Part shown: positions 1 through 64,000 of the stretch, piece after piece | Layout of the letters: every line of letters begins with the position of its first letter | How positions within the stretch are numbered: the stretch's first letter is position 1 | Source: Psammoneis japonica | Taxonomy: Eukaryota | Length of the DNA stretch: 64,000 nucleotides | Assembly: GCA_008632985.1 (NCBI GenBank) | Contig: QPGO01000030.1 | Coordinates: 495,135-559,134, forward strand | Direction of reading: 5' to 3' | Position numbers and translations under genes: made by a program | Notes under the pieces: generated by a model | Databases searched by the model: none | What the model saw: the letters and a program-made list of their open reading frames with translations, nothing else | What the model was told of the DNA's origin: nothing

Positions 1-67
1 AGATTTCTCCCTCAAACGAGTTTTCTAACGAGCTTCGTTTTTTGTGACTGTAATTTACTTGCTTTAG

Positions 68-1941
<1,874 letters not shown>

Positions 1942-2082
1942 ATCACGTTCCCCGTTCACATAGTTTGATTTTGTTCACAAATATTAGTAGACCACACAAC
2001 ACCATCTTTAGACTCTACACATGTTTAAAGCGTACTCTTGCTACCACACAAATGTTGGAAAAAGCAATAGACCCACGAAACT

Positions 2083-5000
2083 CTACGCACTAGTTATTGC
2101 CATCTTCTCGGCAACATGAGTGCTCCTATCAATCGCATCTTCATTTCTTCTTCGCTTAGCTATCGACTTTCCGACATCATTGGATAGAACGTCGCCGGTC
2201 GTACTGGCTGAGACTGTCCCTCGCTTTCTATTGGGTGGTTGCTCGTTCTGTTTCATCTGGTGGCAGAGTTCGGACGCGATGGATCCGTTCGAGGCGTCAT
2301 CCGTTGATACCCTCTGCACGACACCTTCCCGCGTTCCACTCGACTGCGTTGAATCAAAGTTGCAATCTTTCATCTTCGAAAGCAGGTCGGCATCACATTG
2401 TTCGCATGCAGGCAATGTTGCACTGAGAACAAGATCGTTTGTCGTTTCTACCCCACTTCCTGGTTTGAGAACATCCGTACCTTGAAAACTCGATCGCACG
2501 CCCACATCCACATTTCCGGCCACATCACTGTTTTTAGCCCCAACAGTTGCGGTATCCTTTATCATATCTGAGTCGTTCTGAGTTTCCTCTGGTATTTTGT
2601 TTGCAGAAGCGACAGCCAATCCCCGAGACGGCTTGGGCAAAGATCTCCACACAAGTCCGTTAATGTTACGATCTCCCTCAAGATAGTGCAGCTGAAAATA
2701 TTCCATCTCGGCAGGTTCGGCATTGAATTCTCCTGGAGAACCCTGCCGAGTGGTGAGCCAGTCATGATACGCGACAGTAAGTGTTTCAAAACCAAGTAGG
2801 ATCCTGCTCGAAATCATATCCTCTTTGACAATGGCCACAGAAGGCGGCAGCCAAGCTTCCAACCCATCTTTTCGAAACGCATGGTTCAAAGCTAATGGAT
2901 CCTGTGTCGTCTGCAGCCTGTCGTGACCAAGAGAGTCATCTTGATTCATCGTGTTATCACTGCTATCCACCGGCATTAAAGGCTTCGGGATCCATCTTTT
3001 CCAAGAACAGCCAAGAAACGAGAAAGTCTCTTCCGGGGGGTGCCCAAGCAACTTCTTCTTCAGCTCGCCAATCGATGCACCTTCTGGAAGCTCGTTGTAG
3101 GATATGGCTTCATCAACGGAAAGAAAAATGTACTTTGCGCTACCTTTGGTCATTTCAACAAGCCCGGTGTGCAGTTTCGGCTTGCGCCTCTTTGACGCAT
3201 TCCGAGACAACGTCCGTTCACCGTCTGGCCCAACAAACTCCACCTTTCCATCGATTAAGGCATCGTAGAACAACCATCTGTAGCCAAACAATAGCTCATC
3301 AGGATCCTTGATACTCTGATGAATGAAGGCTTTCACGGAAGAATCAGATATCGGTTCGAACTCCGTCCTGTACCCAAGTTCCGAAAGGCACTTAGCCGCA
3401 AGATATGCTCCGTTCATTGAACTATACATCTTGACGATCATGCCGGATCCCGGATCAAGCACTGCAACGACGCGGCTCTTTCCCCCGTGCGAAAAGGGTA
3501 CCGTGATCTTGTTCCGTCCGCTTGGTCGTCGACTCGACTGACTTTCCGCGCACAAATTACCAGCACGAGAAATGATTCCTCGCTGACTCTCACATTCAAC
3601 GACAAACTGGTTTACTCTATTTTTCACATCATCCGATAAAAGATGGTCAAAGCTGCGCTTCCTGATGGCATTGCTTTTTCGACGATGGACCTCTGCCATT
3701 CGATATATAGAAGAACCCTGATAGTTGAAAGTGAAACAATTATGCCACACCAACTCCAGATCTTGAAGGACAGCTACAACTGCGTCATCGAGCGTTTGCG
3801 CTTGTTTCAAATTCCGTGCATACTCGCCATTCGTAAGGTTAGATGCAATTGTCCCCAAGTCCATTGGCTTCTTGATGATGTCATTGTACCCCAACACGAC
3901 GCTGCCGTCAACGGGAGTTGCGAAAAGATTACCGAACTCGTATTTCATCAACTTCGTGACCATTTCATGTATCATGCTGAGCACAACTAAACTCTCCGAG
4001 TTTTCAGTGGCATGTTGAGTCGCGACGAACGTATCACAAACTGTTTGGAGCGATTCTTTTCCATCCACCAAATCATCTGCACTTCCATCCTTCTCACCGA
4101 GACAAACATGACATTCCCACTGACTATCTTTGTCGCCAAAGGTAGTGAGACAGTCACGATGAAATGCTCGCGGACATCGATCACAGCATAATAAATTCCC
4201 GTGCTTCCTACATATGTGACAATAATCAACGTTACCGTCTTCCTCAACGTCGCCCTCCATTGAAGAAGCGCCAGTATCACTGGGTTGCACCTTACGCAAG
4301 ACAAAATTTCCTTTTGCGGAAAACATCGTTTGATAGTCGTCAACGCTACCAGGATCGAGATCGCGACCTCCGCAAACTTCGCGAGGAAATTCCTTCAAAG
4401 GGACTTTTGGAACGGCCTCGGTGGTCCTGCGTCTTTTTCCTGCAGCTCTTCGGTCCGGCTTACGCTCAGGTCTACGGTCGGGCACCGGAATACCATGGGA
4501 TTCGCGATTTCCATTAAAAGACCTCCTTCGCTCACCAGTCACAAGAGAAAAGCTTGACATGTGTGGAAAATGTGCTTCAGATGCACTGGTTTCTTGCTCT
4601 ATTGATCGTCGTTTCAATTCATGAGCTACTACTTCAAGGCGACGAGCGCACCTGGGGCACCGACATTCCAGGCTACACACAGGGCAATAATCCAGTTGAA
4701 TCGGCACTGAATCCTCGTTTTTGATTGAAAAGCCAAGGCGATTCTTTGATAAATGATAAAGAAAGAGAATAAACGCAAAGCAGTGCAAATGAGATACACG
4801 TTAGTTGCCAAAGGGAGAAGCACAAAGAGCGCAAGAGCCGCAGCAGAACTTACAATGCAATGTACGTCACAGAACGAGTGTGACGGCTTTCCACACGGAA
4901 ACTGCGCGGTGAGCGGTTTTCGAGAATGGCAAACATGACAGACATGGTTCTCCTTCAGTTCAAGGCCACCCTGAGATCGGCCTGCCGCATCAACTTCAGC

Positions 5001-6574
5001 TTTGCTTTCGGCTTTCATCCTCCGAGCAACCTCCTCGTGATATTCCGGTTCTACATCATCATATTTCTTCCCGTTCCTGGAAGCGGCAGAAGTCTTGTTG
5101 GACCTTCTACGTGGACGAGAACTTTCATCTTCTGATAGCCCATAAGTTGATATTCCGGATTCGCCGCTACGTCTCCCAAACGACGTGCGAGACGCTACCC
5201 CCCTTCTCTGTCTCCCGGCATTGCTTTTAAGGTTGTGTCCTCCACCAGCATCCAATACCCCGTGTCCATAAAGCCGGGGGGCGAGCGAGAAAGCAGGTGG
5301 AACCAATGTCGAATAATCTCGTTCATTCTGGTAGGGGTCTTTGGAAGCCAGTGGCACGTCGTACTGAGCGCAACTGCTCACAAAGTCGTCAATTTGCTCC
5401 TGAATACTAGATGCTAGATCGAGAGTTTGCCCAAATGTTAATCCAAACTCCTCCGCCACACCGGATGCAAAGGACATGGGAGTTGGTGTTCTCGGATCGG
5501 AAAGATCCCACGGTACAGTTTCCTTATACCGAGGAAGCGCTTTATTTCGCTTCCGCCTTTCGGCACCATCGTTTTCTCCGTCTTCGGTACTTTCATCAGC
5601 AAGAGGAAAAGATATTGTTATATTCGTCGTCAGCTTCGGCTCCCACTCATAGTTAGTATCTGTTTGATCCACGTCGCAAAGCAATTCGCCCGTCTCCTTG
5701 TCTCGCGGTTCGTGTCCCTCCCTTCCCCGGTGATAGCAATGCATGTCGAGAACTCCATCTTCTTTCATAGCCTTTATTCGAATAATCTTTTGTTTCCCGT
5801 CTGATTTCCGATCCGAGTTTGACGCTGTTGCTCCGGCGTCAGCGAGCGTTTCTTGTGCATGCTCCGCCTCGTCGGAATCTGCCTCATCGATCCTTCCTTT
5901 CTCCGTCGGAACTTGAATGGGTCCAGCAGAAACGCTTTTGCTTCCCCCATATCATTTTGAGACGGGTCATTCTCCCGATCAACTTGCCCTTCAGCTTGTC
6001 GAAGCTCCGTTTTCTGACTTTGGGGCATCTGTCGAACATTTGTATCTTCTGCAGAGACTGAAACAGCAGAAAACCCCTCCAGGGCAACCGTACACTCTGC
6101 TGTCTTTCCTGAATTGCTCTTCGCCGATAAGGAGAAGTTCTGTGGTGCAGTTCCATTGATACCGTTGATTTCAGAGCGAGGGCATGATCTGCCTTGTGCA
6201 ACACTAGATACTGCAGACGACGCAGCACTGGTGGTATCACGCGTTTCTTCGCCTTCATCATTTCTTCTCTTCAAAAAGGCGTCTCGAGCGTCTTTTCTCC
6301 GTGCTCGCTACACACATTTCATATGACAGAAGAAAGAGCACATAACAGCTTTAGTAAGGACAAAACGAGGGCAGCCATTCACAGAACTTCAGCGCAAGTA
6401 CAGCTCCGTACTCACCTCATGTGGTGGGAGGAGGTCAACAATGCCTCCCGCAGCACACCATCCCCAATGCGGTGGATCCAACAGCGATAAATTCATCACT
6501 GATTCGGCGCTCACGTCTACCGAGTCATCACTCTCACGGACAGAGCCGTCCTCAACTTCCTGGAACGACGCCAT
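2083..6574 (-). CDS. Multi-exon chromatin reader: SNF5-like repeat, zf-4CXXC_R1-like Cys cluster, PHD finger and bromodomain
   Basis: PHD DYCHICRKHGNLLCCDRCPRAFHRDC...WECHVC; bromodomain LFATPVD...YNDIIKKPMDLGTI...LVWHNCFTFN; CHVCH...FCDVHC/CPVCSLECRCPRC cluster joined by intron ~4744-4853; another intron ~6309-6415; apparent 1-nt frameshift near 5938. Confidence 0.8.
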
Positions 6575-7437
6575 TGTCCAAGCAGCGCCGGCTTAGCTTC
6601 TTTGTGGCGAAACTTGCGGGCACATGAAAAGCCAAAGAAGGCGAGCCTGCGTACATCGCACGTAGGTCGTAGTACTGCTGATGGATAGCGTAGAAGCTAA
6701 CGGAATATGCGCCATATCTTTCGTACAATTCTACGAAAGTCATAGTACTCATCACGATTTTTCGCGCGATGGCATTTTGAAACTCGCAAACTCCCGCCAA
6801 CACTGGTTGCTTCCGCCACCCAAAAGCCAACAGACATCATCGGAAAGATGCTTGTCATTGTGTTATGAAAGCAAAGAAGTTCATTCGATACACGCACAAC
6901 GTTGGAAGGAAAAAGCATTAGGTATTCAGAGATTATGATTTTGCTTCTGACTAGGCGTAAGTGTCCCAGTCCTTGCAGGGCGATCGCTCACTCGAGCTGC
7001 AATGACTTGGATGCTTGAGGGTTGACGGTGGCGGCAAATGTCGGTCGTATTTTGTCGTGCCGCGACCAAACCAACGTCATCTTGCGATCAGCATGAAGTT
7101 GCTGATACGAAATACGAGCATACGCAATAAATGTAAATTGGACTAAAATAAATACCGCTTCTTGCTGGACCCCCGACCCCAGCTAGCTTAGTAATACAAG
7201 TAGAGCGATTTAGCACATTAGAATGACTTTCGTAAGAGCTTTCGCGAAATCTTTCATGCGTTATGCGCACTCTCCTAATAGCTAGTGCAACCGGTGTCAG
7301 CAGCAGCGCACTCGATACCGCCGTTCTCTTTCAAACTTGCATCCGACCAAATGAGTCCCTCCTACATAACACACTCGTATTGATGAAACACTGATGTCAA
7401 TTGCACGAGAAATCTCACCGCTACACAATAATAATAC

Positions 7438-10400
7438 TCAGCTAGCATTAGTGAAATTGAAAGCTTCAAGGAAAGACTCGGCAGCGCTGCGTACGTCATT
7501 ACTTGGAGTCCACACCGTCTGCAGAGATTCGTCATTATCAGCCGTCGACGCTACAACATTTCTCGACTTTTTGTAAACATTGGTTGTACCAGGAAGGTTT
7601 TCTTTCCCACAAAACAAAAACGGGTTCAGTTCCTCCACAACTGCTGATGCAGAGAGTACCGAGCTGCGAAAATCTTCAAGACCCGGCGTCACAGTATTGA
7701 ATTTAGGATGTTCAGTCCAAAGAGATTTGCCTTGAAGAGCAAGTCTCGAGGCCTCAACTCTTATTGCTTTGAGCACCTCTGTCAATTCTGCCAAAGGAGC
7801 GACTAGGAAGTCACACATCCCTTTCAAGAAGGAGGCGCATGCCCAAACATATGTGGCACACAATGTGTTTGACGCGATGGATAAACCGGACGGGCCTCGG
7901 ATCGAAGCCATCGAAGCACTATTCACCTTGCTCCATCGTACGAGGGACATTGGTTCGGTATCCGTAGAGGAGTCTACTTCGAACTGGCGTAGAGACACCA
8001 GTGATGTTGCACACTGCAACAATTCGCTTATCGTGCCATCATTGACTTGAGCTTCCAAGAGAGACTGGCGAAGGGGCAAACAAATAGCTTTTGCTATCGA
8101 GCAAACCAGCATCAATTCCGAACCATCAAAGGCCGCTCCGTCGTCAGTGTCCAAGTCCAGCATATGACGAAGCAATCGAGCGTTTCCTCTTTTCTTCAGA
8201 GATGCTATCCCTGAGTCAAAGAGTCTCGGGAGAATATATTGATCTACCGCAAAGTTTCGTAAGTCGCGAATCGACCTGATCTCATCCTTGTCTGACTTTC
8301 TTGAACCCTCGACAAAGCTGAAATATTCATTGAAAGCTTCAGAAAGACGGTACCCCGAAGTCGACTCGCCGTAAGCGAAAAATGAAGAAGGTACGCTCTT
8401 CTTGAGGTGAAAAGCTCGACCCACCAAGAAAGATCGATCGTTGGTATTTTCCATAAAGTCTGTTGCATTCATGGCAGTAGTTATCAAAGCATTGCACAAA
8501 TAGAGTGTATCAACTCTCTCTCCCGGTTTGTATCGCAACGCGACATGAACCATGAGTTCTCTTGCTCGGCTGATTACGCCTTCTTGCATGACGGTCGAAA
8601 GCGAACTTTCGGAACGAGGAGTTGTCAGTGCGTTGTAGGCTACGGAGGTGCGTCTTGGCAGGGCCATAGCTGCCAAATGGCCAAGGGTTGCTTGGACATC
8701 GAGATGTCCCTGCAAAAGCCGAGCAAGAAACGAATCACGAAGATATCGTTGTAGAGCACCAAATGATTCTGAAAGCTCGACCCCACTTTCTCGCAGAACC
8801 CATGAATACAATGCAATAGACAGCTGTGAATAGCATTTCTGGAGTTCCAAAAGCGTAGCGTATCTGTCCTTTTGTTTGGCTTTGGAGCTAGAATCTACAC
8901 CCGAATCCTCAAAACCAAGGCCACAGTAGCGAATGCCTTCCGAGCAGGAGAGTAATTGACAAGAGCTACAGCCCACAATCACTGTTGCCACTCTCTCGAA
9001 GCTTAAACAAGGTAAGGCAGACACGGCAACAGCTCTTTCATTGCAAAGAGAAGTTGCGCTTATAATACCGCGTAGCTTCCTCAAACGCCTTAAGCACTCC
9101 CTCTCCAAGGAGACGAGAGGGATGGAGTTTCTGGGGGACTGCTCCAAATCAGAATCTGCGTGGACAAGAATTTTCCCTATCAAAGAAACGCTAGATGGTA
9201 CATTTTCCTCCAACGAAGGAGACCGGCCCATAGAAAGCATAGCGTTTCCTAAATCGCGACAGAACGACCACAGATTTCGACTGTTGTAGGACGGGCCGGG
9301 ACAATCTTCAACATCATGATGATCTGTGGTGCGCAGTCCGCGTCCTTCAATATCTGGATAGCACGGGGAATCTCCTAGTAGCAGAGGCACTCCCTTCTTC
9401 ATTGCGTCAGCAAGAACTGCTCTATTCAGACGACGCAGACGTCGACGCGCCTTATGTTCTAGTCCACCACTGGCTCTTATCCCTTTCAGGTTGCTGGACG
9501 GGAACTTCTCAAGAGCGCCAACATCAAGCATTGCCTCCACAAGATTGCTTAAGATGTCTTCGAGGTTGGTCTTGAGAAGACTCTCGCAGCTCGAAAAAAA
9601 CTTTGTAGCCCTGCATAGCTCAGACGAGAAGCACTGAGCATTCTGCAGCATAAATAATTGATCATCTCTGGTGGCCGTGCTATGCGGTCGAGAAATTGGG
9701 CTTATCAGGGATCGAATGGAGGGCACGAAGCCGGCCTCATTATCGAGCTTGAAGAGACAGGTTGCAACCAAACAGGAGCACACGCCTCCCGCATGCCTAG
9801 CTATAACGGCTCGCCCTGTAATTCCCGCGCATTCCTGTGGAAGTATTGCATACCGTTTGGACGGCTAGCGTGGAAGAAAAACTTTTCATTCTTAGAGCTT
9901 GATCAGTTTTGGCAAGTAAGGTTGTTCGACACCATGACGTACCTTGGCAAGATCTAGACACGACAACAGGAACTGGAACAAATTTAAAGCGTTTTCTCTC
10001 AACGATTTGTTGCGATCTGGATCCATATGCACGCATCCTTCCCCTCCACTAAAATCGATGTTCAGGAAGACGCTATCGTCAAGGTCCCCGAAGAGATTCG
10101 CCTCCGAATCGTCATTGCTGGCTTGGTCTTCGATTGCCCCCCGGTTGTCACCGAGGTTGTTGTCACGCTCACATGCTAGAGCAAGAGTAATACGCACGAC
10201 CGAAAGGCAGGTACGAAAGCACAATCCAACTGCCGTCTCCGACGAGTTTGCATTCAAAACGGCCTTCATCGTTCGTAGTATTGACTTTATCAGCATGTCG
10301 ATAGAGGTGGTTTTGAGTAGTTTCACTTGTTGATGTAGCGATGAAATAGTTTGCGACGTCTCTGTGCAATCTAGAATGATCCGGCAACGCGACAAAATTA

Positions 10401-13400
10401 TAGAGAGCCACGTACAGATGCAACATTGGATCCGCACAACCATTGATTCCGTCGACGATGAATAGGTAGTAGGTAGATATGAAGGCGTGAACTGGTCACT
10501 TTTCGTGCTGTTAAGCAAATCGCAGGTGCAGTCTAGACATGCAACCATCCCAGAGACGAAAAATAGAAGCAATCTCTCATTGCCAGAAATCTTTCCACAG
10601 AGGTCGTCGAAGGAAGTAACAGAGGCATCGTTAGACGCGGCAACTAGGGAAGAGATTCCCAAATGCGAAAATGCGACGCGCGCAATTCCTTTCGCAGCTA
10701 CATATAACCTTAATGCATGCCCATTGTACGAAGGAGGAATCGTGGTGGTTTCGCCGACCAAATATCTCCGCCTTTCTTTCATCGGCTTGTCGGATAGCAC
10801 TTCCCATACCTGCTTGCAACAACGATAAAAGCGAGAGAAAAAGAGTTCGATCGTTCGCGCGTGAGAGACACTGTCTTAGTTTTCTCGTACTTAATAGTGT
10901 AAATTGGAAGTGTTGATGAATCGCTACAGTACCTTCTCTGTAAGCCCGTTCAATAAAGGCGATGCACGAGGAAGACCTCCCGTACCCGGCTCATCGCTCA
11001 CTTCCGTTATCGCCAACGAGATAAGAAGGTGGCAAGCACCTTCCCGATACATCAATTCAGCGTAAAAGCTATCCTTGAATGATCTCCCTAAAAATGCGTC
11101 AGACAAGGAAATATCGGATCTCTCGGACGTTGCCTCTGCTTTGCATTCATCCAGCGCCATTGTCGCCAATGAGCAGGCTTCTTTCTCCATGCGTGATGCC
11201 AATTCAGTAATCTTCTTTCTTAACCTAGACAGTCTCGCCTTTTTCTTCTGGACGCGGAGTGTCCAAGATACGAGGAAAGAAAGACAGCGACAAAGAATCC
11301 CGGAGGTTGGAAGGAGTTGGTAGTGACCACTGCATTCTCTTTCCTGCAACTTATTGTGAAACTCCTCTACTGATGAAGCAGTAAATTCCACACATGGACT
11401 TGCGTATTCCCAGAGAAGCATTGTCATACGGAAATCATCCCCTTGTGGTTCAGACGGAAAGAGTGAAGACCTTGTGGATGGGTTCAAACGATACTCATCA
11501 GCTTGAAGTATAAGTGCGCTGTCAACAAGTTTCACCACAAATCCATCCGTCGGTGGGAGTGGGTCCAGTGCACCCACTGACAACAGCGCCGTGACATAGG
11601 TAATCTCTTTCTCACAACACAAAACATGATCTCTACTGGGGCACGGAACACTCTCTGCATTGTTGGTGGACGGCTTTACTGCTTGAGCCGCGAGAACGCC
11701 TGCGTCTGAGAAAAACAGAGCAAGTAAAATACTCCAGCGGGAGCCTGTCTCGGCCTTCCCTGCCGACTGTGCCTCCGCGAAATAAGCAAACACCGACCAA
11801 ACCGCGTCGATCTCACATCGAGGCAACGCATCCTTGAATGATTTAAACCGTGGTTTTGCTGTAGAAGGAAATGCTCGTGTGGTTAGAAACAAACAAACAA
11901 ACAAAACTTTTGTGACGAAGGAGGCGATTACTATCTTGTTCTCTCACCGTCGGAAGATGCAGGAGGAATCCCAGTTTCAAGAAATAAAACATAGTCTCCG
12001 GGATTTAAAGATGATATAAAACCCGACGATTCGTCCTTTACGTCCCACCATTGCTGGCCTTCTAGCTTAGTAGTGATGTAACGAGACATCGTCTCGAGCA
12101 AGGGAGTGACTCTACCCAATGCATCGCGGAGAGGAGCCATTAGACGAAGAATCTCACGTCGATCAGTGTTTTTCATGCCCCAAGCCGAAGGATGAAGCAA
12201 CGAATACACGGTATCGAGGCATTGCAAAGCAATCGACTCGAGAAAGGGGCAAGCACCAGCAGCATTAAAGACTTTGTACACAACACCATCTTCCGGTCGA
12301 AGCGATTCGTGCACACCATGTTCAATCAACGTCAGCACATGTGAAACCATAAGTACGTGTATTTTGAAACGGCGTTGGTCATCTTGGAGTACAGCCTGCA
12401 AAGTATCAGCACCATGTCGCTGAAGCAAATCCAAGGTAGCCCCCAAAACGTCAGAAGCGCATTCTGCTGGTGAGTCTAGTCCAGATTCGAAACGATGCAA
12501 AATATTCTCGAAGGCTCTCCAACACGACGACGGAGATTCACGAAACTGATCAACAAGCGACGAACAGAGATCTTGAATGCACACTTCGTTGGTACTTTGA
12601 ATGATCGGTTCTCGTCTCCGCAATACCTGTCGCTGCAGAACATTTCGATAAAGATGCCGTGCGACATCACCATCCGTTGCGTCTGCTGAATCCTCTATAG
12701 TATGCATCTGTCCCTCACTCGACGAATGTAACACTTGCCGTGAACCTTGCTTGCTGCTTTGACTGCGATCTGGGCCTGTTGGATGGGCAGCTTTCTGGTT
12801 CTTTGACAAAACGGATTCACCAAGCCTATGAGCCCCGCGAGCGTTCAACGAGTTCGCATCAAGAAACGCTTGCATCCTATCAGCTATTCGTGGCTTAGTT
12901 GGTTCGACAGCACCAAAACCGCCAGACGAACGCTTCGTAGAAACAAGCTTATCGCCATTCGTATCGCCCAACGATAGCATTGACTCCAGCGAAAGCGAAG
13001 GTTCGTTGTCTCGGGATGAAGCTCCCACAGTGTCTTCATCTGCCGCGCGGATGCTTGATTCTGACGACGACTCCTCGGCATGAACAGGCCGGCTGCCATT
13101 AGAAACATCGGTCACCTCGTTTCGCAGCAGTCGCGGCCTAGATCGTTTCCTTGATACCTCAGCAGCACTTCGAGAACGTTTCATGTCATCAACATCATCG
13201 CTGCCATCTGATTGTGATTCGTTTTCTCGAATCTTTAGCATTTTTTTCGATCGTTTCGCGTCATCATCACTGTCATCGGTATTTAAGGTATTTCGTCTAG
13301 CCTTTCGCATCTTTTTCACTCCATCCCTGCGTCTCGGTTTCTTTTGCCGCTTTCGAGCATACTTTGACTTAACCCTGCTTGCATACATGTGGGGATCAAA

Positions 13401-15128
13401 AGGAGGTAGATCAATGATATCGTCGTTTACATAAGATCCCGAAGAAAACTTGGATGGTGACCTTGCTGCTTCAGGAGTGCTCATAGTCCCTGAGATTTCC
13501 TCAGATATGTCGCCGCTGTCTTCTTGATCACTGCTTTCCAGCTGGCGCCTCTTGCTGGTTTCCACAAGCAAATGGCGTACATCTTGCATTACTTGCTCCA
13601 CTTGGCTTCCAGTCATATCAAGTCTCATATCTCTCAAGTCCAGAGCTGATTCTCCGCACTCTATACGCTGCTCGTGAGTCAATCGATGCTTGTGTATGCG
13701 CCGTTCTTTCTTGTTTCTCAGACGACGCATGGCACTCAAACACTGATCCAATCCGCCTTGTATGAGGCGTTGCTTCAACTCAGAATACACAACAGAGCCT
13801 TGGTCTTGAATGGGTTTTAATTCGGCGGCTGTCGCATTTTCTAAGCGTCGTTTCAATTGTCCAACCCGACTTGTCGCATTGGGAAGTGACTGCTCAACGT
13901 CATTTATTGTGCGATCAAAAAAGGCGGGAAGCTCTGCATACCCAAGCGATGCTGCCTTATCTTCGGTGTCATCCGGTAAATGCTCAGCAACTTTGGCACC
14001 CTCAGGTTGAATAAATTCATCCAAGGATTGCATGAAGTCATCTAAAAGAATAGATTGAGACGCTCCTTGCTCGTCTCCTCCTTCTTCTTCTTCTTCTTCA
14101 ACTTGCCGAGAGTCGTCTTGTGACGAAGAGTCGACGTCGTCATCAAGCGGCGTCATTGGGTAGGTTGCGGGTGGAGAGTCTGGGTCTCCCACAGACCCAA
14201 CAAAGCCAAAAGGATGACTAGAAGTCGTAGAATCCGGTGTGTCCGGGGAGGCAGGTGAACGCCTGCGGTTCTGGGAGGCAGGGCTAGATGACGTGCCACG
14301 TGCATTCGGTGAAGAATCAGAATCAAGAACGGAGGAGACCTCGCCAAGACGTTCCAAGGACGATCGCCCCGTACTGATCTTTTTTCTCTTTCGTTTTAAA
14401 CCATGTGATTGTACGCTTGTGCTCGTAGCAGCATTTCTCGGGTTCGCCGACGATATGTCCGCCAGACGCGACAAGATAGGATCTCGTTCGTCACTAGAAG
14501 ACGATGACGCGTCTTCGGAAGACGAGTTACCAAAATAACGAGAAAAGTACCGCTTTTCCCTTTCGTATTTTTGAAAGCTGGATGTGTTCCAATGTAGGCT
14601 TGCGAAGTCGTCGTCGGACGAGCTAGACGAGGAGTATTCGCTGTGTCGTTGCTGGGGGGCTTTTTCTCGAGTCGACTTTGGTCGCCGAGAGTTCTTCTTC
14701 TTATGCGCAGGTAAGTCTTGATTTTGATTGCTGTTGCTGGTCTGAGCCTCTTCAGCGAGCCAATCGCACGACCCGCAGTCTTTTCGCAGCGACCCGCAAC
14801 GCTTACATCGCCCAAGCAGTATGGATCGGTCTCGGAGATTGCTTTTCTGGCGTCGTGTCGTCCCTGATTCACAATCAGCTTGAATCTCGTCATAATCTGT
14901 TCTTGCCTTGACATACTCGACAGGGATTCCTCTTTCTCGCTGCATCAATACGACATAATGCACGTCTATATGTGTAATGATGGTTTGCCCGTTCTCTTGT
15001 TTGCTGTGTACTTGCGTAACTCGACCGATGCCACCAGGTTTGTTTATGCCGGGCCAGGCTCGACGTTGCACCTCCACCATACTCCCGACTCGAAGGTTCG
15101 GACTCTCGTTCGGTGCTGCGGTCGTCAT
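7438..15128 (-). CDS. Large (~2400 aa) four-exon hypothetical nuclear protein with Tudor/SH3-like N-terminus, disordered middle and helical C-terminus
   Basis: Consecutive long minus-strand ORFs (15128-11931, 11904-10924, 10800-9892, 9783-7438) separated by short GT-AG gaps; N-terminal VGSMVEVQRRAWPGINKPGGIGRV; NLS-like basic runs. Confidence 0.7.
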
Positions 15129-15646
15129 CGTTGGAACTCTGTTTTATGTAATAATGACAATAAAATCCGATTGACAATCGACAACGAGTGACGCCATCGC
15201 ATCGAAAATTGGAACTCGATGCGATAACCTCCAAATCATCAAAGATCTTCGGTCGCGCTCGCTGGCGAGCTCGAGAAAAATGGCGCGCAGAACAATAAAC
15301 ATATGCCTTCCTGAAGCAAAATGATATTTAGAAATCATATTTATTATTTTCAAAATATCTAACGGAATGTAGATGAGAATCAAGATTTCGGAACTCCAAA
15401 AATTCCAAAAATCCCAAAAAAATGCAAAAAAAGGTGGGCAAGTTGGCAAGTTGGAAGTCACGCGAATGAGAACCCACGCATTCACAACCTCCAACCACCT
15501 TCAACACACACAAACGATCTTGTTTCGCGATCCGACAAACACGGTAAACTTAGTTGTACCAACAAAAGCCACCAGACATTGCATCTAGCTAGAGCCTTGA
15601 TCCCAACTCGACCCATCGAACCCACTCGACATTCAGTACCAGTGTC

Positions 15647-17023
15647 ATGTCGTCGAATGATGATGATTCAAAGCAAGAACCGGCACAAGTTGTCATTTGT
15701 GGCGCAGGGATTGTTGGCCTTGTACTCGCACTCGCTCTCAAGAAACACGTTGGCATTACGGCAGAACTGTACGAACAAGCACCGACCTTTGTTGATGATG
15801 TAGGTGCTGGAATGGGTATGTACCCGAATGGTCTGCGTGTCATTCGAGATATCTCTTCTGAGCTTCTACAGTCTATTCGAGACGAGGGTCATCCGTATCT
15901 AGTGAGAAAGTGGGAACGGCACGACGGAACGCAAGTTGCCATTGCAGACGAAAATGTCTTGTCTGAGCAGGACGAAGAACTAACAAGCATTGGAATACGC
16001 CGTTGGAGGCTACAAAAGGTTCTGTACGATGCTGTGGTTAAGGAGGGTATTCCCATTCACTTTGGAAAACGCAACTGCGGTGTAAAGACGAATGATGAAG
16101 TGGGCGGACTTGTGGAAATTGCCTTTGAAGATGGGACTCGCCGCGCCACGAAAATTCTCTTTGGGGCGGATGGGTCAAAATCCATGGTTCGTCAGTCGGT
16201 AGCAGGAGAAGCCTCTGAATTGAAGTATACTGGCGTCACGTGCATTATGGGCATGGCAGAGTTGGACCATCCTGTAGCGCGTGGTATTTGTTTCCCTAGT
16301 GCCTCCACGACAAAATGTCACGGTTGCTTCTTTCCCGCTAAAGAGACAGAGCAGTGTTTTCAATTTCATTTTCCAGTTCCAGCACAAGATGGAGGTGATA
16401 AAGGAAGTTGGGGGACGTTGAGTGACCTAGTTGCGAAAGAAGAATGTCACAGTCTAGCCGAACGGTTACGAAAGGACGGTTGGGACGAAAAATATCTCTT
16501 GCCATTGAGTGAAGTCAGCCATGCGGTACGCGTTGGATTTTGTGAGCTGAAGCCAGGCTTGAAAAACCTCGTTTACGGAGGACGTAACGGATGGATCGTT
16601 CTCCTTGGCGATGCAGCGCACCCGCCGGTTCCATACATTGGCCAAGGTGCTCAGATGGGCCTCGAAGATGCCGGTGTCGCTGCCATCCTTCTCAAGAAAT
16701 TGTGCCTCAGTGATGAAGGTGACTTTGATGTTTCTAATTTTGGAAGGGCTATGAAGATATATGAAAAAATGCGTGTCCCGAGGACGGCGGAGATCCTTGA
16801 GAATTCCAAGTACATGGGGAAAATGCAGCAGAAACGCGCAGAAAATGCCGTTTACAATGGCGTGAAGGAAGAGTTGATCAACCGAGATATTTTCTTTCAC
16901 GAGACAATGCCCATCATGTTCCCAGGAGCAAAGTATGACTACAAGGAAGATGTCGCAAGTGTCTTGGAGAAAGAACCGACGCTCTTGCGAGTCACACAAG
17001 AAGAGGATGAAGAAGGTGAATAG
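15647..17023 (+). CDS. FAD-dependent monooxygenase (group A flavoprotein hydroxylase family)
   Basis: GAGIVG dinucleotide-binding motif, LFGADGSKSMVR (DG motif), LLGDAAHPPVPYIGQGAQMGLEDA (GD motif). Confidence 0.92.
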   Translation: MSSNDDDSKQEPAQVVICGAGIVGLVLALALKKHVGITAELYEQAPTFVDDVGAGMGMYPNGLRVIRDISSELLQSIRDEGHPYLVRKWERHDGTQVAIADENVLSEQDEELTSIGIRRWRLQKVLYDAVVKEGIPIHFGKRNCGVKTNDEVGGLVEIAFEDGTRRATKILFGADGSKSMVRQSVAGEASELKYTGVTCIMGMAELDHPVARGICFPSASTTKCHGCFFPAKETEQCFQFHFPVPAQDGGDKGSWGTLSDLVAKEECHSLAERLRKDGWDEKYLLPLSEVSHAVRVGFCELKPGLKNLVYGGRNGWIVLLGDAAHPPVPYIGQGAQMGLEDAGVAAILLKKLCLSDEGDFDVSNFGRAMKIYEKMRVPRTAEILENSKYMGKMQQKRAENAVYNGVKEELINRDIFFHETMPIMFPGAKYDYKEDVASVLEKEPTLLRVTQEEDEEGE

Positions 17024-17729
17024 TTCTCTGTTCAATGTGCAATGCTTACTTGAAATTGGGGCAACTCTCGCTGGACTAATTTGAAAAGTAGACTGTTCTA
17101 CAGAGTCAGAAAACAGACACCTCTGATTTGGACAAACCATTTGACAACGGAGAAGTAGGCCGATTGGTTAGTTTCTAATAACAAGTTGGTACCGTCCCGT
17201 TTCCCCACTCTAGAGAGGGCAAGACTACCGTAGCTCTCTAGCTAGCCTAGCTAGTAGAGTAGGGGGCCCTACCGGTGCAGGATCGGTCCTTGGGTTCGGC
17301 GCACTTGCGTTGTTTGCAATCTCAATCGGCAGTATCCAAAACTCAAAAATGAGCGCAAGCAACGGCCGGCGGGATGCGATCGAACTTTCCACCACAGTAG
17401 TCCTATGGCTAATCTACTTTGCCAGAGTTATCATGAACAGGTCATTGATATACCAACTTAGACTCCATGGATCACTGGAGCGGTGACTGACTGCAGTCCT
17501 GCTGATTCGGCAACAAAGAAAATCGTGTACAAGCAAAAAGTTTGAACCAAGACTTGCGTCACGATGCCCTGCTGTATCCTCCTTGGTATTTGTAGAAACT
17601 CGCGTTATCGTCTCAATTCTTTTGCTACATGTATTAATATCGCTATAGTTCTCAAACCACGGATAAGCACGGCCTTGTTGAAGTAGAGGAATACAAGCTC
17701 TGCTACTTCTAGAAAGATGAAAGCATCAC

Positions 17730-17870
17730 CATGATTTATTGTGGGATGCTTAATTCAAAAAACGGTACAACCCCATGGGTCTGGAAGAAAAACTACAAAC
17801 CATGGGTGATGAATACTTGGGCGAGTTTGAGAATGGCCGATTCCATGGCATTGTTGGGGTAAATTCGTAA
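17730..17870 (+). pseudogene. Degenerate MORN-repeat fragment
   Basis: Reads PHGSGRKTTNHG / GDEYLGEFENGRFHG across a frameshift, with stops; matches the MORN consensus GDxYxGEFxNGxxHG. Confidence 0.35.
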
Positions 17871-18288
17871 ACGGAGTGCATCATCGAATTGGAAGTTTTG
17901 TGCGGGGACGTCGAGATACGCTGCAAAGGTCTGTTAACTGCCTTGCAGTTGACGTATATTTCTCGAACAGCCACGTCGGCTACAGTGCTCCCCGCAAACC
18001 ATGGTAACGGTGCCCGTTTTGTTCATATATTTGGAATTGGGCGTAGGATTTGTAGGGAGCACGTCCTCGTCGTGCAGTTGCCCCCTGACGTAATCCTGCC
18101 GCAAGGTTTGACAGATTAAGATTAAGATACGGTACTGTAGGTGTCAGCTCTAGAGAGAGTAGCTTGATTTATTTGTTTTCTAAATGCTGTTTCGTCTTCC
18201 AGATGTTGCCCCCTTTTATCTAAAGATCCTCTTCACCATGCTCTTCCATCATCAGAACCATCACCAATGTACTCGTATAGAAGTCCTT

Positions 18289-19737
18289 CTAAGCGTGCGC
18301 TGCGTCCGCCGCCGCAACCTTTTGCTTATTGAACGCATCCCAGTTAGCGCGTCCTTCTTGTACTACTTTCTGGATAGCTTCAGGACCAATTACCATCTCT
18401 GAAAGAAGAAACGGGCTTGGTTGCCCCCCCAGGTAGGAGATGACGTTCCCTTCCGCCTCAGAGACATCGATCAATTGCTGAATGGTATCTTCCTCCTCCT
18501 TGGTCCGAGATTGAATGACCTCTTCCAACTTCTTGTTCCAAGACTCAATGACGTCTTCTATCTTCTTGGTTCGCTCCGCCTGTTTCTTGGACTTTGCTTT
18601 CAGCAAAAACTTCCGTTCCGCAATATTTTCGAACATCATAGAGTAAAACTGGATGGAAGGATCGGTAGTGTCTTGCGCCGCAGAGTTCCTTCCGATTGGA
18701 GTGCTCATCAGGAGTTGCACGCCGGCTGCATTTACGATCCCGGGCGACATTTGTGCTCCTGCTGTTGACACTCCGGCCGCTCCAACGTTCACAGTATCGT
18801 TAGTGCTGTGAGCAACAAAGGCATCATTGCCATTCTTTCGCTTTTCACCAAGAAACGGGCTTGGTTGCCCCCCGAAGAAGGAGATGACATTCCCTTCCGC
18901 TTCAGAAACATCGATCAATTGCTGAATGGTATCTTCCTCCTCCTTGGTCCGAGACTGAACGACATCTTCCAACTTCTTGGTCCCAGACTGAACGACCTCT
19001 TCCAACTTCTTGGTCCGCTCGGCCTGTTTCTTGGACTTTTCTTTCAGCAAAGACTTCCGTTCCGAAATATTTTCGAGCATCATAGAGTAGAACTGGATGG
19101 AAGGATCGGTAGTGCCTTGCGCCGCAGAGTTCCTTCCGATTGGAGTGCTCATCAGGAGTTGCACGCCGGCTACATTTACGATCCCGGGCGACATTTGTAC
19201 TCCTGCTCTTGCTGCTCCGGCCGCTCCAACGTTCGGAGTATCGTTAGTGCCGTGAGTTGAAAACGGATTCGAAACCCCGCTACCACCACCACCGTTGGTG
19301 CCGATATTGTCGCCAGGAGTTGGTGTGCGATTGTACAATGACATGGCTGCCTCTTTTTGCAACTTCAGCTCCTTTTCTTCGTGTCGTCGTTGCTTTTGAA
19401 GCAAAGTCTTTCGTACTCCTCGTGCTTTCTTCCGCTTGGCTTCTGCTTGGTTCCACCCAATACGAATGTCGTGATAACGAGCGTTGCGCTTGGCTTCTTC
19501 CCGATCAGCAGCGGCTGTTGCTTGTTCGAAAGTGGCTCGATGGTCGTCAACCTTGGCTTGATGAAGCTCAGCTCTGGCTTGTTGTGCAACGGCTCTATTT
19601 ATGAGATGTGTCTTTGTTCTTTGGGGTGTTTTGAATTTTTTGGTTCGTCTTCCCGCCCGCGCGTTCAAATCGCGCGATGCTTCATTCAATGCAACTCGCC
19701 ACTCGCCACTTGAAATTCGCAAGATAGTGTGTACCAA
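18289..19737 (-). CDS. Hypothetical coiled-coil protein with an internal tandem duplication of ~140 aa
   Basis: 482-aa ORF; the DNA segments ~18408-18810 and ~18852-19255 are near-identical copies. Confidence 0.55.
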   Translation of the reverse strand: MVHTILRISSGEWRVALNEASRDLNARAGRRTKKFKTPQRTKTHLINRAVAQQARAELHQAKVDDHRATFEQATAAADREEAKRNARYHDIRIGWNQAEAKRKKARGVRKTLLQKQRRHEEKELKLQKEAAMSLYNRTPTPGDNIGTNGGGGSGVSNPFSTHGTNDTPNVGAAGAARAGVQMSPGIVNVAGVQLLMSTPIGRNSAAQGTTDPSIQFYSMMLENISERKSLLKEKSKKQAERTKKLEEVVQSGTKKLEDVVQSRTKEEEDTIQQLIDVSEAEGNVISFFGGQPSPFLGEKRKNGNDAFVAHSTNDTVNVGAAGVSTAGAQMSPGIVNAAGVQLLMSTPIGRNSAAQDTTDPSIQFYSMMFENIAERKFLLKAKSKKQAERTKKIEDVIESWNKKLEEVIQSRTKEEEDTIQQLIDVSEAEGNVISYLGGQPSPFLLSEMVIGPEAIQKVVQEGRANWDAFNKQKVAAADAAHA

Positions 19738-19809
19738 CGACCATGGATATTCATAGCTCGATCTAGTACAGCTGAGCCGATCTGAAATCTCGATAACGAG
19801 GGGACTGCA

Positions 19810-21771
19810 ATGTCAAACGAATGGGACGAGTTGTTCGCTAACGCGGCAGGGCATCACTGCTCCGAGTCGGCACCAAGTTCTCCACAACTCAATCGAAGGA
19901 AAAGAAAGCGGAAGCGGCCGCGATCTACCCATGATGACGAGTTTACTCGCATGTTGGCTGAACGCATGACCGTGCAGTACTCGTGCCCCAGAGTATGGCC
20001 GGAATGGCTTAGTCTTGGTCCGTTGCATACATCGAATACTGTGTGTCCTGGTTGGAAAGCGAAAACAGGCGAAGAAGAGCTTCATCGCTCCTGCTGCCAC
20101 TGTAGCAAGTCTGCGCTCCATCATCGAGTTCAAGTTGAGCTACCGAATGGGAAGACAACTGCAGCTCACATAGTATTTGGAAGCGTAAGAAACATACGAT
20201 GCAGTGCTTCAATTATGGTTACGTCGGAACACAAGGAGCATTCACTCCTCACACTTGCAATCAAGCGTGAGATGGGTTGGATTCATAACGCTCAGCATTC
20301 GCTACTTTCAGCACTGCCTTCAGGCGAGGGTTCTCTGTTAGCAGAAAAATTTACACGACTTTTCGAGTCTTCTAATGAACTCATCATTCAAGGAAGAGAT
20401 GGGGTACGCAACAACAGGGTTGGTAGCTGCGACGGAATCTTTGAAGGCATTGTTCGGCTCGTTATGGCTTGCGATGTTGTCTACTACCGACTCTACTACC
20501 TCCAGATCACCAAAGCCTTGCAGATCCGAGACAATTTCATCTTTATTCCTCATCCATCAAACTACTTTATGTTGCCTTATTTATCTTGGGATACGATTGA
20601 GGGAGGAGTAAAGTTGAAGGAGTGTCTCCGAGATCTCCATAGCTGCGCGGAGGAATCCGGCGTAGAAAAGTCAGAGTTGTCAACCATACTGCAAAGTTAT
20701 GGCGTCGATGAATCGCATACGATGCCATCATGCAATGACCCACTGAGAGCCTTGCATCACAATCGATTCATGGAGACGGTGACTTTGTTTTATTCCTCAG
20801 GATGGGTGGATTCCTTGGAAGTCAAAGCACAAACGGCCGAGGCGCTCGAGAACATCAAACAGCTGCCAGATGATGATTTGAGTTACCATGAGACGCCGGC
20901 ACCTGCGCTGTTGATGGCATGGAGGGACGCTTGTCGAGACTTCTTGTGCAATTTGTATGCATATGCCACCCTAGCACCCGGGACGGAAGAGCGCCTGCAA
21001 GAATTGCTCATGAAGAACAACATCAAAGACGGACTGATCGAGCTGGGCAGTGGGACCGGGTATATCGCACGAGTGCTGCATGATGCGGGGATTAAGATCA
21101 AGGCTTGGGATGCATTTCCAACTCAGAAAGACTCGTCTATGAATGAATATCATGGTTGCACACCGCCTTTCTTCAACGTTCGAGAAGGTGGGATTGGGGT
21201 CCTGAAAAGTACCCTCCGTATGAATCTCCCTACAAATTCAGCGTTACTCTTATGCTACCCTCCTCCAAAATCCTCCATGGCTCGAGACGCTCTTCAAACA
21301 TTCATGGATGCAGGAGGTCAGTTCCTTGTACATATTGGCGAGTTTTCGGGATTAACAGCTTCTCGAGAGTTTGAAAACCTCTTGTCAAATAACTTTGAGT
21401 GCTTGGAACGAACACCCTGCCTGAATTGGGGAACAAATTGCGACAACGCAACATTCTGGAAACGAGTGGATTGTAGAGAATTTTCGAACCCATCGTCTTG
21501 TTTGCTGCTGCCGTGCTGTCAATGCGGGCAACGACAATCCTTGAGAAGGTGCAGGCTTGCGAGAAATCTTGTATATTGCGGAAGAGAGTGTTGTTTGAAG
21601 CATGAGCCAGCTCGAAGAATTCACCTTTCCTTGCAGATGGTTGCGATCGACGAGTCAATGCTTAGCTTCCAAAACAGGAGCCATTACGCGGAATTGCAAT
21701 TGCGAGACGGTGCGAAGATTGCCAAAGTGTCGAACTCAAAGAAGAAGAAGCGCAAGAGAAAGAAAAGATAG
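19810..21771 (+). CDS. Class I SAM-methyltransferase-like protein with C-terminal MYND-type zinc finger
   Basis: LIELGSGTGYIA (motif I), LLLCYPP, LVHIGE; CCQCG...RCRLARNLVYCGRECCLKH; basic NLS at both ends. Confidence 0.7.
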   Translation: MSNEWDELFANAAGHHCSESAPSSPQLNRRKRKRKRPRSTHDDEFTRMLAERMTVQYSCPRVWPEWLSLGPLHTSNTVCPGWKAKTGEEELHRSCCHCSKSALHHRVQVELPNGKTTAAHIVFGSVRNIRCSASIMVTSEHKEHSLLTLAIKREMGWIHNAQHSLLSALPSGEGSLLAEKFTRLFESSNELIIQGRDGVRNNRVGSCDGIFEGIVRLVMACDVVYYRLYYLQITKALQIRDNFIFIPHPSNYFMLPYLSWDTIEGGVKLKECLRDLHSCAEESGVEKSELSTILQSYGVDESHTMPSCNDPLRALHHNRFMETVTLFYSSGWVDSLEVKAQTAEALENIKQLPDDDLSYHETPAPALLMAWRDACRDFLCNLYAYATLAPGTEERLQELLMKNNIKDGLIELGSGTGYIARVLHDAGIKIKAWDAFPTQKDSSMNEYHGCTPPFFNVREGGIGVLKSTLRMNLPTNSALLLCYPPPKSSMARDALQTFMDAGGQFLVHIGEFSGLTASREFENLLSNNFECLERTPCLNWGTNCDNATFWKRVDCREFSNPSSCLLLPCCQCGQRQSLRRCRLARNLVYCGRECCLKHEPARRIHLSLQMVAIDESMLSFQNRSHYAELQLRDGAKIAKVSNSKKKKRKRKKR

Positions 21772-21892
21772 TCTCAGTCGAACGTGCTGAAGGTAACGGG
21801 TTGGCCATTTAAATCATTAGTCACTGCATTTTGGATTGTGCCCGTCTGTCGCAAATAGTCTGTAGTAGCGTGAAGCGATTATCGTTCCCCTA

Positions 21893-23831
21893 CTAGGCTT
21901 CCGCGGCTCGTTTCAAGTAGCGCCAAATGTCGTCTCTGCCTAGCTTTGTATCAGCAGACGTGAGAATAACAGGCGCGCTCCCTACCTTATTGGCTTTCAT
22001 CGTTTCTCGCAATTTGGTCAGTACACTCCTTGACACTTTCCCAGTATTCTTCTTTTTCGGGCCCTTCACGTTTTTGTCGGCTTTTGTAAGGACAACAACG
22101 TACGCTACTTGCTTGGGCAGGCTTTCGCCCATTTGCTTCATAATTCTCATGTCTTCATCAATAGGGCCGTGGCGCGCATCCACTAAGTGGAAGACGACGC
22201 GTAACGTCTTGCGATTGGTCAAGTAATTTCCCATGAACTTTGACCAATGATCTCGCTGCTTTTGGGGAACTTTCGCAAACCCAAAACCCGGGAGGTCTAC
22301 AATGTAGAAAGAGTCTAGATCTTTCTCACCAGGCACGCTGTCGCCGTATCTTATCTCTTTCTCTCTTCCGGGCTTGTCATTTACTGCAAAGTAGTTAAAC
22401 TGCTGCGTCTTTCCGGGACGTTTGCTCGTGTATGCTAGTGATTTTCGATTGGTCAGCTGCATCGATAATTCCAAGAACGCGCAATGGGTGAGACTTGAAA
22501 GAACGTGACTCGTAAATGCAGAGCAAAACCTTGTTACAAATCATTGACTCACCATATTGACTAGACTAGATTTTCCAACGTTGCTCCGACCAACAAAGGC
22601 AGCCTCTCCGCGATCAGCTGCCGGCAACCCAGACATGTCTACAGCACCGGTAATGAAGAGAACCCTACGCACGAGCGCGTTTGACAGGGCTTCGTACGTG
22701 CGGTCGCTGTTGTCAGACGGAAAGGTTGTCATGGCGTTCAAAACTGAGTAAACAAGGTTGCATGGAAGCTCCTCGTCGACGCCATCACATGGGTGTACCG
22801 TGCCATCACGACGTCCGGACTCGCATTGTGCCGCACCTTGGACGATCCTCGTCCACGGCATTGTCAGCTCGGCAGTTGAGAGGCCAGACTCTCGAACGAT
22901 CGGGCCCATTTCTGCCAAAAGTTTACAAGCACGTACCGCCATGGACGGCTCGCCTTCGAAGAAATGCCGGGAGGCAATTGAGCCTAGAGATAAAGCCCGA
23001 TGTTTTATCAACTCCTTGTTTTCGTCAGAGTCAAGAGCAGAGCCCTTCGTGGATTTCAACAAAGCAGAAAAGCAGTTAGATATTGAATATTTCTTACAAA
23101 AGAGACAGAAAAAATTTAGAGCCTCGTACCGGCAGAGGAAGAGCGAGTTCGTCGTCGAGGATGGCCAATGCGTCTGTCACGTTGTGAACCCTTAGCAAGC
23201 CTCGAATAATGGCTGCTCCCTCCAAAGGAAGCATCGACGGACGGTATTCAGCTCTTCTCACGTCGATGGCTTTTCTAGCTAGCTCGTGATTTTTCATATG
23301 AAGGGCAGCAACAGCTAATCTGGCTAGCAAAGATCCACGGTAGCCGTAGGCAAAAGACTCATCAACCTCTTCAAGTAGAAAGCGTTCAATGGCGCGAATG
23401 TCATGAGCGTCGTGAAGGTTCTGAGCTCGTTTAATGGCTCTCATGACATCATCCGCTGTGGATTCTTTGGTAAGTTTCGATATTGCGGTGGAGTGAAGGT
23501 CGTATTTTCCTTCACCGGGGGCTCTCTTCGGCTGGAGGAGTCCATTTCTAGCCGCGAAATTGTGTTTTCTGTGGTTTGCGTTTGCTCTCTGTCGCTCCTT
23601 CTTTGCGCGTTGTTTCGCTTTGCGTTCAGGACGAGAAAGCTTCGGCTTTTTATTACTGTCATCAGATGAAGCAACAAAGGTGGAAACGACGCTGACATGG
23701 AGGACTGATGACGGCATAGAAGCACTGGAAGACAGCGCTGCAGTCCTTGGGTTCGGAATGAATGATGACACTCGAGAACAAAGAAGTAAACTCCCAACCA
23801 AACTCGCTCTCATAATGACATACAATTTCAT
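21893..23831 (-). CDS. engB: EngB/YihA (YsxC)-family ribosome biogenesis GTPase with long N-terminal extension, probably plastid-targeted; three exons
   Basis: G1 GRSNVGKSSLVN, SKRPGKTQQFN, G3 VDLPGFG, G4 TKAD; signal peptide ending SSF; introns near 23065-23128 and 22457-22552. Confidence 0.88.
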
Positions 23832-24409
23832 GTGACCTCGATTGGTTGTATGTCGCATGCTTTGACTATCTCTACCGGTTGTTTCTCACTTTGACGATGA
23901 CTACGGCAAGATTTGTGCACTTGTGGCACTATGAACTTGTTCATGTGATGAGTTCTCAGTTGTCTCGAGGAATTTTCCCGCGTCTTTCGTTGGCGGGAAC
24001 TGCAACCAACCTGAGTCGCGCCGGCCGGGCTGATTGGTGATTTGATGACGTGTGTACCTCGAACAGATGGATTTGAAGAACGCAATTCTGGATTCCTTGA
24101 AGTGCAAAGGGCCATGTCAGGTCGTGGATCGCGTATAAACGCGACCTACTAGACTACAGACTACCGGTACAGCTTACCATTAGCCCTACGGTATCTAACT
24201 CGCTCTTGCTGTTTCTTTTTGGGCCTGCCTTCGGTGAGAGGTGGGAGATCGTACATACACTGAAATGTGGAGGGGGGGCGCTTGTGTGAGTGCGATTGTT
24301 TAGCTGATTCTCTAGAAAGCAGTCTGCGGTGATCAAGTTAAGAGCTTGGAGAACAGGGTCGGGCATCGGTGTTTGGGGTGGTCAACCGCTCGAGCTGAAC
24401 GTGGTGCGC

Positions 24410-26174
24410 ATGCACATGTCGAAACCAACTCCAAGAATTTGTTCGTTGGACGAATATCAAGTCAGTGTCACCGAAGAACTACGTTTTCACCTTTCGTCAC
24501 AATATGAAGCGTTGTATGAGGGAGAAGATGATGCATGCGCGGCAGCGTCTCGTCATTTTGAAAGGATCTTAACGGCAATGAAGACACCGCCAAGTGTAAC
24601 CACTTGCCGTATTAACAATATCATGTGCAATCAGGATGAAGCTGTCACCGGACTGCAGGAGGCTCTGATAATGTGGGCAACTCAACACTCGCTCCCAAGA
24701 AGTGGAACCTGTCAACGACAACGAGCGGTCACCATAGCACCGCACACTCACTTCAAAGACTTAATTTGTGTTAGTTCCGCGCAGGTAAACGCCGATTTGC
24801 CAAGCCAAAATCTTTTCAAACGTCGCACTCCCCTGTCAGGCTCTTCGTCGACCAAGGTTACTTATGCAAGCTGGAAAAGTCGCGAGGAGGCAGGATGGCC
24901 CATGACTCATCGTGTTATTATTTGTGATCGCCTTTGCGGGGAAGCCGTTCTGCGGGGAAGCGATATTTTTGTGAGAGGAGTTATCTGTGCAGACTCAGGA
25001 ATCGAACGCGACGAGGATGTTGCGGTAAGTAAGCCGCTATTGAATTGCACGCAATGAATTTGTTTTGAAAAGCGCTCCGGTGTTTCGCAAACGACAGCGA
25101 TACTGAACCTGAACTGCAATTGCATTCACAGGTTTACGCTGATATGATGGTGGGGACAAAGGTTCGAAGAGGTATGAAGCTTGATCAATACAGTGGAACA
25201 TGTGTTTTTCTTGGACTTGGTATGACGTCCTGTGCGCGTGCTGAAATGTTCAAGTTATCAAAAGGTGTTGCCGTCAGAATGTCTAGCAGGCGGGAAGATC
25301 GTGCTGGCCCACCTTTGCCGCCACTTCATGGTGTTCTGCCTGAAAAGATGATTCTTCAGAACCTTCCTTCAGTCTTGGTTGCCCACGCGCTGGCACCCCA
25401 GCAAGGAGAGCTTGTACTCGACATGTGCTGTGCGCCCGGAGGGAAAACGAGCCACATCGCTAGCCTCGTTCATAACAATGCAACAGTTGTAGCATGCGAC
25501 AAGAGTAGGAGAAAGATGGTGGCTGCAAAAGCGTTGTTCCAGAGAATGGGGGCGTCCTGCATAACACCTCTCGTGCTTGACACCACTTCATGCGTGCTAC
25601 GAGAGAGTAGTGACTCTTGGAAGAGTGTGTCAGAGGTAATTATGTGCTCTACGTCAAGTCATCTGATTTCGAGAGGAAAAGTCTCATTATTTTGTCGTCT
25701 GTTTGGTGAACGCAGGTACTGTCGACTACAAGCACGCCATGCGAGGATGGGCTTTCGGTGGTAGAAGGCTTTTATCCTGAATCCTTTGATCGGATACTTC
25801 TTGATCCACCTTGCAGCGCATTAGGGCTGCGACCGAAACTGAAGATAGAAGAAGGCAGCTGGAAAAGTATAGAAAAGCATTCAAACTACCAAAAGCGTTT
25901 TGTGAGGGAAGCTGTCTCATTGCTAAAACAAGGAGGGACTCTAACATACAGCACCTGCACAATAAATACTTTGGAGAACGAAGAAATGGTACGGCACATT
26001 TTAGGTGAATATCCTTGTATGAATCTTTTACCAATCGAGTTTGACGTGGGCCTACCCGGTCTTCCAGGGGCAGGACTCGACGGCGTTGAAAGAACAATGG
26101 TACGGAGGTTTGATCCCAGTGACGAGGCGGCAGATACCATGGGATTTTTCGTCGCCAAGTTCCGTAAGACCTGA
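24410..26174 (+). CDS. NSUN6: NSUN6-like tRNA m5C methyltransferase (PUA plus RsmB/NOP2 domain); three exons
   Basis: CGEAVLRGSDIFVRGV (PUA), LQNLPS, LDMCCAPGGKT, FDRILLDPPCSALG, YSTCT, GFFVAKF; introns 25025-25131 and 25637-25715. Confidence 0.88.
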
Positions 26175-26729
26175 CTACTATGACAGCTTTCGCGTCGAGA
26201 GGCTTCTTCGGGGACTGTCTTCAAAAGTGCACAAGCGACATGAAGCCGCACTGCCGAGCAAAAGTCTGTTTCATATTTCTCTAGCCATGAAAAGAAATGA
26301 TTTTGGTGCGAGCTATGATCTGCAACAAGCCAATGAAAAGGAAGTGGGAGGGAGAGACACGAGATCGCCGAGGGACTAGACCTAATAGCGTTTCGTTGGG
26401 CGGCTTCATTTGCTGCCAAGAACGCGGCTCTTTTTCCAAGAGAATGTGCTCGAATGTCGTTCTTTGACTTTTCAACAGTGCTGACATGTGAAGGTGGTGC
26501 CTTGTTTGTTTGTAATAAAGGTGCACTGAACGACAAGTTGCAATTAATCTCTAATGTAGAGCTGGAGATGCGTCTTGCGCACCCTTCCTATCTAGAGCTT
26601 GGGATGACTGGCCCATCTTAACCTCTTCACCAGAGAGTGAAGATCCTCCCTTCACTCATGGTATGATACCCCGAAGTTAGAGTCGTTGGATGCGGTTTGC
26701 AGAAGGTCTAGAGGAGAGGCGTGCATCCG

Positions 26730-27175
26730 CCTGACGAGCAAGGGGTGTAGGTAGAAGTTATCAAATCTCTTGCACTCTCTTTACTAACTCTAGAGAGAGC
26801 TGTAATCTCTTGATAGCATCAACAGTAGAGAGTAGCAAGCGAGTCTTCTGGCTGTAGTAGAGTATTGTTGGGTTCACGGGTACCGCAGAAGTAGCTCTCT
26901 GCTCTTAGGCTACCGTACCAGTACAACTAAAATACCTGTTCTCTCTTAGTAGTTATCCGTAGTGCAAATGTCCTCCTGACGAGCAATGAGTGTAGGTAGA
27001 AGTTATCAATTTTCTTGCATTCTCTTTTACTAGCTCTACTAGAGAGAGCTGTACTCTCTTGAAAGTATTAGCAGTAGAGAGTAGCAAGCGAGTCTTCTGG
27101 CCCTCTAGCTAGTAGTAGAGCATTGTTGGGTACACGGGTACAGTACCGCAGAAGTAGCTCTACTCTTAGGCTAAA
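26730..27175. repeat. Imperfect ~200-bp direct repeat within a TAG/CTA-rich intergenic tract
   Basis: cctgacgagcaa...gtgtaggtagaagttatca...gtaccgcagaagtagctct...ctcttaggcta occurs at ~26730-26912 and ~26975-27173. Confidence 0.85.
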
Positions 27176-27409
27176 ACTCTAGCTAGCTAGAGACTACTAC
27201 TAGAATAGTCTCTCTAGAGTAGCACCTCTAGTAGAGAGTAGTACCGTATTAGAGAGAGAATAGGGTGTTGGGAGTGCCGCGCACCCGCCGTCCGCCTGTG
27301 CCGGGGATGAGGCCCCATCCCCAATGGCGCGCCCTCTACAGCATGCCGGTACAGCATACCGTACAGTAACACTCACAAGTCCCAAGTGTACCGTATCTAA
27401 TTTGTCGCA

Positions 27410-27714
27410 ATGGCGTTGCGTCGACCACCAACCAGGATTGAACTGAAAGCCGAAGACGTTGAAGAATATGAGCAGGTACGCATCCTGGTTTTGTGCACCT
27501 CTCGAGCGTTATGTTTGGTATAATTGTTGGCCTAATACGAAGTACCTGTTGTTGCTTTCAGCTGACGAATGAGCGGAGAATGGCGGACGAAGAAGGAGCT
27601 TCTAGCGGCGATAAGAAGAAATCAGCTGACACAGACAGTGGGGATGCAACGGTAGCTCCTGGCAAAAGGAAGCCTTCGGCAGCGGAAAGAATTGGGATTA
27701 GTCGATCAAGATGA
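27410..27714 (+). CDS. CDC26: APC/C subunit CDC26 (72 aa, two exons)
   Basis: Exon 27410-27475 encodes MALRRPPTRIELKAEDVEEYEQ, matching the CDC26 N-terminal motif MLRRKPTRLELKLDDIEEF; GT-AG intron 27476-27561; exon 2 is in frame to TGA. Confidence 0.85.
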
Positions 27715-27980
27715 GAACGATTTTTCAGTTTTTGATGGATGACGGTAATGGGCGACTGCAATGGATATTCAAGCTGCTTTCAGAGTTGTCATGTACGCAC
27801 GATAACGGTGGATCTCCTTGAAGCTACATATCAGCGGGTGGCATGAAACTAAAGATAGAATTTTCAACCGTTGTGCTAGAACTTATGAAGCAGTCGTTCG
27901 AATTCTGGTGGGAATCACTCGGTTTCAGGCAGACAGTGGATTGAAACCAAAGTACAGGCTTTCCTAAAATGAATGGAGCA

Positions 27981-28616
27981 CTAATCTAAAAAATAGTTGG
28001 GATCGTTGAGATCCACGCTATCGGGAAGGGAATCGGACACCTGCGTAAATGTTCCTGTGCCTTGCAGACCGATTGTTTGACCTAACCACCCTGGCCCCAA
28101 CAAGTAGTTCGCCGTGAGAAAGAATGCGATAGCCCCCGCAAGGATATAAGTAAAAATATTGACGCCAAGGAGCTACAAGAAGACAAGGAGACGATGGATT
28201 CTGAGTACGGTAAGAGCGAAGTAGCCCACACAAAGTTTGTGTCAATTATGTGTCGGTACCTGTTTGACAACGAGCCATTTTGGCGGCTGTCCAGTGTCTA
28301 CATCTTCCCATATTTCGTCGGATAGCTCAGGGTCGTCGTTACCCCGTACAATGACGGGAGCATGGCTTTGTTTAGTATGCTCAGAGTCGCTCTCGTCACC
28401 GTTTGAGGCCGCCATTCTCGTTCCGAAAGCAACCGAGTCACAGTTCGACACCTTCCCGCCTGACGAATGGCACCGCGCCAATGGCGACAAATTTGGCATT
28501 TGGTAGAGTCTTCTCCTATTCATATACCCCATGTGCGTGTACCCCTTGCATTTCGAAACGCCAACCAGAAGGAACCAGAAGGGAATGACGGTTGCCGATC
28601 GAGCCACAAACACCAT
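27981..28616 (-). CDS. Small single-pass membrane protein, probably plastid-targeted, function unknown; two exons
   Basis: Signal-like N-terminus; exon 1 ends GQPPKWLVVKQ; after intron ~28173-28259, exon 2 reads LLGVNIFTYILAGAIAFFLTANYLLGPGWLG...PNYFLD*. Confidence 0.7.
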
Positions 28617-29025
28617 ACTTGATTCGACTATTCCATCCGCCTTACGGTATGACAACTTATGACACAATACTGTAACGAGGGTGGAAGATGCTTCTTGAAT
28701 TGGGCAACGGCTGCAAAGGCGTGGTGCGATGTCTGTTGACTGTTGATGCAGATGTCAGATGTTCAATGTCTTGCCCATAGCGCCGCTTCAAGCAAAAAAA
28801 TGGAATCGAAAAATCCGACGATGATCTTCCGGCATCTGCGAGCTCGCGAGGTCTGTGTTTCCCGTCACATTTTTTCTCCCGCGCAAAATCCGAAAAATCT
28901 GAATGATCCTCCACTTGGCACACTTGGAACGCAAAGAGCGGATGACACTTTTTTTGTGAAGGCATCATCGTTATTGCGGCCAAGAACCATTTCCGTGAAA
29001 AGAAGACGCAGAGTGCTCTGTAGGA

Positions 29026-30058
29026 ATGAAGACATCCCTGATATTTGCTTTCCTGGGGCTTTCCCTTTCTTTGAACTCGGTTGTGCACTCTCAGGAGGCT
29101 GCGAGCTCGTTGAATGCAACAACGGAAGCTACCCATACGGAAGAGGATACGAAAGATTCAGCGGAACCTGCGCTCAAAGACTCGGAGAGTGTAAATAGAG
29201 AGTCTGATACTCTGGCTTCGGATGGCAAAGAAAAGTCTAATACAGACGCAGGAAACGTTACAACAGAAAACTTGGGTGATAATGCTACTGACGCCACGGT
29301 AACAGATGCAGAAAGGGAGACTCAGCCGGATACGAAGAAGGAAGAGCCGCCTATCCAGTCTGGTCCTTTTATCGATCTCTTCGGCCCCACATTGCTCTCC
29401 CTTCAGATGGTCAATGAAAGTCGTGCGCAATTAAAACCGCACTACACAAACGAAGCCCTTGAGGGGAAAAAGGTAGTTGGGCTCTATTTTTCAGCTGATT
29501 GGTACGACCGCCGTCTTCTTGCCTCGATTCTCGTCTTCCATGTTGTTTTCTTCGCCGTGTCTCTGGTTGCTAATCTCGTCCTTTCCCCTTTCTAGGTGTG
29601 GGCCTTGTAGGAAGTTCACCCCTGACTTGGTCTCATTCTACAACAGAATCAATGCTCGGCGCGGCAAAACAAATCAGTTTGAAATTGTTTGGATTTCGCG
29701 GTGCAGGGACTATAACTCATTCGGCAATTACTTCACAAATATGAACTGGTTAGCACTGCCACCTGACTTAGCAATGGGACAGCATGGACAAGCTCTCTCT
29801 GAAAAGTACAAAGTGCAAGGAATCCCGTCACTCGTTCTTCTGGACGAAATTGGGAATGTCATCACGACTGATGCGAGGAATAAGATACCTAACGACAAGA
29901 CTGGAATAGGCTTCCCTTGGCGAAGTCCCATTGCGACTTTGTACATGACTGTTCTTCCTAGAAGTCTGAGAATGATTATCAGGTCACGTGTTGTGACTAT
30001 GAAAGAAAAGCTCGTGGGCACCATCAAAGGGATGCGGAAGTCAAAAGCTACTGCATAG
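29026..30058 (+). CDS. Nucleoredoxin/tryparedoxin-like thioredoxin with signal peptide; two exons
   Basis: GLYFSADW|CGPCRKFTP, with the active site split by intron 29502-29595; FEIVWIS; KYKVQGIPSLVLL. Confidence 0.9.
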
Positions 30059-30271
30059 TATGTGAAGTAAACAAGTTCTAAATCTCAGGCTAAAGTTCTT
30101 TATCTGAAGACGTTATTCCCAATGCCAGTCCCACCATGCAGCGAGTCACCGCGATAAGGCAGTACTATCATGAACCGATCAGCATATTATTATGTATCAA
30201 TAACGTGACGGGAATGCGAAGGTCAAAAGCTATTGCATATGATGTACGTATGGGAAATTCTTATTCTCACG

Positions 30272-31657
30272 CTAAAATTCTTCATCTGACGACGTTATTC
30301 CCAATGATTCGTAAATTTTCCCAATCTTATCATACTGGTCGATGATATCAAATAGTGTTTCTTTGCGTTTGTCGACATTACCCTGCAAAAATAGCGGGTC
30401 ACCGCGAGAAGGCAGTACTACCGTGAACCGATCAGCATATGTCTCAACAACGTGACGAGCCGATTCCATCTGCCGTGCCATTCCTGCTTTGCTTGTAGTA
30501 ATATAACCTCTACAATCCAGCAAAGGGCCAGCATTCTCTAATCCATAATTTTCTTCCGCTCTCGTGTCTTCTACGGGGATTGTGAAACCAGAACAGCAGA
30601 CGCCTGTTTGTGGAAATATGTATGTGAGGCTACCAAATGTGTGGCCAGGCGTGTAGATGGCCAATGCTCGCTTATCTTCCTCACGCGATCGAATTGACTC
30701 TGGTGTGTAAAGCTCGTCATCCGAGATAGCATCGTCTATTTCCGGGGGAGCCTCTCCTTTGTCAAAGACATTTGCAACCGTTTCGTCATCCCATTCCTTG
30801 TAAGTCAGTGGACGCCCTGTTTCCACAAAAGAAACGTTCTTGGGCGTTTCTTCCAAAGCCCATGGACCGTATCCATCTAGTCGCTGAGTAACCGACTCAC
30901 GACAGTCACGAGGCAAGTCAAGCCGATAAACCACAACTTCTACACCTGGAAACGCTTCCTTCCATTTCTCTAAATCAGACCTGCGTGTTGTGAACACTGC
31001 CGGGGCTTCGTCATAATGAATGGCATCTCGACTGGTCACCAAGATTGTCGCGAGCTGTGCATCTGACCCCATGAATTCTCTCATACGTTTTGCAAGGTCA
31101 TTAGAGTACGGCGGTACATCAGTTAAGGCAAACCTCTTTCGCGATGGATTCTCGGAGGGCACTCGTTCTGTCTGACGGGAAGGAGGTGACGACAAGTCCA
31201 CAAGATAACGAACAGGATCAAAGGTAGTTTTTGACACAAACGTTACAATCTGAGCCACCCCGGGTAACCCTTTAACAGGAACAAATTCAGAGAAGAATCG
31301 ACCTACTTGCGCTTTCTCCAACTCATCCGTCACTGACACACCAGTACTAGGAATGTGAACATTTCCAAGCTCGTTTTCATCGCCGGAACGATAGCTTGGT
31401 AGATCTTTTTCTGAGACATCTGGTTGCGCGTTCTGAAGCCAACTCATGTCATCATCAGTAGTTCCATCTTTACTTGCTAACAACGAGCTGCCGCCTGTTC
31501 CGGCAGTGGGAGAAATTGCACATCGAATAAAGCATCGCGGATGTTTCGAGGCGACAAAAGACTGTACTTGCACAGGCAGGGCAAAGAAAGCCATCAACAC
31601 GGATGTATATAGAAAGGCTGCATAGCTCAACAGAATCTGTTGCCTTGACGATGACAT
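30272..31657 (-). CDS. Metallo-beta-lactamase-fold-like protein, probably plastid-targeted
   Basis: Signal peptide then QSF; IYTPGHTFGS and VLPSRG motifs; ATG at 31657. The ORF-track extension upstream runs into repeat DNA. Confidence 0.65.
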   Translation of the reverse strand: MSSSRQQILLSYAAFLYTSVLMAFFALPVQVQSFVASKHPRCFIRCAISPTAGTGGSSLLASKDGTTDDDMSWLQNAQPDVSEKDLPSYRSGDENELGNVHIPSTGVSVTDELEKAQVGRFFSEFVPVKGLPGVAQIVTFVSKTTFDPVRYLVDLSSPPSRQTERVPSENPSRKRFALTDVPPYSNDLAKRMREFMGSDAQLATILVTSRDAIHYDEAPAVFTTRRSDLEKWKEAFPGVEVVVYRLDLPRDCRESVTQRLDGYGPWALEETPKNVSFVETGRPLTYKEWDDETVANVFDKGEAPPEIDDAISDDELYTPESIRSREEDKRALAIYTPGHTFGSLTYIFPQTGVCCSGFTIPVEDTRAEENYGLENAGPLLDCRGYITTSKAGMARQMESARHVVETYADRFTVVLPSRGDPLFLQGNVDKRKETLFDIIDQYDKIGKIYESLGITSSDEEF

Positions 31658-31748
31658 GATCCAAAGTGATGGTGCTATTATACCGAGAGAAGATTTTAGA
31701 TTTTTGGATTTGAACTGTGTTGTTGTGTGTTGTGTGTTGGCAGCAGTT

Positions 31749-32739
31749 GGCACAGGCCCGCCCATTGCGCACTCCAAAACCCCAAATTGCGCACCTTTTT
31801 TTGGCACTTTGCGCAGTACGTACAATTCTGCGTGTCTCTGGTGCTGGACGACGGCAAGACGCACGACAATCCAATTGAACGAGAGTTCAACCGCCCTGCA
31901 TTCATTGTGAATTTCAAAGAGGAGCTGAAGGTGTACAAGGAGAAGACTGATGAAATAGATGATGACCATTGGACTGCTCTTGAAGGAGCGGACGAGCATG
32001 ACACCACGCTTGCATTGAAAAAGCAGGAAGAAGCTGGAGAGGAGCGCGGTCGCCCAAGCAACCTTGAAGAACACATGGGCCAGCCAACTGGCTTGGAAAG
32101 AAGATCATGCAGAGGTTGCAAGGAGGGTTTGGGAATGGTGGCGTGTTCACCATGAGAAGCACTCATCCATGTCTGAAGCCAAACGTCTAGCTGGTGGTCC
32201 TCGTGCAACTTTCCAGTGCTCCAGTCAAGAAGCGAGCAAGTTTTTCTCACACACAGCTCTCAAGCACATGTTGTTGAGACAGCCCAGCACAACACGTTGC
32301 ATGATGCCATTTTGTTGCATCTTTTTTCTCATTTGCACAAGGGACATGATGTCAATTGAGACTGTTGGCAGTGCTGCAAGAGAAGCCCAGAGTCGAGAGA
32401 GCTCTCTTCTCAGCTCAAGCGCGCTGCTTGCATGATGCAATTTTGTTGTGTTTTTTTTTCTCGTTGGCAAAAGGGGTGTGATTTAGTGGCAATGCAGTGC
32501 AGCAGCAATGTGATTAACATGATGCAGTGGCAACATGATGTGCCAGCAATGTGATGCAGCAAAATGCAATCAAGAAGCAATGGACGGTGTCATTGCCGCG
32601 GTGCCGGTGACAAAGCACAGCTGCGCTGAACCTGGTGCTGCGCCACGTGCATTCCACACAGTGCACACTCTGCGCAATGCGTTGCGCATTCTGCTGACAG
32701 AAAATCCCCATTTTGTGCACTGCGCAATGGGCCTGTGCC
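31749..32739 (+). mobile_element. Non-autonomous hAT-like DNA transposon remnant
   Basis: Inverted ends GGCACAGGCCC(GCCC)ATTGCGCA / TGCGCAATGGGCCTGTGCC, flanked by CAGTT on both sides; internal frameshifted peptide VWEWWRVHHEK..MSEAKRLA / VVLVQLSSAPV..FS resembles the hAT C-terminal dimerisation domain. Confidence 0.6.
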
Positions 32740-35700
32740 CAGTTGTGTGTTGTTGTGTGTGGTCCCAGGTTGTTGTGTGTGGTGTGTTGGGGGGCTTCTT
32801 TGGAAGTGAGATCGTCGAAGGCAGTCTGATCACCAGTGCATTTGGGGTTTTTTCCCAGTGCAATTTGCACACACAAGAAAACACGCAGGATCTGTGCAGA
32901 GGTCCCAAACACCCAATCGCACTGATTGACAGACTGTTTTTGCACAAATTCTACGTGACTTTCTTCGACAGTCTCGTTTCCGAAGAACGTCCCCAAGTGT
33001 GGTGTGCTCTCATCTCATCTCAGTGCGGAAAAAACGGTCTGTCCTCTTCCTTCCGGTCTGTCCTCTTGGAAGAGCAAACTGTGCAAAACCACTCTTGGTG
33101 TGGCTTCCCGTTGTTTCACATGCAAGCCCCATCTGCTGGCATCGGTCAGAAGGTTGACAAAGATCTTTGCGAAAACAGCGGGACAAAAGAGGGTTGGCAT
33201 CATGGCACAATTGGGGGCCAAAGACAGCACATGGCCATTTTCTAAAAAAATCTGCAGTTTGAGAATTTACACAGATTTCTTGTCATTGATTGTCCTCATT
33301 GATGTGCGATTTTTACATTGTGCATTTCCAATGAATGCCTGCATGCAAAATGCAAGCAAAGGCAAAACAACAATGAATGAGAGCTTTTGGGCCTACATCA
33401 TTCGACAAGAGCATGCATTGCAGACTCACCATGACAATGGCAAAGTGTTTGACATCACATGCCAAAAAAGCTGTGCAAATTTCTTGGTGCACTGCCATGC
33501 AGTCTGTCCTGATGGAGCAAAAAAGGCCCTTTTTGTGACAGTGGCAATGGCACTCAGAACTGTGAGCCTGGCAAATGCAGGCATGGCTGGGAGCATGTCA
33601 GTTGACAATGTTGGAGGACACAAGAAGCGCTGCACAGTGAAAAACCAATCGATTTTGGAGACAAAATTGACTTTTGCAAAGACGCCAAAAGGCAGAGGAC
33701 AGACCGGTTTTTCACTTGCACATGAAGTGATCAGCCCCGCCTGCATCAAACAATCAGAACTCAATGGGTGTGTGTTGATGGCACGGCTGATGACAATGAC
33801 TTTCGCCAGAAGGCACACTCATTGCACGCGGCAGGCATTTGGCTGGTCTTCATCTGCACACAAACAGTCTGCTTTGTGCATCACATGCAGCCAATTCAAT
33901 GAAGTGGTGGCACCAAAATGCCGCCAAAGAACAGCCTGCTGTCAATCTCAAAGAAGCGGTGGCACCAAAATGCCAAAGAAAAGCCTGCTGCCACAAAGCC
34001 ATGCAACACCCCTGCTGGGCAAGCAGCACAGCTTGGCTCACTGAGCAGGAGATCAGGTGGGTGAGCGAGGATGCTGCAACGCCACAAATGACTCAGTGGA
34101 CTGCAAAAATGTCCTGAACACAGACCTTGTCTGAAGAACAATGATCGCCACAGTGAGGGCGAGTCAGCTCCCAAAGATGTGTGCACTGTCAGAGTCATTC
34201 TGGGTGCATCAAGATCAAAAAAGGTTGCAGCAGCATTTGCACAAATGCATCTCCCAGCAGCTTTGCCTGCAGAAACAGGTTTCCCAGTCAAAGCTGCCAA
34301 CACTTGGCCCAACAATGCACTTGCAACACGCCCACAAACAAAGAGGCTCTTGTTCAGCATCTGTGGCTCATTTGAAGCTCAGCCAGCAAGCAGCAGCATT
34401 GCCATTGCTCAGTTTGCTCAACTCTGCCTTGAACAATGCTTTTGTTTGTGAAGTGGCAGCATTCTCTTGCCAGCACCAGCACGGAACTTTGCTGTCACAC
34501 ATTGCATTGTTTGCACCTGCAAGTGCAACAAAATGGGGAAAGTGGTGAGACATGCCTTGTCTGGAGATGTGGGTCATGAGGCATCATCAGTGCGCAGCAT
34601 GCAAAATCCTTCCCCTCCCCCCCCCCCCCCCTCCAACTAAAAGCCCACTGACAACTCCAGCAATGGCCGACATCCCAGGGACAGACAATCTGACAATCCT
34701 GCCCCAAACACCAAAAGATGTCCTGCCTTGTGTGTGACATTGCGCGCAAATTGCAGAGACTCTTGGTTTGTGCATGCAAGTGCAAACTCCATTTTCTTGC
34801 CTGAAGGTCTGGGGACTCACCTGTTGCATGCACATGACCTGTGGAGCATGCGCGCCATTCTGTGGACAGGAAAATGCTCAAGCACAGCCATGAGACAACT
34901 CTGACCCTGGTCGGCCATTTCACTTTGCACACAGTTGAAAAGAACGCACCACTTGCTGCAAGCATCGCTGGCAAGGGTGAGCTGTGCACACTTGGCTGGC
35001 AAAGCTGTTGCAGCACATCACAAAGACATGTGCTGCTCCTTGCATCTGGTGCCAAGTTGACAGCTGTGGGTGCTGTGAAAAACCCCACTGTGCAACCCAA
35101 GGAAGAGAAAAAGAGCCACATGAAAAGTGCCACAAAGTTGAAGAGCTTGGCCCAGCCAAGGCCCTGCAAGTGGCAAAAGTTGACATTCCAAGAACACTGT
35201 CATGTCAAACATGGTCTCATGTGCCTGATGTTGCACTCTTCTTGCACTTCTGACTCAGATGACCATTTGTTTGTGAGCAGGGCGGGAAGTTCACAGCAGC
35301 GGCACGGCATCATTCTCAGCAGCAGGCACAGCTGGCGGCACAAGTCATGAGTTGTTTTTGTCTCAGAGCCCAGCGCTTTTGTGTGGGCTGGGCACCAAAC
35401 AATGTGCACACAGCTCATGGCTGTGTGCAAGAGACCTTGTGATTTGTCCAAAAAAAATTCTCCCCTGGGGGCGAGGCACAGCTGGGGGTGCCCCAAGAGC
35501 CTGTTTGTCTTCTTTTCATTTCTGAGCTCAGCAGCTGGTCTCTTCTCAGCCAGCGTGGCAGCCCTGCTTTGGCCCAGACAGACTGCAAGAGCTGTGCATT
35601 TTCTTTTGCAGCCAGTGCACACACAAAATGTCCCAAAGGGGCAGGCAGCTTCAAAGCTGCTGAAGCCCGAAGCTGAGCACCGGGCATGCTGCACAGCTGC

Positions 35701-36040
35701 GGGGGTGAGGGCACCCTTCTTTGTTGGTGTGCAAATGATGTGCAGTTTTTCTCCCTGCCCTCCCTCCCTCCTTTCCTCCTTGGCCTGCGCCACCGCTGCC
35801 CTCTGACGATGCCCAAATGAGAGCGCCGCACATTGACGCCGCAAACTTTTGTTCAAAACAAGGCAGCAAAGGATGCCGCAGCTTTGTCGCCACACTTCCA
35901 CAAGCTCCCGGTCATTGTGGGCCATTGCCACGCACGTGCAATGCTGAAAAACAAGACCGAAACACGACAGTTCCCACATCTGTCCTCGAGACCCAACGCG
36001 TGCGTGACAAACGTTTTCCCAAAACACGCAACAAAAGAAT

Positions 36041-36098
36041 GTGCATCCGCAGGGATTCGAACCCTGGAGTGCGAATGCAGCAGTGCTTGAAACCCGCC
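36041..36098 (-). pseudogene. tRNA-Leu(CAA) 3' fragment
   Basis: Reverse complement contains the TTCAAGC anticodon loop, variable arm, GGTTCGAATCC T-loop and 3' acceptor strand; the 5' half is missing. Confidence 0.8.
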
Positions 36099-36324
36099 AT
36101 TGCTGGAGGGCACCTGTGGATGGATCTGGATTGAAAATGATGCTGCTGTCCACAAGTCATCAACAAAACCAAACTGCGGCACAGCACAAAACTTTGCAAC
36201 AATTTGGAACGAAACACTTCACCGGAATGGTCTGTGGATTTCTTTGTCAGCAGCTTCGTTGTCTCCAGAGTCTGCGCAAATGTGCGAAAATGTGGGTGCG
36301 TTTCATTGTTGAGTTCAATCCTTC

Positions 36325-38900
36325 AACCTTCAATTGTAAATTTACAATGCTCAGCTCAATCCTCAAACATGTGCGGATTTGACGGACAGGTCGGGTTGCA
36401 CGCTTCATGCTCATCCACGCAGAAGAAATCCACTGAACTGATCTTTTGCAAAGTGCGATGCAACTTGTTGCAATTCTTCACACGAGACTGCAAGCAGAGC
36501 GGCATGAAACCGACTTCCTTGTTTGCCAGCTCGTGGAGTGAAGCTTTGTCCATTTGTTGAGCAAGTGAAAGCACTTGCCAAGAAGCACCTTCTGTGTCAA
36601 CACGAGATCAACACGCTCAGCAATGGATTCGTCGATTGAGCCTAGAATCGCTTGTTCTTCCCTCGATTTTTTGCCCATCTGGCAGAAAGGACGACTGCGC
36701 TTGCAAAACTTAATGGACAAGTTCCAGGTCCAGGTGTGACCTCACACTGCTGAACTGTGACATCGACAGTTTTTTGAATCACGTCGCATGTCGCGCGCGC
36801 AGATTTCTGTGTGATTTTTTCGACATTTTGTGTCATTTTGTGGCACACATGTTGAGCGATCCGTCCAACAACTTTTGACATTTTTTGTTACAGTGCGATT
36901 CCATGATGTCTTAAGAATCGCGCAGGGCAGGCGCATTTGCAAAAACACCAAGTGGCAAGAGGCACAATTGCACCACAAACTTGGCCACTTGTTTGATGTT
37001 GAAGACAAACACATCCATTGATTTGGTTCTCGTCCTGCGGAGCTCGCACGTAGAATTCTGCAGGCCCAATGTCACATGGAGTCCCACCTGGGGCTGGAAC
37101 CCATCAATGCGGAATTGCTCGTTGTCCTCAAGGCACTGGCAGAACTCACGATCCTTTTGAGCCAAGATGCTGACTTTTTCAAAATGCAGGTCGTCGCTCG
37201 GAATGCCTTCAATCAATGCACTCACAGCAGCACGACAACACGTGTCCAATCTGCATGCCTTCCGAACTTGAACTGCCTCTTGAAGAATTCCTGATTCTTT
37301 GCATCGTCGATTTCATCAATGAAAGCTGGGACGTCTTGGGTGGGCATGGTTGAAACAGCGAAGGGGGAAATTGTGCGCGAATGTTGGTGGTCGGCGGTGT
37401 GTGTGTTGGTTTTTTGCCTTTTGTTCCGGCATTCTGCTGCTGCTTGTGCTGGCAGCAGTGGGAGTGGCAACTGCCGACAGCTGCTCTCCAGCAGTGGAGA
37501 GCTTCTTTTAGCAGCAGAGAGTGCATGCACCACAGGGGCAGTCGCAGAAACTGTCTCGCACAGCATGCAGATGCAGCACTTCTGTTGATGTGCGCGTGTT
37601 CGATCGCAGGCAGAAACCATGCATGTCTGCACCAAACAAAATCCGGGCACGACAGCACAATGCGCGATGATTCACCACATGCAGAAATCAATGAAAATCT
37701 GTGCCAAACCAGTTCTGATGGGAAGCTCACAGGTCAACTCCACACAAACTGTTCTCATGCAACCAAAGACATCAGTGCCATCTTGACAAAGACCACTCGT
37801 TGTTTGCCTTCGCAGAAGGAAGACATGGAAAAATTGAGGGATCAAGTCCACCATTGTGACAACCGCTGGACCAGGAAGGAGAAAGACAAGCATTGGAGTT
37901 CACTCAAGCGGGGTCACCAGCACTCGTTTCAGTCCGGTAAAAAACAACGGAATGTTGGCTGCACTCCTTGTCCATCCATTCAACAGATCTGCACGGAACC
38001 ACTTTGGAGGGACCCAAAAAATCTGGCTTGCCTTCCGGAATCCCACCGTCCAGTGGGGCTCAAAAAGGATCTCATGATCAGCAGAAATGCCTTGTTGGTG
38101 AAAGCTGCATGCCTCCGCAGGTGCAACATCTGCGCTGCTGTCATTGACCCTGTTGGCAAAGAACATTTGACTGTCAAAAAGTGAGTGTGCTGTCATCAGG
38201 GTTCTCAACTGCATGCCCCAAACTGTCTTTTCTTGCCCCTTTTCCATTGGTGTGTTCCTCACTCTGTTTGTTTTGTGGCAGGTGTGAGGATTGCCACATG
38301 CACTTGCTTGAAAAAATCTTGTTTGCCTTCCACCCATGCAGCAAGTGGTCTGGTGTGAATCCCAACGAAGCTGCTCTTGCTGTCAAGCGCGCCATTGCGG
38401 AAAAGCACTCTGTGCCGGAGGTTGCTTCCGTGATTGATGGTGATCACACTGCGGACGACAATGATTTGAGTGCAGAGCACAATTGCAAAACTGCGGAGTG
38501 CTCCAGCAGGGTTTTGACTGCTCGTTTGCGTCGTTTTCAAGAAGTCGAACTTGGCGCCATGGCGTTCATTCTTGTCACAGATCATCATCGCAAGATGATT
38601 CACGAGCATGACTCTGCACGCGCCACGAACGAGTTCCGAGCTCTTTGCAAATGGCACAAGGAGGCTGCGGAACAGCATGCTCAGACTTTGAATGTCGACG
38701 AGCCAGAGACATTTGCAGCTCCTCTCCGTGACCCCAGCCGCGGTGGTTGCCACTTCAATCACTTGGGTTTCCTTGGAGCTGTTCTCCCTCATTGGGAGCA
38801 CAAATCTGTTGAGCTCAATCTCCCGGAAATCACAATGGAGAGTCCATTCCTCCAGGATCTCTCTCGCACCCATGCGAGCCAGTTGCTTTTCAGGAGACAG
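36325..38900. pseudogene. Copy A of a duplicated unit with two divergent orphan genes (minus ~36350-37345; plus ~37760-38900 with intron 38181-38281)
   Basis: Aligns block by block with 40340-42530; frameshifts and Tyr loss; gtgagt...gcag intron conserved in both copies. Confidence 0.7.
36715..37105. mobile_element. ~400-bp MITE-like insertion in copy A
   Basis: Absent from copy B at the matching site (~40728); imperfect inverted ends gttccaggtccaggtgtgac / gtcccacctggggctggaac. Confidence 0.5.
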
Positions 38901-39354
38901 CAGTGCACCAAAAAAGAAACGGCTGGCCTCCACAACGTCTGCTGCAGATCAACGGTTGTTCGTTGCTTGTTTGTGTTGCATTGGGAGCAGCACATCGTGC
39001 TCTTTGTGGCAGCAACACATGCAATGGACAACATGGCATCAGCTCTGCTCGTGCCCATCAGCATCGTGACATTTTGCCGTTTGCATCTGCTGGAGCAGAG
39101 GCTGCAACGGCCAAATTGAACGCAAAGGGGAGTTGAGAGATTTCTGTTCGAGGTTGTCGTTCTGTTGGCAACTCAATTTTAAGCCAGTCGAGCTGTCTCT
39201 TTCTCTGTGGTTTCATCTTTTCTCTGGAGTCTGTCATGCATTCTGGCGGTGGCGTGCCTTCGCAACAAAGACGTGCATGTGCATGACTTCCGTCCAGCCC
39301 CCCGCACGCCAGTTCGACTTTTCATGTGTTTTTTTTTCAGTTGAATGTGCAAAC

Positions 39355-39684
39355 GCATCTGTGCCCGAGTTGGTCTAAGGGGGCAGACCCAAAAAATGAA
39401 GTTGTGATTCCTTGTGGAAAACAGTGGCAGCAAAAGTGCATCCGCAGGGATTCGAACCCTGGCGTGCGAATGCAGCAGTGCTTGAAACTGCCCCCATCTG
39501 TGCCCGAGTTGGTCCAAGGGGGCAGACCCAAAAAATAAAGTTGGGATTCCTTGTGGAAAACAGTGGCAGCAAAAGTGCATCCGCAGGGATTCGAACCCTG
39601 GCGTACGAATGCAGCAGTGCCCGAGTTGGTCTGTAAGGGGGCAGACCCAAAAAATAAAGTTGTGGAAAACAGTGGCAGCAAAAG
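39355..39684. repeat. Tandem array of tRNA-Leu fragments: plus-strand 5' halves alternating with minus-strand 3' parts
   Basis: Three gtgcccgagttggtc..aagggggcagaccc units, each followed by a shared spacer ending ggaaaacagtggcagcaaaa and then gtgcatccgcagggattcgaaccctgg. Confidence 0.8.
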
Positions 39685-39767
39685 TGCATCCACAGGGATT
39701 CGAACCCTGGCGTATAAATACAGTTGTGCTTGAAACAACCCCCATAGACCAACTCGGGCATAGATGC
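39685..39767 (-). tRNA. trnL-CAA: tRNA-Leu(CAA), apparently intact
   Basis: GCATCTA/TGGATGC acceptor stem plus discriminator A; D-arm CCCGAGTTGGTCTATGGG; GTTGT-TTCAAGC-ACAAC anticodon arm; GTA-TTTA-TAC variable arm; CAGGG-TTCGAAT-CCCTG T-arm; TTTT terminator immediately downstream. Confidence 0.85.
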
Positions 39768-40339
39768 TTGTACCTTTCGGATGGAAAATAGATGATAAAT
39801 ACAACATGTTTGTTTTATGTGTCTGTTCCCCGCCCGCCCCGCGCGCCCGCCCCAGACGCACGGTACAGTGCTGTACGTACGACAACGCATGCTCGTCATA
39901 CGGCAGTTAAATCAGACAGCCAACGAGGCACGGCGACACCCTTGTTGCGACGTTGATGAAACGAAGCGAAACTGACCCATTTCGAACGAGAAGTGTGCCG
40001 CACACATCCAATCAGCTACAACCACGAGACGAAAATCCACTCTTGTGGGACACTTCAAGCCGAACACTGGGCCGAAGGTGGTTGAGAGATGTCGCGACTC
40101 CCTTTTGTGTTTCATTTGGCTGTTGCAGCCAGACAATGTCACTGGGACGGGCTGTGTGTGGATTTGGTGGCGAAAGCAGCTGTGTTGCCTGCTCTGCGGT
40201 GCTCTCGCTGGATTGGCTTTGACTCTCAAAGACAGCCGTTCTAGCGACCCAAACAAGAAGAAGCTGCACGCATCAATTCAGGCCGGGGGGTTGGCAGAGC
40301 ATGCCAAGCTTCTGTTTCATTGGTGAAGCCAAAAATCCT

Positions 40340-42530
40340 CTGACCTTCAATTGTAAATTTATGGTGCTCAGCTCAATCCTCGAACATGTGCAGATTTGAC
40401 GGACAGGTCGGGTTGCGCGCTTCGTGCTCACTCATGGAGAAGAAATCCATTGAACTGATCTTTTCCCACACACGACACAACTTGTTGTAATTCTTCATGC
40501 GTGGCTGCAAGCAGATTGGCATGAAACCGATTTCCTTGTCTGCCAGCTCGTGGAGTGAAGTTTTGTCCGTTTCGTTGAGCAAGCGAAAGCATTTGCCAAG
40601 AAGCACCTTCTGCGTCAACACGAGATCAACACGTTTGGTGATGGATTTGTTGATTGAGTCTAGAATCGCTTGTTCTTCTTTTGACTTTTTGCCCATCTTG
40701 TAGAAAGGACGACTGCGCTTGCAGAACTGAGCGCAGAATTGCTCGTCATCCTTCAGGTGTTGGCAGAACTCACGATCCTTTTCAGCCAAGATGACGGCTT
40801 TCTCAAAATGCGGGTCGTCACTCGGAACGCCTTCAGTTGACACACGCACAGCAGCACGACAGCATGTTGTCCAATCCACATGCCTTCCAAACTTGAGCTG
40901 GTGCTCAAAGAATTCCTGGTTGAAAGGTGAGACATCTTGGGCGGGCATGGCAGTCTAACAATGACAGAAGCAGGGGGGGTTGTGTGCGGATGTCTTGTGT
41001 TGTCTGGTGTGAGGTGTGTTGGTGTTGTCTTCTTGCACTGTTCTGGGCTTTCAGCTTGTCGCAGAAAACATGTCGATGATCTCGCATGTAGAAATCAATG
41101 GAAATCTTCACTGAAAAGATCCTGGTGCGCCAGCGGAGTTTTTGCGTGTTTGACTGCATGTAGAAACACATGGCTGAGCATGGAGCAAAAGATCCTGGTG
41201 CGCCAGCAGAGTTTTTACGTGTTCGATTGTGTGTAGAAACACCCATCTGAGCATGGAGCAAAAGATCCTGGCACGCCAGTGCAGACATTGCGTGATCGCA
41301 TGTAGGGTCGGTCACACAGCCCCCTGCAACAATGCCACATTCGTCGTTCTCACTTCTCACGAGCATCACATCGGCAGCGATTCTCAAGCCAACCAAAGAC
41401 ATCAATGCCATTGTGACAAAGACGACGCGTTTTTCGCCGACGCCTTCGCAGAAGGAAGCTGTGGAGAACTTGAGGGATCAAGTCCACTGCTGTGACAATC
41501 ATTGGACAAAGAAGGAGAAAGATGCGCATTGGAGTGCACTCAAGCGTGATCACCAGCACACATTTCATTCTGGGAAAAAGCAACGCAATGGGAACTGCAC
41601 TCTGCATCCATCCATTCAACAGATCTGCGAGGAACCACTGTGGAGGGACCCAAAAAATCTAGCTTGCCTTGCGGAGTCTCATCGTCCAGTGGGGCTCAAA
41701 AAGGATCTCACGATCAGCAGAAATGCCGCATCGGCAAAAACCTCTTGTCAGTCAAGGTGCAACATTTGCTGCGCCCTCATTGCTCCTGCACGCAGTGAAT
41801 GCTTTGCCATCAAAAAGTGAGTGTGATGTCATCAGAGAAGTGTGCGATCTAAACTTTCTTTTGTCACCCATTGCTCATTGATTCTTTCTTTGTTCTGTTT
41901 GTTTTGCGGCAGGTGCAACGATTGCTCCATGCATTTGCTTGAAAAAATCTCACTCGCCTTCAGTCCAGACAGCCCATGTTCTGATGTGCACATGAATCCC
42001 AACGAAGCTGCTCTTGCCATCAAGCTCGCCATTGTGAAAAACCACTCTGTGTTGGAGGTTGCTGCCGTGATTGATGGCGATCGCAAAACGGACGACAACG
42101 ATCCAAGCATGAAGTGCAATCGCAAAACAGCAGAGCACACAAGCAAGGTGTTCAAGACTCATGAGCGTCATTTTCAAGAAATCATGCTCGGCGACATGGT
42201 GTTTGTTCTTGTCACAGATCATCGTCACAAGACGATTCGGGAACGTGATTCTGCGCGTGCCATGAAAGAGTTCCGCGCTCTTCATAAATCGCGCAAGGAG
42301 GCTACGGAACGGCATGCTCAAAAATTGAATGTCGATGAGCTGGAGGCATTTGCGGCTCCTCTCCGTGACCCCAACCATGGTGGTCGCAACTTCAACCACT
42401 TGGGCTTCCTTTGAGCTGTTCTCCCTCATTGGGAGAGCAAATCTGATGAGCTCAATCTCCCAGAAATCACAATGGAGAGTCCATTCCTCCAGGATCTCTC
42501 TCGCACCTGCGCAAACCAGTTGCTTCAGGG
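40340..42530. pseudogene. Copy B of the duplicated orphan-gene unit
   Basis: ORFs 40373-40948(-), 41332-41820(+) and 41842-42414(+) are homologous to copy A; this copy still keeps some Tyr (FYKMG, KNYNK). Confidence 0.7.
41085..41300. repeat. Three imperfect ~73-bp tandem repeats
   Basis: tgtagaaa...aaaagatcctgg(t/c)(g/a)cgccag recurs at ~41087, ~41159 and ~41232. Confidence 0.75.
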
Positions 42531-44569
42531 GACAGCAACAAAGAACGCACAGGAAAATGATCAGCTTTGTTGAAGAGAATGTTTTTGTAATGTCTGGATT
42601 AGATCATTGTAAACACAAACAAAACGTGCAACTTCGATCGCCGGGAGACTTGATCAATGTCCTTCAGACTGTGCTGCGCTTTAGCCAAACCGTGCAGTGT
42701 GACGCGTTGAGTGCATCTGGGACAGCTTCGCTCAATTGCATCAAGCAGGCACATTGTGCAAGAAAACCAATGTCTAAAACCAATGTTCAAAGAACTTGCT
42801 AAAACATGATCTCTTGGATCTGACACAGATCTGAGTTGAAATGCCTTTCCCGATGCTTCGCTGCCTCCAGCCTCTCTTCCGATGAATGCACCACAGCTGT
42901 CCAATGCAAGCTGGGGAGAATCAAAGGTGGACCCAGCCTTGCTGGAGACGGCAGCAATGAGAGAACCAGCTTCTTTCTTGCCTTTTCAAGACGGGAAAAA
43001 CATGAGAAAAAAGGAAACGTGAAAAAGCCCCATCGCTTGGTTTTGATGTGGTTCTGAACTCAAATGAGGGAAGCAAATGAATGACAAAAAGGCCACATCC
43101 TTCATCACAATGAGATGTGAGAACTTTCACTGAGATGTGATTCCAGCCCTGGGCATTTGAAAAAGCAAGCAAGAGAGAGAAGAGGGGTGCAGGGCTCCAT
43201 GTGTGACAGTGCCCATGCTTGCCTCGTGCGCTCCATCCCAAGGTGGGAATTCTTGGACATTTGTCAATTCCGTGTGTGAGCTCTGCAGCTCATGCAATGG
43301 GTGGAATCTTTGGCACAAAAACAAACAACATTTTTGCAGCGCTGCCCCAGCTTCAAAAATTTTGAAAATGAGCGACTGTCTGTGCACCCAGTGTGCTCAA
43401 AGAGAGAGCGAGTGCAAAGGAAAGCAGAGCAAATCACGAAAAGTGAAAATTGTGAGATTGGATTTTGCTCCACAATTTCAGGTTTCTTTGAATGAGTTCT
43501 CAATGGCCCAAATTGCTTGCTCTGCTTCTGCAAACCAAAAAGGCCTTTCGGGAAATCCAGCAGCAACAAGAGCAGCAGATTGCCTGGGTGCAATCAAAGC
43601 TGACATCTCATCTGTCAACATCATTGATCAATTCTTGCACTTGCAATTTTAGACATCCAACCAATTCTGTGCAATTGTTCTGACCTTTGTGCGCATCCAT
43701 GACTTCCATGTGATTGACACTCTGCTTGACAGTGCGTGCTGCACTCGCCTCCCCAATTGCACATTAGGGTCTCTTGTCAAATGGAGCCATTCAACAGACA
43801 TTGACAGCATCAACAACCTTGCTCCTGGTGTGCATTGTGCATGATGCACATGCAAAATTCAGTGGGGGGTCTTGCAGAATGACACCCAAAAGAAAGCACA
43901 TTGTCCTGGCAGCTGCTGCTCACCTTCCAGATGCTGCAAGCTGCGCAATCCTTCAACCATGCCTGTCAGCAGGGCCACCTTGAGCAGCTGCTCAGAGGCA
44001 CAGGGTGCCAGCAAGAAAGGCCTTGTAAAATGAGCGAAATGCACATTTTGACAAACTTCAATGTTGCTGAACAATGCTCACAGGATGTGTTGCCAATGCA
44101 TGCTCCACACCAGCACATTTCCTGCTGACACACAACAAATGATTCTTGCTGTGAAATTGTGCGCAGCTGGTCCAGCATGTTGGGTGGTGTTGGGTGTTGA
44201 AACCACAAAAGACACGTGGCAAATTGGCAAGAAATCAAAGCAGTGTGAGCTTGCAGCCACCGTGAGCTCAATGAATCCTGCCACCAGCTTTTGCATGTCC
44301 CCACCCACCATTTCAGTCTGTGCAAAATCAAAACAATTCAGCACATTTTCAAGTTTCCAGTGAGTCCTGGAGCTGTTTGTTGTCAAGCTCAGCAAAAACC
44401 CACTCTTGTGGTGAATTTTTTATTGTTGTGCTGTCCCCAGCACCCCATGGCTTGTTGCAGCACAATTCTGTTGCAAAGACAGAGCCCACACCAAAGCTCT
44501 GGTGACAGTCATTTCTGTGCAGCAAAACACAAAAAAGATCAGCACCACCTCATCTTGTGTTTCATGGCT

Positions 44570-45420
44570 GCACCACTGACTGCTGCTCCAACCACCCAAA
44601 ACCTTCACTCGCTCCTGCATCTCAGACCAAAAGTTGCCCCCACCACCACTTTGCCAACAATGAAAGCCTGTCAAGATCTGAGAACACAAACTTGGGCAGC
44701 TCAAGCATGACCTCAATGAGCCCAGCTGCTTTGCTGATGTGCACCTGTCAATGACAATGGAGGATGCAACCCAAGGCAGGATCATGCACGTCAGATCCAA
44801 CTGGATGCCAGCACCCTGCCAACTCACCAACAGCACTCAATGCCAGTGCAGCATGTTTCAAGCAAGATTGCCCAAGCTCTTTGCAAAATGCCAAGGCCCT
44901 CAGCTGGGCTTGCAAACAAGACAACTTTGTTGTCACCCAATGTGACAAAAACCTGGGCCCTGTCATCATGATGGGAAAAACTGAGCATGCCAAGATGGCG
45001 TCTTGAGATCACCTCAACAGCCCCAATGCATGCCAAAGAAAACTTGACAGTGGCTGGCCAACAATGCACAAAGCAAGCCTGTCTTCTGCAGAGCACAACA
45101 AGCACCTGAAGAGCCAGGTTGATGCTTCCTGAAGACACACCCTTCCCCATCTTCCACCTTGTGCTGAAGGCACACAAATCCCTGCCAATGTGAGCATGCT
45201 TCCTGAAGACACACCCTTCCCCATCTTCCACCTTGTGCTGAAGGCACACAAATCCCTGCCAATGTGAGCATGACCTGTCTTCTCTGTGAGTGATGGTTTG
45301 CTTGGGAACATGAGTCAAGGACAAGCTCCAACAAGCTGCTTGGCCCCAATGACCACAGCACTTCAAGACAAGCTCTTGAGCTGAGACAACAACAACTCAC
45401 CCAAGTGCAAGCTGGCACAC
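44570..45420 (+). mobile_element. Degenerate Penelope-like RT N-terminal fragment with an exact 74-bp tandem duplication (~45122-45270)
   Basis: QCDKNLGPVIM and PFPIFHLVLKAHK peptides match 54360-54620 of the longer copy. Confidence 0.75.
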
Positions 45421-46620
45421 CATCCATCATCAGAACAATCAATTGCGCCATCAAATGAGTGTGTCATGTCATGAACACACTTCACAAAACATTCCACATG
45501 ATCATGACAAAATTTCTCTTTCTCATCTTCACTCTGTCCGGATCCTTGATCAGATCTGCAATCCAACTGTTGACTGCCTTGGGAGTCAAATCAAAGAACT
45601 CCATTTTTCTGCAGAACCGCTTGTTGCTTCAATTTCCATGCAGGCAAAAATTTGTGGTGGAAGAACACCACTGACTTCCTCTGTGCATCACAAATGGCAC
45701 CATCATTGTCCCTCATGAGCCCACAATGGGTCATGATGACATCACGATCGGGGCTCTCAACATGTGCTTCACAAGGGCACCACATGCCCCATTCTTGTCC
45801 ATGCTGCAGGCAGGCAAGCAAACACTCAACTTTCCACATGGGTCAAAAAGGTCATTCTTGCTCTCAGGGTCAACTCAACCCATTGCCCAATGATCCAGTG
45901 ATGCACTGATCTTTGAAATGCCCTTCATTGCCAGGCTGGCCATGGATGACAACATGACATGTGCCTTGCTTGAGGCTTGAATTCCAGCATTTTGCCAGCA
46001 TTCTTTGGTCTTGTGAGCTTCACTTTCTTGATGCTTTGTTTTGTGTGTGTTCCCCTCCTCCAATCATTGTGAATGGACAACACTGGCACAGCAGACATGC
46101 TCTCTGATGTTTCAAAGCTCTGCTGTGCCATCTCTTCATGCATTTCTGTCAATGACTTGCATCTGCCCCACCACAGCAGGCCTTGCCACATGTCTTGATG
46201 ACTCTGGCTCCTCCCCCAATGGGAAGGTGCTGCCACATCTGGGTCTTCTGTCTTCATCTCCTTGACAGAGTCCAACACCTGCTGCAGGTCCAGGGTGTCT
46301 TGGTGGAGGCATGGACCAAGAGTCAGCATCTTCTGGTCACTCTCGTTCCACCTCTTCAACTCTTCCATCACTCTGTCACAATCTTTGTCTGTCATCTCTC
46401 ACTTTCTTGGGTCACTCAAACCCACAAGTCTCTCTTGGCAATCTGGCCAACAGTTTGGTGGCCACACCTTTGTCACCATGTTGTGAAACAAACAGAGCTC
46501 ACATGAGTTGTTGCCACTTGTGGCTGACATTTGTTCACAACAACAAATTCTGACTGGTTGGGCCATTTGGCTTGACACCCTTTCTGAGTTGCAGGGATCT
46601 TTCACCTGCTGCATGCATGA
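45420..46620 (-). mobile_element. Highly degenerate second Ty1/copia RT-RNaseH fragment
   Basis: Broken peptides reminiscent of SHDPK..MEEL, IGQ.QW and W.SK.Q..V motifs of diatom CoDi elements; weak similarity only. Confidence 0.35.
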
Positions 46621-46689
46621 GAGCTCTCATCTGATGTGTCACAAATCACAGAAAATGCTCCTGTCATGGAGTTGACAGCCCACATCAGC

Positions 46690-49600
46690 TTGTCTAAACT
46701 TTCAAAGCTTCTGGCCCTGCAATGGCTCAGTCACGAAGTCTCCAAGCGCGCCATTGGCAGGACAGTGTTGTGCTCTTAAGGTGCCCTTCTTGATTTGATT
46801 GGCAACAAAGAAATGCCAAATGACAAGTGCTCTGGACTGCTTGCCAGCACTCTTGCACCCATTGGTCTCAAGCAGTGTGGCACTCTTGTTGTCCCAATGC
46901 AGGACATTCTTGTCAATGAGGTGTCCGTTTTGCTCCATGAACAACTTTGTCCATGGCATCACAGCCATGGCATCATTGACTCCAACAAGTTCAGCTTGTG
47001 TGCTGCTTCAGATGTTGATCTTCTGGTGCTTCAACACAGCTTGCAATGCTCCATTGCCCATGGTCATGACTCCTCTGGTGTGGCTCTTGAAATCATCAAG
47101 ATGCGCTGCAAACAGTGATCCAAGCACCACTTGACAACTCAGAGGTCCTTTGCACTTGGCACAGAAACATCATTTCATGTCCGGCTCATGTGCTTGAGAG
47201 ACAACAGACTGGCTTTCTCCAGTCTTCATTGGCAGGTCCCCTGATGCATGATGCTGCATGAGGCGCACATCTGTGCAGCCTCTCTTGGGTGCAAGCAGTC
47301 TTTTGGCCACCCATGCATGGAATGCTTGTGCGCTCTCGGCTGGCAGTCTAGCGCCGCTGGTGTCAAATGGGTTCTCACCTGCTGGTGTCATGGCAGTGTC
47401 CATGCCCTGGATCTTTTCAACAAGCTGATCAATCATCTTGCTGCCAATGCAGCTGGTCATGTCAACCTTCACCTTGCCCTTGCAGCTGAAGTGCAGGGTC
47501 ACACCAAGACAGCCATGTCTTTTCCTTTGCATGGCAACAATGGCTTCACCATGGCTTCCACGCATCTTGTTTGGCCAGCTTGAAAATTTGTCATTTGCTT
47601 TTGAGTTCTTGTGGCTTGACATCAGGTCATCCACATGGAATCAGATGGTGAGCTGCTCGCCATTTGCAGAATTGCCTGTGCTGCAGCAGAGCCACAATCA
47701 ACACACTGCAAATGGCTCAGATGACTTGGACACAAAGGACTCACTTGCCCTTCTCCAGGGGTGGTCCACATGGATTGTGATCAATGCTCAATGGCATGTC
47801 AACCAGCTGTCCTGCAATCTTCATCACAATCTGGTCTTTGCCCTCCTCAGGCTCCAAAATCATCATCTGCACAAATGTGTTTGGTGCATTGACACTCATG
47901 ATGTTGCACTCTTTGTCAGCATCAATGACTTCCATCATCAGTGTTCCTTCTGAGGATGCTGCAGGGCTGGCTGACTCATCTTTGTCCAGCCATTCTTGTG
48001 TTGGTTTCCCATTTCAAAATCTTTTGCACTTTTGTGCAACTGTCTCATTTCTTTGTTGGAAACAATCAAGACTGCCATTGCCTTGGTCCTCCAAGTCAGA
48101 GTCATGTCCTTGACTGACAATGGCGCAGAGCACACTCAGTTGTGCAGTTCTTTCATTTCTTTCTCTGGGGCATCACCCCCCTGTGGCCAAATGATGCTTC
48201 AAGGCCTTCATGCAGCAGATGTTGTTGGGCAAATCAAACACCCTTGCCTGGTCAGAGTTGGTTGGCAATCTTGCACATGAAGTGCACTGCATTGCCACAT
48301 CACAAGCAAGCAATGTCATCCTCTGGATGGAGGCTCATGTTTGTTTGCAAATGATGGCAGTGTTTGAGCTTGTTTTGTTCTTGCTCCACTTCTTTGTTGG
48401 CATCTGCCACTCCTGCAAATTGAACTTTCCTTTTTTGCATTTGCGTGGTCTCATGTTGAAAGATGTGTCACATGGTTGCTCCACAGGCATTGCTCCACCA
48501 GGCACACCACTTGCTTCTTCCACCAATCTTTCTCCTTCCCATCCATTGTCCTCTTCATTGGGTTGGTCAGCATCTTGTGGTGGTTCTGTGGTTCCTTTGC
48601 ATTCCTTGTTGTCCTCACAGTCTTCATTTTTGTCACTTCCGCAGTTTTCATCATCATTTTCTTCTTCTTCTTCTTGGTTGCCATGTGATGTTGATCAGGA
48701 CTGAACCTTCTCTTTCATCTGCTGGAATCTCATTTTCTTCTTTGCGAGCACTCATCATCTGAGTCTGCCTCATCTTCACAATCTTCATCATCAAACTCGG
48801 TTCTTGCATGGCTGGCATCATGATGATCATCTTGTGTCTGCCCTTGCTGTCGCTTTTGTCACTGGTGCTTTGGTTGTTGTCCACTCCTGCAGCCCAGTTG
48901 GTGCTGCATAGATTGTCTCTGCACCAATTGCCCACAAGTTCAAAATCTTTGAAGCCTTGTTTTGTGGCCATCTTCTCAACTGCCTGTGTGTGTGTGTGTG
49001 TGTGTGTGTGTCAAGGCGCAGTTGCAGGGATTCAGTGGCTTGCCCATCTGCAGGTTCACAGTGCAGTGTTCACCCTTGGGCAAATCAAAATGTGGTCACA
49101 AGCATGCGCTGTCAATGTCACGTGCATCCAGAGCATTTGTTGGGTTGTCCTCAATGTGAGAAATCACAAATTCTCTGAACTGGAGCTGGAAGTGTTTGTT
49201 GCAATCAAGGTTCCTTCATTGCACAACAGCGTGTTTGCTGTGAGCATCCAAAATCCCCTCCTTTTGTGGCATGCTCATGCATCATCTTGGGTGTCATTTT
49301 GTGTGGTGCATGGTGCACAGTGGCTCAAGTTTGCTCCTTGATGGTCTGCATGCTCCGCTCACCTTTGGGAACATGCTCTTTTGTGTGAGTGAAAATCAAC
49401 TCCAGATTCACACCTTTGGCAACTTCCCCTGCATTTCCTTGAACTTGGAAAATCACACTCTGTGAAGTCAATCTTGAGTGGGGCCATGTTGTGCTGTCAG
49501 AGAATCATGCTCAGTGCTTCACACACATTGTCATGCTTCTTGGACCTCAGTCTCACTCTCAATTGACATCAGCTGATCGTCTTGTCTGTTGTGCACAGCA

Positions 49601-50920
49601 GCTTGGCACTGCATGCTTCCACAACATCAACGCAGAGGATTGCAGCACCTTTTCTCTCTCCCTCTCACATGTCTCAGGTGGTGTGGCTGTGAAGTTGTTC
49701 TTGCCTCTCATGAGAATTGGTGTGTGTGTGCTTGGTCTTGCCTTTTGGTGCATCCATTGGTTGGCCCCAAAATGGCAACCATCCTGTCCACATCTTCAGG
49801 AGGAGACTGATGGACAAGTTCTTCACCTGGTTGGAATGTAAAAATGACTTGAAATCCCTCACATTGGGTGTTCCAGCCTTGCAACACAGTCTGAGTGCTT
49901 GCTCAGCACGTGCCACCTCCCTCTTGGTGCAGCCCATGGAACTCTGTTCCACGATCAGAGCTGCAGTTCCAGGTGCACTTCTGTGCTTCTTGTTGGTCTG
50001 TTTCTTCATCTTCTTTGTCTTCTTCTTCAATGGCATGCTCGCATGTGTCTCACTTTCTTGGAGATCTTTTGTGCAGTCAAAAAACTCCTGGCTTGGCACA
50101 AAGGTGTGTGGCCCAATGTTGTTCACTTTGAACACCACAACCTGCTTGCTGGTTTTTTCTTGTCCAGCAGCCTGGACTCATTTGCCACTCAGTCATCATG
50201 AGTTGTGTGGTGCTTGCTCTTCACATCCTTTGGACTGAGAATGTTTGCTGCCATGTTCTGTGATCTGAGTTTCACACACCCCTGTCCACTGTCCGGGCAT
50301 GGCACAGGCTTTGTTCAAGGCATCCACTCCTGTGTCAGTGGACAGATCAGCTTCAGGGATTTGGCAAGTGTGTGGAGCAGGTGTTGACCTCTCATTGAGT
50401 TGAATGCAAGGAGTTGCATTGGCTTCAACAGCTTGATGGGATTGTCCCCAATCATGCTTGAGCAACTGGGACTGCCTTGCACTCTCTGCTTCATTTGCTT
50501 GGTGCAGCAGTCTTGTTCTCTTCAAGCTTCTTCACTTCATCATTGCAGTCATGGCCTGTGGCTCAGCCTTGCGCCAGCACCTCAGCTCTTTTTCTTCTTG
50601 CTGTCTTGTCTCCAGCTCCTTGTGGAGTCTGACCTTGACCCATCAGTTGGTGATTTTGTCTCTTGGGTGCACCCAAGGTGGGTTTCTCTTTGCTGAAGCC
50701 TTTGCAAATCCACCATGACAGGAGCTTCAACATCTTCTTTTCAATGTGTCTGGGGGGTCTCCTCTGTGTTTCTGCCATCTGGATGCTCCGGCACAATGAC
50801 CTTGACATTGATTGGGCCACCAACCCAACCAAGATCTTTTGCTGTGAATTTTGTGAATGTCAGCCACAACTTTTGCTCCAAGGCCTGTGCGTCCACACCA
50901 CCATCTGTGAAAAAGCTGTG
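46690..50920 (-). mobile_element. Degenerate Ty1/copia (CoDi-type) LTR retrotransposon internal region: gag, pre-integrase, integrase, RT, RNaseH
   Basis: RNaseH WTKLFMEQNGH...DNKSATLLETNG..SAGK.SR...HFF...HCP..GDFVTEPLQG; RT DDLMSSH...HGCLGVTLHFS.KGKVKVDM and VIDA...PNTFVQ; pre-integrase GCTKREVARAEQA..L...GTP..DFK...KGKT; domain order fits copia. No LTRs found. Confidence 0.85.
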
Positions 50921-50929
50921 AATCTCTGT

Positions 50930-52094
50930 GACTGTGCAAACCGCCACTCTCTTCCCACATGCTGTCTGGCCTCATGGTGGGCATGTGCATTTTTGGCTCA
51001 AAAGCCTCTGCTCCAGCCTCAACAACACAAAATTGAAGACGAAGCTTCCACGCCTTCATTTGCAAGTGTGTGGCTGCAAGCCCAGCAATGAGCTGCAGCT
51101 GCTGCTTCAATTTTGGCAATGCACCCAGAGCAGATGCACCCCCAGCATCCCCCCGCCCCCCCCTCCATGTGCACGTGCCACTTCACCCAAACAACCTGCC
51201 ATCCAGCAAACTTTGAAAGCTTTGGAAGGGAGACATGGCCCACATCTTCTTGCACATCCCATGTCATCTGTCACCTGGCCAAATGACCCACCATCAAGCA
51301 AGCTGCAGAAGCTCCAGAAAGTGACAATGGCCAACCCTCCCTTCTCACAACCCCTCTCAAACCTCCACAATCATGTGCAACAATGTGCTGAACTTGATTG
51401 CATGATTGCCTGCTGTGCAGTTGCTTGCATGACCTTGGAGATTTGCTCTCACACTGCAACCTTCACATCTCCCATGCCCCCCCCCCCCCCCCCCCCCCCC
51501 ACTTTCATCCTGCGATCTCACTCCAAGGCTCCCACCTTCATGCCACCCTCTGCAAAAAAAAAAGTTTGTTCCACCCCACTCAGCTCATCCACCTCTGGAG
51601 CACACACTGGCCTGATCATGGGCATCCTCTTCCACTTCAAAAACATTTGCTCCAACACTGCCGATGCAAAAGTGAAAACAAGACCACTCTGCCTTTGACT
51701 TCAAGCTTGAGGCCACAAGCCCAGCAAAATGCAACTGCTCTTCAGAAAGGCACATGTCCTCATCTTTGGCAATGCCACCAGAACAACTCAAAACCCCCAG
51801 CCAAATCCCATCTTCTTGCCCATCCCTTGTCACCCAAATGACCTGCCATCGAGTGAGCTGCAGGAGCTGTGGAAAGGTGCAATGGCTGCTCCTCCCTGCT
51901 CACAATCCCCCTCAAACCTTTGAAATCATGCTCAACAATGCATCAGCCTTGACTGCATCATGATTGTCTGTTGCAGCCAGCACTTGCACAACCTTGGAAA
52001 CCTTCTTTCCTGCTGCAAACTTTGCATCTCCCATGCCCCCCAGTTTCATCCTGTCGGATTGCAAACAGGGTGGCCAGTTTGTTCAAGCAAGAGA

Positions 52095-52128
<34 letters not shown>

Positions 52129-52130
52129 AA
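50930..52130 (+). mobile_element. Two tandem 3'-end fragments of the Penelope-like element, the second ending in (GA)n
   Basis: Homologous to 55300-55800 (HP.G..TGLIMG, NDPPSSELQ.LW, NLGNLLS); poly-C at ~51476-51500; GA/GACA tract 52090-52130. Confidence 0.8.
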
Positions 52131-52232
52131 GACTGCGTGGTGAACTGATTTAAAAAAAAACAACAACTGATCAAGTCTGCTTGTCTGTCCTCCACCAGTT
52201 GGATCTTTTAATGCAACAACCTCAACCACATC

Positions 52233-52296
52233 AACAACAGCAGCCAGCCACTGATGAAGCAACTGTGAAAGTCTCTCTCCTGACTTCAGCCAACAG
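52233..52296 (+). ncRNA. Minimal type I hammerhead ribozyme, degenerate (copy 1)
   Basis: CTGATGA at 52251, GAAA at 52267, GTC/GAC stem III, TT at the cleavage position. Confidence 0.55.
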
Positions 52297-55200
52297 CTGG
52301 ACAAATGTCTGAACCAGCAGCTCCACCTTGGCTGCTTGCATTTCTTGTTTGTCACATTTGAAGGAAAGTTGGCTTTGAAGTGCCAATTTTGTTTGTTGTG
52401 CCTGCCATTTGCTGAAGCAGTTGGACAAATGTCCGGTCAAGCAGCTCTGCCTTGGCTGCTTGCACCACTGTTGTTTGTCACATTTGACGGAAAATTGGCT
52501 TCACCAATTTTGATCGTTCGTTCAAGAGAGAGTGCAGTGACAACAATGGATGCTGCAACCAAGACCACCAACCCAAAACGTGCGCATTTCAATTCAACTG
52601 CGGTGAACCCAGCCAACCAGCAAACAAGGACATCCCTTGCCACCACCACCCAATGCATCAGGGACCACATCGTGTGGCTCCAACCAGAAACAGCCACCAT
52701 CCTCGAGAAGCTTGCTGTCAACCAAATCCAATTGCAAGCCAAGGCCTGTGACAAGGCCTTTCATGTCCAACGGATGGAAAAAGATGAGGAGTTCACCCCC
52801 CGCTCAACCCAAATCAACTTTGAATTTCAAATGTCAAAAACCGCTGAACAGAGCCAGGAGTTCTTGGCTCTGCAGGAGGAAACCAACGACCTCATCTCCA
52901 ATGCCCAAAAAGCCTTCAAAAAGCAAGTCATCCAAGCCACCAGGGTTGAACTTCACGTCATCCAAGAAGAAATTTTGGAGTCGTTCGCGAAAGCCACCCG
53001 ACTTGCAACCAAGAGTTTTGCTGTGGCCAACAGCATCACCACACCTGTCGACACCGCAGTGGTCACCCTGCTTGACTGCTGCCATGAAATGCTGCCAAAG
53101 TGCATCAAGGTCAAGAACCTCAATGTGTCCCTCACCAAATGCAAGGCAGCAAATGCTGTTGCTGACCTGCCACAACCGCTGGTTGCCCCTGCCGCTCGAC
53201 AATCCCAAACTCAAGATGACCGAGCCAGCGACTCCTTGTTCCTTGCACAAGAAGCAGTGCCAGCACCTGCCACTCTGCAAATCACTGCTGCACAACAGAA
53301 AATCGAGACTGAACTCAGCAAGATCTTCCGGGCGCTTGAATGCATCTTCATGTCTCCCTGGACCACCTGCCTGGCAACCAAACAGAAACATGACATCAGC
53401 CTCCAATTGAAAAAACTCAACAAGGAACACTTCGATGCCAAGGCCACCAAGAGCGCCAACATGGAAATTGATGGCAAAGCCACAGTTGACCCTCCCACTC
53501 TCCAAGAGCTCATCTGCAAGGAGACCGAGAAAAATGCCAAAAAGCTCTCCCAACAGGTCAACTCGCTTGCTCAATGCCTCAAGTCCATCAAAGCACAGCA
53601 GTCAAACAACCTGAGGGGCCAAAACTGCACCGCCGGCGCCTCATCACAAAAAGAAAAAGGCAAAGGTGCCCCATCGGATCGCACGAGGAAACAACACCCT
53701 CAATGCGACCGTGAAGCCGACAATGCCGACAACAACACCGCCAGCACAAACAAAAACAATTGACACGACTCCAAATCGAAACAGCAATCAAAAAAGAAAC
53801 AGCAGCGCTCCAACAACAGTTGGAACAGGCACCAGAGGCAACAACTCACTGAATCCATCGCACATGCGGATTCGTCACCAACCCATCTCACACAATCCAA
53901 CACAACGCCTGCACCCACCTGTGACGCATGCCCGCCTGGTGCTGCTTCAACAGGCCCTCACACCTTGCCTTCCATGACTGCACCACCACCAAACAACCTC
54001 CAATCACTGCTTGGCCTTAGTTTGAAATTTGTCCCTGCTCCGCGCTTCACCAACAACGGGAAGTCCTCCAAGATCCAAGAACAAACACTCGGAAGATTCA
54101 AACAAGACCTTGACAAACGAGATTTCTTCGCCAACGCACCTGTCAATGACGATGACAGAGGTCACAATCCCAGGATGCACCTCTGTTCCAACTGGACGCC
54201 CCCCTCCCTGGAAACTCACCAACATTGTCACATGCTGACACACAACCTTTGAATCACAAGTCACCAACCTCCTTGTGAAACGCCGTGGCAGAACCAACCT
54301 GCTGCCCCACCAACAACGTGCCCTGGCCTTTCTTCACAAACAAGACAACTTCACAATGGCCCAATGCGACAAGAACCTGGGGCCGGCCATCATCAAAAAG
54401 ACCGAATGTGCAAAGATGGCATTTTGCAACCATCTCAACGGCATGAATGCGCGCCAATTTTTGAGCGAGTTTGCATCAAAAAACTCCTCAATGACTGGCT
54501 CAAGGAACACAAAAATGGCCTCACACACTCCAATGGAATGCAAGTGCCTGAAACATTGCCTTGAAGCTAACAAAGACCCACCCCCCATCTTCCACCTTGC
54601 TCTGAAGGTGCACAAAGCCCCTCCGCTTTGATCCCGACCGATCGTCTCTGCCAGCGGCAGCCTGCTCTACGGCTCAGGCATCTGGGTGGATGACAAGCTC
54701 CAGAAAGTTGCGCGCCGCCAACAACCATGCTTCAAGAGCTCTGTGGACCTGAAACAAGCACTCGTCCAAATGGAGGTGCCATCGAACTGCCTCCTCTTCA
54801 CATCCGATGCCGAGGCCTGCCACTCCAATGTGCCCACCAAAAAAACACTTCGATTGATTGCTTCCCACCTCCGATGTCATGAACACGAACATGACGACAT
54901 GCCAACGGATGCCCTTGTCAAAGCCCTCCAAATTGTGATGGAAAATGATGCACTCACCTTCGGAGACACTGCCTGGCACAAGCGCAACGGAGCTGCCATG
55001 GGCACACCACCCGCCCCTCCATGTGCCACTTTGCACTGCGCACTTCACGAAGACATGCTCCTGGAGGAGTTCAGCTCCCAGCTTTTTCATTGCAAACAAT
55101 TCATTGATGACGTCTTCAGCATTTGGCACATTGCTGACACTGCCGCTGATGCCGCCACCTGGGAAGCATTTGCCTCCAGGCTTGATGACTTCAATGTCAC

Positions 55201-55797
55201 ATGGATCACGAGCCCACAAAGCCACCAAGTTAACTTCATGGACCTGACGATCTCACTCCAAGGCCCCAACATTCACACTGCCCTCTACAAAAGAGAAATG
55301 AACCTCTGCATGTGTGTCCCACCTCACTCAGCTCACCCGCCTGGAGCACTCACCGGCCTCATCATGGGCATGCTTCGCCGCTTTAAAAACCTGTGCTCCC
55401 AAAAATGAACTTGCTCCACCTCCGACTGCAAGCTGGAGGCTGCAAACCTGGCAAACTGCAGCCGCTCTTCCAAAAAGCGCGTGACCTCATCTTTGGCAAT
55501 GCTGCCAGAACAGCAGAAGAGCCCCAGTCAAACCCAATTTTCCTGCACCTTCCCCATCACCCAAACAACCCACCATCAAGTGAACTGCAGAAATTGTGGA
55601 AAGGTGCAGTGGCCAACCCTCCCTGCTCACAGCCCCTCTCAAACCTTCGAAGCCACGCCTGACAACGCATCGGCCTTGACCGCCTGATTGTCTGCTGTGG
55701 TCGCTCCCACAACCTTGGAAATCTCCTTTCATGCCGCACACTCCGAGTCTCCCATGGCACCCCAGTTTTGTCCTGTCGGGTTACAAACATGGAGGCC

Positions 55798-55838
<41 letters not shown>

Positions 55839-55937
55839 AACTTGATTTGAGTTCAACTTGATTTGAATTGAACAGATTCAATCAACCTGTCTGTCCTTCT
55901 TTGGATCTTTTTAATGCAACAACGCCCACCGCACGTC

Positions 55938-56008
55938 AACAACAACAGCCGGCTGCTGATGAAGCCACCACGAAAGTCTTGTTCTCCTGACTTCGGCCAA
56001 TGTTGTTG
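55938..56008 (+). ncRNA. Minimal type I hammerhead ribozyme (copy 2, best preserved)
   Basis: GGCTG-CTGATGA-AG(CCACCA)C-GAAA-GTC..GAC-TT-CGGCC; stem I is extended by caacaaca/tgttgttg. Confidence 0.7.
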
Positions 56009-56128
56009 TGCCTGCCATTCACTGAAACAGTTGGACAAACATCCAATTAAGTGGCTCTGCCTCAGCCACTTGCACTGCTGTTGTTTGTCACCTTTGACAG
56101 AAAATTGGCTTTGCCAATTTTGATCATT

Positions 56129-56169
<41 letters not shown>

Positions 56170-56263
56170 CAGAGAGAGAGAGATGGTGATTTGATTCAAA
56201 TCATTCCAATCAACTCATCTGTCCTCCTTTGGATCATTTCAGTTCAACAATGCCCACCATGTG

Positions 56264-56334
56264 AACAACAGCAGCCAGCCACTGATGAAGCCACCATGAA
56301 AGTCTCATGCTCCTGACTCTGGCCAACATTGTTG
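56264..56334 (+). ncRNA. Minimal type I hammerhead ribozyme (copy 3)
   Basis: GCCA-CTGATGA...GAAA-GTC..GAC-TC-TGGC, with a paired stem I and a CUC cleavage triplet. Confidence 0.65.
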
Positions 56335-56450
56335 TGCCTGCTGTTTGCCAAAACAGTTGGACAAACATCCAATCAAGCAGCTCTGCCTCAGCTGCCAGCA
56401 TCATTTGTTTGTCACATTTGACAGAAAATTGGCTTCACCAGTTTTGATTG

Positions 56451-56488
<38 letters not shown>

Positions 56489-56499
56489 GGGGAAGACAG

Positions 56500-57245
56500 A
56501 CAGATCATCATGGGCACATGCTGTTCCAACTCCAAAACCTTTGCTCCAATCCACAGGATGCCGGAGCCAAGATGAAGCTGCAGTGCAGTTGCTTGCAAGC
56601 CTGCGGACACAAACCCAACCAACTGCAACCAATTTTCCATGAAGCACGCAACCTGATTTTTGGAAATGCAGCCAGAACAGCAGCACCCCAGTCCAACCCA
56701 ATCTTTCTCCACATGCCCTTCCATCTGAACGACCTGCCTTCAAATGAACTTCAAAAAAATTGGAAAAGTGCTGTGTCCCAGCCACCCTCCCTGCTCACAA
56801 CCACTCTTCCACGGACCTTTGCAACTGTGCATGATGATGCATTGGCCCAGCCCACATGATTGCATGCTGCAGCTGTGCATGCAACCTTGGGAACTTGCTG
56901 TCACACCACAAGCTTGTGTGTCCTGTGGCCCCCCAGTTTTGTCCCGCCGGATTGCAGGTGTGGGAAGGCCACTGCTGCAAGAGAGAGAGAGAGAGAGACA
57001 GAGAGAGACAGAGAGTGATCAACCAGCTGTGGATTTGAAAACCAGTCATTCAAATTCACCCATCTGTCCTCCCTGCAGCAACAGCTGCACCTCGGATCTT
57101 TTTGACAGAAGAGCTTCAGCCACCACAGTCAACAACAGCAGCCAGTTGCTGATGAAGCCACCACAAAAGTCTTGCTCCCAACTTTGGCCAGTGCCACTGT
57201 GCTTGCCATTTGCTGAACAGCTGGACAAACGTCCAAATCTTTTCA
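56500..57245 (+). mobile_element. Further Penelope-like 3' fragment, (GA)n tract and pLTR module with a broken hammerhead (CTGATGA at 57149, GAAA mutated)
   Basis: LQACGHKPNQLQPIF...NLIFGNAAR homology to the long copy; GA tract ~56980-57016. Confidence 0.75.
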
Positions 57246-57906
57246 GCGCAACAACCTCTGCACACTTGTGTTGGCGCTCTCTCCCCCCCCCTGTGCGCCT
57301 CATCTCAGAGCCCCGGTGGCCATGCTGACACAAACAAGCAGCACGAGGACAATGCACACCATTTGAAAAAAGGGGGGGCTGCTTCAAATGCTTTTTTATT
57401 CAAGCACAATGCTCTGCCTCTCTTGTCATGTTGGCGGGGCGTTGTGCCGAGAATCATTCAACTCATTTCCCGCTGGCTCTTTTTTCAAGTTTGTCTTTTT
57501 AAGTTGAGAGTGAAAGAGCCCAGTCAGTGAAGAAAGGAGAGGCAGCAACTTGCCTCATGACCCACGCGGAAGCTGCACAAGAGATGCCACCTGTCTCATC
57601 CATCAAAGTGGAGGTGGGACGGCCGGGAACCAGCAACCTGCAGCAAGGAGCGAGAACAGGCGCAAATGATGTGAAACAGAATCCACCACCACACGTCAGT
57701 CGTGTTTTGGCTTTTTTGGAAGGCGGCGCCACATCATGGATCGTGCATGGCCACATCCGGCAGACCTGACTGACTGACTCATGATTCATGATGTCCGTCA
57801 CCGAACCGCTGCCAACGAAGTACCTCACCAAATGTACATGGTTGTGAAAAGCGGAGTCATACGGTGTTTTGAGGTTCATAACGCTAGTTGATGCATTACA
57901 GCAATG

Positions 57907-58770
57907 ATGGTAACAAGGTGTCTTTCCCTTGCCGCTATATTTCTTGGCGCTTCGATATCCACTGCGTTTGTACAAAACAATGAACCCATGATCCTAAGAA
58001 GAATTCATTCCCGTCGCCACATGTCGTCGACTACTAGGTCAGAGGATGAAGCGAAAGCCACGTCAACTCGCCGGGGACCCGAAATGTCAAAGGCGATTCC
58101 ATTCCTCTCGAGACCCAAGGAATTGACGGGGGAACTTGCAGGTGATTATGGTTTCGATCCACTCGGTTTTGCTCAGGACCGAGAACAGTTGTGGCAACTA
58201 AGAGAAGCAGAAATTAAACACGCTCGCCTTGCAATGCTCGTAAGTGTCGAAATGGTTAATTATTCTTCTTTCTAGACCCTGCTAAATCTAAAACCTCTGT
58301 TTCCTTGTCATTGAAAACCTCAGGCAGCAGCCGGATGGCCACTGTCAGAGCTGTTTGATAGAGACATTGCAGAACACTTTGGCGTCTCCTCTACTTTGGA
58401 TGCTGCTGATCGCGCTCCATCAATGTTTAATGGAGGCATTGAAAAGATATCACCGGTTTGGTGGGGTTTCTGTCTCGGGCTCACAGCCAGTATAGACATG
58501 TACGGAGTGTCTCGAGCTCGATCGGTCGATCCAGACTCAGGCTACAAGCACCTGCCTGGTGACCTCGGATTTGACCCCCTCGGCCTTTATCCATCAAATG
58601 ATGAAGGAAGAAAATCGATGCAACTTGCGGAAGTGAAACACGGCCGACTTGCAATGATCGCAGTGACTGGCTTTGCAATTCAGGAGGCTGCTACACAGGT
58701 CGGAGTAGTCGACGAAACGCCAATATTTTTTCGTCCGATAACTGAAACTATGTCGCACTGGATGCAGTAG
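57907..58770 (+). CDS. Light-harvesting (fucoxanthin-chlorophyll a/c binding, LHC family) protein; two exons
   Basis: Signal peptide ending [55 protein letters not shown]; intron 58240-58323. Confidence 0.95.
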
Positions 58771-59099
58771 ACCTGAGCGATAGAGTGAAGTTACTTTTGT
58801 TTCTATTCCATTGTTCGTTTTACTTTTTCAAAGGTTGCTGCAGCTCTTGGCAAGGTCGGCAAGAACTTGATGATATGTTTTTTCTTTCCGTAAATATGTA
58901 GAGAAGTTGTCACCCATTTTCCTTTTTTGTAGTCTGTAGCTTTGGAGCTTTGCGGAGATCCCTCGCAAGCGGTTTCGTAAAAAATTTTGAATTTGAAGTT
59001 GCCGGTTGTCGTTCGTTCACACCCACAAACCAAGCCACACGTACTGTACAGGCAGCTCGCCCTGGCTGGTGGCTGGACGTTTCGACATTCACGTTGACA

Positions 59100-60371
59100 A
59101 TGACAATGATGACAGTTGCAACGAGAGGGACACTGTTGCGGCTCGAGATCTGGGCATTGTGCTTCCTTCTTGTTTTTGCTAGATTGAATGGATTTTCGTT
59201 GAAAGTACAACGAGATCCTCCGCCAGCCGTACGAGACAGCGCCGTACGAGAAAGCAAGAGTGGTGTGCCGTTGACGTGCATTGCTAATTCAGATAGGAAG
59301 GAGGAGCCACTTCTCGCTTCTCGTTGCCTCAAACAGGCAAAAGAATCTTTGTCGGTTTCAAGAGCAGATTTTCTGGCCGTCTCTACGGTAGCGTTTATGA
59401 CAGGCTTTTCGCAACCGCCACCAGCAAAGGCAACTCCAGATCAAGAGTCGGATGCAAAGAAGCCGTCGTCGATGGAGTCCATTGCGACCAATTCCTTTGC
59501 AAGCACGTTAAAGGAATCTATTAGCGGCTTTGCCGCCGGTGCATCAGTCTCCGCATCAAAAACCATAATCAAGTACCCGCTCGACACAGCTACAGTTCGT
59601 CTTCAAATGCCGCAAACAGAGTACAGTATTTTCAGATTAGGCCAGCTCTTTGACGGAAGCTTTCGCGGGGTATCTGCACCACTTATCAGTAACATTCCCG
59701 CGGGAGCGATCTTCTTTGCCGTGAAAGATGCTGCCAAAGCAAATCTGCGTTCCGCCGGTGTTTCCAGGTTGTCTTCCACAGCCATTGCAGTCGCACTAGC
59801 ACAGTGTCCATATTGGCTTGTTCGAAATCCAAGCGAAGTGATCAAAACACGGCAGCAATCTGGGATTGATGGATATGGTGAAGGCGTGTCTATATTGGAT
59901 GCTTTTAGACTGGCTAGCGGTGATAATGCCAAGGAGGGAACCACCAATCGCACTGACATCAGCGGTCTCTACGTGGGATACTGGGAGAATATCTTTTATG
60001 CCTATCCCGCTGATGTTATCAAGTTTGTATGCTATGAATGCGTAACTGGTGGCAGAAAGGATCTCTCGCCTCAAGAAGGGGCTATTTCAGGCGCATTGTC
60101 AACTGCGGTGGCACAACTTCTTACAACTCCGCTAGATGTTGTTCGAAATCGTGTAATGGCCGGCGAAGACCAGTCGATTAAAAGTCAAGGGACAAAAGAC
60201 GAGAACTCATATATAAGTAGTCTTGTCGGTCTCTTCAAGCAAGAAGGTCTCCGAGGATTGTTTGCCGGAACTGCTCCTAGAGTAGGCAAAGCAATATTGA
60301 GTGGCGCTATTCAATTCGCCGCTTACGAGGATACAAAACAGAGAATAGGCAGCTTTTTCGTAAACAAATAA
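59100..60371 (+). CDS. Mitochondrial carrier family protein (SAM-carrier-like) with N-terminal targeting extension
   Basis: Three PxD/ExxK/RxR signatures: YPLDTATVRLQ, NPSEVIKTRQQ, TPLDVVRNRVM. Confidence 0.88.
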   Translation: MTMMTVATRGTLLRLEIWALCFLLVFARLNGFSLKVQRDPPPAVRDSAVRESKSGVPLTCIANSDRKEEPLLASRCLKQAKESLSVSRADFLAVSTVAFMTGFSQPPPAKATPDQESDAKKPSSMESIATNSFASTLKESISGFAAGASVSASKTIIKYPLDTATVRLQMPQTEYSIFRLGQLFDGSFRGVSAPLISNIPAGAIFFAVKDAAKANLRSAGVSRLSSTAIAVALAQCPYWLVRNPSEVIKTRQQSGIDGYGEGVSILDAFRLASGDNAKEGTTNRTDISGLYVGYWENIFYAYPADVIKFVCYECVTGGRKDLSPQEGAISGALSTAVAQLLTTPLDVVRNRVMAGEDQSIKSQGTKDENSYISSLVGLFKQEGLRGLFAGTAPRVGKAILSGAIQFAAYEDTKQRIGSFFVNK

Positions 60372-60912
60372 TGCACACCATTATTGTCCAGCTTTCCCCA
60401 TGTCATTTCAACAACCTTGCATTTACTACTAACTACACGGCAATCGAGTGATGTCGAAATCGCCAGGAACTGAGATGGATCTTCCGTTTCATTCTTGCGA
60501 AGCTACCATATGGTGCAAATCTAGAGAGATCTCTATTAGAGCTAGCCCTCTTGTTCATAGATAACAGCTACACTCTACTACCGCTAGAGTACTGTAGCAC
60601 CTCTCTAGGACTAGAGGCCCTACTCTAGCTACTACTCTCTAGCTAGAGGTAGAGAGTACCGGCAGGGAGAGCTACGTACAGAGGCATCGCATGCATACGT
60701 ACCGCGACCGCCCGGTACCAGCAGCTGTCGTCTGTGCTTCAACAGCAAAGCGCGTTCTCTATTTTTTGCATCTGTTCTTGCGTTCGCGCGCGCGGTTGTG
60801 TGTCACATGATGTGTGATCGTGATGTGTGATGATGTCTGATGTTGAATGGGCGGGAGTGATGTCAAGCAAAAAGGCAACATCGCCATGTCCGACAACCGC
60901 CGCAGATCAAAG

Positions 60913-62051
60913 ATGAAGATGTTTTTATTCCCAACAATCGGGCTACTTCACGTAGTCGCACTCGCTATTGTTTTTGTCCCACAGAACGCACATAGCTATG
61001 CGTCTCTGAATGTACCGAGGGTATCAGCGACGCGAACACCCCTCGCGTTTCGTCAGCGCAATCTTGCCCGTTCTACTTTTCGAGAAGACGAACTTGCCGG
61101 AATGCGTCCTCGTCGTTCTTCCACATCTCGTTCAGCGCTGGAAATGCAAGGTCTAGACGCTGGTGAACTAGTCAGCTCGCTCTTTAGCATTAATGGCAAC
61201 GTCCCAATGTGGCAGGCTTTTGGATTAAATGCTTTGCTCTTTACGCTGCTGCAGAAGAAACTGTTCCAGATGCTTACACCAAGTGGGTTTGCGCACGCTA
61301 TGGCATTGGGTACGCTTCTTTGGACGACACTGGGATGGAGAGGGTGGACACTGTGTGTACTGTACTTGTTCTTTGGCCAAGCTGTGACAAAGGTGAAATT
61401 TGAAGAAAAGGAACAAAGGGGAATTGCTGAAAGCCGAGGAGGCCGAAGAGGACCCGAAAATGTGTGGTATGTTGCCATCGCATGCTATAGGCTGTAAAGA
61501 ACTCATCCCGTATGAAAAGTTGCTTTTTTGTTCAAAGAATTGTTGTTTGCCTTTCTGTGCCTTTCAACACCAGGGGCTCCGCATTGACCGCGCTTGTCTG
61601 TGCCGCATGCGCCGTACAAGGCGAATCATTTCTTGGAATCAAATCGGAACTATTCCAAATTGGATTCGTGTCTGCATTAGCGACCAAGCTAGCAGATACA
61701 TTTGCTTCAGAGATTGGAAAAGCCTACGGAAAAACAACTTTCCTTATCACAACTCTTGAACGTGTTGAACCTGGGACGGAGGGGGCGATCTCGGCAGAAG
61801 GTACGGCTGCTGCTGTTGTGGGAGGATTGTTGCTGCCACTGTACGGATGGGGGATCGGATTGATCGACAGTAAATCTATCGGAATTGCGACCTTTGCCGC
61901 CTTTTTTGCGACCAACGTGGAAAGCCTTCTTGGAGCGACCCTCCAAGGCAAGAAGGGATTTGAGTTCATGACAAATGAAGTGGTGAATTTCTTCAATACC
62001 GTCATTGGTGCTGCCGTAGCTATGATTGGGTCGCATTTTTTATTTTTCTGA
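60913..62051 (+). CDS. DUF92/TMEM19 membrane protein (VTE6 phytyl-phosphate kinase-like); two exons
   Basis: GIAESRGGRRGPENVW|GSA, ATKLADTFASEIGK, VEPGTEGAISAEGT, ESLLGATLQ, TNEVVNF; intron 61467-61573. Confidence 0.88.
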
Positions 62052-62255
62052 TGGAATAATTAGAAAACATTTCATTGGCTTGGTCTATGACATTTGGTTC
62101 TGTTCTCATGCATTAGACTACCGTACACGACACGAATAGCTGTTGAGAGGCAGCGTTGTTTTAAAACGAAGGAAGCTGCGGCTCATTTTAGGAAGAAAAC
62201 GAAAGTGCTTGCGAGGAAACGAGATGATCTCCTCTGCTAGAGAGCCAAAGAACTG

Positions 62256-63353
62256 TTACAGTTTAGACGAAAGATATGACTGTGGTTTGAACGGGCGAGG
62301 GGCTTTGCTTTCAAGATGATGAGGGTCCTTTCTCTCAAGGAGAATAACAGCACGGCCTCGATCAAGAACAATTTCGTCACTTAGCAGGATGGATACAGTA
62401 AAAAGTAATTCAACTTTCGACAACCCCCGTTGTCTAGGCGTTCCCTCCCAGACTCGTATTCGTAATGCGTCGCCAACAAAGACAGGCTTCGTGAAGTTCC
62501 CAGAAAGATGGTGAATGAAACACTCCTCTGGAATATCAACATACTGAATGATGGCACGTGTAGCGATTCCCATGGTGCAAAGACCATGAAGTATCGGTCG
62601 CGACCCATCGCCTAAGAGCTTCGTCGCTGCTGATGGATCCACGTGAATAGAATTTGAATCACCGCTTGCGATTCGGTACAGAAGAGCCTGGGAAGGAGTT
62701 GTAGTGTATGTCCACTCAAAGTCAGGTTGACCGTCCGTCACATCAACATGTATTTGGTTTCGTTGATACCTGTCTGATTTCATCGCTTGGAAAGGAATAA
62801 CATCATCAGGTGAAACACCCATAACAAGTGCTGTTGACTTCATTGTGCATAATCGGGTTTGAGCTTCACTAACAACTTCAGTCTCCGTTGTGACAAAGGT
62901 TCCTAGCTTCTTAGGCAACACGGAACAAAAATGCGAACGCAGTATCGTCGAAACCGGGAGTTCGATCATCTTGCCATCACTGCTTGTGCGCGCCGTTGGC
63001 AGTGGTCTATGCCACGTAATGGACTGATGCACATGGATAACAGGGAGGTTGCTCGACAATTCACCTTTTAGAAGACTCTTCGGAATGACACCCATTTTGC
63101 GCATTAAAACTGGTGGAAAAGGCTTGATTCGATCAGACGCGCCTTTCTCTTCATCGGCCCAAAACGAGAGCGCGAGACAGAATGTAGGAACAGCTTCGAA
63201 CGAGGGATGGCGTTCATACAAGAAGCAAAGCTCATGATGCTTATCAGGATCGGAACCAAAACCAACTGCCAATGCATAAAGTATCAAGTCCTTTGTTGTG
63301 TAGGTTGCCTTCAACTCGACCGAACGTCTCAAATCTGAATCGACCGCGTCCAT
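62256..63353 (-). CDS. Peroxisomal enoyl-CoA hydratase 2 (MaoC-like hot-dog fold)
   Basis: YTTKDLILYALAVG; hydratase-2 motif YRIASGDSNSIHVDP...PILHGLCTMG; C-terminal SKL (PTS1). Confidence 0.9.
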   Translation of the reverse strand: MDAVDSDLRRSVELKATYTTKDLILYALAVGFGSDPDKHHELCFLYERHPSFEAVPTFCLALSFWADEEKGASDRIKPFPPVLMRKMGVIPKSLLKGELSSNLPVIHVHQSITWHRPLPTARTSSDGKMIELPVSTILRSHFCSVLPKKLGTFVTTETEVVSEAQTRLCTMKSTALVMGVSPDDVIPFQAMKSDRYQRNQIHVDVTDGQPDFEWTYTTTPSQALLYRIASGDSNSIHVDPSAATKLLGDGSRPILHGLCTMGIATRAIIQYVDIPEECFIHHLSGNFTKPVFVGDALRIRVWEGTPRQRGLSKVELLFTVSILLSDEIVLDRGRAVILLERKDPHHLESKAPRPFKPQSYLSSKL

Positions 63354-63610
63354 CACTAACTATCTCAAGAACGCGCTTCTCTCTCTTCTTTGCTTGTCTG
63401 TACGAGAAACGAGAATCGCGATATGACAAAATGACAAACCTTGTTAATCTTGCTGCGATACCTTAGTGGCTCACCTATCCACAATCTCATGTCACAGCGA
63501 ACGAGGCACTAACGACAACTTCCCTCCACCCTAACAAGAAATAACAGCAAGGAGGCGGGATGATCCCTGGACAACACACAACACAACACTCCCCTCCCCC
63601 CAGCTCAGGG

Positions 63611-64000
63611 ATGCTTCTCGCAAAAGCGATCAACGCCTTAAGTGGAGTCTTGAACCACGACTACCCCAGAAAATACCAGGTTTACCCCAGAAAGCTGCTC
63701 TTACTCTTTGAAGCTCTCATTCTTGCTCCTGTCCCGCCACGCTCCAAGTTTGGCCCTACCATTGCCTCCCGCTTGTCCCTCTTCCGCCGTGGCTGCATTC
63801 GCCAACTCTACCACGAAGCCTGCTCCCATGCGCCGCGCCTCTCCTCATCTTCCCCCGACTTTTCTGCTTCCGCCTGTTGCTGCTCCGCTCAAGTCTGCGC
63901 CGACGAAGATGACTTTCACTCGGCCTGCTCCAAGCTCACCTCTGCGCTTCCTGTTGCTGCCGTTACTCCTGAGCGCCTTCCTGCCATCCTCAAGCTCTAC
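63611..64000 (+). mobile_element. Probable non-LTR retrotransposon (CRE-like) ORF segment upstream of RT, running off the window
   Basis: Stop-free, C-rich frame reading ...LFEALILAP...IASRLSLFRRGCIRQLY...DDFHSACSKLTSALPVAAVTPERLPAILKLY, resembling the pre-RT helical region (G..S.A...L.S...A......L..LHP) of CRE-clade elements. Confidence 0.5.

Follow-up and report, generated by a model that had tools for sequence, protein, structure and literature searches.

The question raised by this locus is why the dinucleotide TpA should be almost missing from about 26 kb of DNA whose flanks contain it at ordinary frequency. In the window (the whole stretch of 64 kb analysed here), a TpA-depleted, TG/CA-enriched domain at ~31,700–57,820 spans the entire interval between two divergently transcribed genes. 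Calculated over 2-kb windows, the observed/expected (o/e) ratio of TpA is 0.00–0.18 at 32,001–58,000, as against 0.48–0.92 in all flank windows, and within the domain TG and CA reach o/e values of 1.51–2.25 and 1.25–2.22, respectively. The frequency of TA drops from 0.0394 in the flanks to 0.0027, such that only 67 TA survive in the 25,281 bp used for counting (31,950–57,560 minus 39,600–39,930), compared to ~996 predicted from the flank frequency. At 500-bp resolution, 0–6 TA are present where base composition predicts 22–38, with the single exception of 39,501–40,000, which holds 19. The initial annotation had reported this scarcity of TpA and abundance of TG/CA between ordinary flanks, and both the pattern and its coordinates (31,700–57,800) proved accurate, the latter because dense TA stops at 31,697 and restarts at 57,821.

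Losses and gains of dinucleotides balance each other. From flank to domain, the frequencies of TA and CG shift by −0.0367 and −0.0347, and those of TG and CA by +0.0326 and +0.0429; since the gains equal the total of the losses, the sum of the pyrimidine-purine (YR) steps remains constant (flank 0.2363, domain 0.2404), which is what changes limited to transitions inside these steps would leave. CpG decay alongside the TpA loss, absent from the initial annotation, is uneven, with CpG o/e of 0.6–0.84 at 36–43 kb and 0.09–0.15 at 44–52 kb, in a sub-block (43,000–52,500) where CpG is nearly erased as well (CG frequency 0.0076, o/e ~0.1).

Both edges of the domain lie close to start codons. On the left, a minus-strand gene (30,275–31,657), for which no family was found, is transcribed away from the domain from a candidate start codon at 31,657; dense TA ends 40 bp upstream of this ATG and sparse TA persist to 31,956, placing the edge ~40–260 bp from the start codon. 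On the right, a plus-strand gene (57,904–58,767) for a light-harvesting (Chloroa_b-bind) protein, recognised in two exon-like ORFs (PF00504, E = 4.7e-15 and 1e-16), is likewise transcribed away, and dense TA resumes 83 bp upstream of its ATG at 57,904. For a flanking MaoC protein, every named match is from a diatom (37–46% identity), which backs the diatom assignment of the initial annotation as far as named relatives go. The domain also encloses a TA-normal island that had escaped the initial annotation (39,604–39,908; 18 TA in 305 bp versus ~0.8 at the domain density), with an intact tRNA-Leu(CAA) gene in its middle (39,684–39,767, minus strand; ARAGORN; Rfam tRNA, 48.9 bits, E = 8.6e-08). 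Two degenerate 139-bp tandem units bearing tRNA halves (39,356–39,633) carry CA, TG or CG where the intact unit has TA. Thus, the ~300 bp surrounding this tRNA gene, which looks active, were spared. From the confinement between two genes, the edges near start codons and the spared tRNA, we infer that the process is directed by chromatin.

Four kinds of repeat were identified in the domain: fragments of a reverse transcriptase (RT) family in four places, tRNA-derived tandem units, a MITE-like element and a duplicated element of 2.2–2.6 kb. Accordingly, the earlier statement that unrelated sequence classes were hit equally stands for these four, whereas the copia, Penelope and intron-containing pseudogene assignments that accompanied it are unsupported: a Pfam search of six reading frames and 125 ORFs yielded 0 significant families, viral ones included.

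The RT family records what was changed. Its near full-length copy, a frame-shifted and hypermutated retroelement ORF of ~650 aa (53,928–55,794, plus strand; best relative, E = 1.5e-74), is accompanied on the same strand by a fragment at 44,860–45,318 and C-terminal fragments at 51,279–52,040 and 56,509–56,933. The copy retains 86 of 118 conserved alignment columns, including 9/9 P, 8/8 G, 6/6 D and 5/5 W; of six conserved Tyr it keeps none, four being replaced by Cys (TAY→TGY) and two by His (TAY→CAY). Ordinary TA (o/e 0.45–0.94) was found at all 79 loci of RT relatives, a set biased against hypermutated copies because the pattern search that fetched it included one Tyr-containing motif. The TA frequency of the copy (0.0038) is below the minimum among these relatives (0.0262), and its YR sum (0.2353) is close to their median (0.2329). 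Some relatives display CpG decay with normal TA (for example, L025, CG o/e 0.23), showing that the two losses are separable.

The timing can be read from the duplicated element of unknown family, present on the plus strand as copy A (36,300–38,902) and copy B (40,314–42,537), which are 79–86% identical. Over 1,743 aligned sites, the copies differ by 58 adjacent double transitions of all classes pooled, against 29.6 expected; 36 of these are CA-versus-TG and none is CG-versus-TA. Transition differences amount to 0.186 per site at YR sites and 0.081 elsewhere, with transversions at 0.026 in both. Independent loss of ~90% of TA and ~45% of CG in each copy, starting from ancestral sequence with ordinary contents of both, fits the YR table. 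By this paralogue comparison, the TpA loss is one that acted in place, after duplication. Per position, its rate is estimated at no less than ~4 times that of CpG decay and at least ~28 times that of other transitions, although in absolute terms the loss need not have been fast, given that the copies also differ by 8% non-YR transitions.

Could the missing TA instead be a basecalling or assembly artefact, with a modified base in TpA (and CpG) misread and the true DNA containing TA? Contigs of exact 31-mers from sequencing run X1, which is possibly the assembly's own sample and so perhaps not independent, and whose library type is unrecorded and platform deduced solely from k-mer depth, give the same TA-free sequence at a depth of 58–78, compared to 58.3 in the flank, which error-prone reads would not do. 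Each of the eight longest contig pieces listed departs from the window at 0–3 letters over 932–2,789 bases; seven of these pieces fall within the domain, and its left boundary is bridged by one contig. High-copy relatives in the same run, in contrast, read TA at homologous sites: among the 40 differences listed, 10 have CA/TG in the window and TA in the contig, often with the large majority of the depth in high-copy families. In the high-copy repeat at 32,336–33,669, other genomic copies retain TA or CG at its CA/TG positions, and at 32,868, 32,886, 32,910 and 32,943, for example, the window has CA and most read depth has TA. The MITE-like insertion, found in copy A only (36,706–37,103; 20-nt terminal inverted repeats at 36,721–36,740 and 37,081–37,100), retains 4 TA and belongs to a very high-copy family (summed k-mer depth up to 63,105 versus 58 in the flank). 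Other genomic copies of two repeats thus have TA at sites where the window shows CA or TG. Some single-copy contigs do carry YR transitions relative to the window, running either way, as misreading might produce; these could be alleles, sub-clones or errors. Moreover, a strand-dependent miscall is not expected to leave a clean site-specific mixture with TA near zero, nor one RT protein with both Tyr→Cys and Tyr→His, nor paralogues that disagree between TG and CA. Since contigs of single-copy depth reproduce the domain sequence, we regard the artefact as very improbable and largely refuted.

Judged from the sequence, the direction of change is TA to TG/CA, not the reverse, as indicated by the Tyr replacements, the TG-versus-CA discordance of the paralogues and the TA in other repeat copies. 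These same observations sustain the earlier proposal of a DNA-level, strand-symmetric process in a repeat-filled domain; TG and CA gains are similar, and Tyr became both Cys and His. The alternative that the composition is native, the domain being foreign or viral DNA or an intrinsically TA-free repeat class, would suit the lack of a recognisable family for most domain ORFs and the viral targets known from Bigelowiella natans (see below). However, it is contradicted by the comparison with RT relatives, the replacement of conserved Tyr by Cys/His, the independent losses in copies A and B, the TA that further copies of these repeats retain in run X1 and the failure of the Pfam search to find any viral family, and its likelihood is minimal.

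The surviving TA disclose a sequence context. Among the 67, a pyrimidine follows A on both strands in 0 cases versus 17–20 expected, and a purine does so in 34 versus 13–14 (chi-square test, P = 8.8e-15 with the flank baseline and 1.7e-9 with the RT-relative baseline, both presuming ancestral repeats with correspondingly flank-like or relative-like TA contexts). The derived preference for the neighbour 3′ of A is T>C>G>A. This pattern, together with the extent of the loss, bears on error-prone repair by a Y-family polymerase recruited to methylated DNA, one of the mechanisms suggested in the initial annotation. Within WA motifs, Pol eta is established to make mistakes opposite T that give A→G changes, and the CpG decay in the domain suggests methylation. 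Yet WA covers AA, and AA is not depleted (0.0757 in the flank, 0.0817 in the domain; AA/TT are unaffected); non-YR differences between copies A and B at purines after A (20+21) are not much above those after G (11+17); and near-total erasure of TA only, with a 3′ pyrimidine preference, is unlike the WA pattern. We therefore disfavour Pol eta as highly unlikely.

A process of the same kind is known from another alga. In mutation accumulation of the chlorarachniophyte Bigelowiella natans, hypermutation exclusively at TpA has been described (Mettrop et al., bioRxiv 2026, 10.64898/2026.01.13.699255), with 231 of 302 new mutations falling in a pair of viral insertions that are silent; almost all of these were A→G / T→C, and every one was at TpA. 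When the cluster thresholds given in the preprint were re-implemented (Rho_TpA ≤0.43 combined with Rho_CpA+TpG ≥1.52 in at least 3 consecutive 1-kb windows), the domain qualified, with Rho_TpA ≤0.35 in 26/26 of its 1-kb windows and, in 21/26, also Rho_CpA+TpG ≥1.52, compared to 0/38 windows passing both thresholds elsewhere in the window. The process in B. natans is of the same kind as here: transitions at TpA only, with the strand deciding whether TpG or CpA results; a local, sharply bounded effect in non-host, silent-looking DNA; and a long-term footprint of TpA depletion with CpA+TpG enrichment. The two cases differ in host (here a diatom-like stramenopile), in target (a transposon/repeat island rather than a giant-virus or virophage insertion) and in depletion, which is near saturation here (Rho ~0.00–0.13 in most windows) as against 0.45 in the NCLDV region. 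CpG decay, the 3′ preference and the spared tRNA island are features of our locus, whereas the preprint does not contain the words 'CpG', 'trinucleotide' or 'flanking'; in turn, de novo mutations were measured there, and ours is a footprint in sequence alone. The earlier statement that no such process was known to be published for diatoms holds for the literature searched, in which no report of TpA hypermutation in diatoms was found, but the kind of process was already known from this preprint.

Other known systems fit less well. RIP of Neurospora and other fungi, too, hypermutates DNA itself by transitions, degrades repeats, leaves a dinucleotide footprint and likely serves genome defence; however, it acts as C→T mainly at CpA, creating TpA and removing CpA/TpG, the opposite of what the domain shows, and is triggered by sequence duplication, whereas here the whole intergenic space is affected. 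Methyl-CpG deamination would account for the CG→TG/CA loss, strongest at 43–52.5 kb and also seen in some RT relatives, but is unable to remove TA. The animal ADAR and APOBEC enzymes likewise produce deaminase-type clustered transitions against selfish nucleic acids, but they hit RNA or single-stranded replication intermediates, on one strand and in other contexts (for APOBEC, C in TC/CC), as opposed to double-stranded genomic DNA, in place, on both strands and over a chromatin-sized domain. Alternatively, retroelement transcripts might have undergone A-to-I hyperediting as RNA, with the edited copies then reverse-transcribed and inserted. This idea gains some appeal from the 5′ U preference of ADAR-type enzymes, discussed in the preprint, and from the retroelement in the domain. 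Nevertheless, it is contradicted by the domain-wide, two-strand pattern, as the loss extends to the MITE-like DNA element, to tRNA-derived units and to sequence assigned to no class, strikes both strands about equally and ends at gene promoters, not element ends, leaving this route next to no credence.

We consider it probable (roughly 0.8) that a nuclear repeat island underwent a context-specific, in-place TA→TG/CA process near saturation, directed by chromatin and akin to that of B. natans. In this scenario, elements would first have been inserted or duplicated in the island, within the nuclear genome of a diatom-like alga, after which the A:T pair of TpA would have been turned to G:C on either strand almost to saturation, with ordinary methyl-CpG decay proceeding concurrently, more slowly and unevenly. 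Targeting would depend on chromatin state, namely silent, probably methylated heterochromatin, and not on sequence repetition as such. An enzyme presumably drives the process, which may have a role in defence. Tentatively, the likeliest chemistry has a CDA-fold deaminase (TadA/ADAT-like or other) converting adenine in DNA to hypoxanthine, although this is a candidate at somewhat less than even odds. The tRNA substrates of eukaryotic ADAT2/3 mostly have G or A at position 35, and the order T>C>G>A for the 3′ neighbour, being unlike these, weakens the specific ADAT2 idea.

The target could also be the T of TpA, for instance through TET/JBP-type oxidation to 5-hydroxymethyl- or 5-formyl-uracil, mispairing with G and a T→C change. 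As TA is its own reverse complement, the outcome would be identical, sequence cannot separate the two, and the context reads equally as TAY or RTA; in certain protists, modified thymines occur preferentially at TpA steps. Modified thymine is, however, undocumented here, and the sole study of the signature proposes adenine deamination, making a T-directed process rather unlikely. Under the favoured chromatin-directed TA→TG/CA process, the 26-kb domain would be the footprint of a targeted A-to-G process so far reported once, in a preprint on an unrelated alga.

Across the domain (~31,700-57,820), the TpA observed/expected (o/e) ratio in 2-kb windows dropped to 0.00-0.18, compared with 0.48-0.92 in the flanks (the window up to ~31.7 kb and beyond ~57.8 kb), and both TG (1.51-2.25) and CA (1.25-2.22) were in excess, with G+C content almost constant along the window (0.47-0.53). 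The 500-bp windows of the domain contained 0-6 TA each versus 22-38 predicted from base composition, the sole exception being 39,501-40,000, with 19 TA. When every TA was listed, the left edge fell at 31,697, the last dense TA, followed by four stragglers reaching 31,956, and the right edge at 57,821. Outside a TA-normal island at 39,604-39,908, only 67 TA survive in 25,281 bp, where the flank frequency predicts ~996. These values confirm the observation of a TpA-depleted domain and show that the initial annotation gave its coordinates and the TpA loss accurately; that annotation mentioned neither the island nor the loss of CpG within the domain. The latter is patchy, with CpG o/e falling to ~0.1 between 43 and 52.5 kb, against 0.6-0.84 between 36 and 43 kb, and CG frequency declines from 0.0584 in the flanks to 0.0237 in the domain and 0.0076 in the 43-52.5 kb block, a footprint of methyl-CpG decay. 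This decay accounts for only part of the TG/CA gain and for none of the TA loss. Fungal RIP, which converts C to T at CpA, raises TpA and lowers CpA/TpG; here TpA frequency falls from 0.0394 in the flanks to 0.0027 in the domain and CpA/TpG rise, a pattern that RIP does not fit. Within the flanks, the region 26,000-28,000 has unusually high TpA (o/e 0.81-1.03), an excess of AG/CT and a 200-bp repeat pair at 26,726-27,173.

A sequencing artefact is a very improbable explanation for the absence of TA. The library type of the sequencing run compared with the window (X1) is unrecorded and the run is possibly the assembly's own sample, which leaves some room for such an artefact, but its contigs, built from exact 31-mers, cover the domain at a depth of 58-78, the flank level being 58.3, and error-rich reads are incompatible with such depth. 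One X1 contig spans the left edge, and the eight longest pieces listed, seven of them inside the domain, carry 0-3 other letters each over 932-2,789 bases. Moreover, a strand-dependent miscall would not leave the site-specific mixture of TG and CA, with TA near zero, that is found here.

To the extent that it could be classified, the domain consists of several unrelated repeat classes that are affected alike. The ORF at 54,632-55,405 has 5,600 relatives of ~650 aa in a library of 1.84 billion proteins (best E-value 1.5e-74, 47% identity), and one of eight intact relatives scanned matched RVT_1 weakly (17.2 bits, under the Pfam cut-off of 29.6), suggesting a reverse-transcriptase (RT)-like family, to which no class is assigned. 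Searching with seven relatives by tblastn located one nearly complete copy, spread over three frames, at 53,928-55,794 and fragments at 44,860-45,318, 51,279-52,040 and 56,509-56,933. A duplicated element is present at 36,300-38,902 (copy A) and 40,314-42,537 (copy B), of which only copy A is interrupted by a MITE-like insertion of 398 bp (36,706-37,103) whose ends are 20-nt inverted repeats. The MITE-like element is among the most abundant repeats of the genome, because the summed 31-mer depth of its matching contigs is ~63,000, as opposed to 58 for single-copy sequence. Adjoining the intact tRNA-Leu(CAA) gene of the island are 139-bp tandem units with tRNA halves, and read-contig depth marks a further high-copy stretch at 32.3-33.7 kb. 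The domain also contains several microsatellites, including (GA)n tracts at 52,090, 55,801, 56,131, 56,453 and 56,980. Longer tandem repeats are a 326-bp one at 55,879-56,478 and a 74-bp duplication with identical (100%) copies at 45,122-45,272, which lies within one of the decayed RT fragments. The claim that unrelated classes are affected alike therefore stands for these repeats, but no confirmation was obtained for the labels copia, Penelope and pseudogene: judged by RT plus GIY-YIG for Penelope, integrase/RNase H for copia and transposase for DNA transposons, Pfam returned no significant family in the domain (six frames read through stops, 125 ORFs of at least 95 aa). Neither the RT-family profile nor three frames of 31.5-44.7 kb had matches among PDB sequences. 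With TAA and TAG gone, TGA is the sole remaining stop codon and the 125 ORFs result; loss of these stops thus creates many long false ORFs, and real transposon genes escape Pfam. The 361-aa ORF at 32,959-34,041, for which the homology search found no relative at E ≤ 0.001, is probably one such artefact. In practice, no TAA or TAG stop and no Tyr codon survives in domains of this kind; gene finders will predict spurious long ORFs there, and the transposons of such domains will go unnoticed in homology searches, as they did with Pfam here.

Five independent lines of evidence, namely mass balance, protein record, relatives, paralogues and read copies, agree that TA was converted in place to TG/CA. 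Between flanks and domain, TA changes by -0.0367, CG by -0.0347, TG by +0.0326 and CA by +0.0429, and the sum of the four pyrimidine-purine (YR) steps is stable (0.2363 in the flanks, 0.2404 in the domain). Since transitions leave the purine/pyrimidine skeleton unchanged, a stable sum is what interconversion within YR steps predicts, and comparison of the window RT copy with 79 relatives gave the same picture. In the protein alignment, the window copy keeps 86 of the 118 columns conserved among 19 relatives, including all conserved Pro, Gly, Asp and Trp, and none of the six conserved Tyr, four of which became Cys (TAY to TGY) and two His (TAY to CAY). The initial annotation had asked whether intact family members are equally TpA-poor; they are not, as TA o/e was 0.45-0.94 at all 79 RT-family loci fetched, one of the two fetching motifs containing Tyr and so biasing the set against hypermutated copies. 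Three metagenome relatives (L025, L074 and L005) combine low CG (o/e 0.23-0.43) and TG of up to 1.57 with normal TA (0.53-0.65), so that the decay of CpG can be separated from the loss of TpA.

The alignment of copies A and B spans 1,743 sites and contains 227 transitions. Double transitions at adjacent sites number 58, of which 36 oppose CA to TG and none opposes CG to TA, and the table of YR steps comprises 36 TG/CA, 32 CG/TG, 28 CG/CA, 36 CG/CG and 3 TA/TA pairs. These counts fit an ancestor with ~56 TA and ~121 CG over the aligned length, near flank densities, from which each copy would have independently lost ~90% of TA and ~45% of CG. At YR sites there are 0.186 transition differences per site, against 0.081 at the remaining sites; transversions stand at 0.026 in both. 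From these saturated data, decay of the TA step is estimated as at least ~4 times that of CpG and at least ~28 times that of other transitions per position, both being lower bounds. The same change is seen on a small scale in the tRNA repeats, where GTATAAATAC of the intact unit became GTACGAATGC and GTGCGAATGC in two degenerate tandem units. Taken with the relatives, the paralogues exclude a natively TA-poor composition.

Read copies point in the same direction. Among the 40 differences listed (of 75) between the window and the contigs of the runs, 29 exchange one YR step for another; CA/TG of the window corresponds to TA in other contigs at 10 of the 40, for example at 32,886, 32,910, 32,943 and 36,902, where nearly all of the thousands-fold contig depth is TA, and to CG in other contigs at 11 of the 40. 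X1 contigs of single-copy depth differ from the window at 39,715, 42,610, 38,061, 37,168, 38,982, 45,031, 45,962, 37,650, 44,162 and 48,506 (among the same 40 listed of 75), each being a YR-step transition, with both directions represented; the first, which falls in the variable arm of the intact tRNA-Leu, changes TA to CA. No X1 difference among those listed lies in the flank, 2.8 kb of which was compared. The single-copy differences may represent alleles, variation between sub-clones or mutation still under way, and give a hint of continuing change at YR steps.

The few surviving TA have a strongly skewed context (chi-square test, P-value 8.8e-15 against the flank baseline and 1.7e-9 against the baseline of the 79 relatives). 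A pyrimidine follows the A on both strands (GTAC, ATAT, GTAT/ATAC) in none of the 67, versus 20.0 expected from the flanks and 17.2 from the relatives, whereas a purine does so (TTAA, CTAA/TTAG, CTAG) in 34, versus 13.0 and 14.2 expected, respectively. An additive model, self-consistent across the ten symmetric classes, assigns relative rates of 2.7, 1.45, 1.2 and 0.55 to T, C, G and A following the A; read on the other strand, the preference is for RTA over YTA. The account that the data support best is an enzyme-driven, context-specific conversion of A:T to G:C at TpA, which would act on either strand of genomic DNA in the presumably silent domain, with methyl-CpG decay proceeding alongside. 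The core of the initial interpretation, the direction and place of the change, is upheld; the mechanism and function it proposed are unproven. As to the chemistry, the leading candidate is deamination of adenine to hypoxanthine. The 5' U/T agrees with the U33-A34 context of tRNA deaminases, and the 3' pyrimidine preference is at odds with eukaryotic ADAT2/3 substrates. Because of this misfit we hold the deaminase step only tentatively, at somewhat short of even odds, and retain as an unlikely alternative an oxidation route directed at T rather than deamination of A. Mutagenesis at Pol eta WA hotspots, also put forward at the outset, changes A to G at TA and AA; AA/TT are not depleted in the domain and purine differences outside YR steps show no clear excess of 5' A, so that this candidate is disfavoured.

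The borders of the domain coincide closely with host genes. It occupies the entire interval separating two divergently transcribed genes, a left one with a candidate ATG at 31,657, transcribed leftwards, and a right one, encoding a light-harvesting protein, with its ATG at 57,904, transcribed rightwards, both pointing away from the domain. The left edge lies 40 bp from the start codon by the last dense TA and ~260-300 bp by the stragglers; the right edge lies 83 bp away. The island retains 18 TA in 305 bp around the intact tRNA-Leu, including 140 bp upstream of the gene, and TA retention declines across the adjoining 139-bp units. Selfish DNA is thus the target and host genes are spared, with RT-family, MITE-like and tRNA-derived repeats inside the domain and its edges near the flanking start codons. 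ADAR-type hyperediting fixed by retrotransposition leaves A to G changes on one strand, limited to retroelement copies; the changes here involve both strands and all sequence classes and are bounded by promoters, which excludes RNA hyperediting. Because promoters and the Pol III gene are spared and all else is exposed, we infer that access of the process to DNA is governed by chromatin. The island, and only the island, might instead owe its TA to selection acting on the tRNA gene or to having arisen recently. Transposable elements of the diatom Phaeodactylum are documented to carry H3K9me2/3 and H3K27me3 (PMC4504042). The flanking genes are eukaryotic, encoding bromodomain, FAD-binding, mitochondrial carrier, MaoC dehydratase and light-harvesting proteins, and the named MaoC relatives are all diatoms (Asterionellopsis glacialis, Seminavis, Pseudo-nitzschia, Skeletonema, Nitzschia and Epithemia; 37-46% identity), so that the window is diatom-like and not from Bigelowiella. 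The left flank also contains a 407-bp tandem duplication, 92% identical, at 18,406-19,256, within a long minus-strand ORF (18,289-19,812).

A full-text literature search retrieved one description of the TpA signature, a preprint on Bigelowiella natans (Mettrop et al., bioRxiv 2026, 10.64898/2026.01.13.699255). According to it, 231 of the 302 new single-nucleotide mutations in mutation-accumulation lines fell in two integrated viral regions, where with a single exception they were A to G or T to C, and every GC-biased one was at TpA; the de novo rate was raised ~1000-fold in a transcriptionally silent target, 124 TpA-depleted, CpA+TpG-enriched clusters were reported, and adenine deamination was proposed, naming an ADAT2 homologue. 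Its text mentions neither trinucleotide context nor diatoms or stramenopiles. Applying its cluster thresholds as given there (Rho_TpA of at most 0.43 together with Rho_CpA+TpG of at least 1.52 over at least three consecutive 1-kb windows), re-implemented as standard observed/expected ratios, we found that 21 of the 26 domain windows pass, in runs of 7 and 11, as against 0 of 38 outside. Transitions of the Bigelowiella type, A to G or T to C at TpA, are evident from 6/6 conserved Tyr, 36/58 double transitions between copies A and B that oppose CA to TG, the YR balance and 10/40 listed read differences. A literature search on diatoms (TpA/CpA/TpG, RIP, mutation accumulation, hypermutation/deaminase) found nothing relevant. 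The earlier statement that no published description in diatoms is known consequently holds within that search; the process itself has been described in Bigelowiella, and the diatom-like domain is a further case of a very recently described process, unreported in diatoms as far as searched. It differs from Bigelowiella in the host lineage, in the target, which is a transposon island rather than viral insertions, and in being saturated. A further case is suggested by P0239, a 351-aa metagenome-contig protein related to the ORF at 54,632-55,405, with 0.85% Tyr, 5.1% Cys and 7.1% His. It keeps none of five conserved Tyr (C, H, S, H and H instead) and is the only one of 145 relatives evaluated to keep fewer than half. 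P0239 possibly represents another hypermutated element, carried by an organism from the environment, and hints that the process is active in at least one further element or organism.

Diatoms and chlorarachniophytes represent two distant branches of the SAR supergroup. We give a probability of roughly 35% to the reading that they share a chromatin-guided editing defence, in which a natural enzyme acting on A (or T), with a preference for TAY, would remove TpA to saturation from selfish DNA that is silenced, and to which Pol III genes and active promoters would serve as barriers. Such a defence would run chemically opposite to RIP and APOBEC. Records of TpA-specific A:T to G:C hypermutation acting on selfish DNA are to date limited to one species and one preprint. 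With a saturated footprint in a diatom-like genome, the phenomenon would cease to be an oddity of one rhizarian alga and become a genome defence that may be widespread among eukaryotes. Compared with the text of the preprint, the present analysis adds rules on borders, CpG co-decay and context: promoter-bounded ends, a spared tRNA gene with ~300 bp around it, concurrent methyl-CpG decay, the 3' pyrimidine preference and a rate at least ~4 times that of CpG decay. These rules narrow the search for the enzyme, which would be of interest as a natural DNA A-to-G editor. If the shared-defence reading is true, algae that can be cultured and transformed harbour a natural editor of DNA adenine, still to be identified, whose context and targeting follow defined rules.

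Follow-up and report, generated by a model that had tools for sequence, protein, structure and literature searches.

In Neurospora and other ascomycetes, RIP changes C to T at CpA, making TpA and giving AT enrichment, while hypermutation of retroelement RNA or cDNA by ADAR or APOBEC takes place before integration and marks one strand. ADAR tolerates A at the -1 position, and the natural loop word of bacterial TadA is UACG. Hypermutation of TpA only is in print in a single preprint of 2026, which deals with an unrelated alga (Mettrop et al., bioRxiv 10.64898/2026.01.13.699255) and the accessible text of which reports that mutation-accumulation lines of Bigelowiella natans showed A:T to G:C hypermutation at TpA only, that the targets are integrated giant-virus and virophage DNA still holding 3.3% TpA, that the long-term signature is TpA depletion with a gain of CpA and TpG, and that an ADAT2-like adenine deaminase is proposed, unproven, as the agent. 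The words "trinucleotide", "context" and "flanking" have 0 occurrences in that text, which holds no analysis beyond the dinucleotide, nor does it mention CpG co-depletion ("CpG", 0 occurrences) (10.64898/2026.01.13.699255). In the accessible parts of two further reports, ADAT-dependent mRNA editing in Fusarium has U at -1, with A/G enriched and C/U depleted at +1 (PMC9600606), and amphioxus ADAT2 in E. coli deaminates DNA at both C and A, with a preference for TCG in the case of C and GAA in the case of A (PMC10354150).

Here we describe, in a window of 64,000 nucleotides (the whole stretch of DNA that was analysed), a block of repeat DNA, decayed retroelements included, from a diatom-like nuclear genome which has probably been mutated in place by a region-targeted and context-dependent process turning TpA into TpG or CpA (A:T to G:C).

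TA erasure in a bounded repeat domain

TA dinucleotides have been erased from a domain (Table 1) whose left edge lies between the TAs at 31,956/32,188 and 32,484 and whose right edge lies between 57,500 and 57,821, the borders being placed to within approximately 300-500 bp. Counted over 32,200-39,340 and 39,925-57,810 (25,027 bp, the tRNA island being left out), the domain holds 63 TA compared to 1,497 in the flanks (1-31,990 and 57,830-64,000, 38,161 bp), which is 6.4% of flank density, with a rho(TA) of 0.040 against 0.588. A T stands directly 5' of the lost A, TpA alone being depleted and AA not (rho 1.05-1.41); TG and CA reach a rho of 1.4-2.2 and G+C is unchanged, near 0.49-0.52. The erasure is restricted to a bounded mobile-element and repeat region and the adjoining genes are untouched; the clusters nearest to the mitochondrial carrier gene on the right are most frequent in Bacillariophyta. 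Read depth in a public run is up to 1,943 in the domain compared to 61 in the flank.

Overlaid on the TA erasure is a second, separate and uneven process, CpG to TpG/CpA (rho(CG) 0.39 in the domain, 1.00 in the flanks), which is decoupled in space from the TA loss and has a mild TCG bias (CpG survival, computed by hand from the word counts, of 0.33 for TCG, 0.36 for ACG, 0.41 for CCG and 0.56 for GCG).

Within the TA-retaining island, the right part (39,660-39,924, 265 bp) is unmutated, with 15 TA, a rho(TA) of 0.93 and a CpG rho of 1.03, and it holds the most sensitive words (four GTAC and four ATAC/GTAT), while the left part contains two tRNA-like copies which are partly mutated.

Table 1. 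Features of the window (positions in the window)
Feature	Position	Strand	Evidence or remark
Left neighbouring open frame, ordinary TA content	30272..32074	-	domain begins just past its 5' end
TA-erased, CpG-poor, TG/CA-rich repeat domain	32200..57810	.	TA counts, dinucleotide rho
Repeat unit copy A	36300..38902	+	paralogous to 40,314-42,537 at 72-86% identity
TA-retaining island	39341..39924	.	20 TA in 584 bp
Intact tRNA-Leu(CAA) gene within the island	39684..39767	-	ARAGORN; Rfam tRNA 48.9 bits, E 8e-8
Repeat unit copy B	40314..42537	+	holds most of the surviving TA
Older paralogue of polymerase region	44583..45193	+	61% identical to 53,978-54,631
Repeat family	51509..52391	+	further copies 55,243-56,122 and 56,507-57,190
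Example surviving TA in TTTAAAA	52151..52152	.	sequence
501-codon open frame upstream of polymerase frame	52258..53763	+	placement only; no family match (Pfam)
Decayed retroelement polymerase frame, one in-frame TGA	54239..55405	+	290 homologues, best E 2.5e-106, 47% identity; Pfam PF28514/PF26215
Right neighbouring gene, mitochondrial carrier, ordinary TA content	58950..60371	+	Mito_carr, E 1e-35

Direction and timing of the mutation

The retroelement polymerase frame, for which the nearest Atlas clusters carry DUF8422, HTH_animal and partly RVT_1, has 12 conserved Tyr columns which now read as Cys (6), His (4), Arg (1) and Tyr (1), the Cys codons being TGY, the His codons CAY and the Arg codon CGC, with the one kept Tyr sitting in cTACaa. 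Other conserved residues are kept (His 5/5, Trp 5/5, Pro 16/17). Ordinary TA content was found in all 79 related metagenome loci (rho 0.44-0.98), and the unmutated retroelement relatives have an ordinary NTAN spectrum (A at +1 0.22, A at +2 0.27). TA has been converted to TG and CA: for each flanking context the TA and CG lost approximately equal the TG and CA gained (for example, in both-strand counts, GTAC -181, GCGC -5 and GTGC/GCAC +209), and this mass balance shows that the missing words once existed and were then converted.

A total of 146 aligned YR steps are discordant between repeat copies, CA in one and TG in the other; 48 such steps lie between copies A and B, and 70 in three pairwise comparisons within the repeat family at 51509..52391. 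This discordance shows that the mutation took place in situ, after duplication.

Contexts of the surviving TAs

The first-pass annotation had claimed that surviving TAs are mostly in TTA/TAA contexts and that GTAC, ATAT and ATAC/GTAT are essentially missing, and both claims hold: TTA/TAA accounts for 45/63 survivors compared to 538/1,496 flank TAs, the named words have counts of 0 in the domain (Table 2), and the A is followed by a pyrimidine on each of the two strands in 0/63 survivors compared to 449/1,496 flank TAs. The residual sites which it quoted are all present (12/12, including gatTAac at 32515, cTTAAg at 36912 and 46777, ttTTAAg at 39180, tgTAaaa at 44026 and 49839, tTTAAaa at 52151 and 55384, gTTAAct at 55231 and aaTTAAg at 56048). 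TTAA is the context of 12 survivors (32515, 36711, 36912, 39180, 46777, 52151, 52209, 55231, 55384, 55912, 56048 and 57500), and the TTA/TAA bias is present in 4/4 sub-blocks (66-85% TTA/TAA).

Table 2. TA words in the domain and flanks (strand-symmetric classes)
Class	Domain/flank	Survival relative to flank density
TTAA	12/55	0.33
CTAA+TTAG	15/132	0.17
GTAA+TTAC	14/159	0.13
CTAG	5/102	0.075
CTAC+GTAG	12/249	0.073
ATAA+TTAT	4/192	0.03
ATAG+CTAT	1/159	0.01
ATAC+GTAT	0/199	
ATAT	0/112	
GTAC	0/138	

The NTAN spectrum of the domain differs from that of the flanks (chi-square 90.7, 9 df). Observed and expected NTAN counts were compared under five nulls, and equal depletion after correction for composition was rejected with each: the flank NTAN words, the domain base frequencies, the domain xYRy totals multiplied by the flank TA fraction, back-mutation from the domain TG/CA (X2 50.0, Monte Carlo p 5e-6), and the NTAN words of 11, 38 or 79 unmutated retroelement relatives (X2 72.0, 70.0 and 52.8 respectively). 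The ancestral NTAN spectrum used here is inferred from the flanks and relatives rather than observed. The context model is drawn from 63 survivors only, of which 8 are possibly copies of one another; without these, 55 remain and the ranking is the same.

Rates set by the +1 and +2 bases

A model of two half-sites per TA, in which the A of each strand is lost at a rate set by its 3' base, fits the data (Pearson fit of the additive model 6.68, 6 df, p 0.35), and four rates are favoured over a uniform rate (likelihood ratio 75.2, 3 df, p 3e-16). Relative loss rates are 6.8 for TAT, 3.6 for TAC, 2.4 for TAG and 1 for TAA, with fitted cumulative hazards per half-site of 3.31, 1.75, 1.20 and 0.49 respectively, and bootstrapping gave P(T>C)=1.0, P(C>G)=0.99 and P(G>A)=1.0. 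The earlier proposals that an A is poorly targeted when another A comes next and that TAY is preferred are thus borne out, TAA having the lowest hazard of the four and the two TAY hazards being the highest, and so is the proposal that TTAA is protected on both strands, as the 12 TTAA observed, with 13.5 predicted, are what two independent protected half-sites give. GTAC falls below the prediction of the additive model (0 vs 2.7).

A second determinant, new here, is A at +2, which lowers the loss rate approximately threefold. It has a frequency of 0.59 beside survivors compared to 0.25 in the flanks (p 2e-15), the effect persists whichever base stands at +1 and also against the dinucleotide background of the domain itself (p 7e-5, 5e-4 and 2e-5), and adding it to the model gave a gain of 39.1 (1 df, k=0.33). 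Survivor/flank counts of half-sites are 32/182 for TAAA vs 25/411 for TAAB, 22/248 for TAGA vs 16/495 for TAGB, and 20/241 for TACA vs 6/641 for TACB, TACA being somewhat inflated as the process has itself created part of the contexts now seen (TATA to TACA; TACG to TACA/TATG). The first-pass annotation had missed this determinant.

Side on which the context is read

Product choice was scored at sites where TA is kept in one repeat copy and mutated in the other. In these diverged copies, the A before a pyrimidine was hit and the A before a purine spared in 9 cases, with 1 the opposite way (p 0.011), and the determinant therefore lies 3' of the mutated A. The order T>C>G>A is followed by 10/12 events and "+1 decides" is favoured over "-2 decides" by a likelihood ratio of 300, which falls to 40 with repeats counted once, in what is a small set of 12 events, several from one tandem array; a short tandem array in copy B (41,089-41,303) contains four GTAG. 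In sub-blocks with mild CpG loss, ATAA gave ACAA (+29/+30) vs ATGA (-4/+3), and CTAC gave CTGC (+58/+43) vs CCAC (+18/+16). Over the whole domain, Fisher tests of product ratios were significant in 2/6 classes only (ATAA p 0.01, ATAG p 0.019) and the ratios were flat for ATAC, CTAC and GTAA. The top product of the ATAC class was seen at 0.56 where the model predicted 0.35, so that the order TAT>TAC is taken from survival only. As between "+1 decides" and "-2 decides", the 10 Tyr codons are uninformative (likelihood ratio 1.7), and 3/4 CTAC Tyr codons were hit on the TAG side, supposedly the slower one, for which strand bias of the block (CA 717 vs TG 509, 51-57 kb) may be the cause.

Proposed mechanism

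We propose that each TA presents two targets, one A per strand, which would be lost independently of each other, the speed in each case depending on the same-strand bases 3' of that A. By this rule, the TAs left would be those followed on both strands by purines, A in particular (TTAA, TTTAAA, CTAGAA, GTAAA), while words in which a pyrimidine follows on either strand alike (GTAC, ATAT, GTAT/ATAC) would be driven extinct. The agent may be a polynucleotide adenine deaminase acting on DNA and contacting the -1 T and the +1/+2 bases, and a T-directed modification on the complementary strand would be equally compatible. As the active tRNA gene and approximately 150 bp upstream of it were spared whatever their context, the process is probably aimed at silenced repeat chromatin. 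The TTAA-like residual contexts would then be a sequence fingerprint of the putative mutating enzyme.

Alternative explanations

The survival data show net loss only, and any step from lesion to mutation could carry the +1/+2 dependence, so the bias might come from context-dependent repair, with all TpA adenines damaged alike and the lesion (e.g. hypoxanthine) better removed before purines; the strict -1 T and the weaker +1/+2 effects could then come from different proteins. Strand-specific product choice is equally expected under the repair and mutator readings, and we consider the repair explanation unlikely. It is quite unlikely that the residual TAs are new, made by ordinary mutation after the process ended, with contexts reflecting that input. 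Approximately 5,400 TG/CA steps are one transition from TA, such that around 1% of later divergence could make dozens, and the perfect 74-bp tandem duplication at 45,122-45,269 shows that later events did occur, but the null built from the xTGy+xCAy words of the domain, rejected above (X2 50.0, Monte Carlo p 5e-6), predicts approximately 15 TAs in ATAC/GTAT, ATAT and GTAC together where 0 were observed, and four TA sites outside the island are common to both diverged repeat copies, which fits retention. Regenerated TAs may be among the counted survivors; should the mutator still be at work, the same context rule would filter these and the fingerprint would stand.

Word use in transposons can differ from that in genes, which dominate the flank reference, and the ancestral repeat might have had its TAs mainly in TTAA/TAAA-like words. 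Such inherited composition is very improbable: it fails with the unmutated relatives as null (X2 52.8-72.0), the mass balance shows large GTAC and ATAT conversions, and the unmutated 265 bp of the island has its GTAC and ATAC/GTAT words. Heavily modified repeat DNA is a known cause of systematic base-calling error, and the only runs found are from one sample, possibly the assembly's own source; nevertheless, a sequencing or assembly artefact is scarcely credible. Contigs from the public run, which may itself be that source, agree with parts of the domain at every base (0 differences) and show 1 difference across the right border (57,161-60,000). Where paralogues in the window and copies elsewhere in the genome disagree, they do so by clean CA/TG alternatives at shared sites, the Tyr codons have turned into proper codons for Cys or His, and the same signature comes from Illumina mutation-accumulation data of another alga in the text of the preprint (10.64898/2026.01.13.699255).

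Comparison with known systems

Like RIP, the mutator proposed here gives region-wide transition hypermutation of repeats with dinucleotide specificity and sharp borders, and kills transposons, but its chemistry is on A (or T) and not on C. RIP itself was rejected on direction, which is opposite, TpA being destroyed (rho 0.04) with G+C unchanged. Clustered transitions in retroelements and neighbour preferences are shared with ADAR and APOBEC, which are deaminase-driven, but here both strands are hit and non-coding repeat DNA is affected up to a sharp chromosomal border, and, unlike with ADAR, AA is not depleted. ADAR-type editing fixed by retrotransposition was rejected, as TG and CA are both enriched, Tyr has become both Cys (6) and His (4), and the copies diverged after duplication in place.

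The resemblance to the UAC/TAC recognition of TadA which the first-pass annotation suggested is not supported so far: TACG half-sites, corresponding to the bacterial TadA word, survive better than TACC+TACT (5/192 vs 1/449, p 0.011), and TAT is lost no less readily than TAC. A T/U directly 5' of the target A is shared with TadA/ADAT-type deaminases, but the 3' contexts of the known members differ from the order here, which is TAT at least equal to TAC, then TAG, then TAA. ADAT-dependent mRNA editing in Fusarium, as the accessible text describes it, is similar in its strong need for U/T at -1, a weaker influence of +1 to +4 and depletion of A at +2, but it acts on RNA in hairpin loops with no DNA change, and its +1 preference for A/G is the opposite of the TAY preference here (PMC9600606). 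The activity of amphioxus ADAT2 on both C and A echoes the joint CpG and TpA loss, but its reported preferred context for A is GAA and not TA (PMC10354150). The CpG loss here is only mildly TCG-biased and is spatially decoupled from the TA loss. Closest is the B. natans system, in the accessible text of which TpA likewise goes to TpG/CpA only, within sharply bounded foreign or transposon-like regions, although there the host is a chlorarachniophyte with viral insertions and here a diatom-like stramenopile with transposon relics at a rho of 0.04 (10.64898/2026.01.13.699255).

We tentatively suggest that diatoms have a DNA mutator which is directed at repeats and acts by adenine chemistry, mirroring RIP. 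Its footprint (T at -1, pyrimidine preferred at +1, A disfavoured at +2, in short strand-coherent patches on either strand) fits none of the characterised deaminases (bacterial TadA, fungal Tad2/3, amphioxus ADAT2 and ADAR). Such a mutator would thus be either a natural DNA adenine deaminase of a new type or a pathway of T modification that is itself new, and SAR algae may have it in common with the Bigelowiella system.

A repeat block from which TA has been erased

Between ~32.2 and 57.8 kb of the window the dinucleotide TA is nearly absent, with an observed/expected ratio (rho) of 0.00-0.18 in 2-kb windows compared to 0.48-0.92 outside; in this domain CG is scarce as well (rho 0.11-0.73) and TG and CA are in excess (rho 1.25-2.25), while its G+C content is unchanged at ~0.5. 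Leaving out a 584-bp island that holds a tRNA gene, 63 TAs survive in its 25,027 bp, compared to 1,497 in the 38,161 bp of the flanks. The right border is sharp, and the genes in the flanks are ordinary eukaryotic ones, encoding a bromodomain protein, an FAD monooxygenase, a mitochondrial carrier (whose closest protein clusters are most frequent in Bacillariophyta) and an MFE-2-type hydratase.

The domain consists of diverged repeats which, within the window, match only one another. Contig depth in a public run was 1,943 on the domain compared to 61 on a single-copy flank, so the repeat family is multi-copy in the genome. A decayed frame is, by homology, a predicted retroelement polymerase: it has 290 homologues (top homologue E 2.5e-106, 47% identity), labelled Pfam PF28514/PF26215, and the Atlas clusters nearest to these carry DUF8422, HTH_animal and partly RVT_1. 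The assignment rests on these precomputed labels and clusters because the direct searches were empty: Pfam gave nothing meaningful for the 55 stop-to-stop frames of the domain and 0 families for the polymerase frame, its best homologue and a 501-codon frame, and a profile search against solved structures gave a single chance match (E 0.4). The motifs of the frame may be "Penelope-like", a label which we do not claim for it.

Coordinates of features in the window
Position	Feature	Observation
26,001-28,000	Outside the domain	127 TA, unusually high rho of 0.92; lower CpG rho of 0.82
~26.5-30.2 kb		No 200-codon open frame
31,956/32,188 to 32,484	Left border	Just past the 5' end of the adjoining open frame
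36,017-36,102	Further tRNA-like copy	Mutated
39,341-39,924	Three tandem tRNA-like copies	Third alone intact; two left copies partly mutated
39,660-39,924 (265 bp)	Intact tRNA gene and ~150 bp upstream of it	Fully unmutated; 15 TA kept, including GTAC 4 and ATAC/GTAT 4; CpG normal, rho 1.03
39,684-39,767 (-)	tRNA-Leu(CAA)	Intact
45,122-45,269	Two 74-bp tandem copies	Perfectly identical; within the most heavily mutated part
52,070-57,030	Several (GA)n/(AGAGAC)n microsatellites	Same place in every copy of the 3.6-3.7-kb repeat family
54,239-55,405 (+)	Polymerase frame	One in-frame TGA, read as X
57,501-57,820	Right border	No TA; next 175 bp with 12 TAs
57,560-57,820	Right edge	CpG density normal, 14 CpG in ~256 bp; TA still absent

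The identity of the two 74-bp copies indicates that their duplication was later than the mutation.

Surviving TAs are a biased sample

The first-pass annotation had proposed by eye that the surviving TAs are mostly TTA or TAA, and that GTAC, ATAT and GTAT/ATAC are essentially missing away from the borders and the tRNA island. The residual sites it quoted are all present, and counting bears out both statements: 45 of the 63 survivors contain TTA/TAA compared to 538 of 1,496 flank TAs, and the words named as missing have a survival of 0. A pyrimidine follows the A on both strands in none of the 63 survivors, compared to 449 of the 1,496 flank TAs. Survival differs strongly between the NTAN classes (TA with both neighbours; chi-square 90.7, 9 df), and the bias is repeated in each of four sub-blocks of the domain and holds without 8 possibly duplicated sites.

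Survival of TA in the domain by sequence context
Context	Value
Survival relative to flank density, strand-symmetric classes
TTAA	0.33
CTAA/TTAG	0.17
GTAA/TTAC	0.13
CTAG	0.075
CTAC/GTAG	0.073
ATAA/TTAT	0.03
ATAG/CTAT	0.01
ATAC/GTAT, ATAT, GTAC	0
Half-sites (one strand's A and the bases 3' of it), survivors/flanks
TAAA vs TAAB	32/182 vs 25/411
TACA vs TACB	20/241 vs 6/641; some TACA may derive from TATA or TACG
TAGA vs TAGB	22/248 vs 16/495

None of 200,000 simulations reached the observed X2 under nulls built from flank words, from domain base frequencies or from domain xYRy totals multiplied by the flank TA share, and none did so under the NTAN spectra of 11, 38 or 79 unmutated element relatives; back-mutation from the TG/CA words of the domain gave a Monte Carlo p of 5e-6. 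NTAN depletion is thus unequal both after correction for base composition and relative to transposon relatives. The survivor pattern is independent of the reference chosen, and the bias is real and strong.

A model with two half-sites per TA fits

A model in which each TA offers two targets, the A on either strand, and the 3' neighbour of each A (+1) sets its hazard gave cumulative hazards of 0.49 for TAA, 1.20 for TAG, 1.75 for TAC and 3.31 for TAT. The four hazards were favoured over a single common rate (likelihood-ratio 75.2, 3 df), their order was bootstrap-stable, and the class counts were reproduced (Pearson 6.68, 6 df, p 0.35). The earlier suggestion of a sequence-specific mutator for which TAA is a poor and TAY a preferred target therefore agrees with the fitted order, and the proposed protection of TTAA on both strands amounts to two independent poor half-sites, 12 such sites being observed and 13.5 predicted.

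The base at +2 is a second determinant, which the first-pass annotation had missed. A is found at +2 in 0.59 of survivor half-sites compared to 0.25 in the flanks (p 2e-15), and at +3 in 0.40 compared to 0.27 (p 0.0065). The +2 effect persists when each +1 base is taken separately and when the dinucleotide background of the domain itself serves as reference, and adding one factor for A at +2 (0.33-fold hazard) improved the fit by 39.1 with 1 df.

Direction and timing of the changes

In 12 columns with Tyr in at least 60% of 40 homologues, the polymerase frame now has Cys (TGY) at 6, His (CAY) at 4, Arg (CGC) at 1 and Tyr at 1, and other conserved columns are retained (His 5/5, Trp 5/5, Pro 16/17). 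When balanced by flanking context, the gain of TG and CA roughly equals the loss of TA and CG; in counts over both strands GTAC lost 181, GCGC only 5, and GTGC/GCAC gained 209. Alignment of the domain's repeat copies gives 146 pyrimidine-purine steps with CA facing TG, which shows that mutation took place in situ and separately in each copy once duplication had occurred. TA content is ordinary (rho 0.44-0.98) in all 79 related metagenome polymerase loci, with no TA-erased locus among them, in a set that kept best-matching copies and so favours intact ones; these loci served as a null and not as replication in other organisms.

Other genomic copies of the repeat family, taken from public run X1 and compared to 50,001-57,000, differ mainly by transitions (74 of the 81 kinds of change listed), often in the form of neighbouring CA/TG swaps at a single site (such as 52,691-52,692, 53,364-53,365 and 55,980-55,981), so the pattern of alternative products reaches copies elsewhere in the genome. 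Double conversion of TA to CG is rare: a conserved Tyr codon at 54,452 is now the CGC (Arg) codon, and in paralogue pairs three aligned steps have TA facing CG. For such an outcome, the second change would have had to fall outside a TpA.

Product choice places the determinant 3' of the target A

As TA is self-complementary, survival alone cannot tell a determinant 3' of the A from one two bases 5' of it, but the choice of product can. In informative pairs, where TA is kept in one repeat copy and mutated in the other with identical flanks, the pyrimidine-side A was mutated and the purine-side A spared in 9 cases compared to 1 of the opposite kind (p 0.011). The order T>C>G>A was obeyed in 10 of 12 product-choice events, with a likelihood ratio of 300 in favour of the 3' neighbour as the decider (falling to 40 when each repeated unit was scored a single time). 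Where CpG loss was mild, in two of the sub-blocks, ATAA went to ACAA (+29 and +30; ATGA only -4 and +3) and CTAC to CTGC (+58 and +43; CCAC +18 and +16). Three further results were weaker or went the other way: of the 6 classes whose product ratios were compared over the whole domain (Fisher tests), 2 reached significance, 3 were flat and one had p 0.099; TAT was not above TAC among products of the ATAC class, and product choice in 10 mutated Tyr codons did not discriminate (likelihood ratio 1.7).

A runs test of TG and CA order over the whole sequence gave no sign that either product clusters within the domain (z +1.1 and -0.7). Among aligned repeat copies at 36,300-57,236, adjacent discordant CA/TG sites tend to go the same way (63 runs compared to 78.6 expected, z -2.71), a hint that conversion took in several TAs of one strand at a time, in short patches. 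CA exceeds TG at 51-57 kb (717 compared to 509) and at 44-46 kb (271 compared to 211), where the polymerase frames are on the plus strand, and the opposite asymmetry is seen at 48-51 kb (TG 384, CA 311); (A+C)-(G+T) skew reaches 0.31 within 44,001-57,000. Either strand-biased mutation or the composition of the elements themselves may underlie this block-wise strand asymmetry.

CpG loss and the spared tRNA gene

TA loss is near complete in all sub-blocks (rho 0.015-0.073) and CpG loss is uneven, from rho 0.12 at 44-51 kb to 0.66 at 36-44 kb. The mismatch at the right edge shows that TA erasure extends ~250 bp beyond CpG depletion, a sign of two processes and not one. CpG survival depends mildly on the 5' base (TCG 0.33, ACG 0.36, CCG 0.41, GCG 0.56, computed by hand), and CpG decay would be of the ordinary kind that methylated CpG undergoes in silenced repeats.

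As the stretch around the intact tRNA gene keeps words that are sensitive elsewhere, the site of action must be set by something besides local sequence; the sparing could be due to chromatin state, selection or later insertion. Only this tRNA passed in an Rfam search of 32-58 kb. The two partly mutated copies to its left have compensated changes in the anticodon stem relative to the intact gene, and as these are transversions the copies were rejected as a mutated/unmutated pair, being different isodecoders and not parent and offspring.

Comparison with known systems

RIP runs in the opposite direction to the loss of TA in the domain, and we know of no natural enzyme that defends a genome by turning A:T to G:C in its chromosomal DNA. 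The footprint described here (the order of rates at +1, a threefold protective effect of A at +2, strand independence and a determinant on the 3' side) is quantitative, and so candidate enzymes can be tested against it directly, either in vitro or in E. coli; such an enzyme would be of interest for base editing too. It also accounts for the persistence of particular TAs, stop codons and tyrosine codons in dead transposons.

The likeness to TadA-family recognition raised by the first-pass annotation holds for the 5' T, the rest of the analogy being unsupported. Fungal Tad2/Tad3 mRNA editing shares with the domain U at -1 and depletion of A at +2, but unlike the domain favours A/G at +1, and amphioxus ADAT2 acting on DNA favours TCG and GAA (PMC10354150). 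A literature search covering TpA processes in diatoms and genome defence by A-to-G change in DNA found only one preprint, of 2026, on Bigelowiella natans, the sole earlier report of TpA-specific hypermutation; PMC4504042 was rejected as a TpA report, as its lone "TpA" match is "Tpase". The hypermutation in B. natans is the closest precedent: in mutation-accumulation lines, 230 of 231 mutations in two viral insertions were A:T to G:C, on TpA, and the preprint's text gives nothing beyond the dinucleotide, does not mention CpG and names no enzyme (10.64898/2026.01.13.699255). The footprint in the domain also lets one ask whether diatoms and chlorarachniophytes have a common system.

Follow-up and report, generated by a model that had tools for sequence, protein, structure and literature searches.

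The window, by which we mean the whole stretch of 64,000 nt of DNA analysed here, contains a single tRNA gene according to ARAGORN, a tRNA-Leu(CAA) on the minus strand (39684-39767), and this gene lies inside a domain of 25.9 kb (about 31957-57820, unstranded) that is depleted of TpA, poor in CpG and rich in TG and CA by dinucleotide counts. Around the gene is an island that has kept its TpAs, bordered by tandem units made of tRNA pieces, and a long repeat, called R, occurs in two copies. The domain is apparently devoid of genes. No real Pfam family was found in 50 of the 95 open reading frames of at least 110 aa nor in 140 of the 301 open reading frames of at least 55 aa, a scan that took in small frames only right of 44.7 kb; both sets gave only sub-threshold or low-complexity matches. 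A homologue search with one open reading frame of the repeat found none, and a protein atlas built on language-model neighbours held no usable match for a frame of 501 aa. Codon-position periodicity between the two copies of repeat R is weak.

The depleted domain and its mutational signature

TpA occurs at 2.5 per kb in the domain (64 over 25,236 bp, with the island and the tandem array excluded from the count), compared to 39.0 per kb in the left and 40.8 per kb in the right flank, while TG and CA together reach ca. 214 per kb inside and 139 per kb outside. As a share of TA, TG, CA and CG combined, TA makes up 0.008-0.028 in the domain and 0.165-0.172 outside of it. Judged from this composition, the mutational process in the domain is a change of TpA to TpG or CpA that has converted nearly every TA outside the island. 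The residual TpAs outside the island occupy refractory contexts, and a per-strand survival model fits all 64 of them (Pearson X2 8.9, 12 df) and beats a uniform rate (p 2e-16), the hazard decreasing in the order A>G>C>T with the nucleotide that precedes the T; the rule can be put equally well in terms of the complementary nucleotide that follows the A. This model fits with the two strands being hit independently. If hot contexts are defined as ATAN, NTAT and GTAC, hot TpAs occur at 21 per kb outside the domain, and across the whole domain there are only 22, of which 17 fall within 39536-39899. The nearest hot TpAs bordering the domain stand at 31956 (left) and 57821 (right), so that both of its edges are very sharp.

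Comparison of duplicated sequences points to the timing of these changes. The two copies of repeat R, both on the plus strand, are about 80% identical (copy A, 36300-38895, TpA 3.5 per kb; copy B, 40311-42535, starting 544 bp upstream of the tRNA, TpA 6.7 per kb) and differ at 36 dinucleotides by CA against TG, for which CpG decay accounts in at most about 13 cases. Between the first two tandem units beside the tRNA gene, three of four differences are TA against TG or CA. From TpA losses between copies of both kinds we infer, with the direction set by parsimony, that the mutator was active after duplication and that the changes arose in place.

The closest known counterpart is the chlorarachniophyte Bigelowiella natans (Rhizaria), in which TpA-directed hypermutation of integrated viral DNA has been shown experimentally (Mettrop et al., bioRxiv 10.64898/2026.01.13.699255) and for which the same preprint proposes adenine deamination as a genome defence, a chemistry that the mutator of our domain would share if this proposal is taken over. 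As far as the preprint's text describes them, both systems change TpA to TpG or CpA on either strand in sharply bounded regions tens of kb long, and in both the resulting clusters are TpA-poor, rich in CpA and TpG and mostly beyond annotation in content. They differ in host, the genes of our window being closest to those of diatoms, and in depth, TpA making up 0.25% of dinucleotides here as compared to 3.3% in the Bigelowiella NCLDV region; furthermore, the Bigelowiella target is viral, whereas the open reading frames scanned in our domain gave no viral match. A rule based on positions -2 and +1 and a hole around a tRNA gene are both absent from the text of the preprint, though its supplements may contain context data, and tRNA appears in that text only as the normal substrate of the deaminase (bioRxiv 10.64898/2026.01.13.699255). 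In the literature searched, we found no report of a TpA signature in diatoms nor of a tRNA-centred hole. Fungal RIP is alike in being a dinucleotide-specific hypermutation of invaded or repeated parts that leaves block-wise skewed composition, but it changes C to T mainly at CpA and thereby creates the TpA that is destroyed here. RIP also requires duplicated sequence, whereas stretches of our domain without any repeat in the window (38900-39350 and 39916-40135) are depleted as much as the repeats.

An intact tRNA-Leu(CAA) gene within a spared island

The preliminary description of this DNA had claimed an intact tRNA-Leu, and besides ARAGORN this is borne out by a full-length match to Rfam RF00005 on the minus strand (model positions 1-71 of 71 at 39685-39767; 48.9 bits, gathering score 29; E 1.4e-08), with all four stems and a variable arm. 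The T arm and the D arm carry a B box and an A box, GGTTCGAATCC and TGCCCGAGTTGG, in keeping with the consensus sequences of these Pol III elements. On the tRNA strand, a TTTT run (39680-39683) lies 2 nt past the discriminator base and probably terminates Pol III. What such boxes and T-runs do has been described (PMC13578239). Upstream, the TATA-like sequence TATTTAT (39795-39801, minus strand; -28 to -34) sits at a putative TFIIIB position. Given its full cloverleaf, TATA-like element and TTTT run, the gene looks active. A metagenome scan with a tRNA-Leu pattern, meant to supply an outgroup for the two tRNA sequence types described below, yielded at least 120 loci; among the matches listed there was no close relative, the best being bacterial or distant eukaryotic tRNAs.

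As the same description had noted, the gene is part of a TpA-rich stretch in the middle of the depleted domain, and the words quoted from it are present (CGTATAAATACAG at 39711, CATAGACC at 39743, GATAAATAC at 39794 and GTACGTACG at 39873). This island (39685-39915) holds 15 TpAs in 231 bp where 0.59 are expected at the domain rate (Poisson P 1.5e-16), and the richest other window of this size in the domain holds six. Refractory contexts can be rejected as its cause because 14 of the 15 TpAs stand in the most mutable contexts, which elsewhere in the domain survive at 0-3%, and the context model expects just 0.61 of the 15 sites to survive domain exposure. Five of them, all hot, are located inside the gene (39713, 39715, 39719, 39745 and 39761). 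The other ten, nine of them hot, lie together with 14 CpG in the 148 bp measured 5' of the gene (39768-39915; the spared flank itself, on the minus strand, spans 39768-39908), in agreement with the earlier claim that non-coding upstream DNA is protected too. TG and CA amount to 142 per kb in this flank, matching the 139 per kb seen outside the domain, which leaves no sign of conversion. Sparing extends beyond the 3' end of the gene into a second flank (39536-39684, minus strand) that comprises the trailer, part of a third tandem unit and the right part of the second, with TpAs at 39536, 39604, 39634 and 39655. All 20 TpAs between 39536 and 39908 have been kept. They mark out a spared interval of 373 bp or more with the gene roughly in its middle, as 190 bp of it lie on the left side and 182 bp on the right side of the gene's centre (39726).

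These positions bear directly on purifying selection, i.e., the notion that TpA changes were harmful in a tRNA gene that is essential and probably present in one copy, and in the promoter of this gene. Selection of this kind would cover the five TpAs inside the tRNA and three in or beside the TATA-like element (39789, 39796 and 39800; -22 to -33) but neither the five TpAs 97-141 bp upstream (39864, 39874, 39878, 39899 and 39908, four of them hot) nor the four located 30-149 bp past the terminator, and we know of no Pol III element at either distance. Even inside the gene, A-to-G changes in stems give tolerated G-U pairs, so the five sites should not all hold. Selection on the tRNA alone is hence insufficient because the flanks are spared too. 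In a variant of this explanation, hits would be tightly clustered and linked selection would then shield neighbouring sites, but a Bigelowiella line gained 2-45 changes over 186 kb (bioRxiv 10.64898/2026.01.13.699255), a density much too low for linkage over distances of 200 bp. Overall, we regard purifying selection as a highly improbable cause of the island.

To the right, the island ends abruptly, with its last TpA at 39908 and the next one at 40017, and gives way to a converted spacer (39916-40310, unstranded) that has two TpAs, both cold, in 395 bp and keeps CpG at background level. CpG retention therefore does not track TpA retention and is no independent sign of an open island. The stretch is covered by one DNA sequencing run, accompanied by two further runs of the same sample and with no RNA run listed for it, and parts of the spacer (40136-40195 and 40206-40313) are similar to other contigs from this run. 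An assembly artefact at this junction was rejected since an independent short-read contig of 762 nt spans 39662-40422. On the left side, short-read contigs break at 39593-39653, within the repeat. An apparent joint between 39488 and 40343 in the contig alignment might be mistaken for a deletion allele, a possibility that we rejected because the joint represents the paralogous unit A aligned on unit B.

Tandem units, tRNA fragments and the age of the island

Left of the gene lies an unstranded array whose unit 1 (39352-39494) consists of an inverted tRNA 5' half, a spacer and a 3' part of the tRNA on the minus strand, followed by unit 2 (39495-39620), which shares 97% identity with unit 1 across 126 nt and differs from it at four sites. 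In unit 1 the two hot TpAs (39395 and 39465) are gone and a cold CTAA at 39376 is kept, whereas none of the hot TpAs of unit 2 has been lost. The preliminary description had seen here a mutation gradient in which duplicates lose TpAs with distance from the gene, citing words that are all found in place (CGTACGAAT at 39602 against CGTGCGAAT at 39463; AAATAAAG at 39533 and 39652 against AAATGAAG at 39394). Two of three variable sites follow this trend (AATAAAG to AATGAAG and GTACG to GTGCG), but the third is reversed, as the farthest unit keeps TAAGG (39376) where the middle unit has CAAGG (39515). Ordered by position, the sites form a step between 39515 and 39536 instead of a slope, with 39395, 39465 and 39515 lost, although a test on three variable TpA sites has no statistical power.

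A further fragment on the minus strand, copy A (36031-36101), comprises the part of the tRNA between the anticodon loop and the 3' end. Its sequence agrees with that of unit 1 in 51 of 52 positions despite unrelated flanks, and no TpA is found within 180 bp on either side of it. The array and this copy provide a natural comparison of three fragments: tRNA fragments with a B box but without an intact 5' half are not spared. We also considered that the inverted 5' halves, which are followed by an A-rich run, might derive from a SINE or other retro-copy of the tRNA. This was rejected because an inverted repeat, CTGCCCC...GGGGCAG, delimits the halves, which stop short of the anticodon loop. Between the upstream flank of the intact gene and the DNA adjoining the inverted 5' half in unit 1, homology extends over ca. 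10 nt at most and is too weak to be of use.

The same comparison raises the question of age. Relative to the intact gene, the three neighbouring fragments show 7-8 differences in 52 positions (seven in unit 1 and eight in copy A), several of them compensated stem pairs, so that there are two types of tRNA sequence, one in the gene and one in the fragments. Moreover, when unit 2 is aligned with unit 3, the 73 columns to the left of the tRNA body contain one substitution and the 38 columns inside the body six (Fisher p 0.006). Because the intact gene has diverged from the fragments and divergence jumps at the 3' end of the tRNA, the gene body may be a later replacement, and the tRNA body, perhaps with its upstream flank, could have arrived after the main loss of TpA by replacement, gene conversion or serial site-specific integration at the 3' half of the tRNA. 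The abrupt right edge of the island would fit such an arrival, as would the lack of homology between units A and B in the spacer that separates the tRNA from repeat R, which persists in purine/pyrimidine coding. The fragments, moreover, cover the anticodon loop to the 3' end, which presumably resembles the stretch of tRNA genes that integrating elements duplicate.

A very recent insertion with sharp junctions had been named in the preliminary description as an outcome that would refute its reading. The jump in divergence and the right edge speak for junctions of this kind, but no direct or inverted repeat of at least 8 bp links the two sides of the island, and the contigs of the run contain no second copy of the tRNA body or upstream flank at 80% likeness or more that could have served as donor. 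Depth over 39715-40080 corresponds to one contig, although this evidence from the contigs is weak as filters drop some of them. Hot TpAs survive to the left of the breakpoint as well (39536, 39604 and 39655), in DNA shared with the array, and unit 1 is by definition as old as unit 2, yet it has lost both hot TpAs and unit 2 none. We therefore consider younger or replaced DNA unlikely, though it deserves to be taken seriously.

Alternatively, the mutator might recognise foreign or repeated elements by their sequence or edit them before integration, and the tRNA gene with its flanks would then be original host DNA left between insertions, with no guidance by local chromatin. The very sharp edges of the domain and of the island on its right would suit this explanation, as would the presence of two copies of repeat R and the likeness of 40136-40313 to other contigs of the run. 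Hypermutated regions of Bigelowiella are indeed integrated viral DNA (bioRxiv 10.64898/2026.01.13.699255), and tRNA genes are known landing sites of mobile elements, with TRE5-A integrating about 50 bp upstream of them (PMC3159450). However, units 1 and 2 arose locally by tandem duplication of DNA derived from the tRNA, and three of their four differences are TpA losses, which argues that the process acts in place and on tRNA-derived sequence. Stretches that are unrepeated in the window are depleted like the repeats, and no Pfam family, homologue or language-model neighbour marks the domain as viral or as a transposon in the open reading frames scanned. This explanation, which combines recognition of elements by the mutator with a host origin of the tRNA and its flanks, appears unlikely to us.

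Possible exclusion of the mutator by a Pol III gene

The best reading of the island, which we hold tentatively and with somewhat less than even confidence, is that a Pol III complex or the open chromatin around it excludes the mutator. A functional, Pol III-transcribed tRNA-Leu(CAA) would be located inside a silent block, and the mutator would be directed to the silent chromatin state or have access only to it. The complex of TFIIIC, TFIIIB and Pol III and its nucleosome-poor surroundings would lack this state, so that the tRNA gene would form a hole in the targeted domain with step-like edges on both sides. This exclusion is supported by the spared interval being roughly centred on the gene and by the fragments, internal controls that lack an intact gene and are not spared.

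A precedent comes from yeasts, where tRNA genes and TFIIIC reportedly act as heterochromatin barriers. In such barriers, a Pol III gene in or at the edge of silent chromatin keeps its surroundings unsilenced, and the assembled transcription complex is needed for this effect. The yeast barrier separates a silent from an active side, whereas TpA is equally scarce on either side of our tRNA gene (left, 2.6 per kb; right, 1.8-6.7 per kb), which makes the gene a hole or island and not a boundary. The read-outs differ as well, histone marks in yeast as compared to a mutational footprint here. Another analogy is offered by the CpG islands of vertebrates, short regulatory regions occupied by protein that retain a dinucleotide lost around them since the modifying process is kept out, but they differ from the TpA island in dinucleotide, chemistry, polymerase and organism, and the parallel is one of analogy only.

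TpA-directed hypermutation has been reported once so far, in the 2026 chlorarachniophyte preprint, and our window adds the same signature in a genome with diatom-like genes, run almost to completion, together with a quantitative context rule with independent strands that narrows the candidate enzymes. It further adds a natural footprint, in that something about the intact tRNA gene, and not its fragments, would exclude the process over a few hundred bases. One may speculate that Stramenopiles and Rhizaria share an old, strand-independent defence which edits the A in 5'-(A>G>C>T)TA-3', removes TpA from silenced DNA and reads chromatin state instead of sequence, with every active Pol III gene in a target block leaving a tRNA-centred footprint of ca. 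370-500 bp, but we regard a scenario of this breadth as doubtful. If it were true, TpA islands would be a sequence-only map of germ-line protein occupancy in these algae. The window has a single tRNA gene, and the rule of a halo around it is thus without a replicate here. Recurrence of the footprint at other Pol III genes would make chromatin-state targeting testable from sequence alone and would show how a cell retains essential genes within DNA that it is destroying. With regard to the tightness of the exclusion, the contig of the sequencing run reads C at 39715, where the window has the T of a TpA inside the tRNA, and the island may thus not be fully immune.

Extent and origin of the TpA depletion

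TpA is the rarest dinucleotide across the window (observed/expected 0.38), and 1-kb windows hold 0 to 8 TpA per kb throughout 32001-57000, save for 39001-40000 with 21, compared with 26 to 72 in the flanks. Leaving aside the island around the tRNA gene and the adjoining tandem array, the depleted domain (31957-57820) carries 64 TpA in 25,236 bp (2.5 per kb), against 39.0 per kb to its left and 40.8 per kb to its right. Its edges are sharp: immediately outside it, TpAs in a hot context (ATAN, NTAT or GTAC) stand at 31956 (left) and 57821 (right). Outside 32-58 kb there are long uninterrupted ORFs, including a mitochondrial SAM-carrier ORF (59100-60371) whose top matches are unnamed proteins (best 61% identity) and whose named relatives among the 120 matches listed are nearly all from diatoms (Odontella, Attheya, Seminavis, Chaetoceros, Pseudo-nitzschia and Amphora). 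For the gene on the domain's left side, too, the nearest proteins are from diatoms (best match 61% identical, source label "Asterion..."); its homology to relatives starts at residue 218 of the stop-to-stop frame, which implies about 300 bp of normal DNA between its likely start and the domain edge. On these matches the organism is taken to be a diatom or something near to one.

Inside the domain, TG and CA are both elevated and CpG is lowered unevenly, CG making up 0.066 of pyrimidine-purine dinucleotides at 42.5-57.8 kb, 0.17-0.19 in both copies of the repeat described below and 0.25 outside the domain. CpG observed/expected stands at about 0.1 in 43-52 kb versus 0.6-0.84 in 36-43 kb with near-complete TpA loss in both, suggesting either that the two decays are uncoupled or that the blocks differ in age or methylation. 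At 52500-54250, CA is about twice as frequent as TG (e.g., 38 versus 17 and 43 versus 14 per 250 bp), A-over-T skew is high and G-over-C skew is low, reflecting either unequal hits on the two strands or a skewed original sequence.

The domain contains two copies of a repeat of 2.2-2.6 kb (repeat R; copy A 36300-38895, copy B 40311-42535); their alignment of 1,732 columns contains 231 transitions and 95 transversions. CA in one copy faces TG in its partner at 36 places, 18 in each direction. Independent CpG decay, gauged from the CpG states of the copies (36 CG/CG, 33 CG versus TG, 28 CG versus CA), predicts only about 13 such pairs, so that at least about 23 must derive from TpA lost separately in each copy; other adjacent double transitions are few (3-5 each). 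Among the young tandem units near the tRNA gene, units 1 (39352-39494) and 2 (39495-39620) are 97% identical over 126 nt, and three of their four differing sites are TA versus TG or CA. Judged by these comparisons, the TpA depletion of the domain is mutational and arose in place. The two copies of repeat R both retain TpA at the same two places (36337/36343 and 40354/40360; TTGTAAATTTA). Of these four TpAs only 40360 (TTAT) is in a hot context, the others being cold: GTAA in each copy and TTAC in copy A.

The 64 residual TpAs are a non-random sample by context. No ATAC, ATAT or GTAC survives in the domain, compared with 199, 112 and 138 sites outside, and ATAG and ATAA are left with one and four survivors (158 and 192 sites outside); pooling ATAT, ATAC/GTAT and GTAC gives 0 survivors versus 449 such sites outside. 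CTAC, CTAG, GTAA, CTAA and TTAA persist at 7-33% of expected density, TTAA at about 33%. We fitted a model of independent hits on each strand with a hazard set by the base 5' of T (A 3.32, G 1.76, C 1.16, T 0.50), which describes all 16 contexts well (Pearson X2 8.9 on 12 df) and better than a uniform rate (p 2e-16). By symmetry, the data are equally compatible with a hazard set by the base 3' of A (T>C>G>A). Under this model the contributions of the two strands multiply, which points to a mutator enzyme that would act on one strand at a time.

The single paper that we found on TpA-specific hypermutation is a preprint on Bigelowiella natans, the main text of which describes mutation-accumulation lines where two integrated viral regions took 231 of 302 nuclear single-nucleotide mutations, all but one of these 231 being A-to-G or T-to-C on TpA, and proposes an ADAT2-like deaminase as the agent (bioRxiv 10.64898/2026.01.13.699255). 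By term search, sequence context, flanking bases, trinucleotides and diatoms are absent from that main text, and tRNA figures there only as deaminase substrate. The process around the island appears to be this recently described TpA-to-TpG/CpA hypermutation of the B. natans type, in this case acting on a diatom-like genome and following a context rule that can be measured.

A tRNA-Leu(CAA) gene and its spared flanks

ARAGORN finds one tRNA in the whole window, Leu(CAA), which Rfam matches over the whole model at minus-strand positions 39685-39767 (48.9 bits), with TATTTAT at -28 to -34 and TTTT 2 nt past the 3' end on the tRNA strand. Together with 148 bp upstream it forms the island (39685-39915) that the preliminary description had picked out as retaining TpA, and this island is real and far beyond chance: 5 TpA in the gene and 10 in the upstream flank give 15 in 231 bp versus 0.59 expected (P 1.5e-16), while other 231-bp windows of the domain hold at most 6. 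Fourteen of the 15 stand in contexts with 0-3% survival elsewhere, the fitted exposure predicts that 0.61 of the 15 would survive, and 17 of the 22 hot-context TpAs in the 25.9-kb domain lie within 39536-39899. The sparing of non-coding upstream DNA is borne out as well, and TG+CA shows no excess there (142 per kb versus 139 per kb outside the domain); this flank is CpG-rich (14 in 148 bp). That selection retains the island's TpAs, ten of which sit in the flank, is improbable.

A public sequencing run, assembled independently from short reads, yields a 762-nt contig that covers 39662-40422 and departs from the window by one base change and one insertion of a single base, indicating that the right junction of the island is real. 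At 39715 (a TpA of the tRNA variable arm) and at 38982 (next base G), short-read contigs of this run, the one public run with the locus, carry C in place of the window's T; the difference at 39715 may be an allele or an error. Upstream of the island, two pieces of converted spacer at 40136-40313 are about 83-88% like other contigs of the same sample, one of which has a depth of 222 in a second run, suggesting that this piece is part of a repeat with further copies in the genome or sample.

When the whole window is reduced to purines and pyrimidines, so that transitions leave no trace, the only tRNA-like pieces in it are the gene, both copies of the array and one fragment (36031-36101), all of which keep the B box. 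Within 180 bp on either side, TpA number 0 around the 36-kb fragment, 4 around that of unit 1 and 17 around the intact gene, and these unspared fragments argue that carrying the tRNA 3' sequence is not in itself enough for protection. The fragments at 36031-36101 and 39426-39496 share orientation and 51 of 52 nt in unrelated flanks (22/51). They extend from anticodon loop to 3' end and bracket 3.3 kb that hold copy A of repeat R, an arrangement that we take to resemble the direct-repeat scars of elements integrating into tRNA genes. A mutator that targets foreign elements only is an unlikely explanation of the island.

Shape and history of the spared interval

Left of the tRNA gene lie three tandem units, the third ending in the intact gene, each composed of an inverted tRNA 5' half, a spacer, a trailer and a tRNA 3' part (minus strand). 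By position, and as far as these units allow TpA sites to be deduced, TpA is kept at 39376 (CTAA, cold), lost at 39395 and 39465 (both hot) and at 39515 (cold), and kept at all 20 sites from 39536 to 39908, most of them hot; the next TpAs to the right, at 40017 and 40242, are in cold contexts. With a minimum length of 373 bp (39536-39908) and a maximum of about 500 bp, the spared interval reaches 190 bp left and 182 bp right of the gene centre. A mutation gradient with distance from the gene had been proposed from two examples, which are correct as quoted, but a third site (TAAGG at 39376, CAAGG at 39515) runs in the opposite direction; from the sites at hand, retention looks like a step and a gradient is unestablished.

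Compared over 52 positions, the intact gene has 7 mismatches to unit 1 and 8 to the 36-kb fragment, several of them forming compensated stem pairs: acceptor-stem pair 7-66 (A-U in the gene, G-C in the fragments), two anticodon-stem pairs (one by double transversion) and one variable-arm pair. By this comparison, the fragments did not simply decay from the gene in its present form. An alignment of unit 2 with unit 3 has 1 substitution in the 73 columns to the left of the tRNA body but 6 in the 38 columns within it (p 0.006), which places a historical breakpoint at the tRNA 3' end. That breakpoint is the main support for a later arrival, in which the gene body and possibly the flank would be a replacement, an account that we consider rather doubtful: hot TpAs are retained left of the breakpoint too, and unit 1 is as old as unit 2, yet both its hot sites are lost. 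Repeats of at least 8 bp bracketing the island were not found; the run's contigs also gave no further copy of either the gene or the flank upstream at 80% likeness, which is weak evidence. The best single explanation, held tentatively, is exclusion, whereby a Pol III complex or open chromatin at the tRNA gene would keep the mutator off the gene and its flanks. Pol III promoters and tRNA gene numbers are among the subjects of PMC13578239.

Other repeats in the window

In the most decayed part of the domain, two 74-nt units form a perfect tandem (45122-45269, 100% identical), an identity that implies a very recent duplication; a third copy at 54560 is 64% identical. The stretch 51200-57250 repeats a unit of some 3.7 kb at 66-84% identity (e.g., 51509-52293 with 55243-56000) and has (GA)n runs at 52090, 55800, 56130, 56450 and 56980. 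Outside the domain, a coding region carries a 407-bp tandem duplication of 92% identity (18406-18812 with 18850-19256).

Follow-up and report, generated by a model that had tools for sequence, protein, structure and literature searches.

Conserved tyrosine codons of a probably Penelope-like retroelement in a diatom repeat island read Cys or His: a probable footprint of TpA>TpG/CpA hypermutation

Why does a reverse transcriptase (RT) ORF of the diatom Psammoneis japonica encode cysteine or histidine at positions where its relatives encode tyrosine? The ORF lies in a window of 64,000 nucleotides (contig QPGO01000030.1 of assembly GCA_008632985.1, positions 495,135 to 559,134), the whole stretch of DNA analysed here, and all coordinates below are window positions. 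A first-pass annotation had flagged five peptides of a Penelope RT in which conserved tyrosines seemed to be replaced by Cys or His, and had argued that these replacements fix the direction of mutation. It was found that all five peptides are encoded in a single frame (54239-55408, plus strand), the motifs spanning 54590-55339, in an element designated copy A:

54590-54616, plus strand: FHLALKVHK, in-frame motif of the copy A RT
54815-54835, plus strand: ACHSNVP, in-frame motif of the copy A RT
55016-55042, plus strand: PPCATLHCA, in-frame motif of the copy A RT
55091-55111, plus strand: CKQFIDD, in-frame motif of the copy A RT
55301-55339, plus strand: NLCMCVPPHSAHP, in-frame motif of the copy A RT

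The window ORF was aligned with 43 intact relatives (alignment A1, 44 sequences), and the tyrosine motifs cited in the first-pass annotation were checked solely within these 43 relatives of the same family. The following codons lie in tyrosine columns of A1:

54593, plus strand: CAC (His), Tyr in 43/43 relatives
54821, plus strand: CAC (His), Tyr in 43/43 relatives
55034, plus strand: CAC (His), Tyr in 33 and Phe in 8 of 43 relatives
55037, plus strand: TGC (Cys), Tyr in 27 and Phe in 14 of 43 relatives
55091, plus strand: TGC (Cys), Tyr in 41/43 relatives
55313, plus strand: TGT (Cys), Tyr in 43/43 relatives
55022, plus strand: TGT (Cys), a weaker column with Tyr in 25, Trp in 16, and Phe in 2 relatives

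The proposed replacements stand at six codons and less firmly at 55022. Two Cys codons that the annotation may have counted lie outside Tyr columns; 54818 (TGC) is a Met column in 42/43 relatives, and 55307 (TGC) is His in 28 relatives and Tyr in 15. Is tyrosine really more affected than other residues? In columns conserved to at least 90%, the copy A ORF has changed 7 of 7 Tyr (4 Cys, 2 His, and 1 Arg) versus 21 of 122 other residues (Fisher p=1.2e-5), as the annotation had predicted. The contrast persists at thresholds of at least 80% (8/8 versus 31/153) and at least 60% (10/11 versus 60/207). The Tyr>Arg codon is CGC at 54452, and the sole conserved Tyr codon kept in copy A is a TAC at 55286-55288 on the plus strand, in the context CTACA. 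The intact relatives rarely have such residues at Tyr columns (16 of 804 cells: 14 His, 2 Cys, and no Arg), so the pattern that the annotation had named as refuting its claim was not found. Among first-position A>G replacements in the copy A ORF, 7 of the 8 listed are preceded by T. Of its 70 changed conserved positions, 42 are unexplained by TA or CG decay.

What kind of element is it? Its parts and its partial copies are as follows:

52258..53763, plus strand: ORF1 of the full-length copy A, a 501-aa open frame with 0 Tyr and 3.6% Cys
53928..55779, plus strand: ORF2 of copy A, an RT with a predicted TERT-like fold (located by hmmsearch with a 43-relative profile against the six-frame window)
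54365..54385, plus strand: DK motif CDKNLGP, which precedes the RT core and has all seven residues invariant in 44 sequences
55801..55834, plus strand: (GA)n at the 3′ end of copy A
52091-52108, 56132-56161, 56454-56477, and 56981-56998: other (GA)n tracts, bordering ~330-nt repeat units
44664..45309, plus strand: partial RT copy B, whose conserved Tyr codons read CAC, CAT, TGC, and CAC
51276..52043, plus strand: partial 3′-end RT copy C, whose Tyr codons read CAC, TGT, TGC, and TGC
56518..56790, plus strand: partial 3′-end RT copy D downstream of copy A, whose Tyr codons read CAC and TTC

ORF1 matches the upstream ORF1 of related loci (tblastn, 22 match rows; L022 with 3e-36 and L004 with 7e-34). 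ORF2 covers profile positions 1-631 of 634 but is split over four frame pieces (53928-54002, 53977-54234, 54197-55408, and 55408-55779), and thus contains frameshifts and in-frame TGA stops such as 54629-54631. Derivation of the 54629 TGA from CGA was considered and rejected, since 74% of relatives have Lys in this column. Copy B contains an exact 74-nt tandem duplication (45122-45269). Copy C lies directly upstream of copy A as a pseudo-LTR-like partial tandem, so that the 3′-end fragments C and D flank the full copy, and ORF1 is matched at either end of the related locus L001. No Pfam match to GIY-YIG was found in the window ORF or in three relatives, and the relatives stop after the RT/thumb region; therefore, among Penelope-like elements (PLEs), the element is compatible only with EN-minus clades. 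In a sequence-based PDB profile search, no relevant match was found. The five best Foldseek PDB matches of an AlphaFold model of a relative (P0001, pLDDT 86.4) are all TERTs (7trd_A with 5e-9, 6zdq_A, 6zd6, 7qxb_A, and 3du5_A), followed by a group II intron RT. Within the text of Craig et al. 2021 (PMC8557442), which defines the DK motif, the endonuclease-deficient Athena/Coprina PLEs share with this element the DK(G) motif, the lack of GIY-YIG, the partial tandem (pseudo-LTR-like) copies, and the association with microsatellites; their RT is TERT-like, as is predicted for the RT here. Unlike them, it has no visible telomeric repeats and no hammerhead ribozyme match in Rfam (E up to 1, 31000-58500), although hypermutation could have erased a ribozyme. 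The element is probably a TERT-like, endonuclease-lacking, two-ORF retroelement of the Penelope-like kind, and the label "Penelope RT" appears reasonable in view of the DK motif, the missing GIY-YIG, the partial tandems, and the predicted TERT-like fold.

Over the four RT copies, every conserved Tyr has changed (24/24: 12 Cys, 10 His, 1 Arg, and 1 Phe), while 89 of 344 other conserved residues have changed (p=7.6e-14). Among the controls proposed by the first-pass annotation, at columns conserved to at least 80%, Phe has changed in 7/23, Trp in 2/12, and Asp in 3/15 cases, versus 24/24 for Tyr. The outcome differs among copies in the same column: TGT in one copy and CAT in another at column 161, TGC/CAC/CAC at column 518, and CAT/TGT at column 557. 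Tyrosine is encoded by TAY only and its replacements TGY and CAY are nearly equal in number, which bears out the argument on direction. Because of this and of the differing outcomes per column, TA was ancestral and has been converted independently on either strand. Decay of CpG cannot turn TAY into TGY or CAY, just as had been reasoned, and it is seen separately at conserved Arg, changed in 15 of 21 cases (6 Gln, 3 stop, 4 Cys, 1 His, and 1 Gly). A general AT>GC bias such as gene conversion was also considered and rejected; conserved Lys (1/11), Asn (3/15), and Phe (7/23) have not changed en masse, and the GC content barely differs between tract and flanks. ORF1 has just one conserved Tyr column, and its codon in copy A is TGC (53140); with this one column, the test (1/1 Tyr versus 28/60 others, p=0.48) is consistent but powerless.

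Is the loss confined to the RT genes? TA was found to be depleted over a much longer tract, whose boundaries were set from the TA and CG position lists:

31700..57820, unstranded: TpA-depleted repeat island of ~26 kb in the nuclear genome, with normal TA density up to 31697 and from 57821
36300..42537, plus strand: two unclassified ~4-kb repeat units (36300-38902 and 40314-42537), 78-86% identical

Per 1-kb bin, the tract has 0-8 TAs (21 in 39001-40000) versus 26-72 in the flanks, and the TA observed/expected ratio (o/e) is 0.00-0.13 (about 0.02) versus about 0.5. Per kb, tract and flanks have 3.3 and 39 TA, 24 and 58 CG, 102 and 70 TG, and 111 and 69 CA, while total YpR is essentially the same (241 and 236). 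This coupling of TpA depletion to CpA and TpG enrichment holds in 26 consecutive 1-kb bins. The CpG-depleted core (CpG o/e 0.09-0.8 in the tract) is narrower than the TA-depleted tract; CpG is normal at 31700-32050 and 57500-57820, so TA loss spills ~300 bp into flanks with normal CpG. Tract-wide, about 7-8% of TAs survive versus 42% of CpGs. Bin 38001-39000 has 0 TA yet 40 CpG (o/e 0.60), and in the ~4-kb units TA is nearly absent while CpG o/e is still 0.6-0.84. Since Pfam gave nothing useful for the RT ORF, three intact relatives, or 23 other open frames of the tract, the other repeats remain unclassified, and none of them supplied another protein family to which the Tyr test could be applied. 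In this window, TA is normal in a tRNA gene and in the flank genes, among them those for GAPDH, LHC, and a mitochondrial carrier. TA o/e is 0.40-0.95 at 77 related loci elsewhere and Tyr content is at least 2.8% in 120 relatives; thus, TA-poverty is not a trait of the family. The flanks are gene-dense and intron-poor, and the flank GAPDH is 85-89% matched to diatom TPI-GAPDH fusions. On these grounds, a dinoflagellate host with 5-hydroxymethyluracil at TpA was considered and rejected.

In copy-against-copy comparison, CA versus TG was seen 131 times as an adjacent double mismatch, compared with 16 times for the second most frequent type. The copies are 66-86% identical, and 345 of their 1068 mismatches are transversions. 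The tandem ~4-kb units have 20 CA/TG pairs in 1166 nt, about half a flank-like TA density, as expected if the duplication preceded the conversion. Context also matters. With the host flanks as a stand-in for ancestral TA contexts, only 5 of the 65 surviving tract TAs are preceded by A or followed by T, whereas 648 of the 1471 flank TAs are (p=1e-10). The surviving fraction is.007 before T,.030 before C,.056 before G, and.099 before A, alike on both strands, and the loss thus follows the order TAT>TAC>TAG>TAA, most complete at TAT and least at TAA.

One small region inside the tract has kept its TAs:

39530..40020, minus strand: island of normal TA and CpG density
39684-39767, minus strand: tRNA-Leu(CAA) gene (Rfam, 48.9 bits) with a CpG-rich upstream flank
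39412..39636, minus strand: two truncated 3′-half tRNA copies
36017-36102: third truncated tRNA copy

The tRNA is the sole Rfam match above threshold. Its gene retains TAs that the truncated copies have lost; the self-pairing variable arm has GTA, TTA, and TAC, where the truncated copies have GCA, TCG, and CAC or TAC. The TTA>TCG change and the Tyr>Arg codon at 54452 each need a second change outside the TpA context.

What process has left this footprint? I consider the best explanation, with a probability of roughly 0.7, to be that silenced repeats underwent TpA>TpG/CpA hypermutation at the DNA level, in situ and strand-symmetrically, atop ordinary CpG decay. TA was ancestral, the copies have lost it independently and strand-symmetrically, and the loss is restricted to the island and its ~300 bp spill-over with the tRNA gene spared. 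The RT copies would already have been in place in the 26-kb island when conversion struck the chromosomal DNA as A>G on either strand, the two being hit about equally. The near-complete conversion would thus have turned every TAY codon into TGY or CAY, while methylated CpG would have decayed to TpG/CpA more slowly in the same DNA. The putative agent may be an activity dedicated to this task and targeted by chromatin or by repeats. The simplest candidate would be a DNA adenine deaminase that acts at TpA, inosine being read as G, and the agent would inactivate mobile DNA much like RIP in fungi.

Could TpA have decayed passively, without an editor, through repair bias or modified T/A in methylated heterochromatic repeats of great age? 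The identity of 66-86% indicates old copies, so a merely raised rate over a long time could also saturate the TA loss; the CpG decay points to long residence under methylation-like conditions, and the retention of TA and of CpG coincides at the tRNA island. However, the loss of TA far exceeds that of CpG and extends beyond it into the flanks, and passive TpA decay of such a kind is not known. I regard this as unlikely.

It is far less probable that the transcript underwent RNA-level, ADAR-like A-to-I editing before reverse transcription, fixed in new copies. ADARs are not known outside metazoans. In favour, the element is a retroelement, and the preprint 10.64898/2026.01.13.699255 cites A>G with a preference for a 5′ U as the mark of ADAR. 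In animals, ADAR and APOBEC editing of retroelements and viruses likewise cripples mobile elements by deamination-type transitions, but it acts on RNA or single-stranded cDNA and leaves strand-asymmetric tracts confined to the element. Sense-strand editing would yield Cys only, whereas the transcribed-strand A>G pattern within the element was not found here (Cys:His 12:10); the depletion spans unrelated repeats, truncated tRNA copies, microsatellite-bordered units, and ~300 bp of flank, and tandem DNA duplicates have lost TA independently.

Equally improbable is a sequencing or assembly artefact in which modified bases (5mC at CpG and modified T/A at TpA) were systematically miscalled, although this one idea would cover the loss of both TA and CG and the random choice of CA or TG. 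Unitigs of run X1 (150-300 nt, word depth 58-92) match the window exactly, which requires accurate reads, and other genomic copies in X1 carry linked CA<->TG alternatives. X1 is not independent support, since it is possibly the very sample assembled and its library type is off record. The copies differ by frameshifts, transversions, and indels, as real old paralogues do, and the sequence of the tRNA island and of the flanks is normal. Adaptive TA avoidance by a still-functional element, for instance to evade a nuclease that reads TA or through an effect on mRNA stability, can be dismissed. The long open frames are expected where the lack of TA leaves just one of the three stop codons available, even 43/43-invariant tyrosines are lost, frameshifts and TGA stops are present, the same column has different residues between copies, and the relatives have normal TA.

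Is DNA-level TpA hypermutation known elsewhere? As far as searches show, the sole account of targeted TpA>TpG/CpA hypermutation is a 2026 preprint by Mettrop et al. (bioRxiv 10.64898/2026.01.13.699255), which concerns a single rhizarian alga, the chlorarachniophyte Bigelowiella natans; a literature search found no paper on it in diatoms. The Bigelowiella type is marked by de novo mutations at a rate about 1000-fold above background. According to that preprint, A>G/T>C at TpA accounts for 230 of the 231 de novo mutations found in integrated viruses, low-TpA coding sequences are enriched for reverse transcriptase and DDE domains, and ADAT2-like paralogues are proposed as candidate adenine deaminases. 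As reported there, the two cases share TpA>TpG/CpA on either strand (exclusive in Bigelowiella), mobile or foreign DNA as the target with host genes spared, and TpA-depleted, CpA- and TpG-enriched clusters; they may represent the same kind of process as in the Bigelowiella mutation-accumulation lines. Here, the host is a stramenopile and the target a retroelement and repeat island instead of NCLDV/virophage insertions, TA is near saturation (o/e about 0.02 versus a Rho of 0.45 given for their NCLDV region), and CpG decay is superimposed; the hypermutation is read from its footprint in one window. The 3′-neighbour preference is a further difference, as the words "trinucleotide" and "context" are absent from the main text of the preprint. 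Thus, the diatom host, the saturation, the spared tRNA gene, and the preference TAT>TAC>TAG>TAA are new.

Better known systems fit less well. RIP is C>T, mainly at CpA, creating TpA. Like ascomycete RIP, the proposed process makes dinucleotide-specific transitions in repeated or mobile DNA, reaches a few hundred bases beyond it, and ruins reading frames, but its direction is opposite, and the RIP signature (C>T at CpA with TpA excess) is absent as TpA is depleted and CpA/TpG are enriched. Methylated CpG decay of transposable elements is present in the same tract (14 of 15 Arg changes are Gln, Cys, His, or stop), but TAY>TGY/CAY is beyond its reach and it is slower than the TpA loss.

The saturated footprint brings the phenomenon into a phytoplankton group that is both major and genetically tractable, and Tyr>Cys/His is a protein-based proof of direction without outgroup DNA. 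It offers testable specifics: strand symmetry, the order of 3′ neighbours, a spared Pol III gene, ~300 bp spill-over, and a rate faster than CpG decay. It also reveals an annotation hazard, as TA-free DNA is open in all six phases and its Tyr-free, Cys/His-rich pseudo-proteins evade Pfam. A wider reading is tentative, with the odds somewhat against it: diatoms may have an active, chromatin- or repeat-guided TpA DNA adenine editor that prefers TAT over TAC, TAG, and TAA, outpaces CpG decay, and is the system of Bigelowiella. If that is true, it would be an old, SAR-wide mutational genome defence opposite in direction to fungal RIP.

The first-pass annotation had noted that conserved tyrosines of a Penelope-type reverse transcriptase (RT) are replaced by Cys or His at 54580..55330. 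All five peptides that it quoted are present, and they lie in a single frame (54239-55408, plus strand):

54590-54616, plus strand, FHLALKVHK
54815-54835, plus strand, ACHSNVP
55016-55042, plus strand, PPCATLHCA
55091-55111, plus strand, CKQFIDD
55301-55339, plus strand, NLCMCVPPHSAHP

The frame matched 0 families in the local Pfam copy at E up to 1, but of 2103 candidates in a protein search, 294 qualified as relatives at E up to 0.001. The top relatives are 47-48% identical (E 2e-106) and about 640 aa in length, and they mostly lie on 3-4 kb contigs. I aligned the frame with 43 of the relatives and tabulated each conserved column. Where conservation is at least 90%, Tyr was changed in 7/7 columns and other residues in 21/122 (Fisher p=1.2e-5), the replacements being 4 Cys, 2 His, and 1 Arg. 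The counts were 8/8 versus 31/153 in columns of at least 80% and 10/11 versus 60/207 in those of at least 60%. The codons at the quoted motifs are as follows:

54593, CAC, Tyr in 43/43 relatives
54821, CAC, Tyr in 43/43 relatives
55313, TGT, Tyr in 43/43 relatives
55091, TGC, Tyr in 41/43 relatives
55034, CAC, mostly Tyr (33) in relatives, the remainder Phe
55037, TGC, mostly Tyr (27) in relatives, the remainder Phe

The motif Cys at 55022 (TGT) also occupies a Tyr column, but with weaker support (Tyr in 25 relatives, Trp in 16). The Cys residues at 54818 (Met in 42/43) and 55307 (His 28, Tyr 15) are in non-Tyr columns. Cys, His, or Arg fills only 16/804 cells of the Tyr columns in the relatives. 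The frame contains 0.5% Tyr, 4.1% Cys, and 5.6% His, versus 4.0, 1.5, and 3.6% in the relatives, and none of the 120 relatives listed has less than 2.8% Tyr.

Searching the window in six-frame translation with a profile built from the 43 relatives revealed that the frame is the middle part of a full RT gene, accompanied by partial copies:

53928-55779, RT copy A, profile positions 1-631 of 634 in four frame pieces
44664-45309, RT copy B, partial
51276-52043, RT copy C, partial
56518-56790, RT copy D, partial

Over all copies (columns of at least 80%), Tyr was changed in 24/24 cells and other residues in 89/344 (p=7.6e-14), giving 12 Cys, 10 His, 1 Arg, and 1 Phe; the Phe, Trp, and Asp controls were changed in 7/23, 2/12, and 3/15 cells. 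Column 161 reads TGT in copy A and CAT in copy B, column 518 reads TGC, CAC, and CAC, and column 557 reads CAT, TGT, and TTC. Since the same Tyr column was resolved differently in separate copies, the changes started from TAY and were independent. Thus, TA is ancestral and was turned into TG or CA separately in each copy, and the proposed origin of Cys and His from TAY is supported. Conserved Arg was changed in 15/21 cells (Gln 6, stop 3, Cys 4, His 1, Gly 1), a pattern that separately marks CpG decay. Inside copy B, 74 nt are duplicated exactly (100%) in tandem across the FHLVLKAHK motif (45122-45269); both units are already TA-free, and thus the duplication is later than the hypermutation.

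Upstream of the RT lies another frame:

52258-53763, ORF1, 501 aa, matching the ORF upstream of the RT in related loci

As judged by its counterparts in more than 20 related loci (3e-36 for locus L022), this frame is a real ORF1. It has zero Tyr, and its sole conserved Tyr column reads TGC, a single column having no power as a separate test. In a related metagenomic contig (L001), ORF1 matches lie at both ends (5-739 and 3430-3870) with the RT ORF between them, a layout like that of a head-to-tail tandem or of an element assembled in circular permutation. The RT family has an invariant CDKNLGP ('DK') motif and, in a Pfam search, no GIY-YIG domain, and partial tandem copies of the element are present. 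DUF8422 and HTH_animal occur in its Atlas look-alikes, with RVT_1 in some of them, and Rotifera is the commonest phylum among the few with a phylum on record. For the AlphaFold model of one relative (P0001, pLDDT 86.4), the top five PDB matches are all TERTs. By features given in Craig et al. 2021 (PMC8557442), the element is probably an endonuclease-deficient Penelope-like element, although an Rfam search found no hammerhead ribozyme in the tract. The 77 metagenomic loci encoding relatives have a TA observed/expected ratio of 0.40-0.95 (median 0.64) and a CpG ratio of about 1.0. Thus, TA poverty is not a property of the RT family.

The TpA dinucleotide is nearly absent from about 31700 to 57820, with 0-8 TA per 1-kb bin (21 in the tRNA-gene bin) versus 26-72 in the flanks. 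At 44000-57500, the observed/expected ratios are TA 0.02, CG 0.24, TG 1.94, and CA 1.64. The densities per kb in tract and flank are 3.3 and 39 (TA), 24 and 58 (CG), 102 and 70 (TG), and 111 and 69 (CA). The sum of these four YpR dinucleotides is unchanged (241 and 236), as expected where transitions turned both TA and CG into TG or CA. The tract consists of repeats: PLE-like copies, whose units of about 330 nt have (GA)n at their borders, and a pair of unclassified 4-kb units. At 56454-56492, (GA)12 is directly followed by 15 G at the junction of a repeat unit and copy D. Between copies, 723/1068 mismatches are transitions, and among adjacent double mismatches 'CA vs TG' leads with 131 cases, followed by a type with 16. 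The 4-kb tandem pair has 20 such doublets in 1166 nt, about half the flank-like TA density assumed to be ancestral, as expected if conversion postdated duplication with an independent choice in each copy. TA has been lost more completely than CpG (e.g., 0 TA and 40 CpG at 38001-39000), and TA loss overshoots the CpG-poor core by about 300 bp at both edges (31700-32050 and 57500-57820), where CpG is normal. The right edge is about 70 bp short of an LHC gene frame (57892 onward), and the left edge overlaps the end of an unclassified 610-aa frame (30272-32104, minus strand). With TAA and TAG impossible and TGA the sole stop left, 32000-57500 is rich in long overlapping frames on either strand, the longest of 501 aa; being Cys/His-rich and Tyr-free, they can easily mislead gene callers. 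Genes are densely packed in the flanks, where long unbroken frames encode GAPDH, a bromodomain protein, a mitochondrial carrier, and a chlorophyll a/c-type LHC. Diatom TPI-GAPDH fusion proteins (Odontella/Trieres, Seminavis, Phaeodactylum) share 85-89% identity with the GAPDH, and the window is diatom nuclear DNA. The TPI part should sit upstream of the GAPDH frame (862-1941, plus strand), near or beyond the window start.

Outside the tRNA island, 5/65 surviving TAs in the tract have a 5′ A or 3′ T, versus 648/1471 in the flanks (p=1e-10). With the host flanks assumed as the baseline, survival per target adenine is 0.007, 0.030, 0.056, and 0.099 for a 3′ T, C, G, and A, respectively, making TAT the most favoured substrate and TAA the least. 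The top and bottom strands give nearly the same values.

TA and CpG densities are normal at about 39530-40020 inside the tract. This island contains, with its upstream flank, the following gene:

39684-39767, minus strand, tRNA-Leu(CAA)

Three truncated 3′-half copies nearby have GCA, TCG, and CAC or TAC versus GTA, TTA, and TAC in the gene. Two lie downstream of the gene (gene and copies within 39330-39930, minus strand) with spacings of 109 and 139 nt and the same downstream TTTTGCTGCCACTGTTTTCCACAA tail, and the third is 3.4 kb off (36017-36102, minus strand); a tRNA-derived SINE or local tandem duplication may account for them. In the gene, they belong to a variable arm that pairs with itself (GTAT-TT-ATAC), and thus the gene's state is functional and presumably ancestral. 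The comparison confirms the direction from TA in a small way that does not depend on proteins. The spared gene shows that the process is more than simply regional. The TTA>TCG change in the copies (39412-39636) and the Tyr-to-Arg change at 54452 (CGC) are rare TA>CG double conversions, which require a further change at CpA or TpG; the TpA specificity is then less than absolute, unless the two hits had some other origin.

The conversion took place in DNA that was already part of the island, and it affected both strands about equally. It probably reflects a targeted activity on silenced repeats, most simply adenine deamination at TpA, where the resulting inosine would pair as G; this activity would work alongside 5mC-driven CpG decay, but faster. 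The alternatives follow in falling order of likelihood. The foremost, slow passive decay in heterochromatin, seems unlikely. RNA editing prior to retrotransposition conflicts with the strand symmetry and with the disappearance of TA from non-retroelement DNA and the flanks. As for an artefact, 64% of sampled words were present in a DNA sequencing run (X1), and its unitigs of 150-300 nt with a word depth of 58-92 match the window exactly, contradicting this explanation. Depth summed to as much as about 1900, which indicates many paralogues; these differ by transitions at 150/175 listed places and frequently by linked CA and TG pairs at former Tyr codons (e.g., 54821/2 and 55034/5). The run argues against noisy reads, although it is possibly from the assembled sample itself and hence non-independent. 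Adaptive TA avoidance conflicts with the frameshifts, the stops, and the replacement of invariant Tyr. Targeted TpA erasure has a functional analogue in fungal RIP, which runs in the reverse direction (CpA>TpA).

According to the accessible text of a preprint (10.64898/2026.01.13.699255), 230/231 mutations in two integrated viruses of Bigelowiella natans mutation-accumulation lines were A>G/T>C, all at TpA, and 124 clusters genome-wide are poor in TpA and rich in CpA+TpG. An ADAT-like DNA deaminase was proposed there without demonstration, and the word 'diatom' is absent from that text. This preprint was the only description found in a full-text literature search, which found no report of TpA hypermutation for diatoms. 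The Tyr-to-Cys/His changes are part of a wider phenomenon, a diatom instance of the just-described TpA-erasing hypermutation. The new details are its saturation, strand symmetry, and 3′-neighbour order, together with the spared tRNA gene, the spill-over into the flanks, and an action faster than CpG decay.
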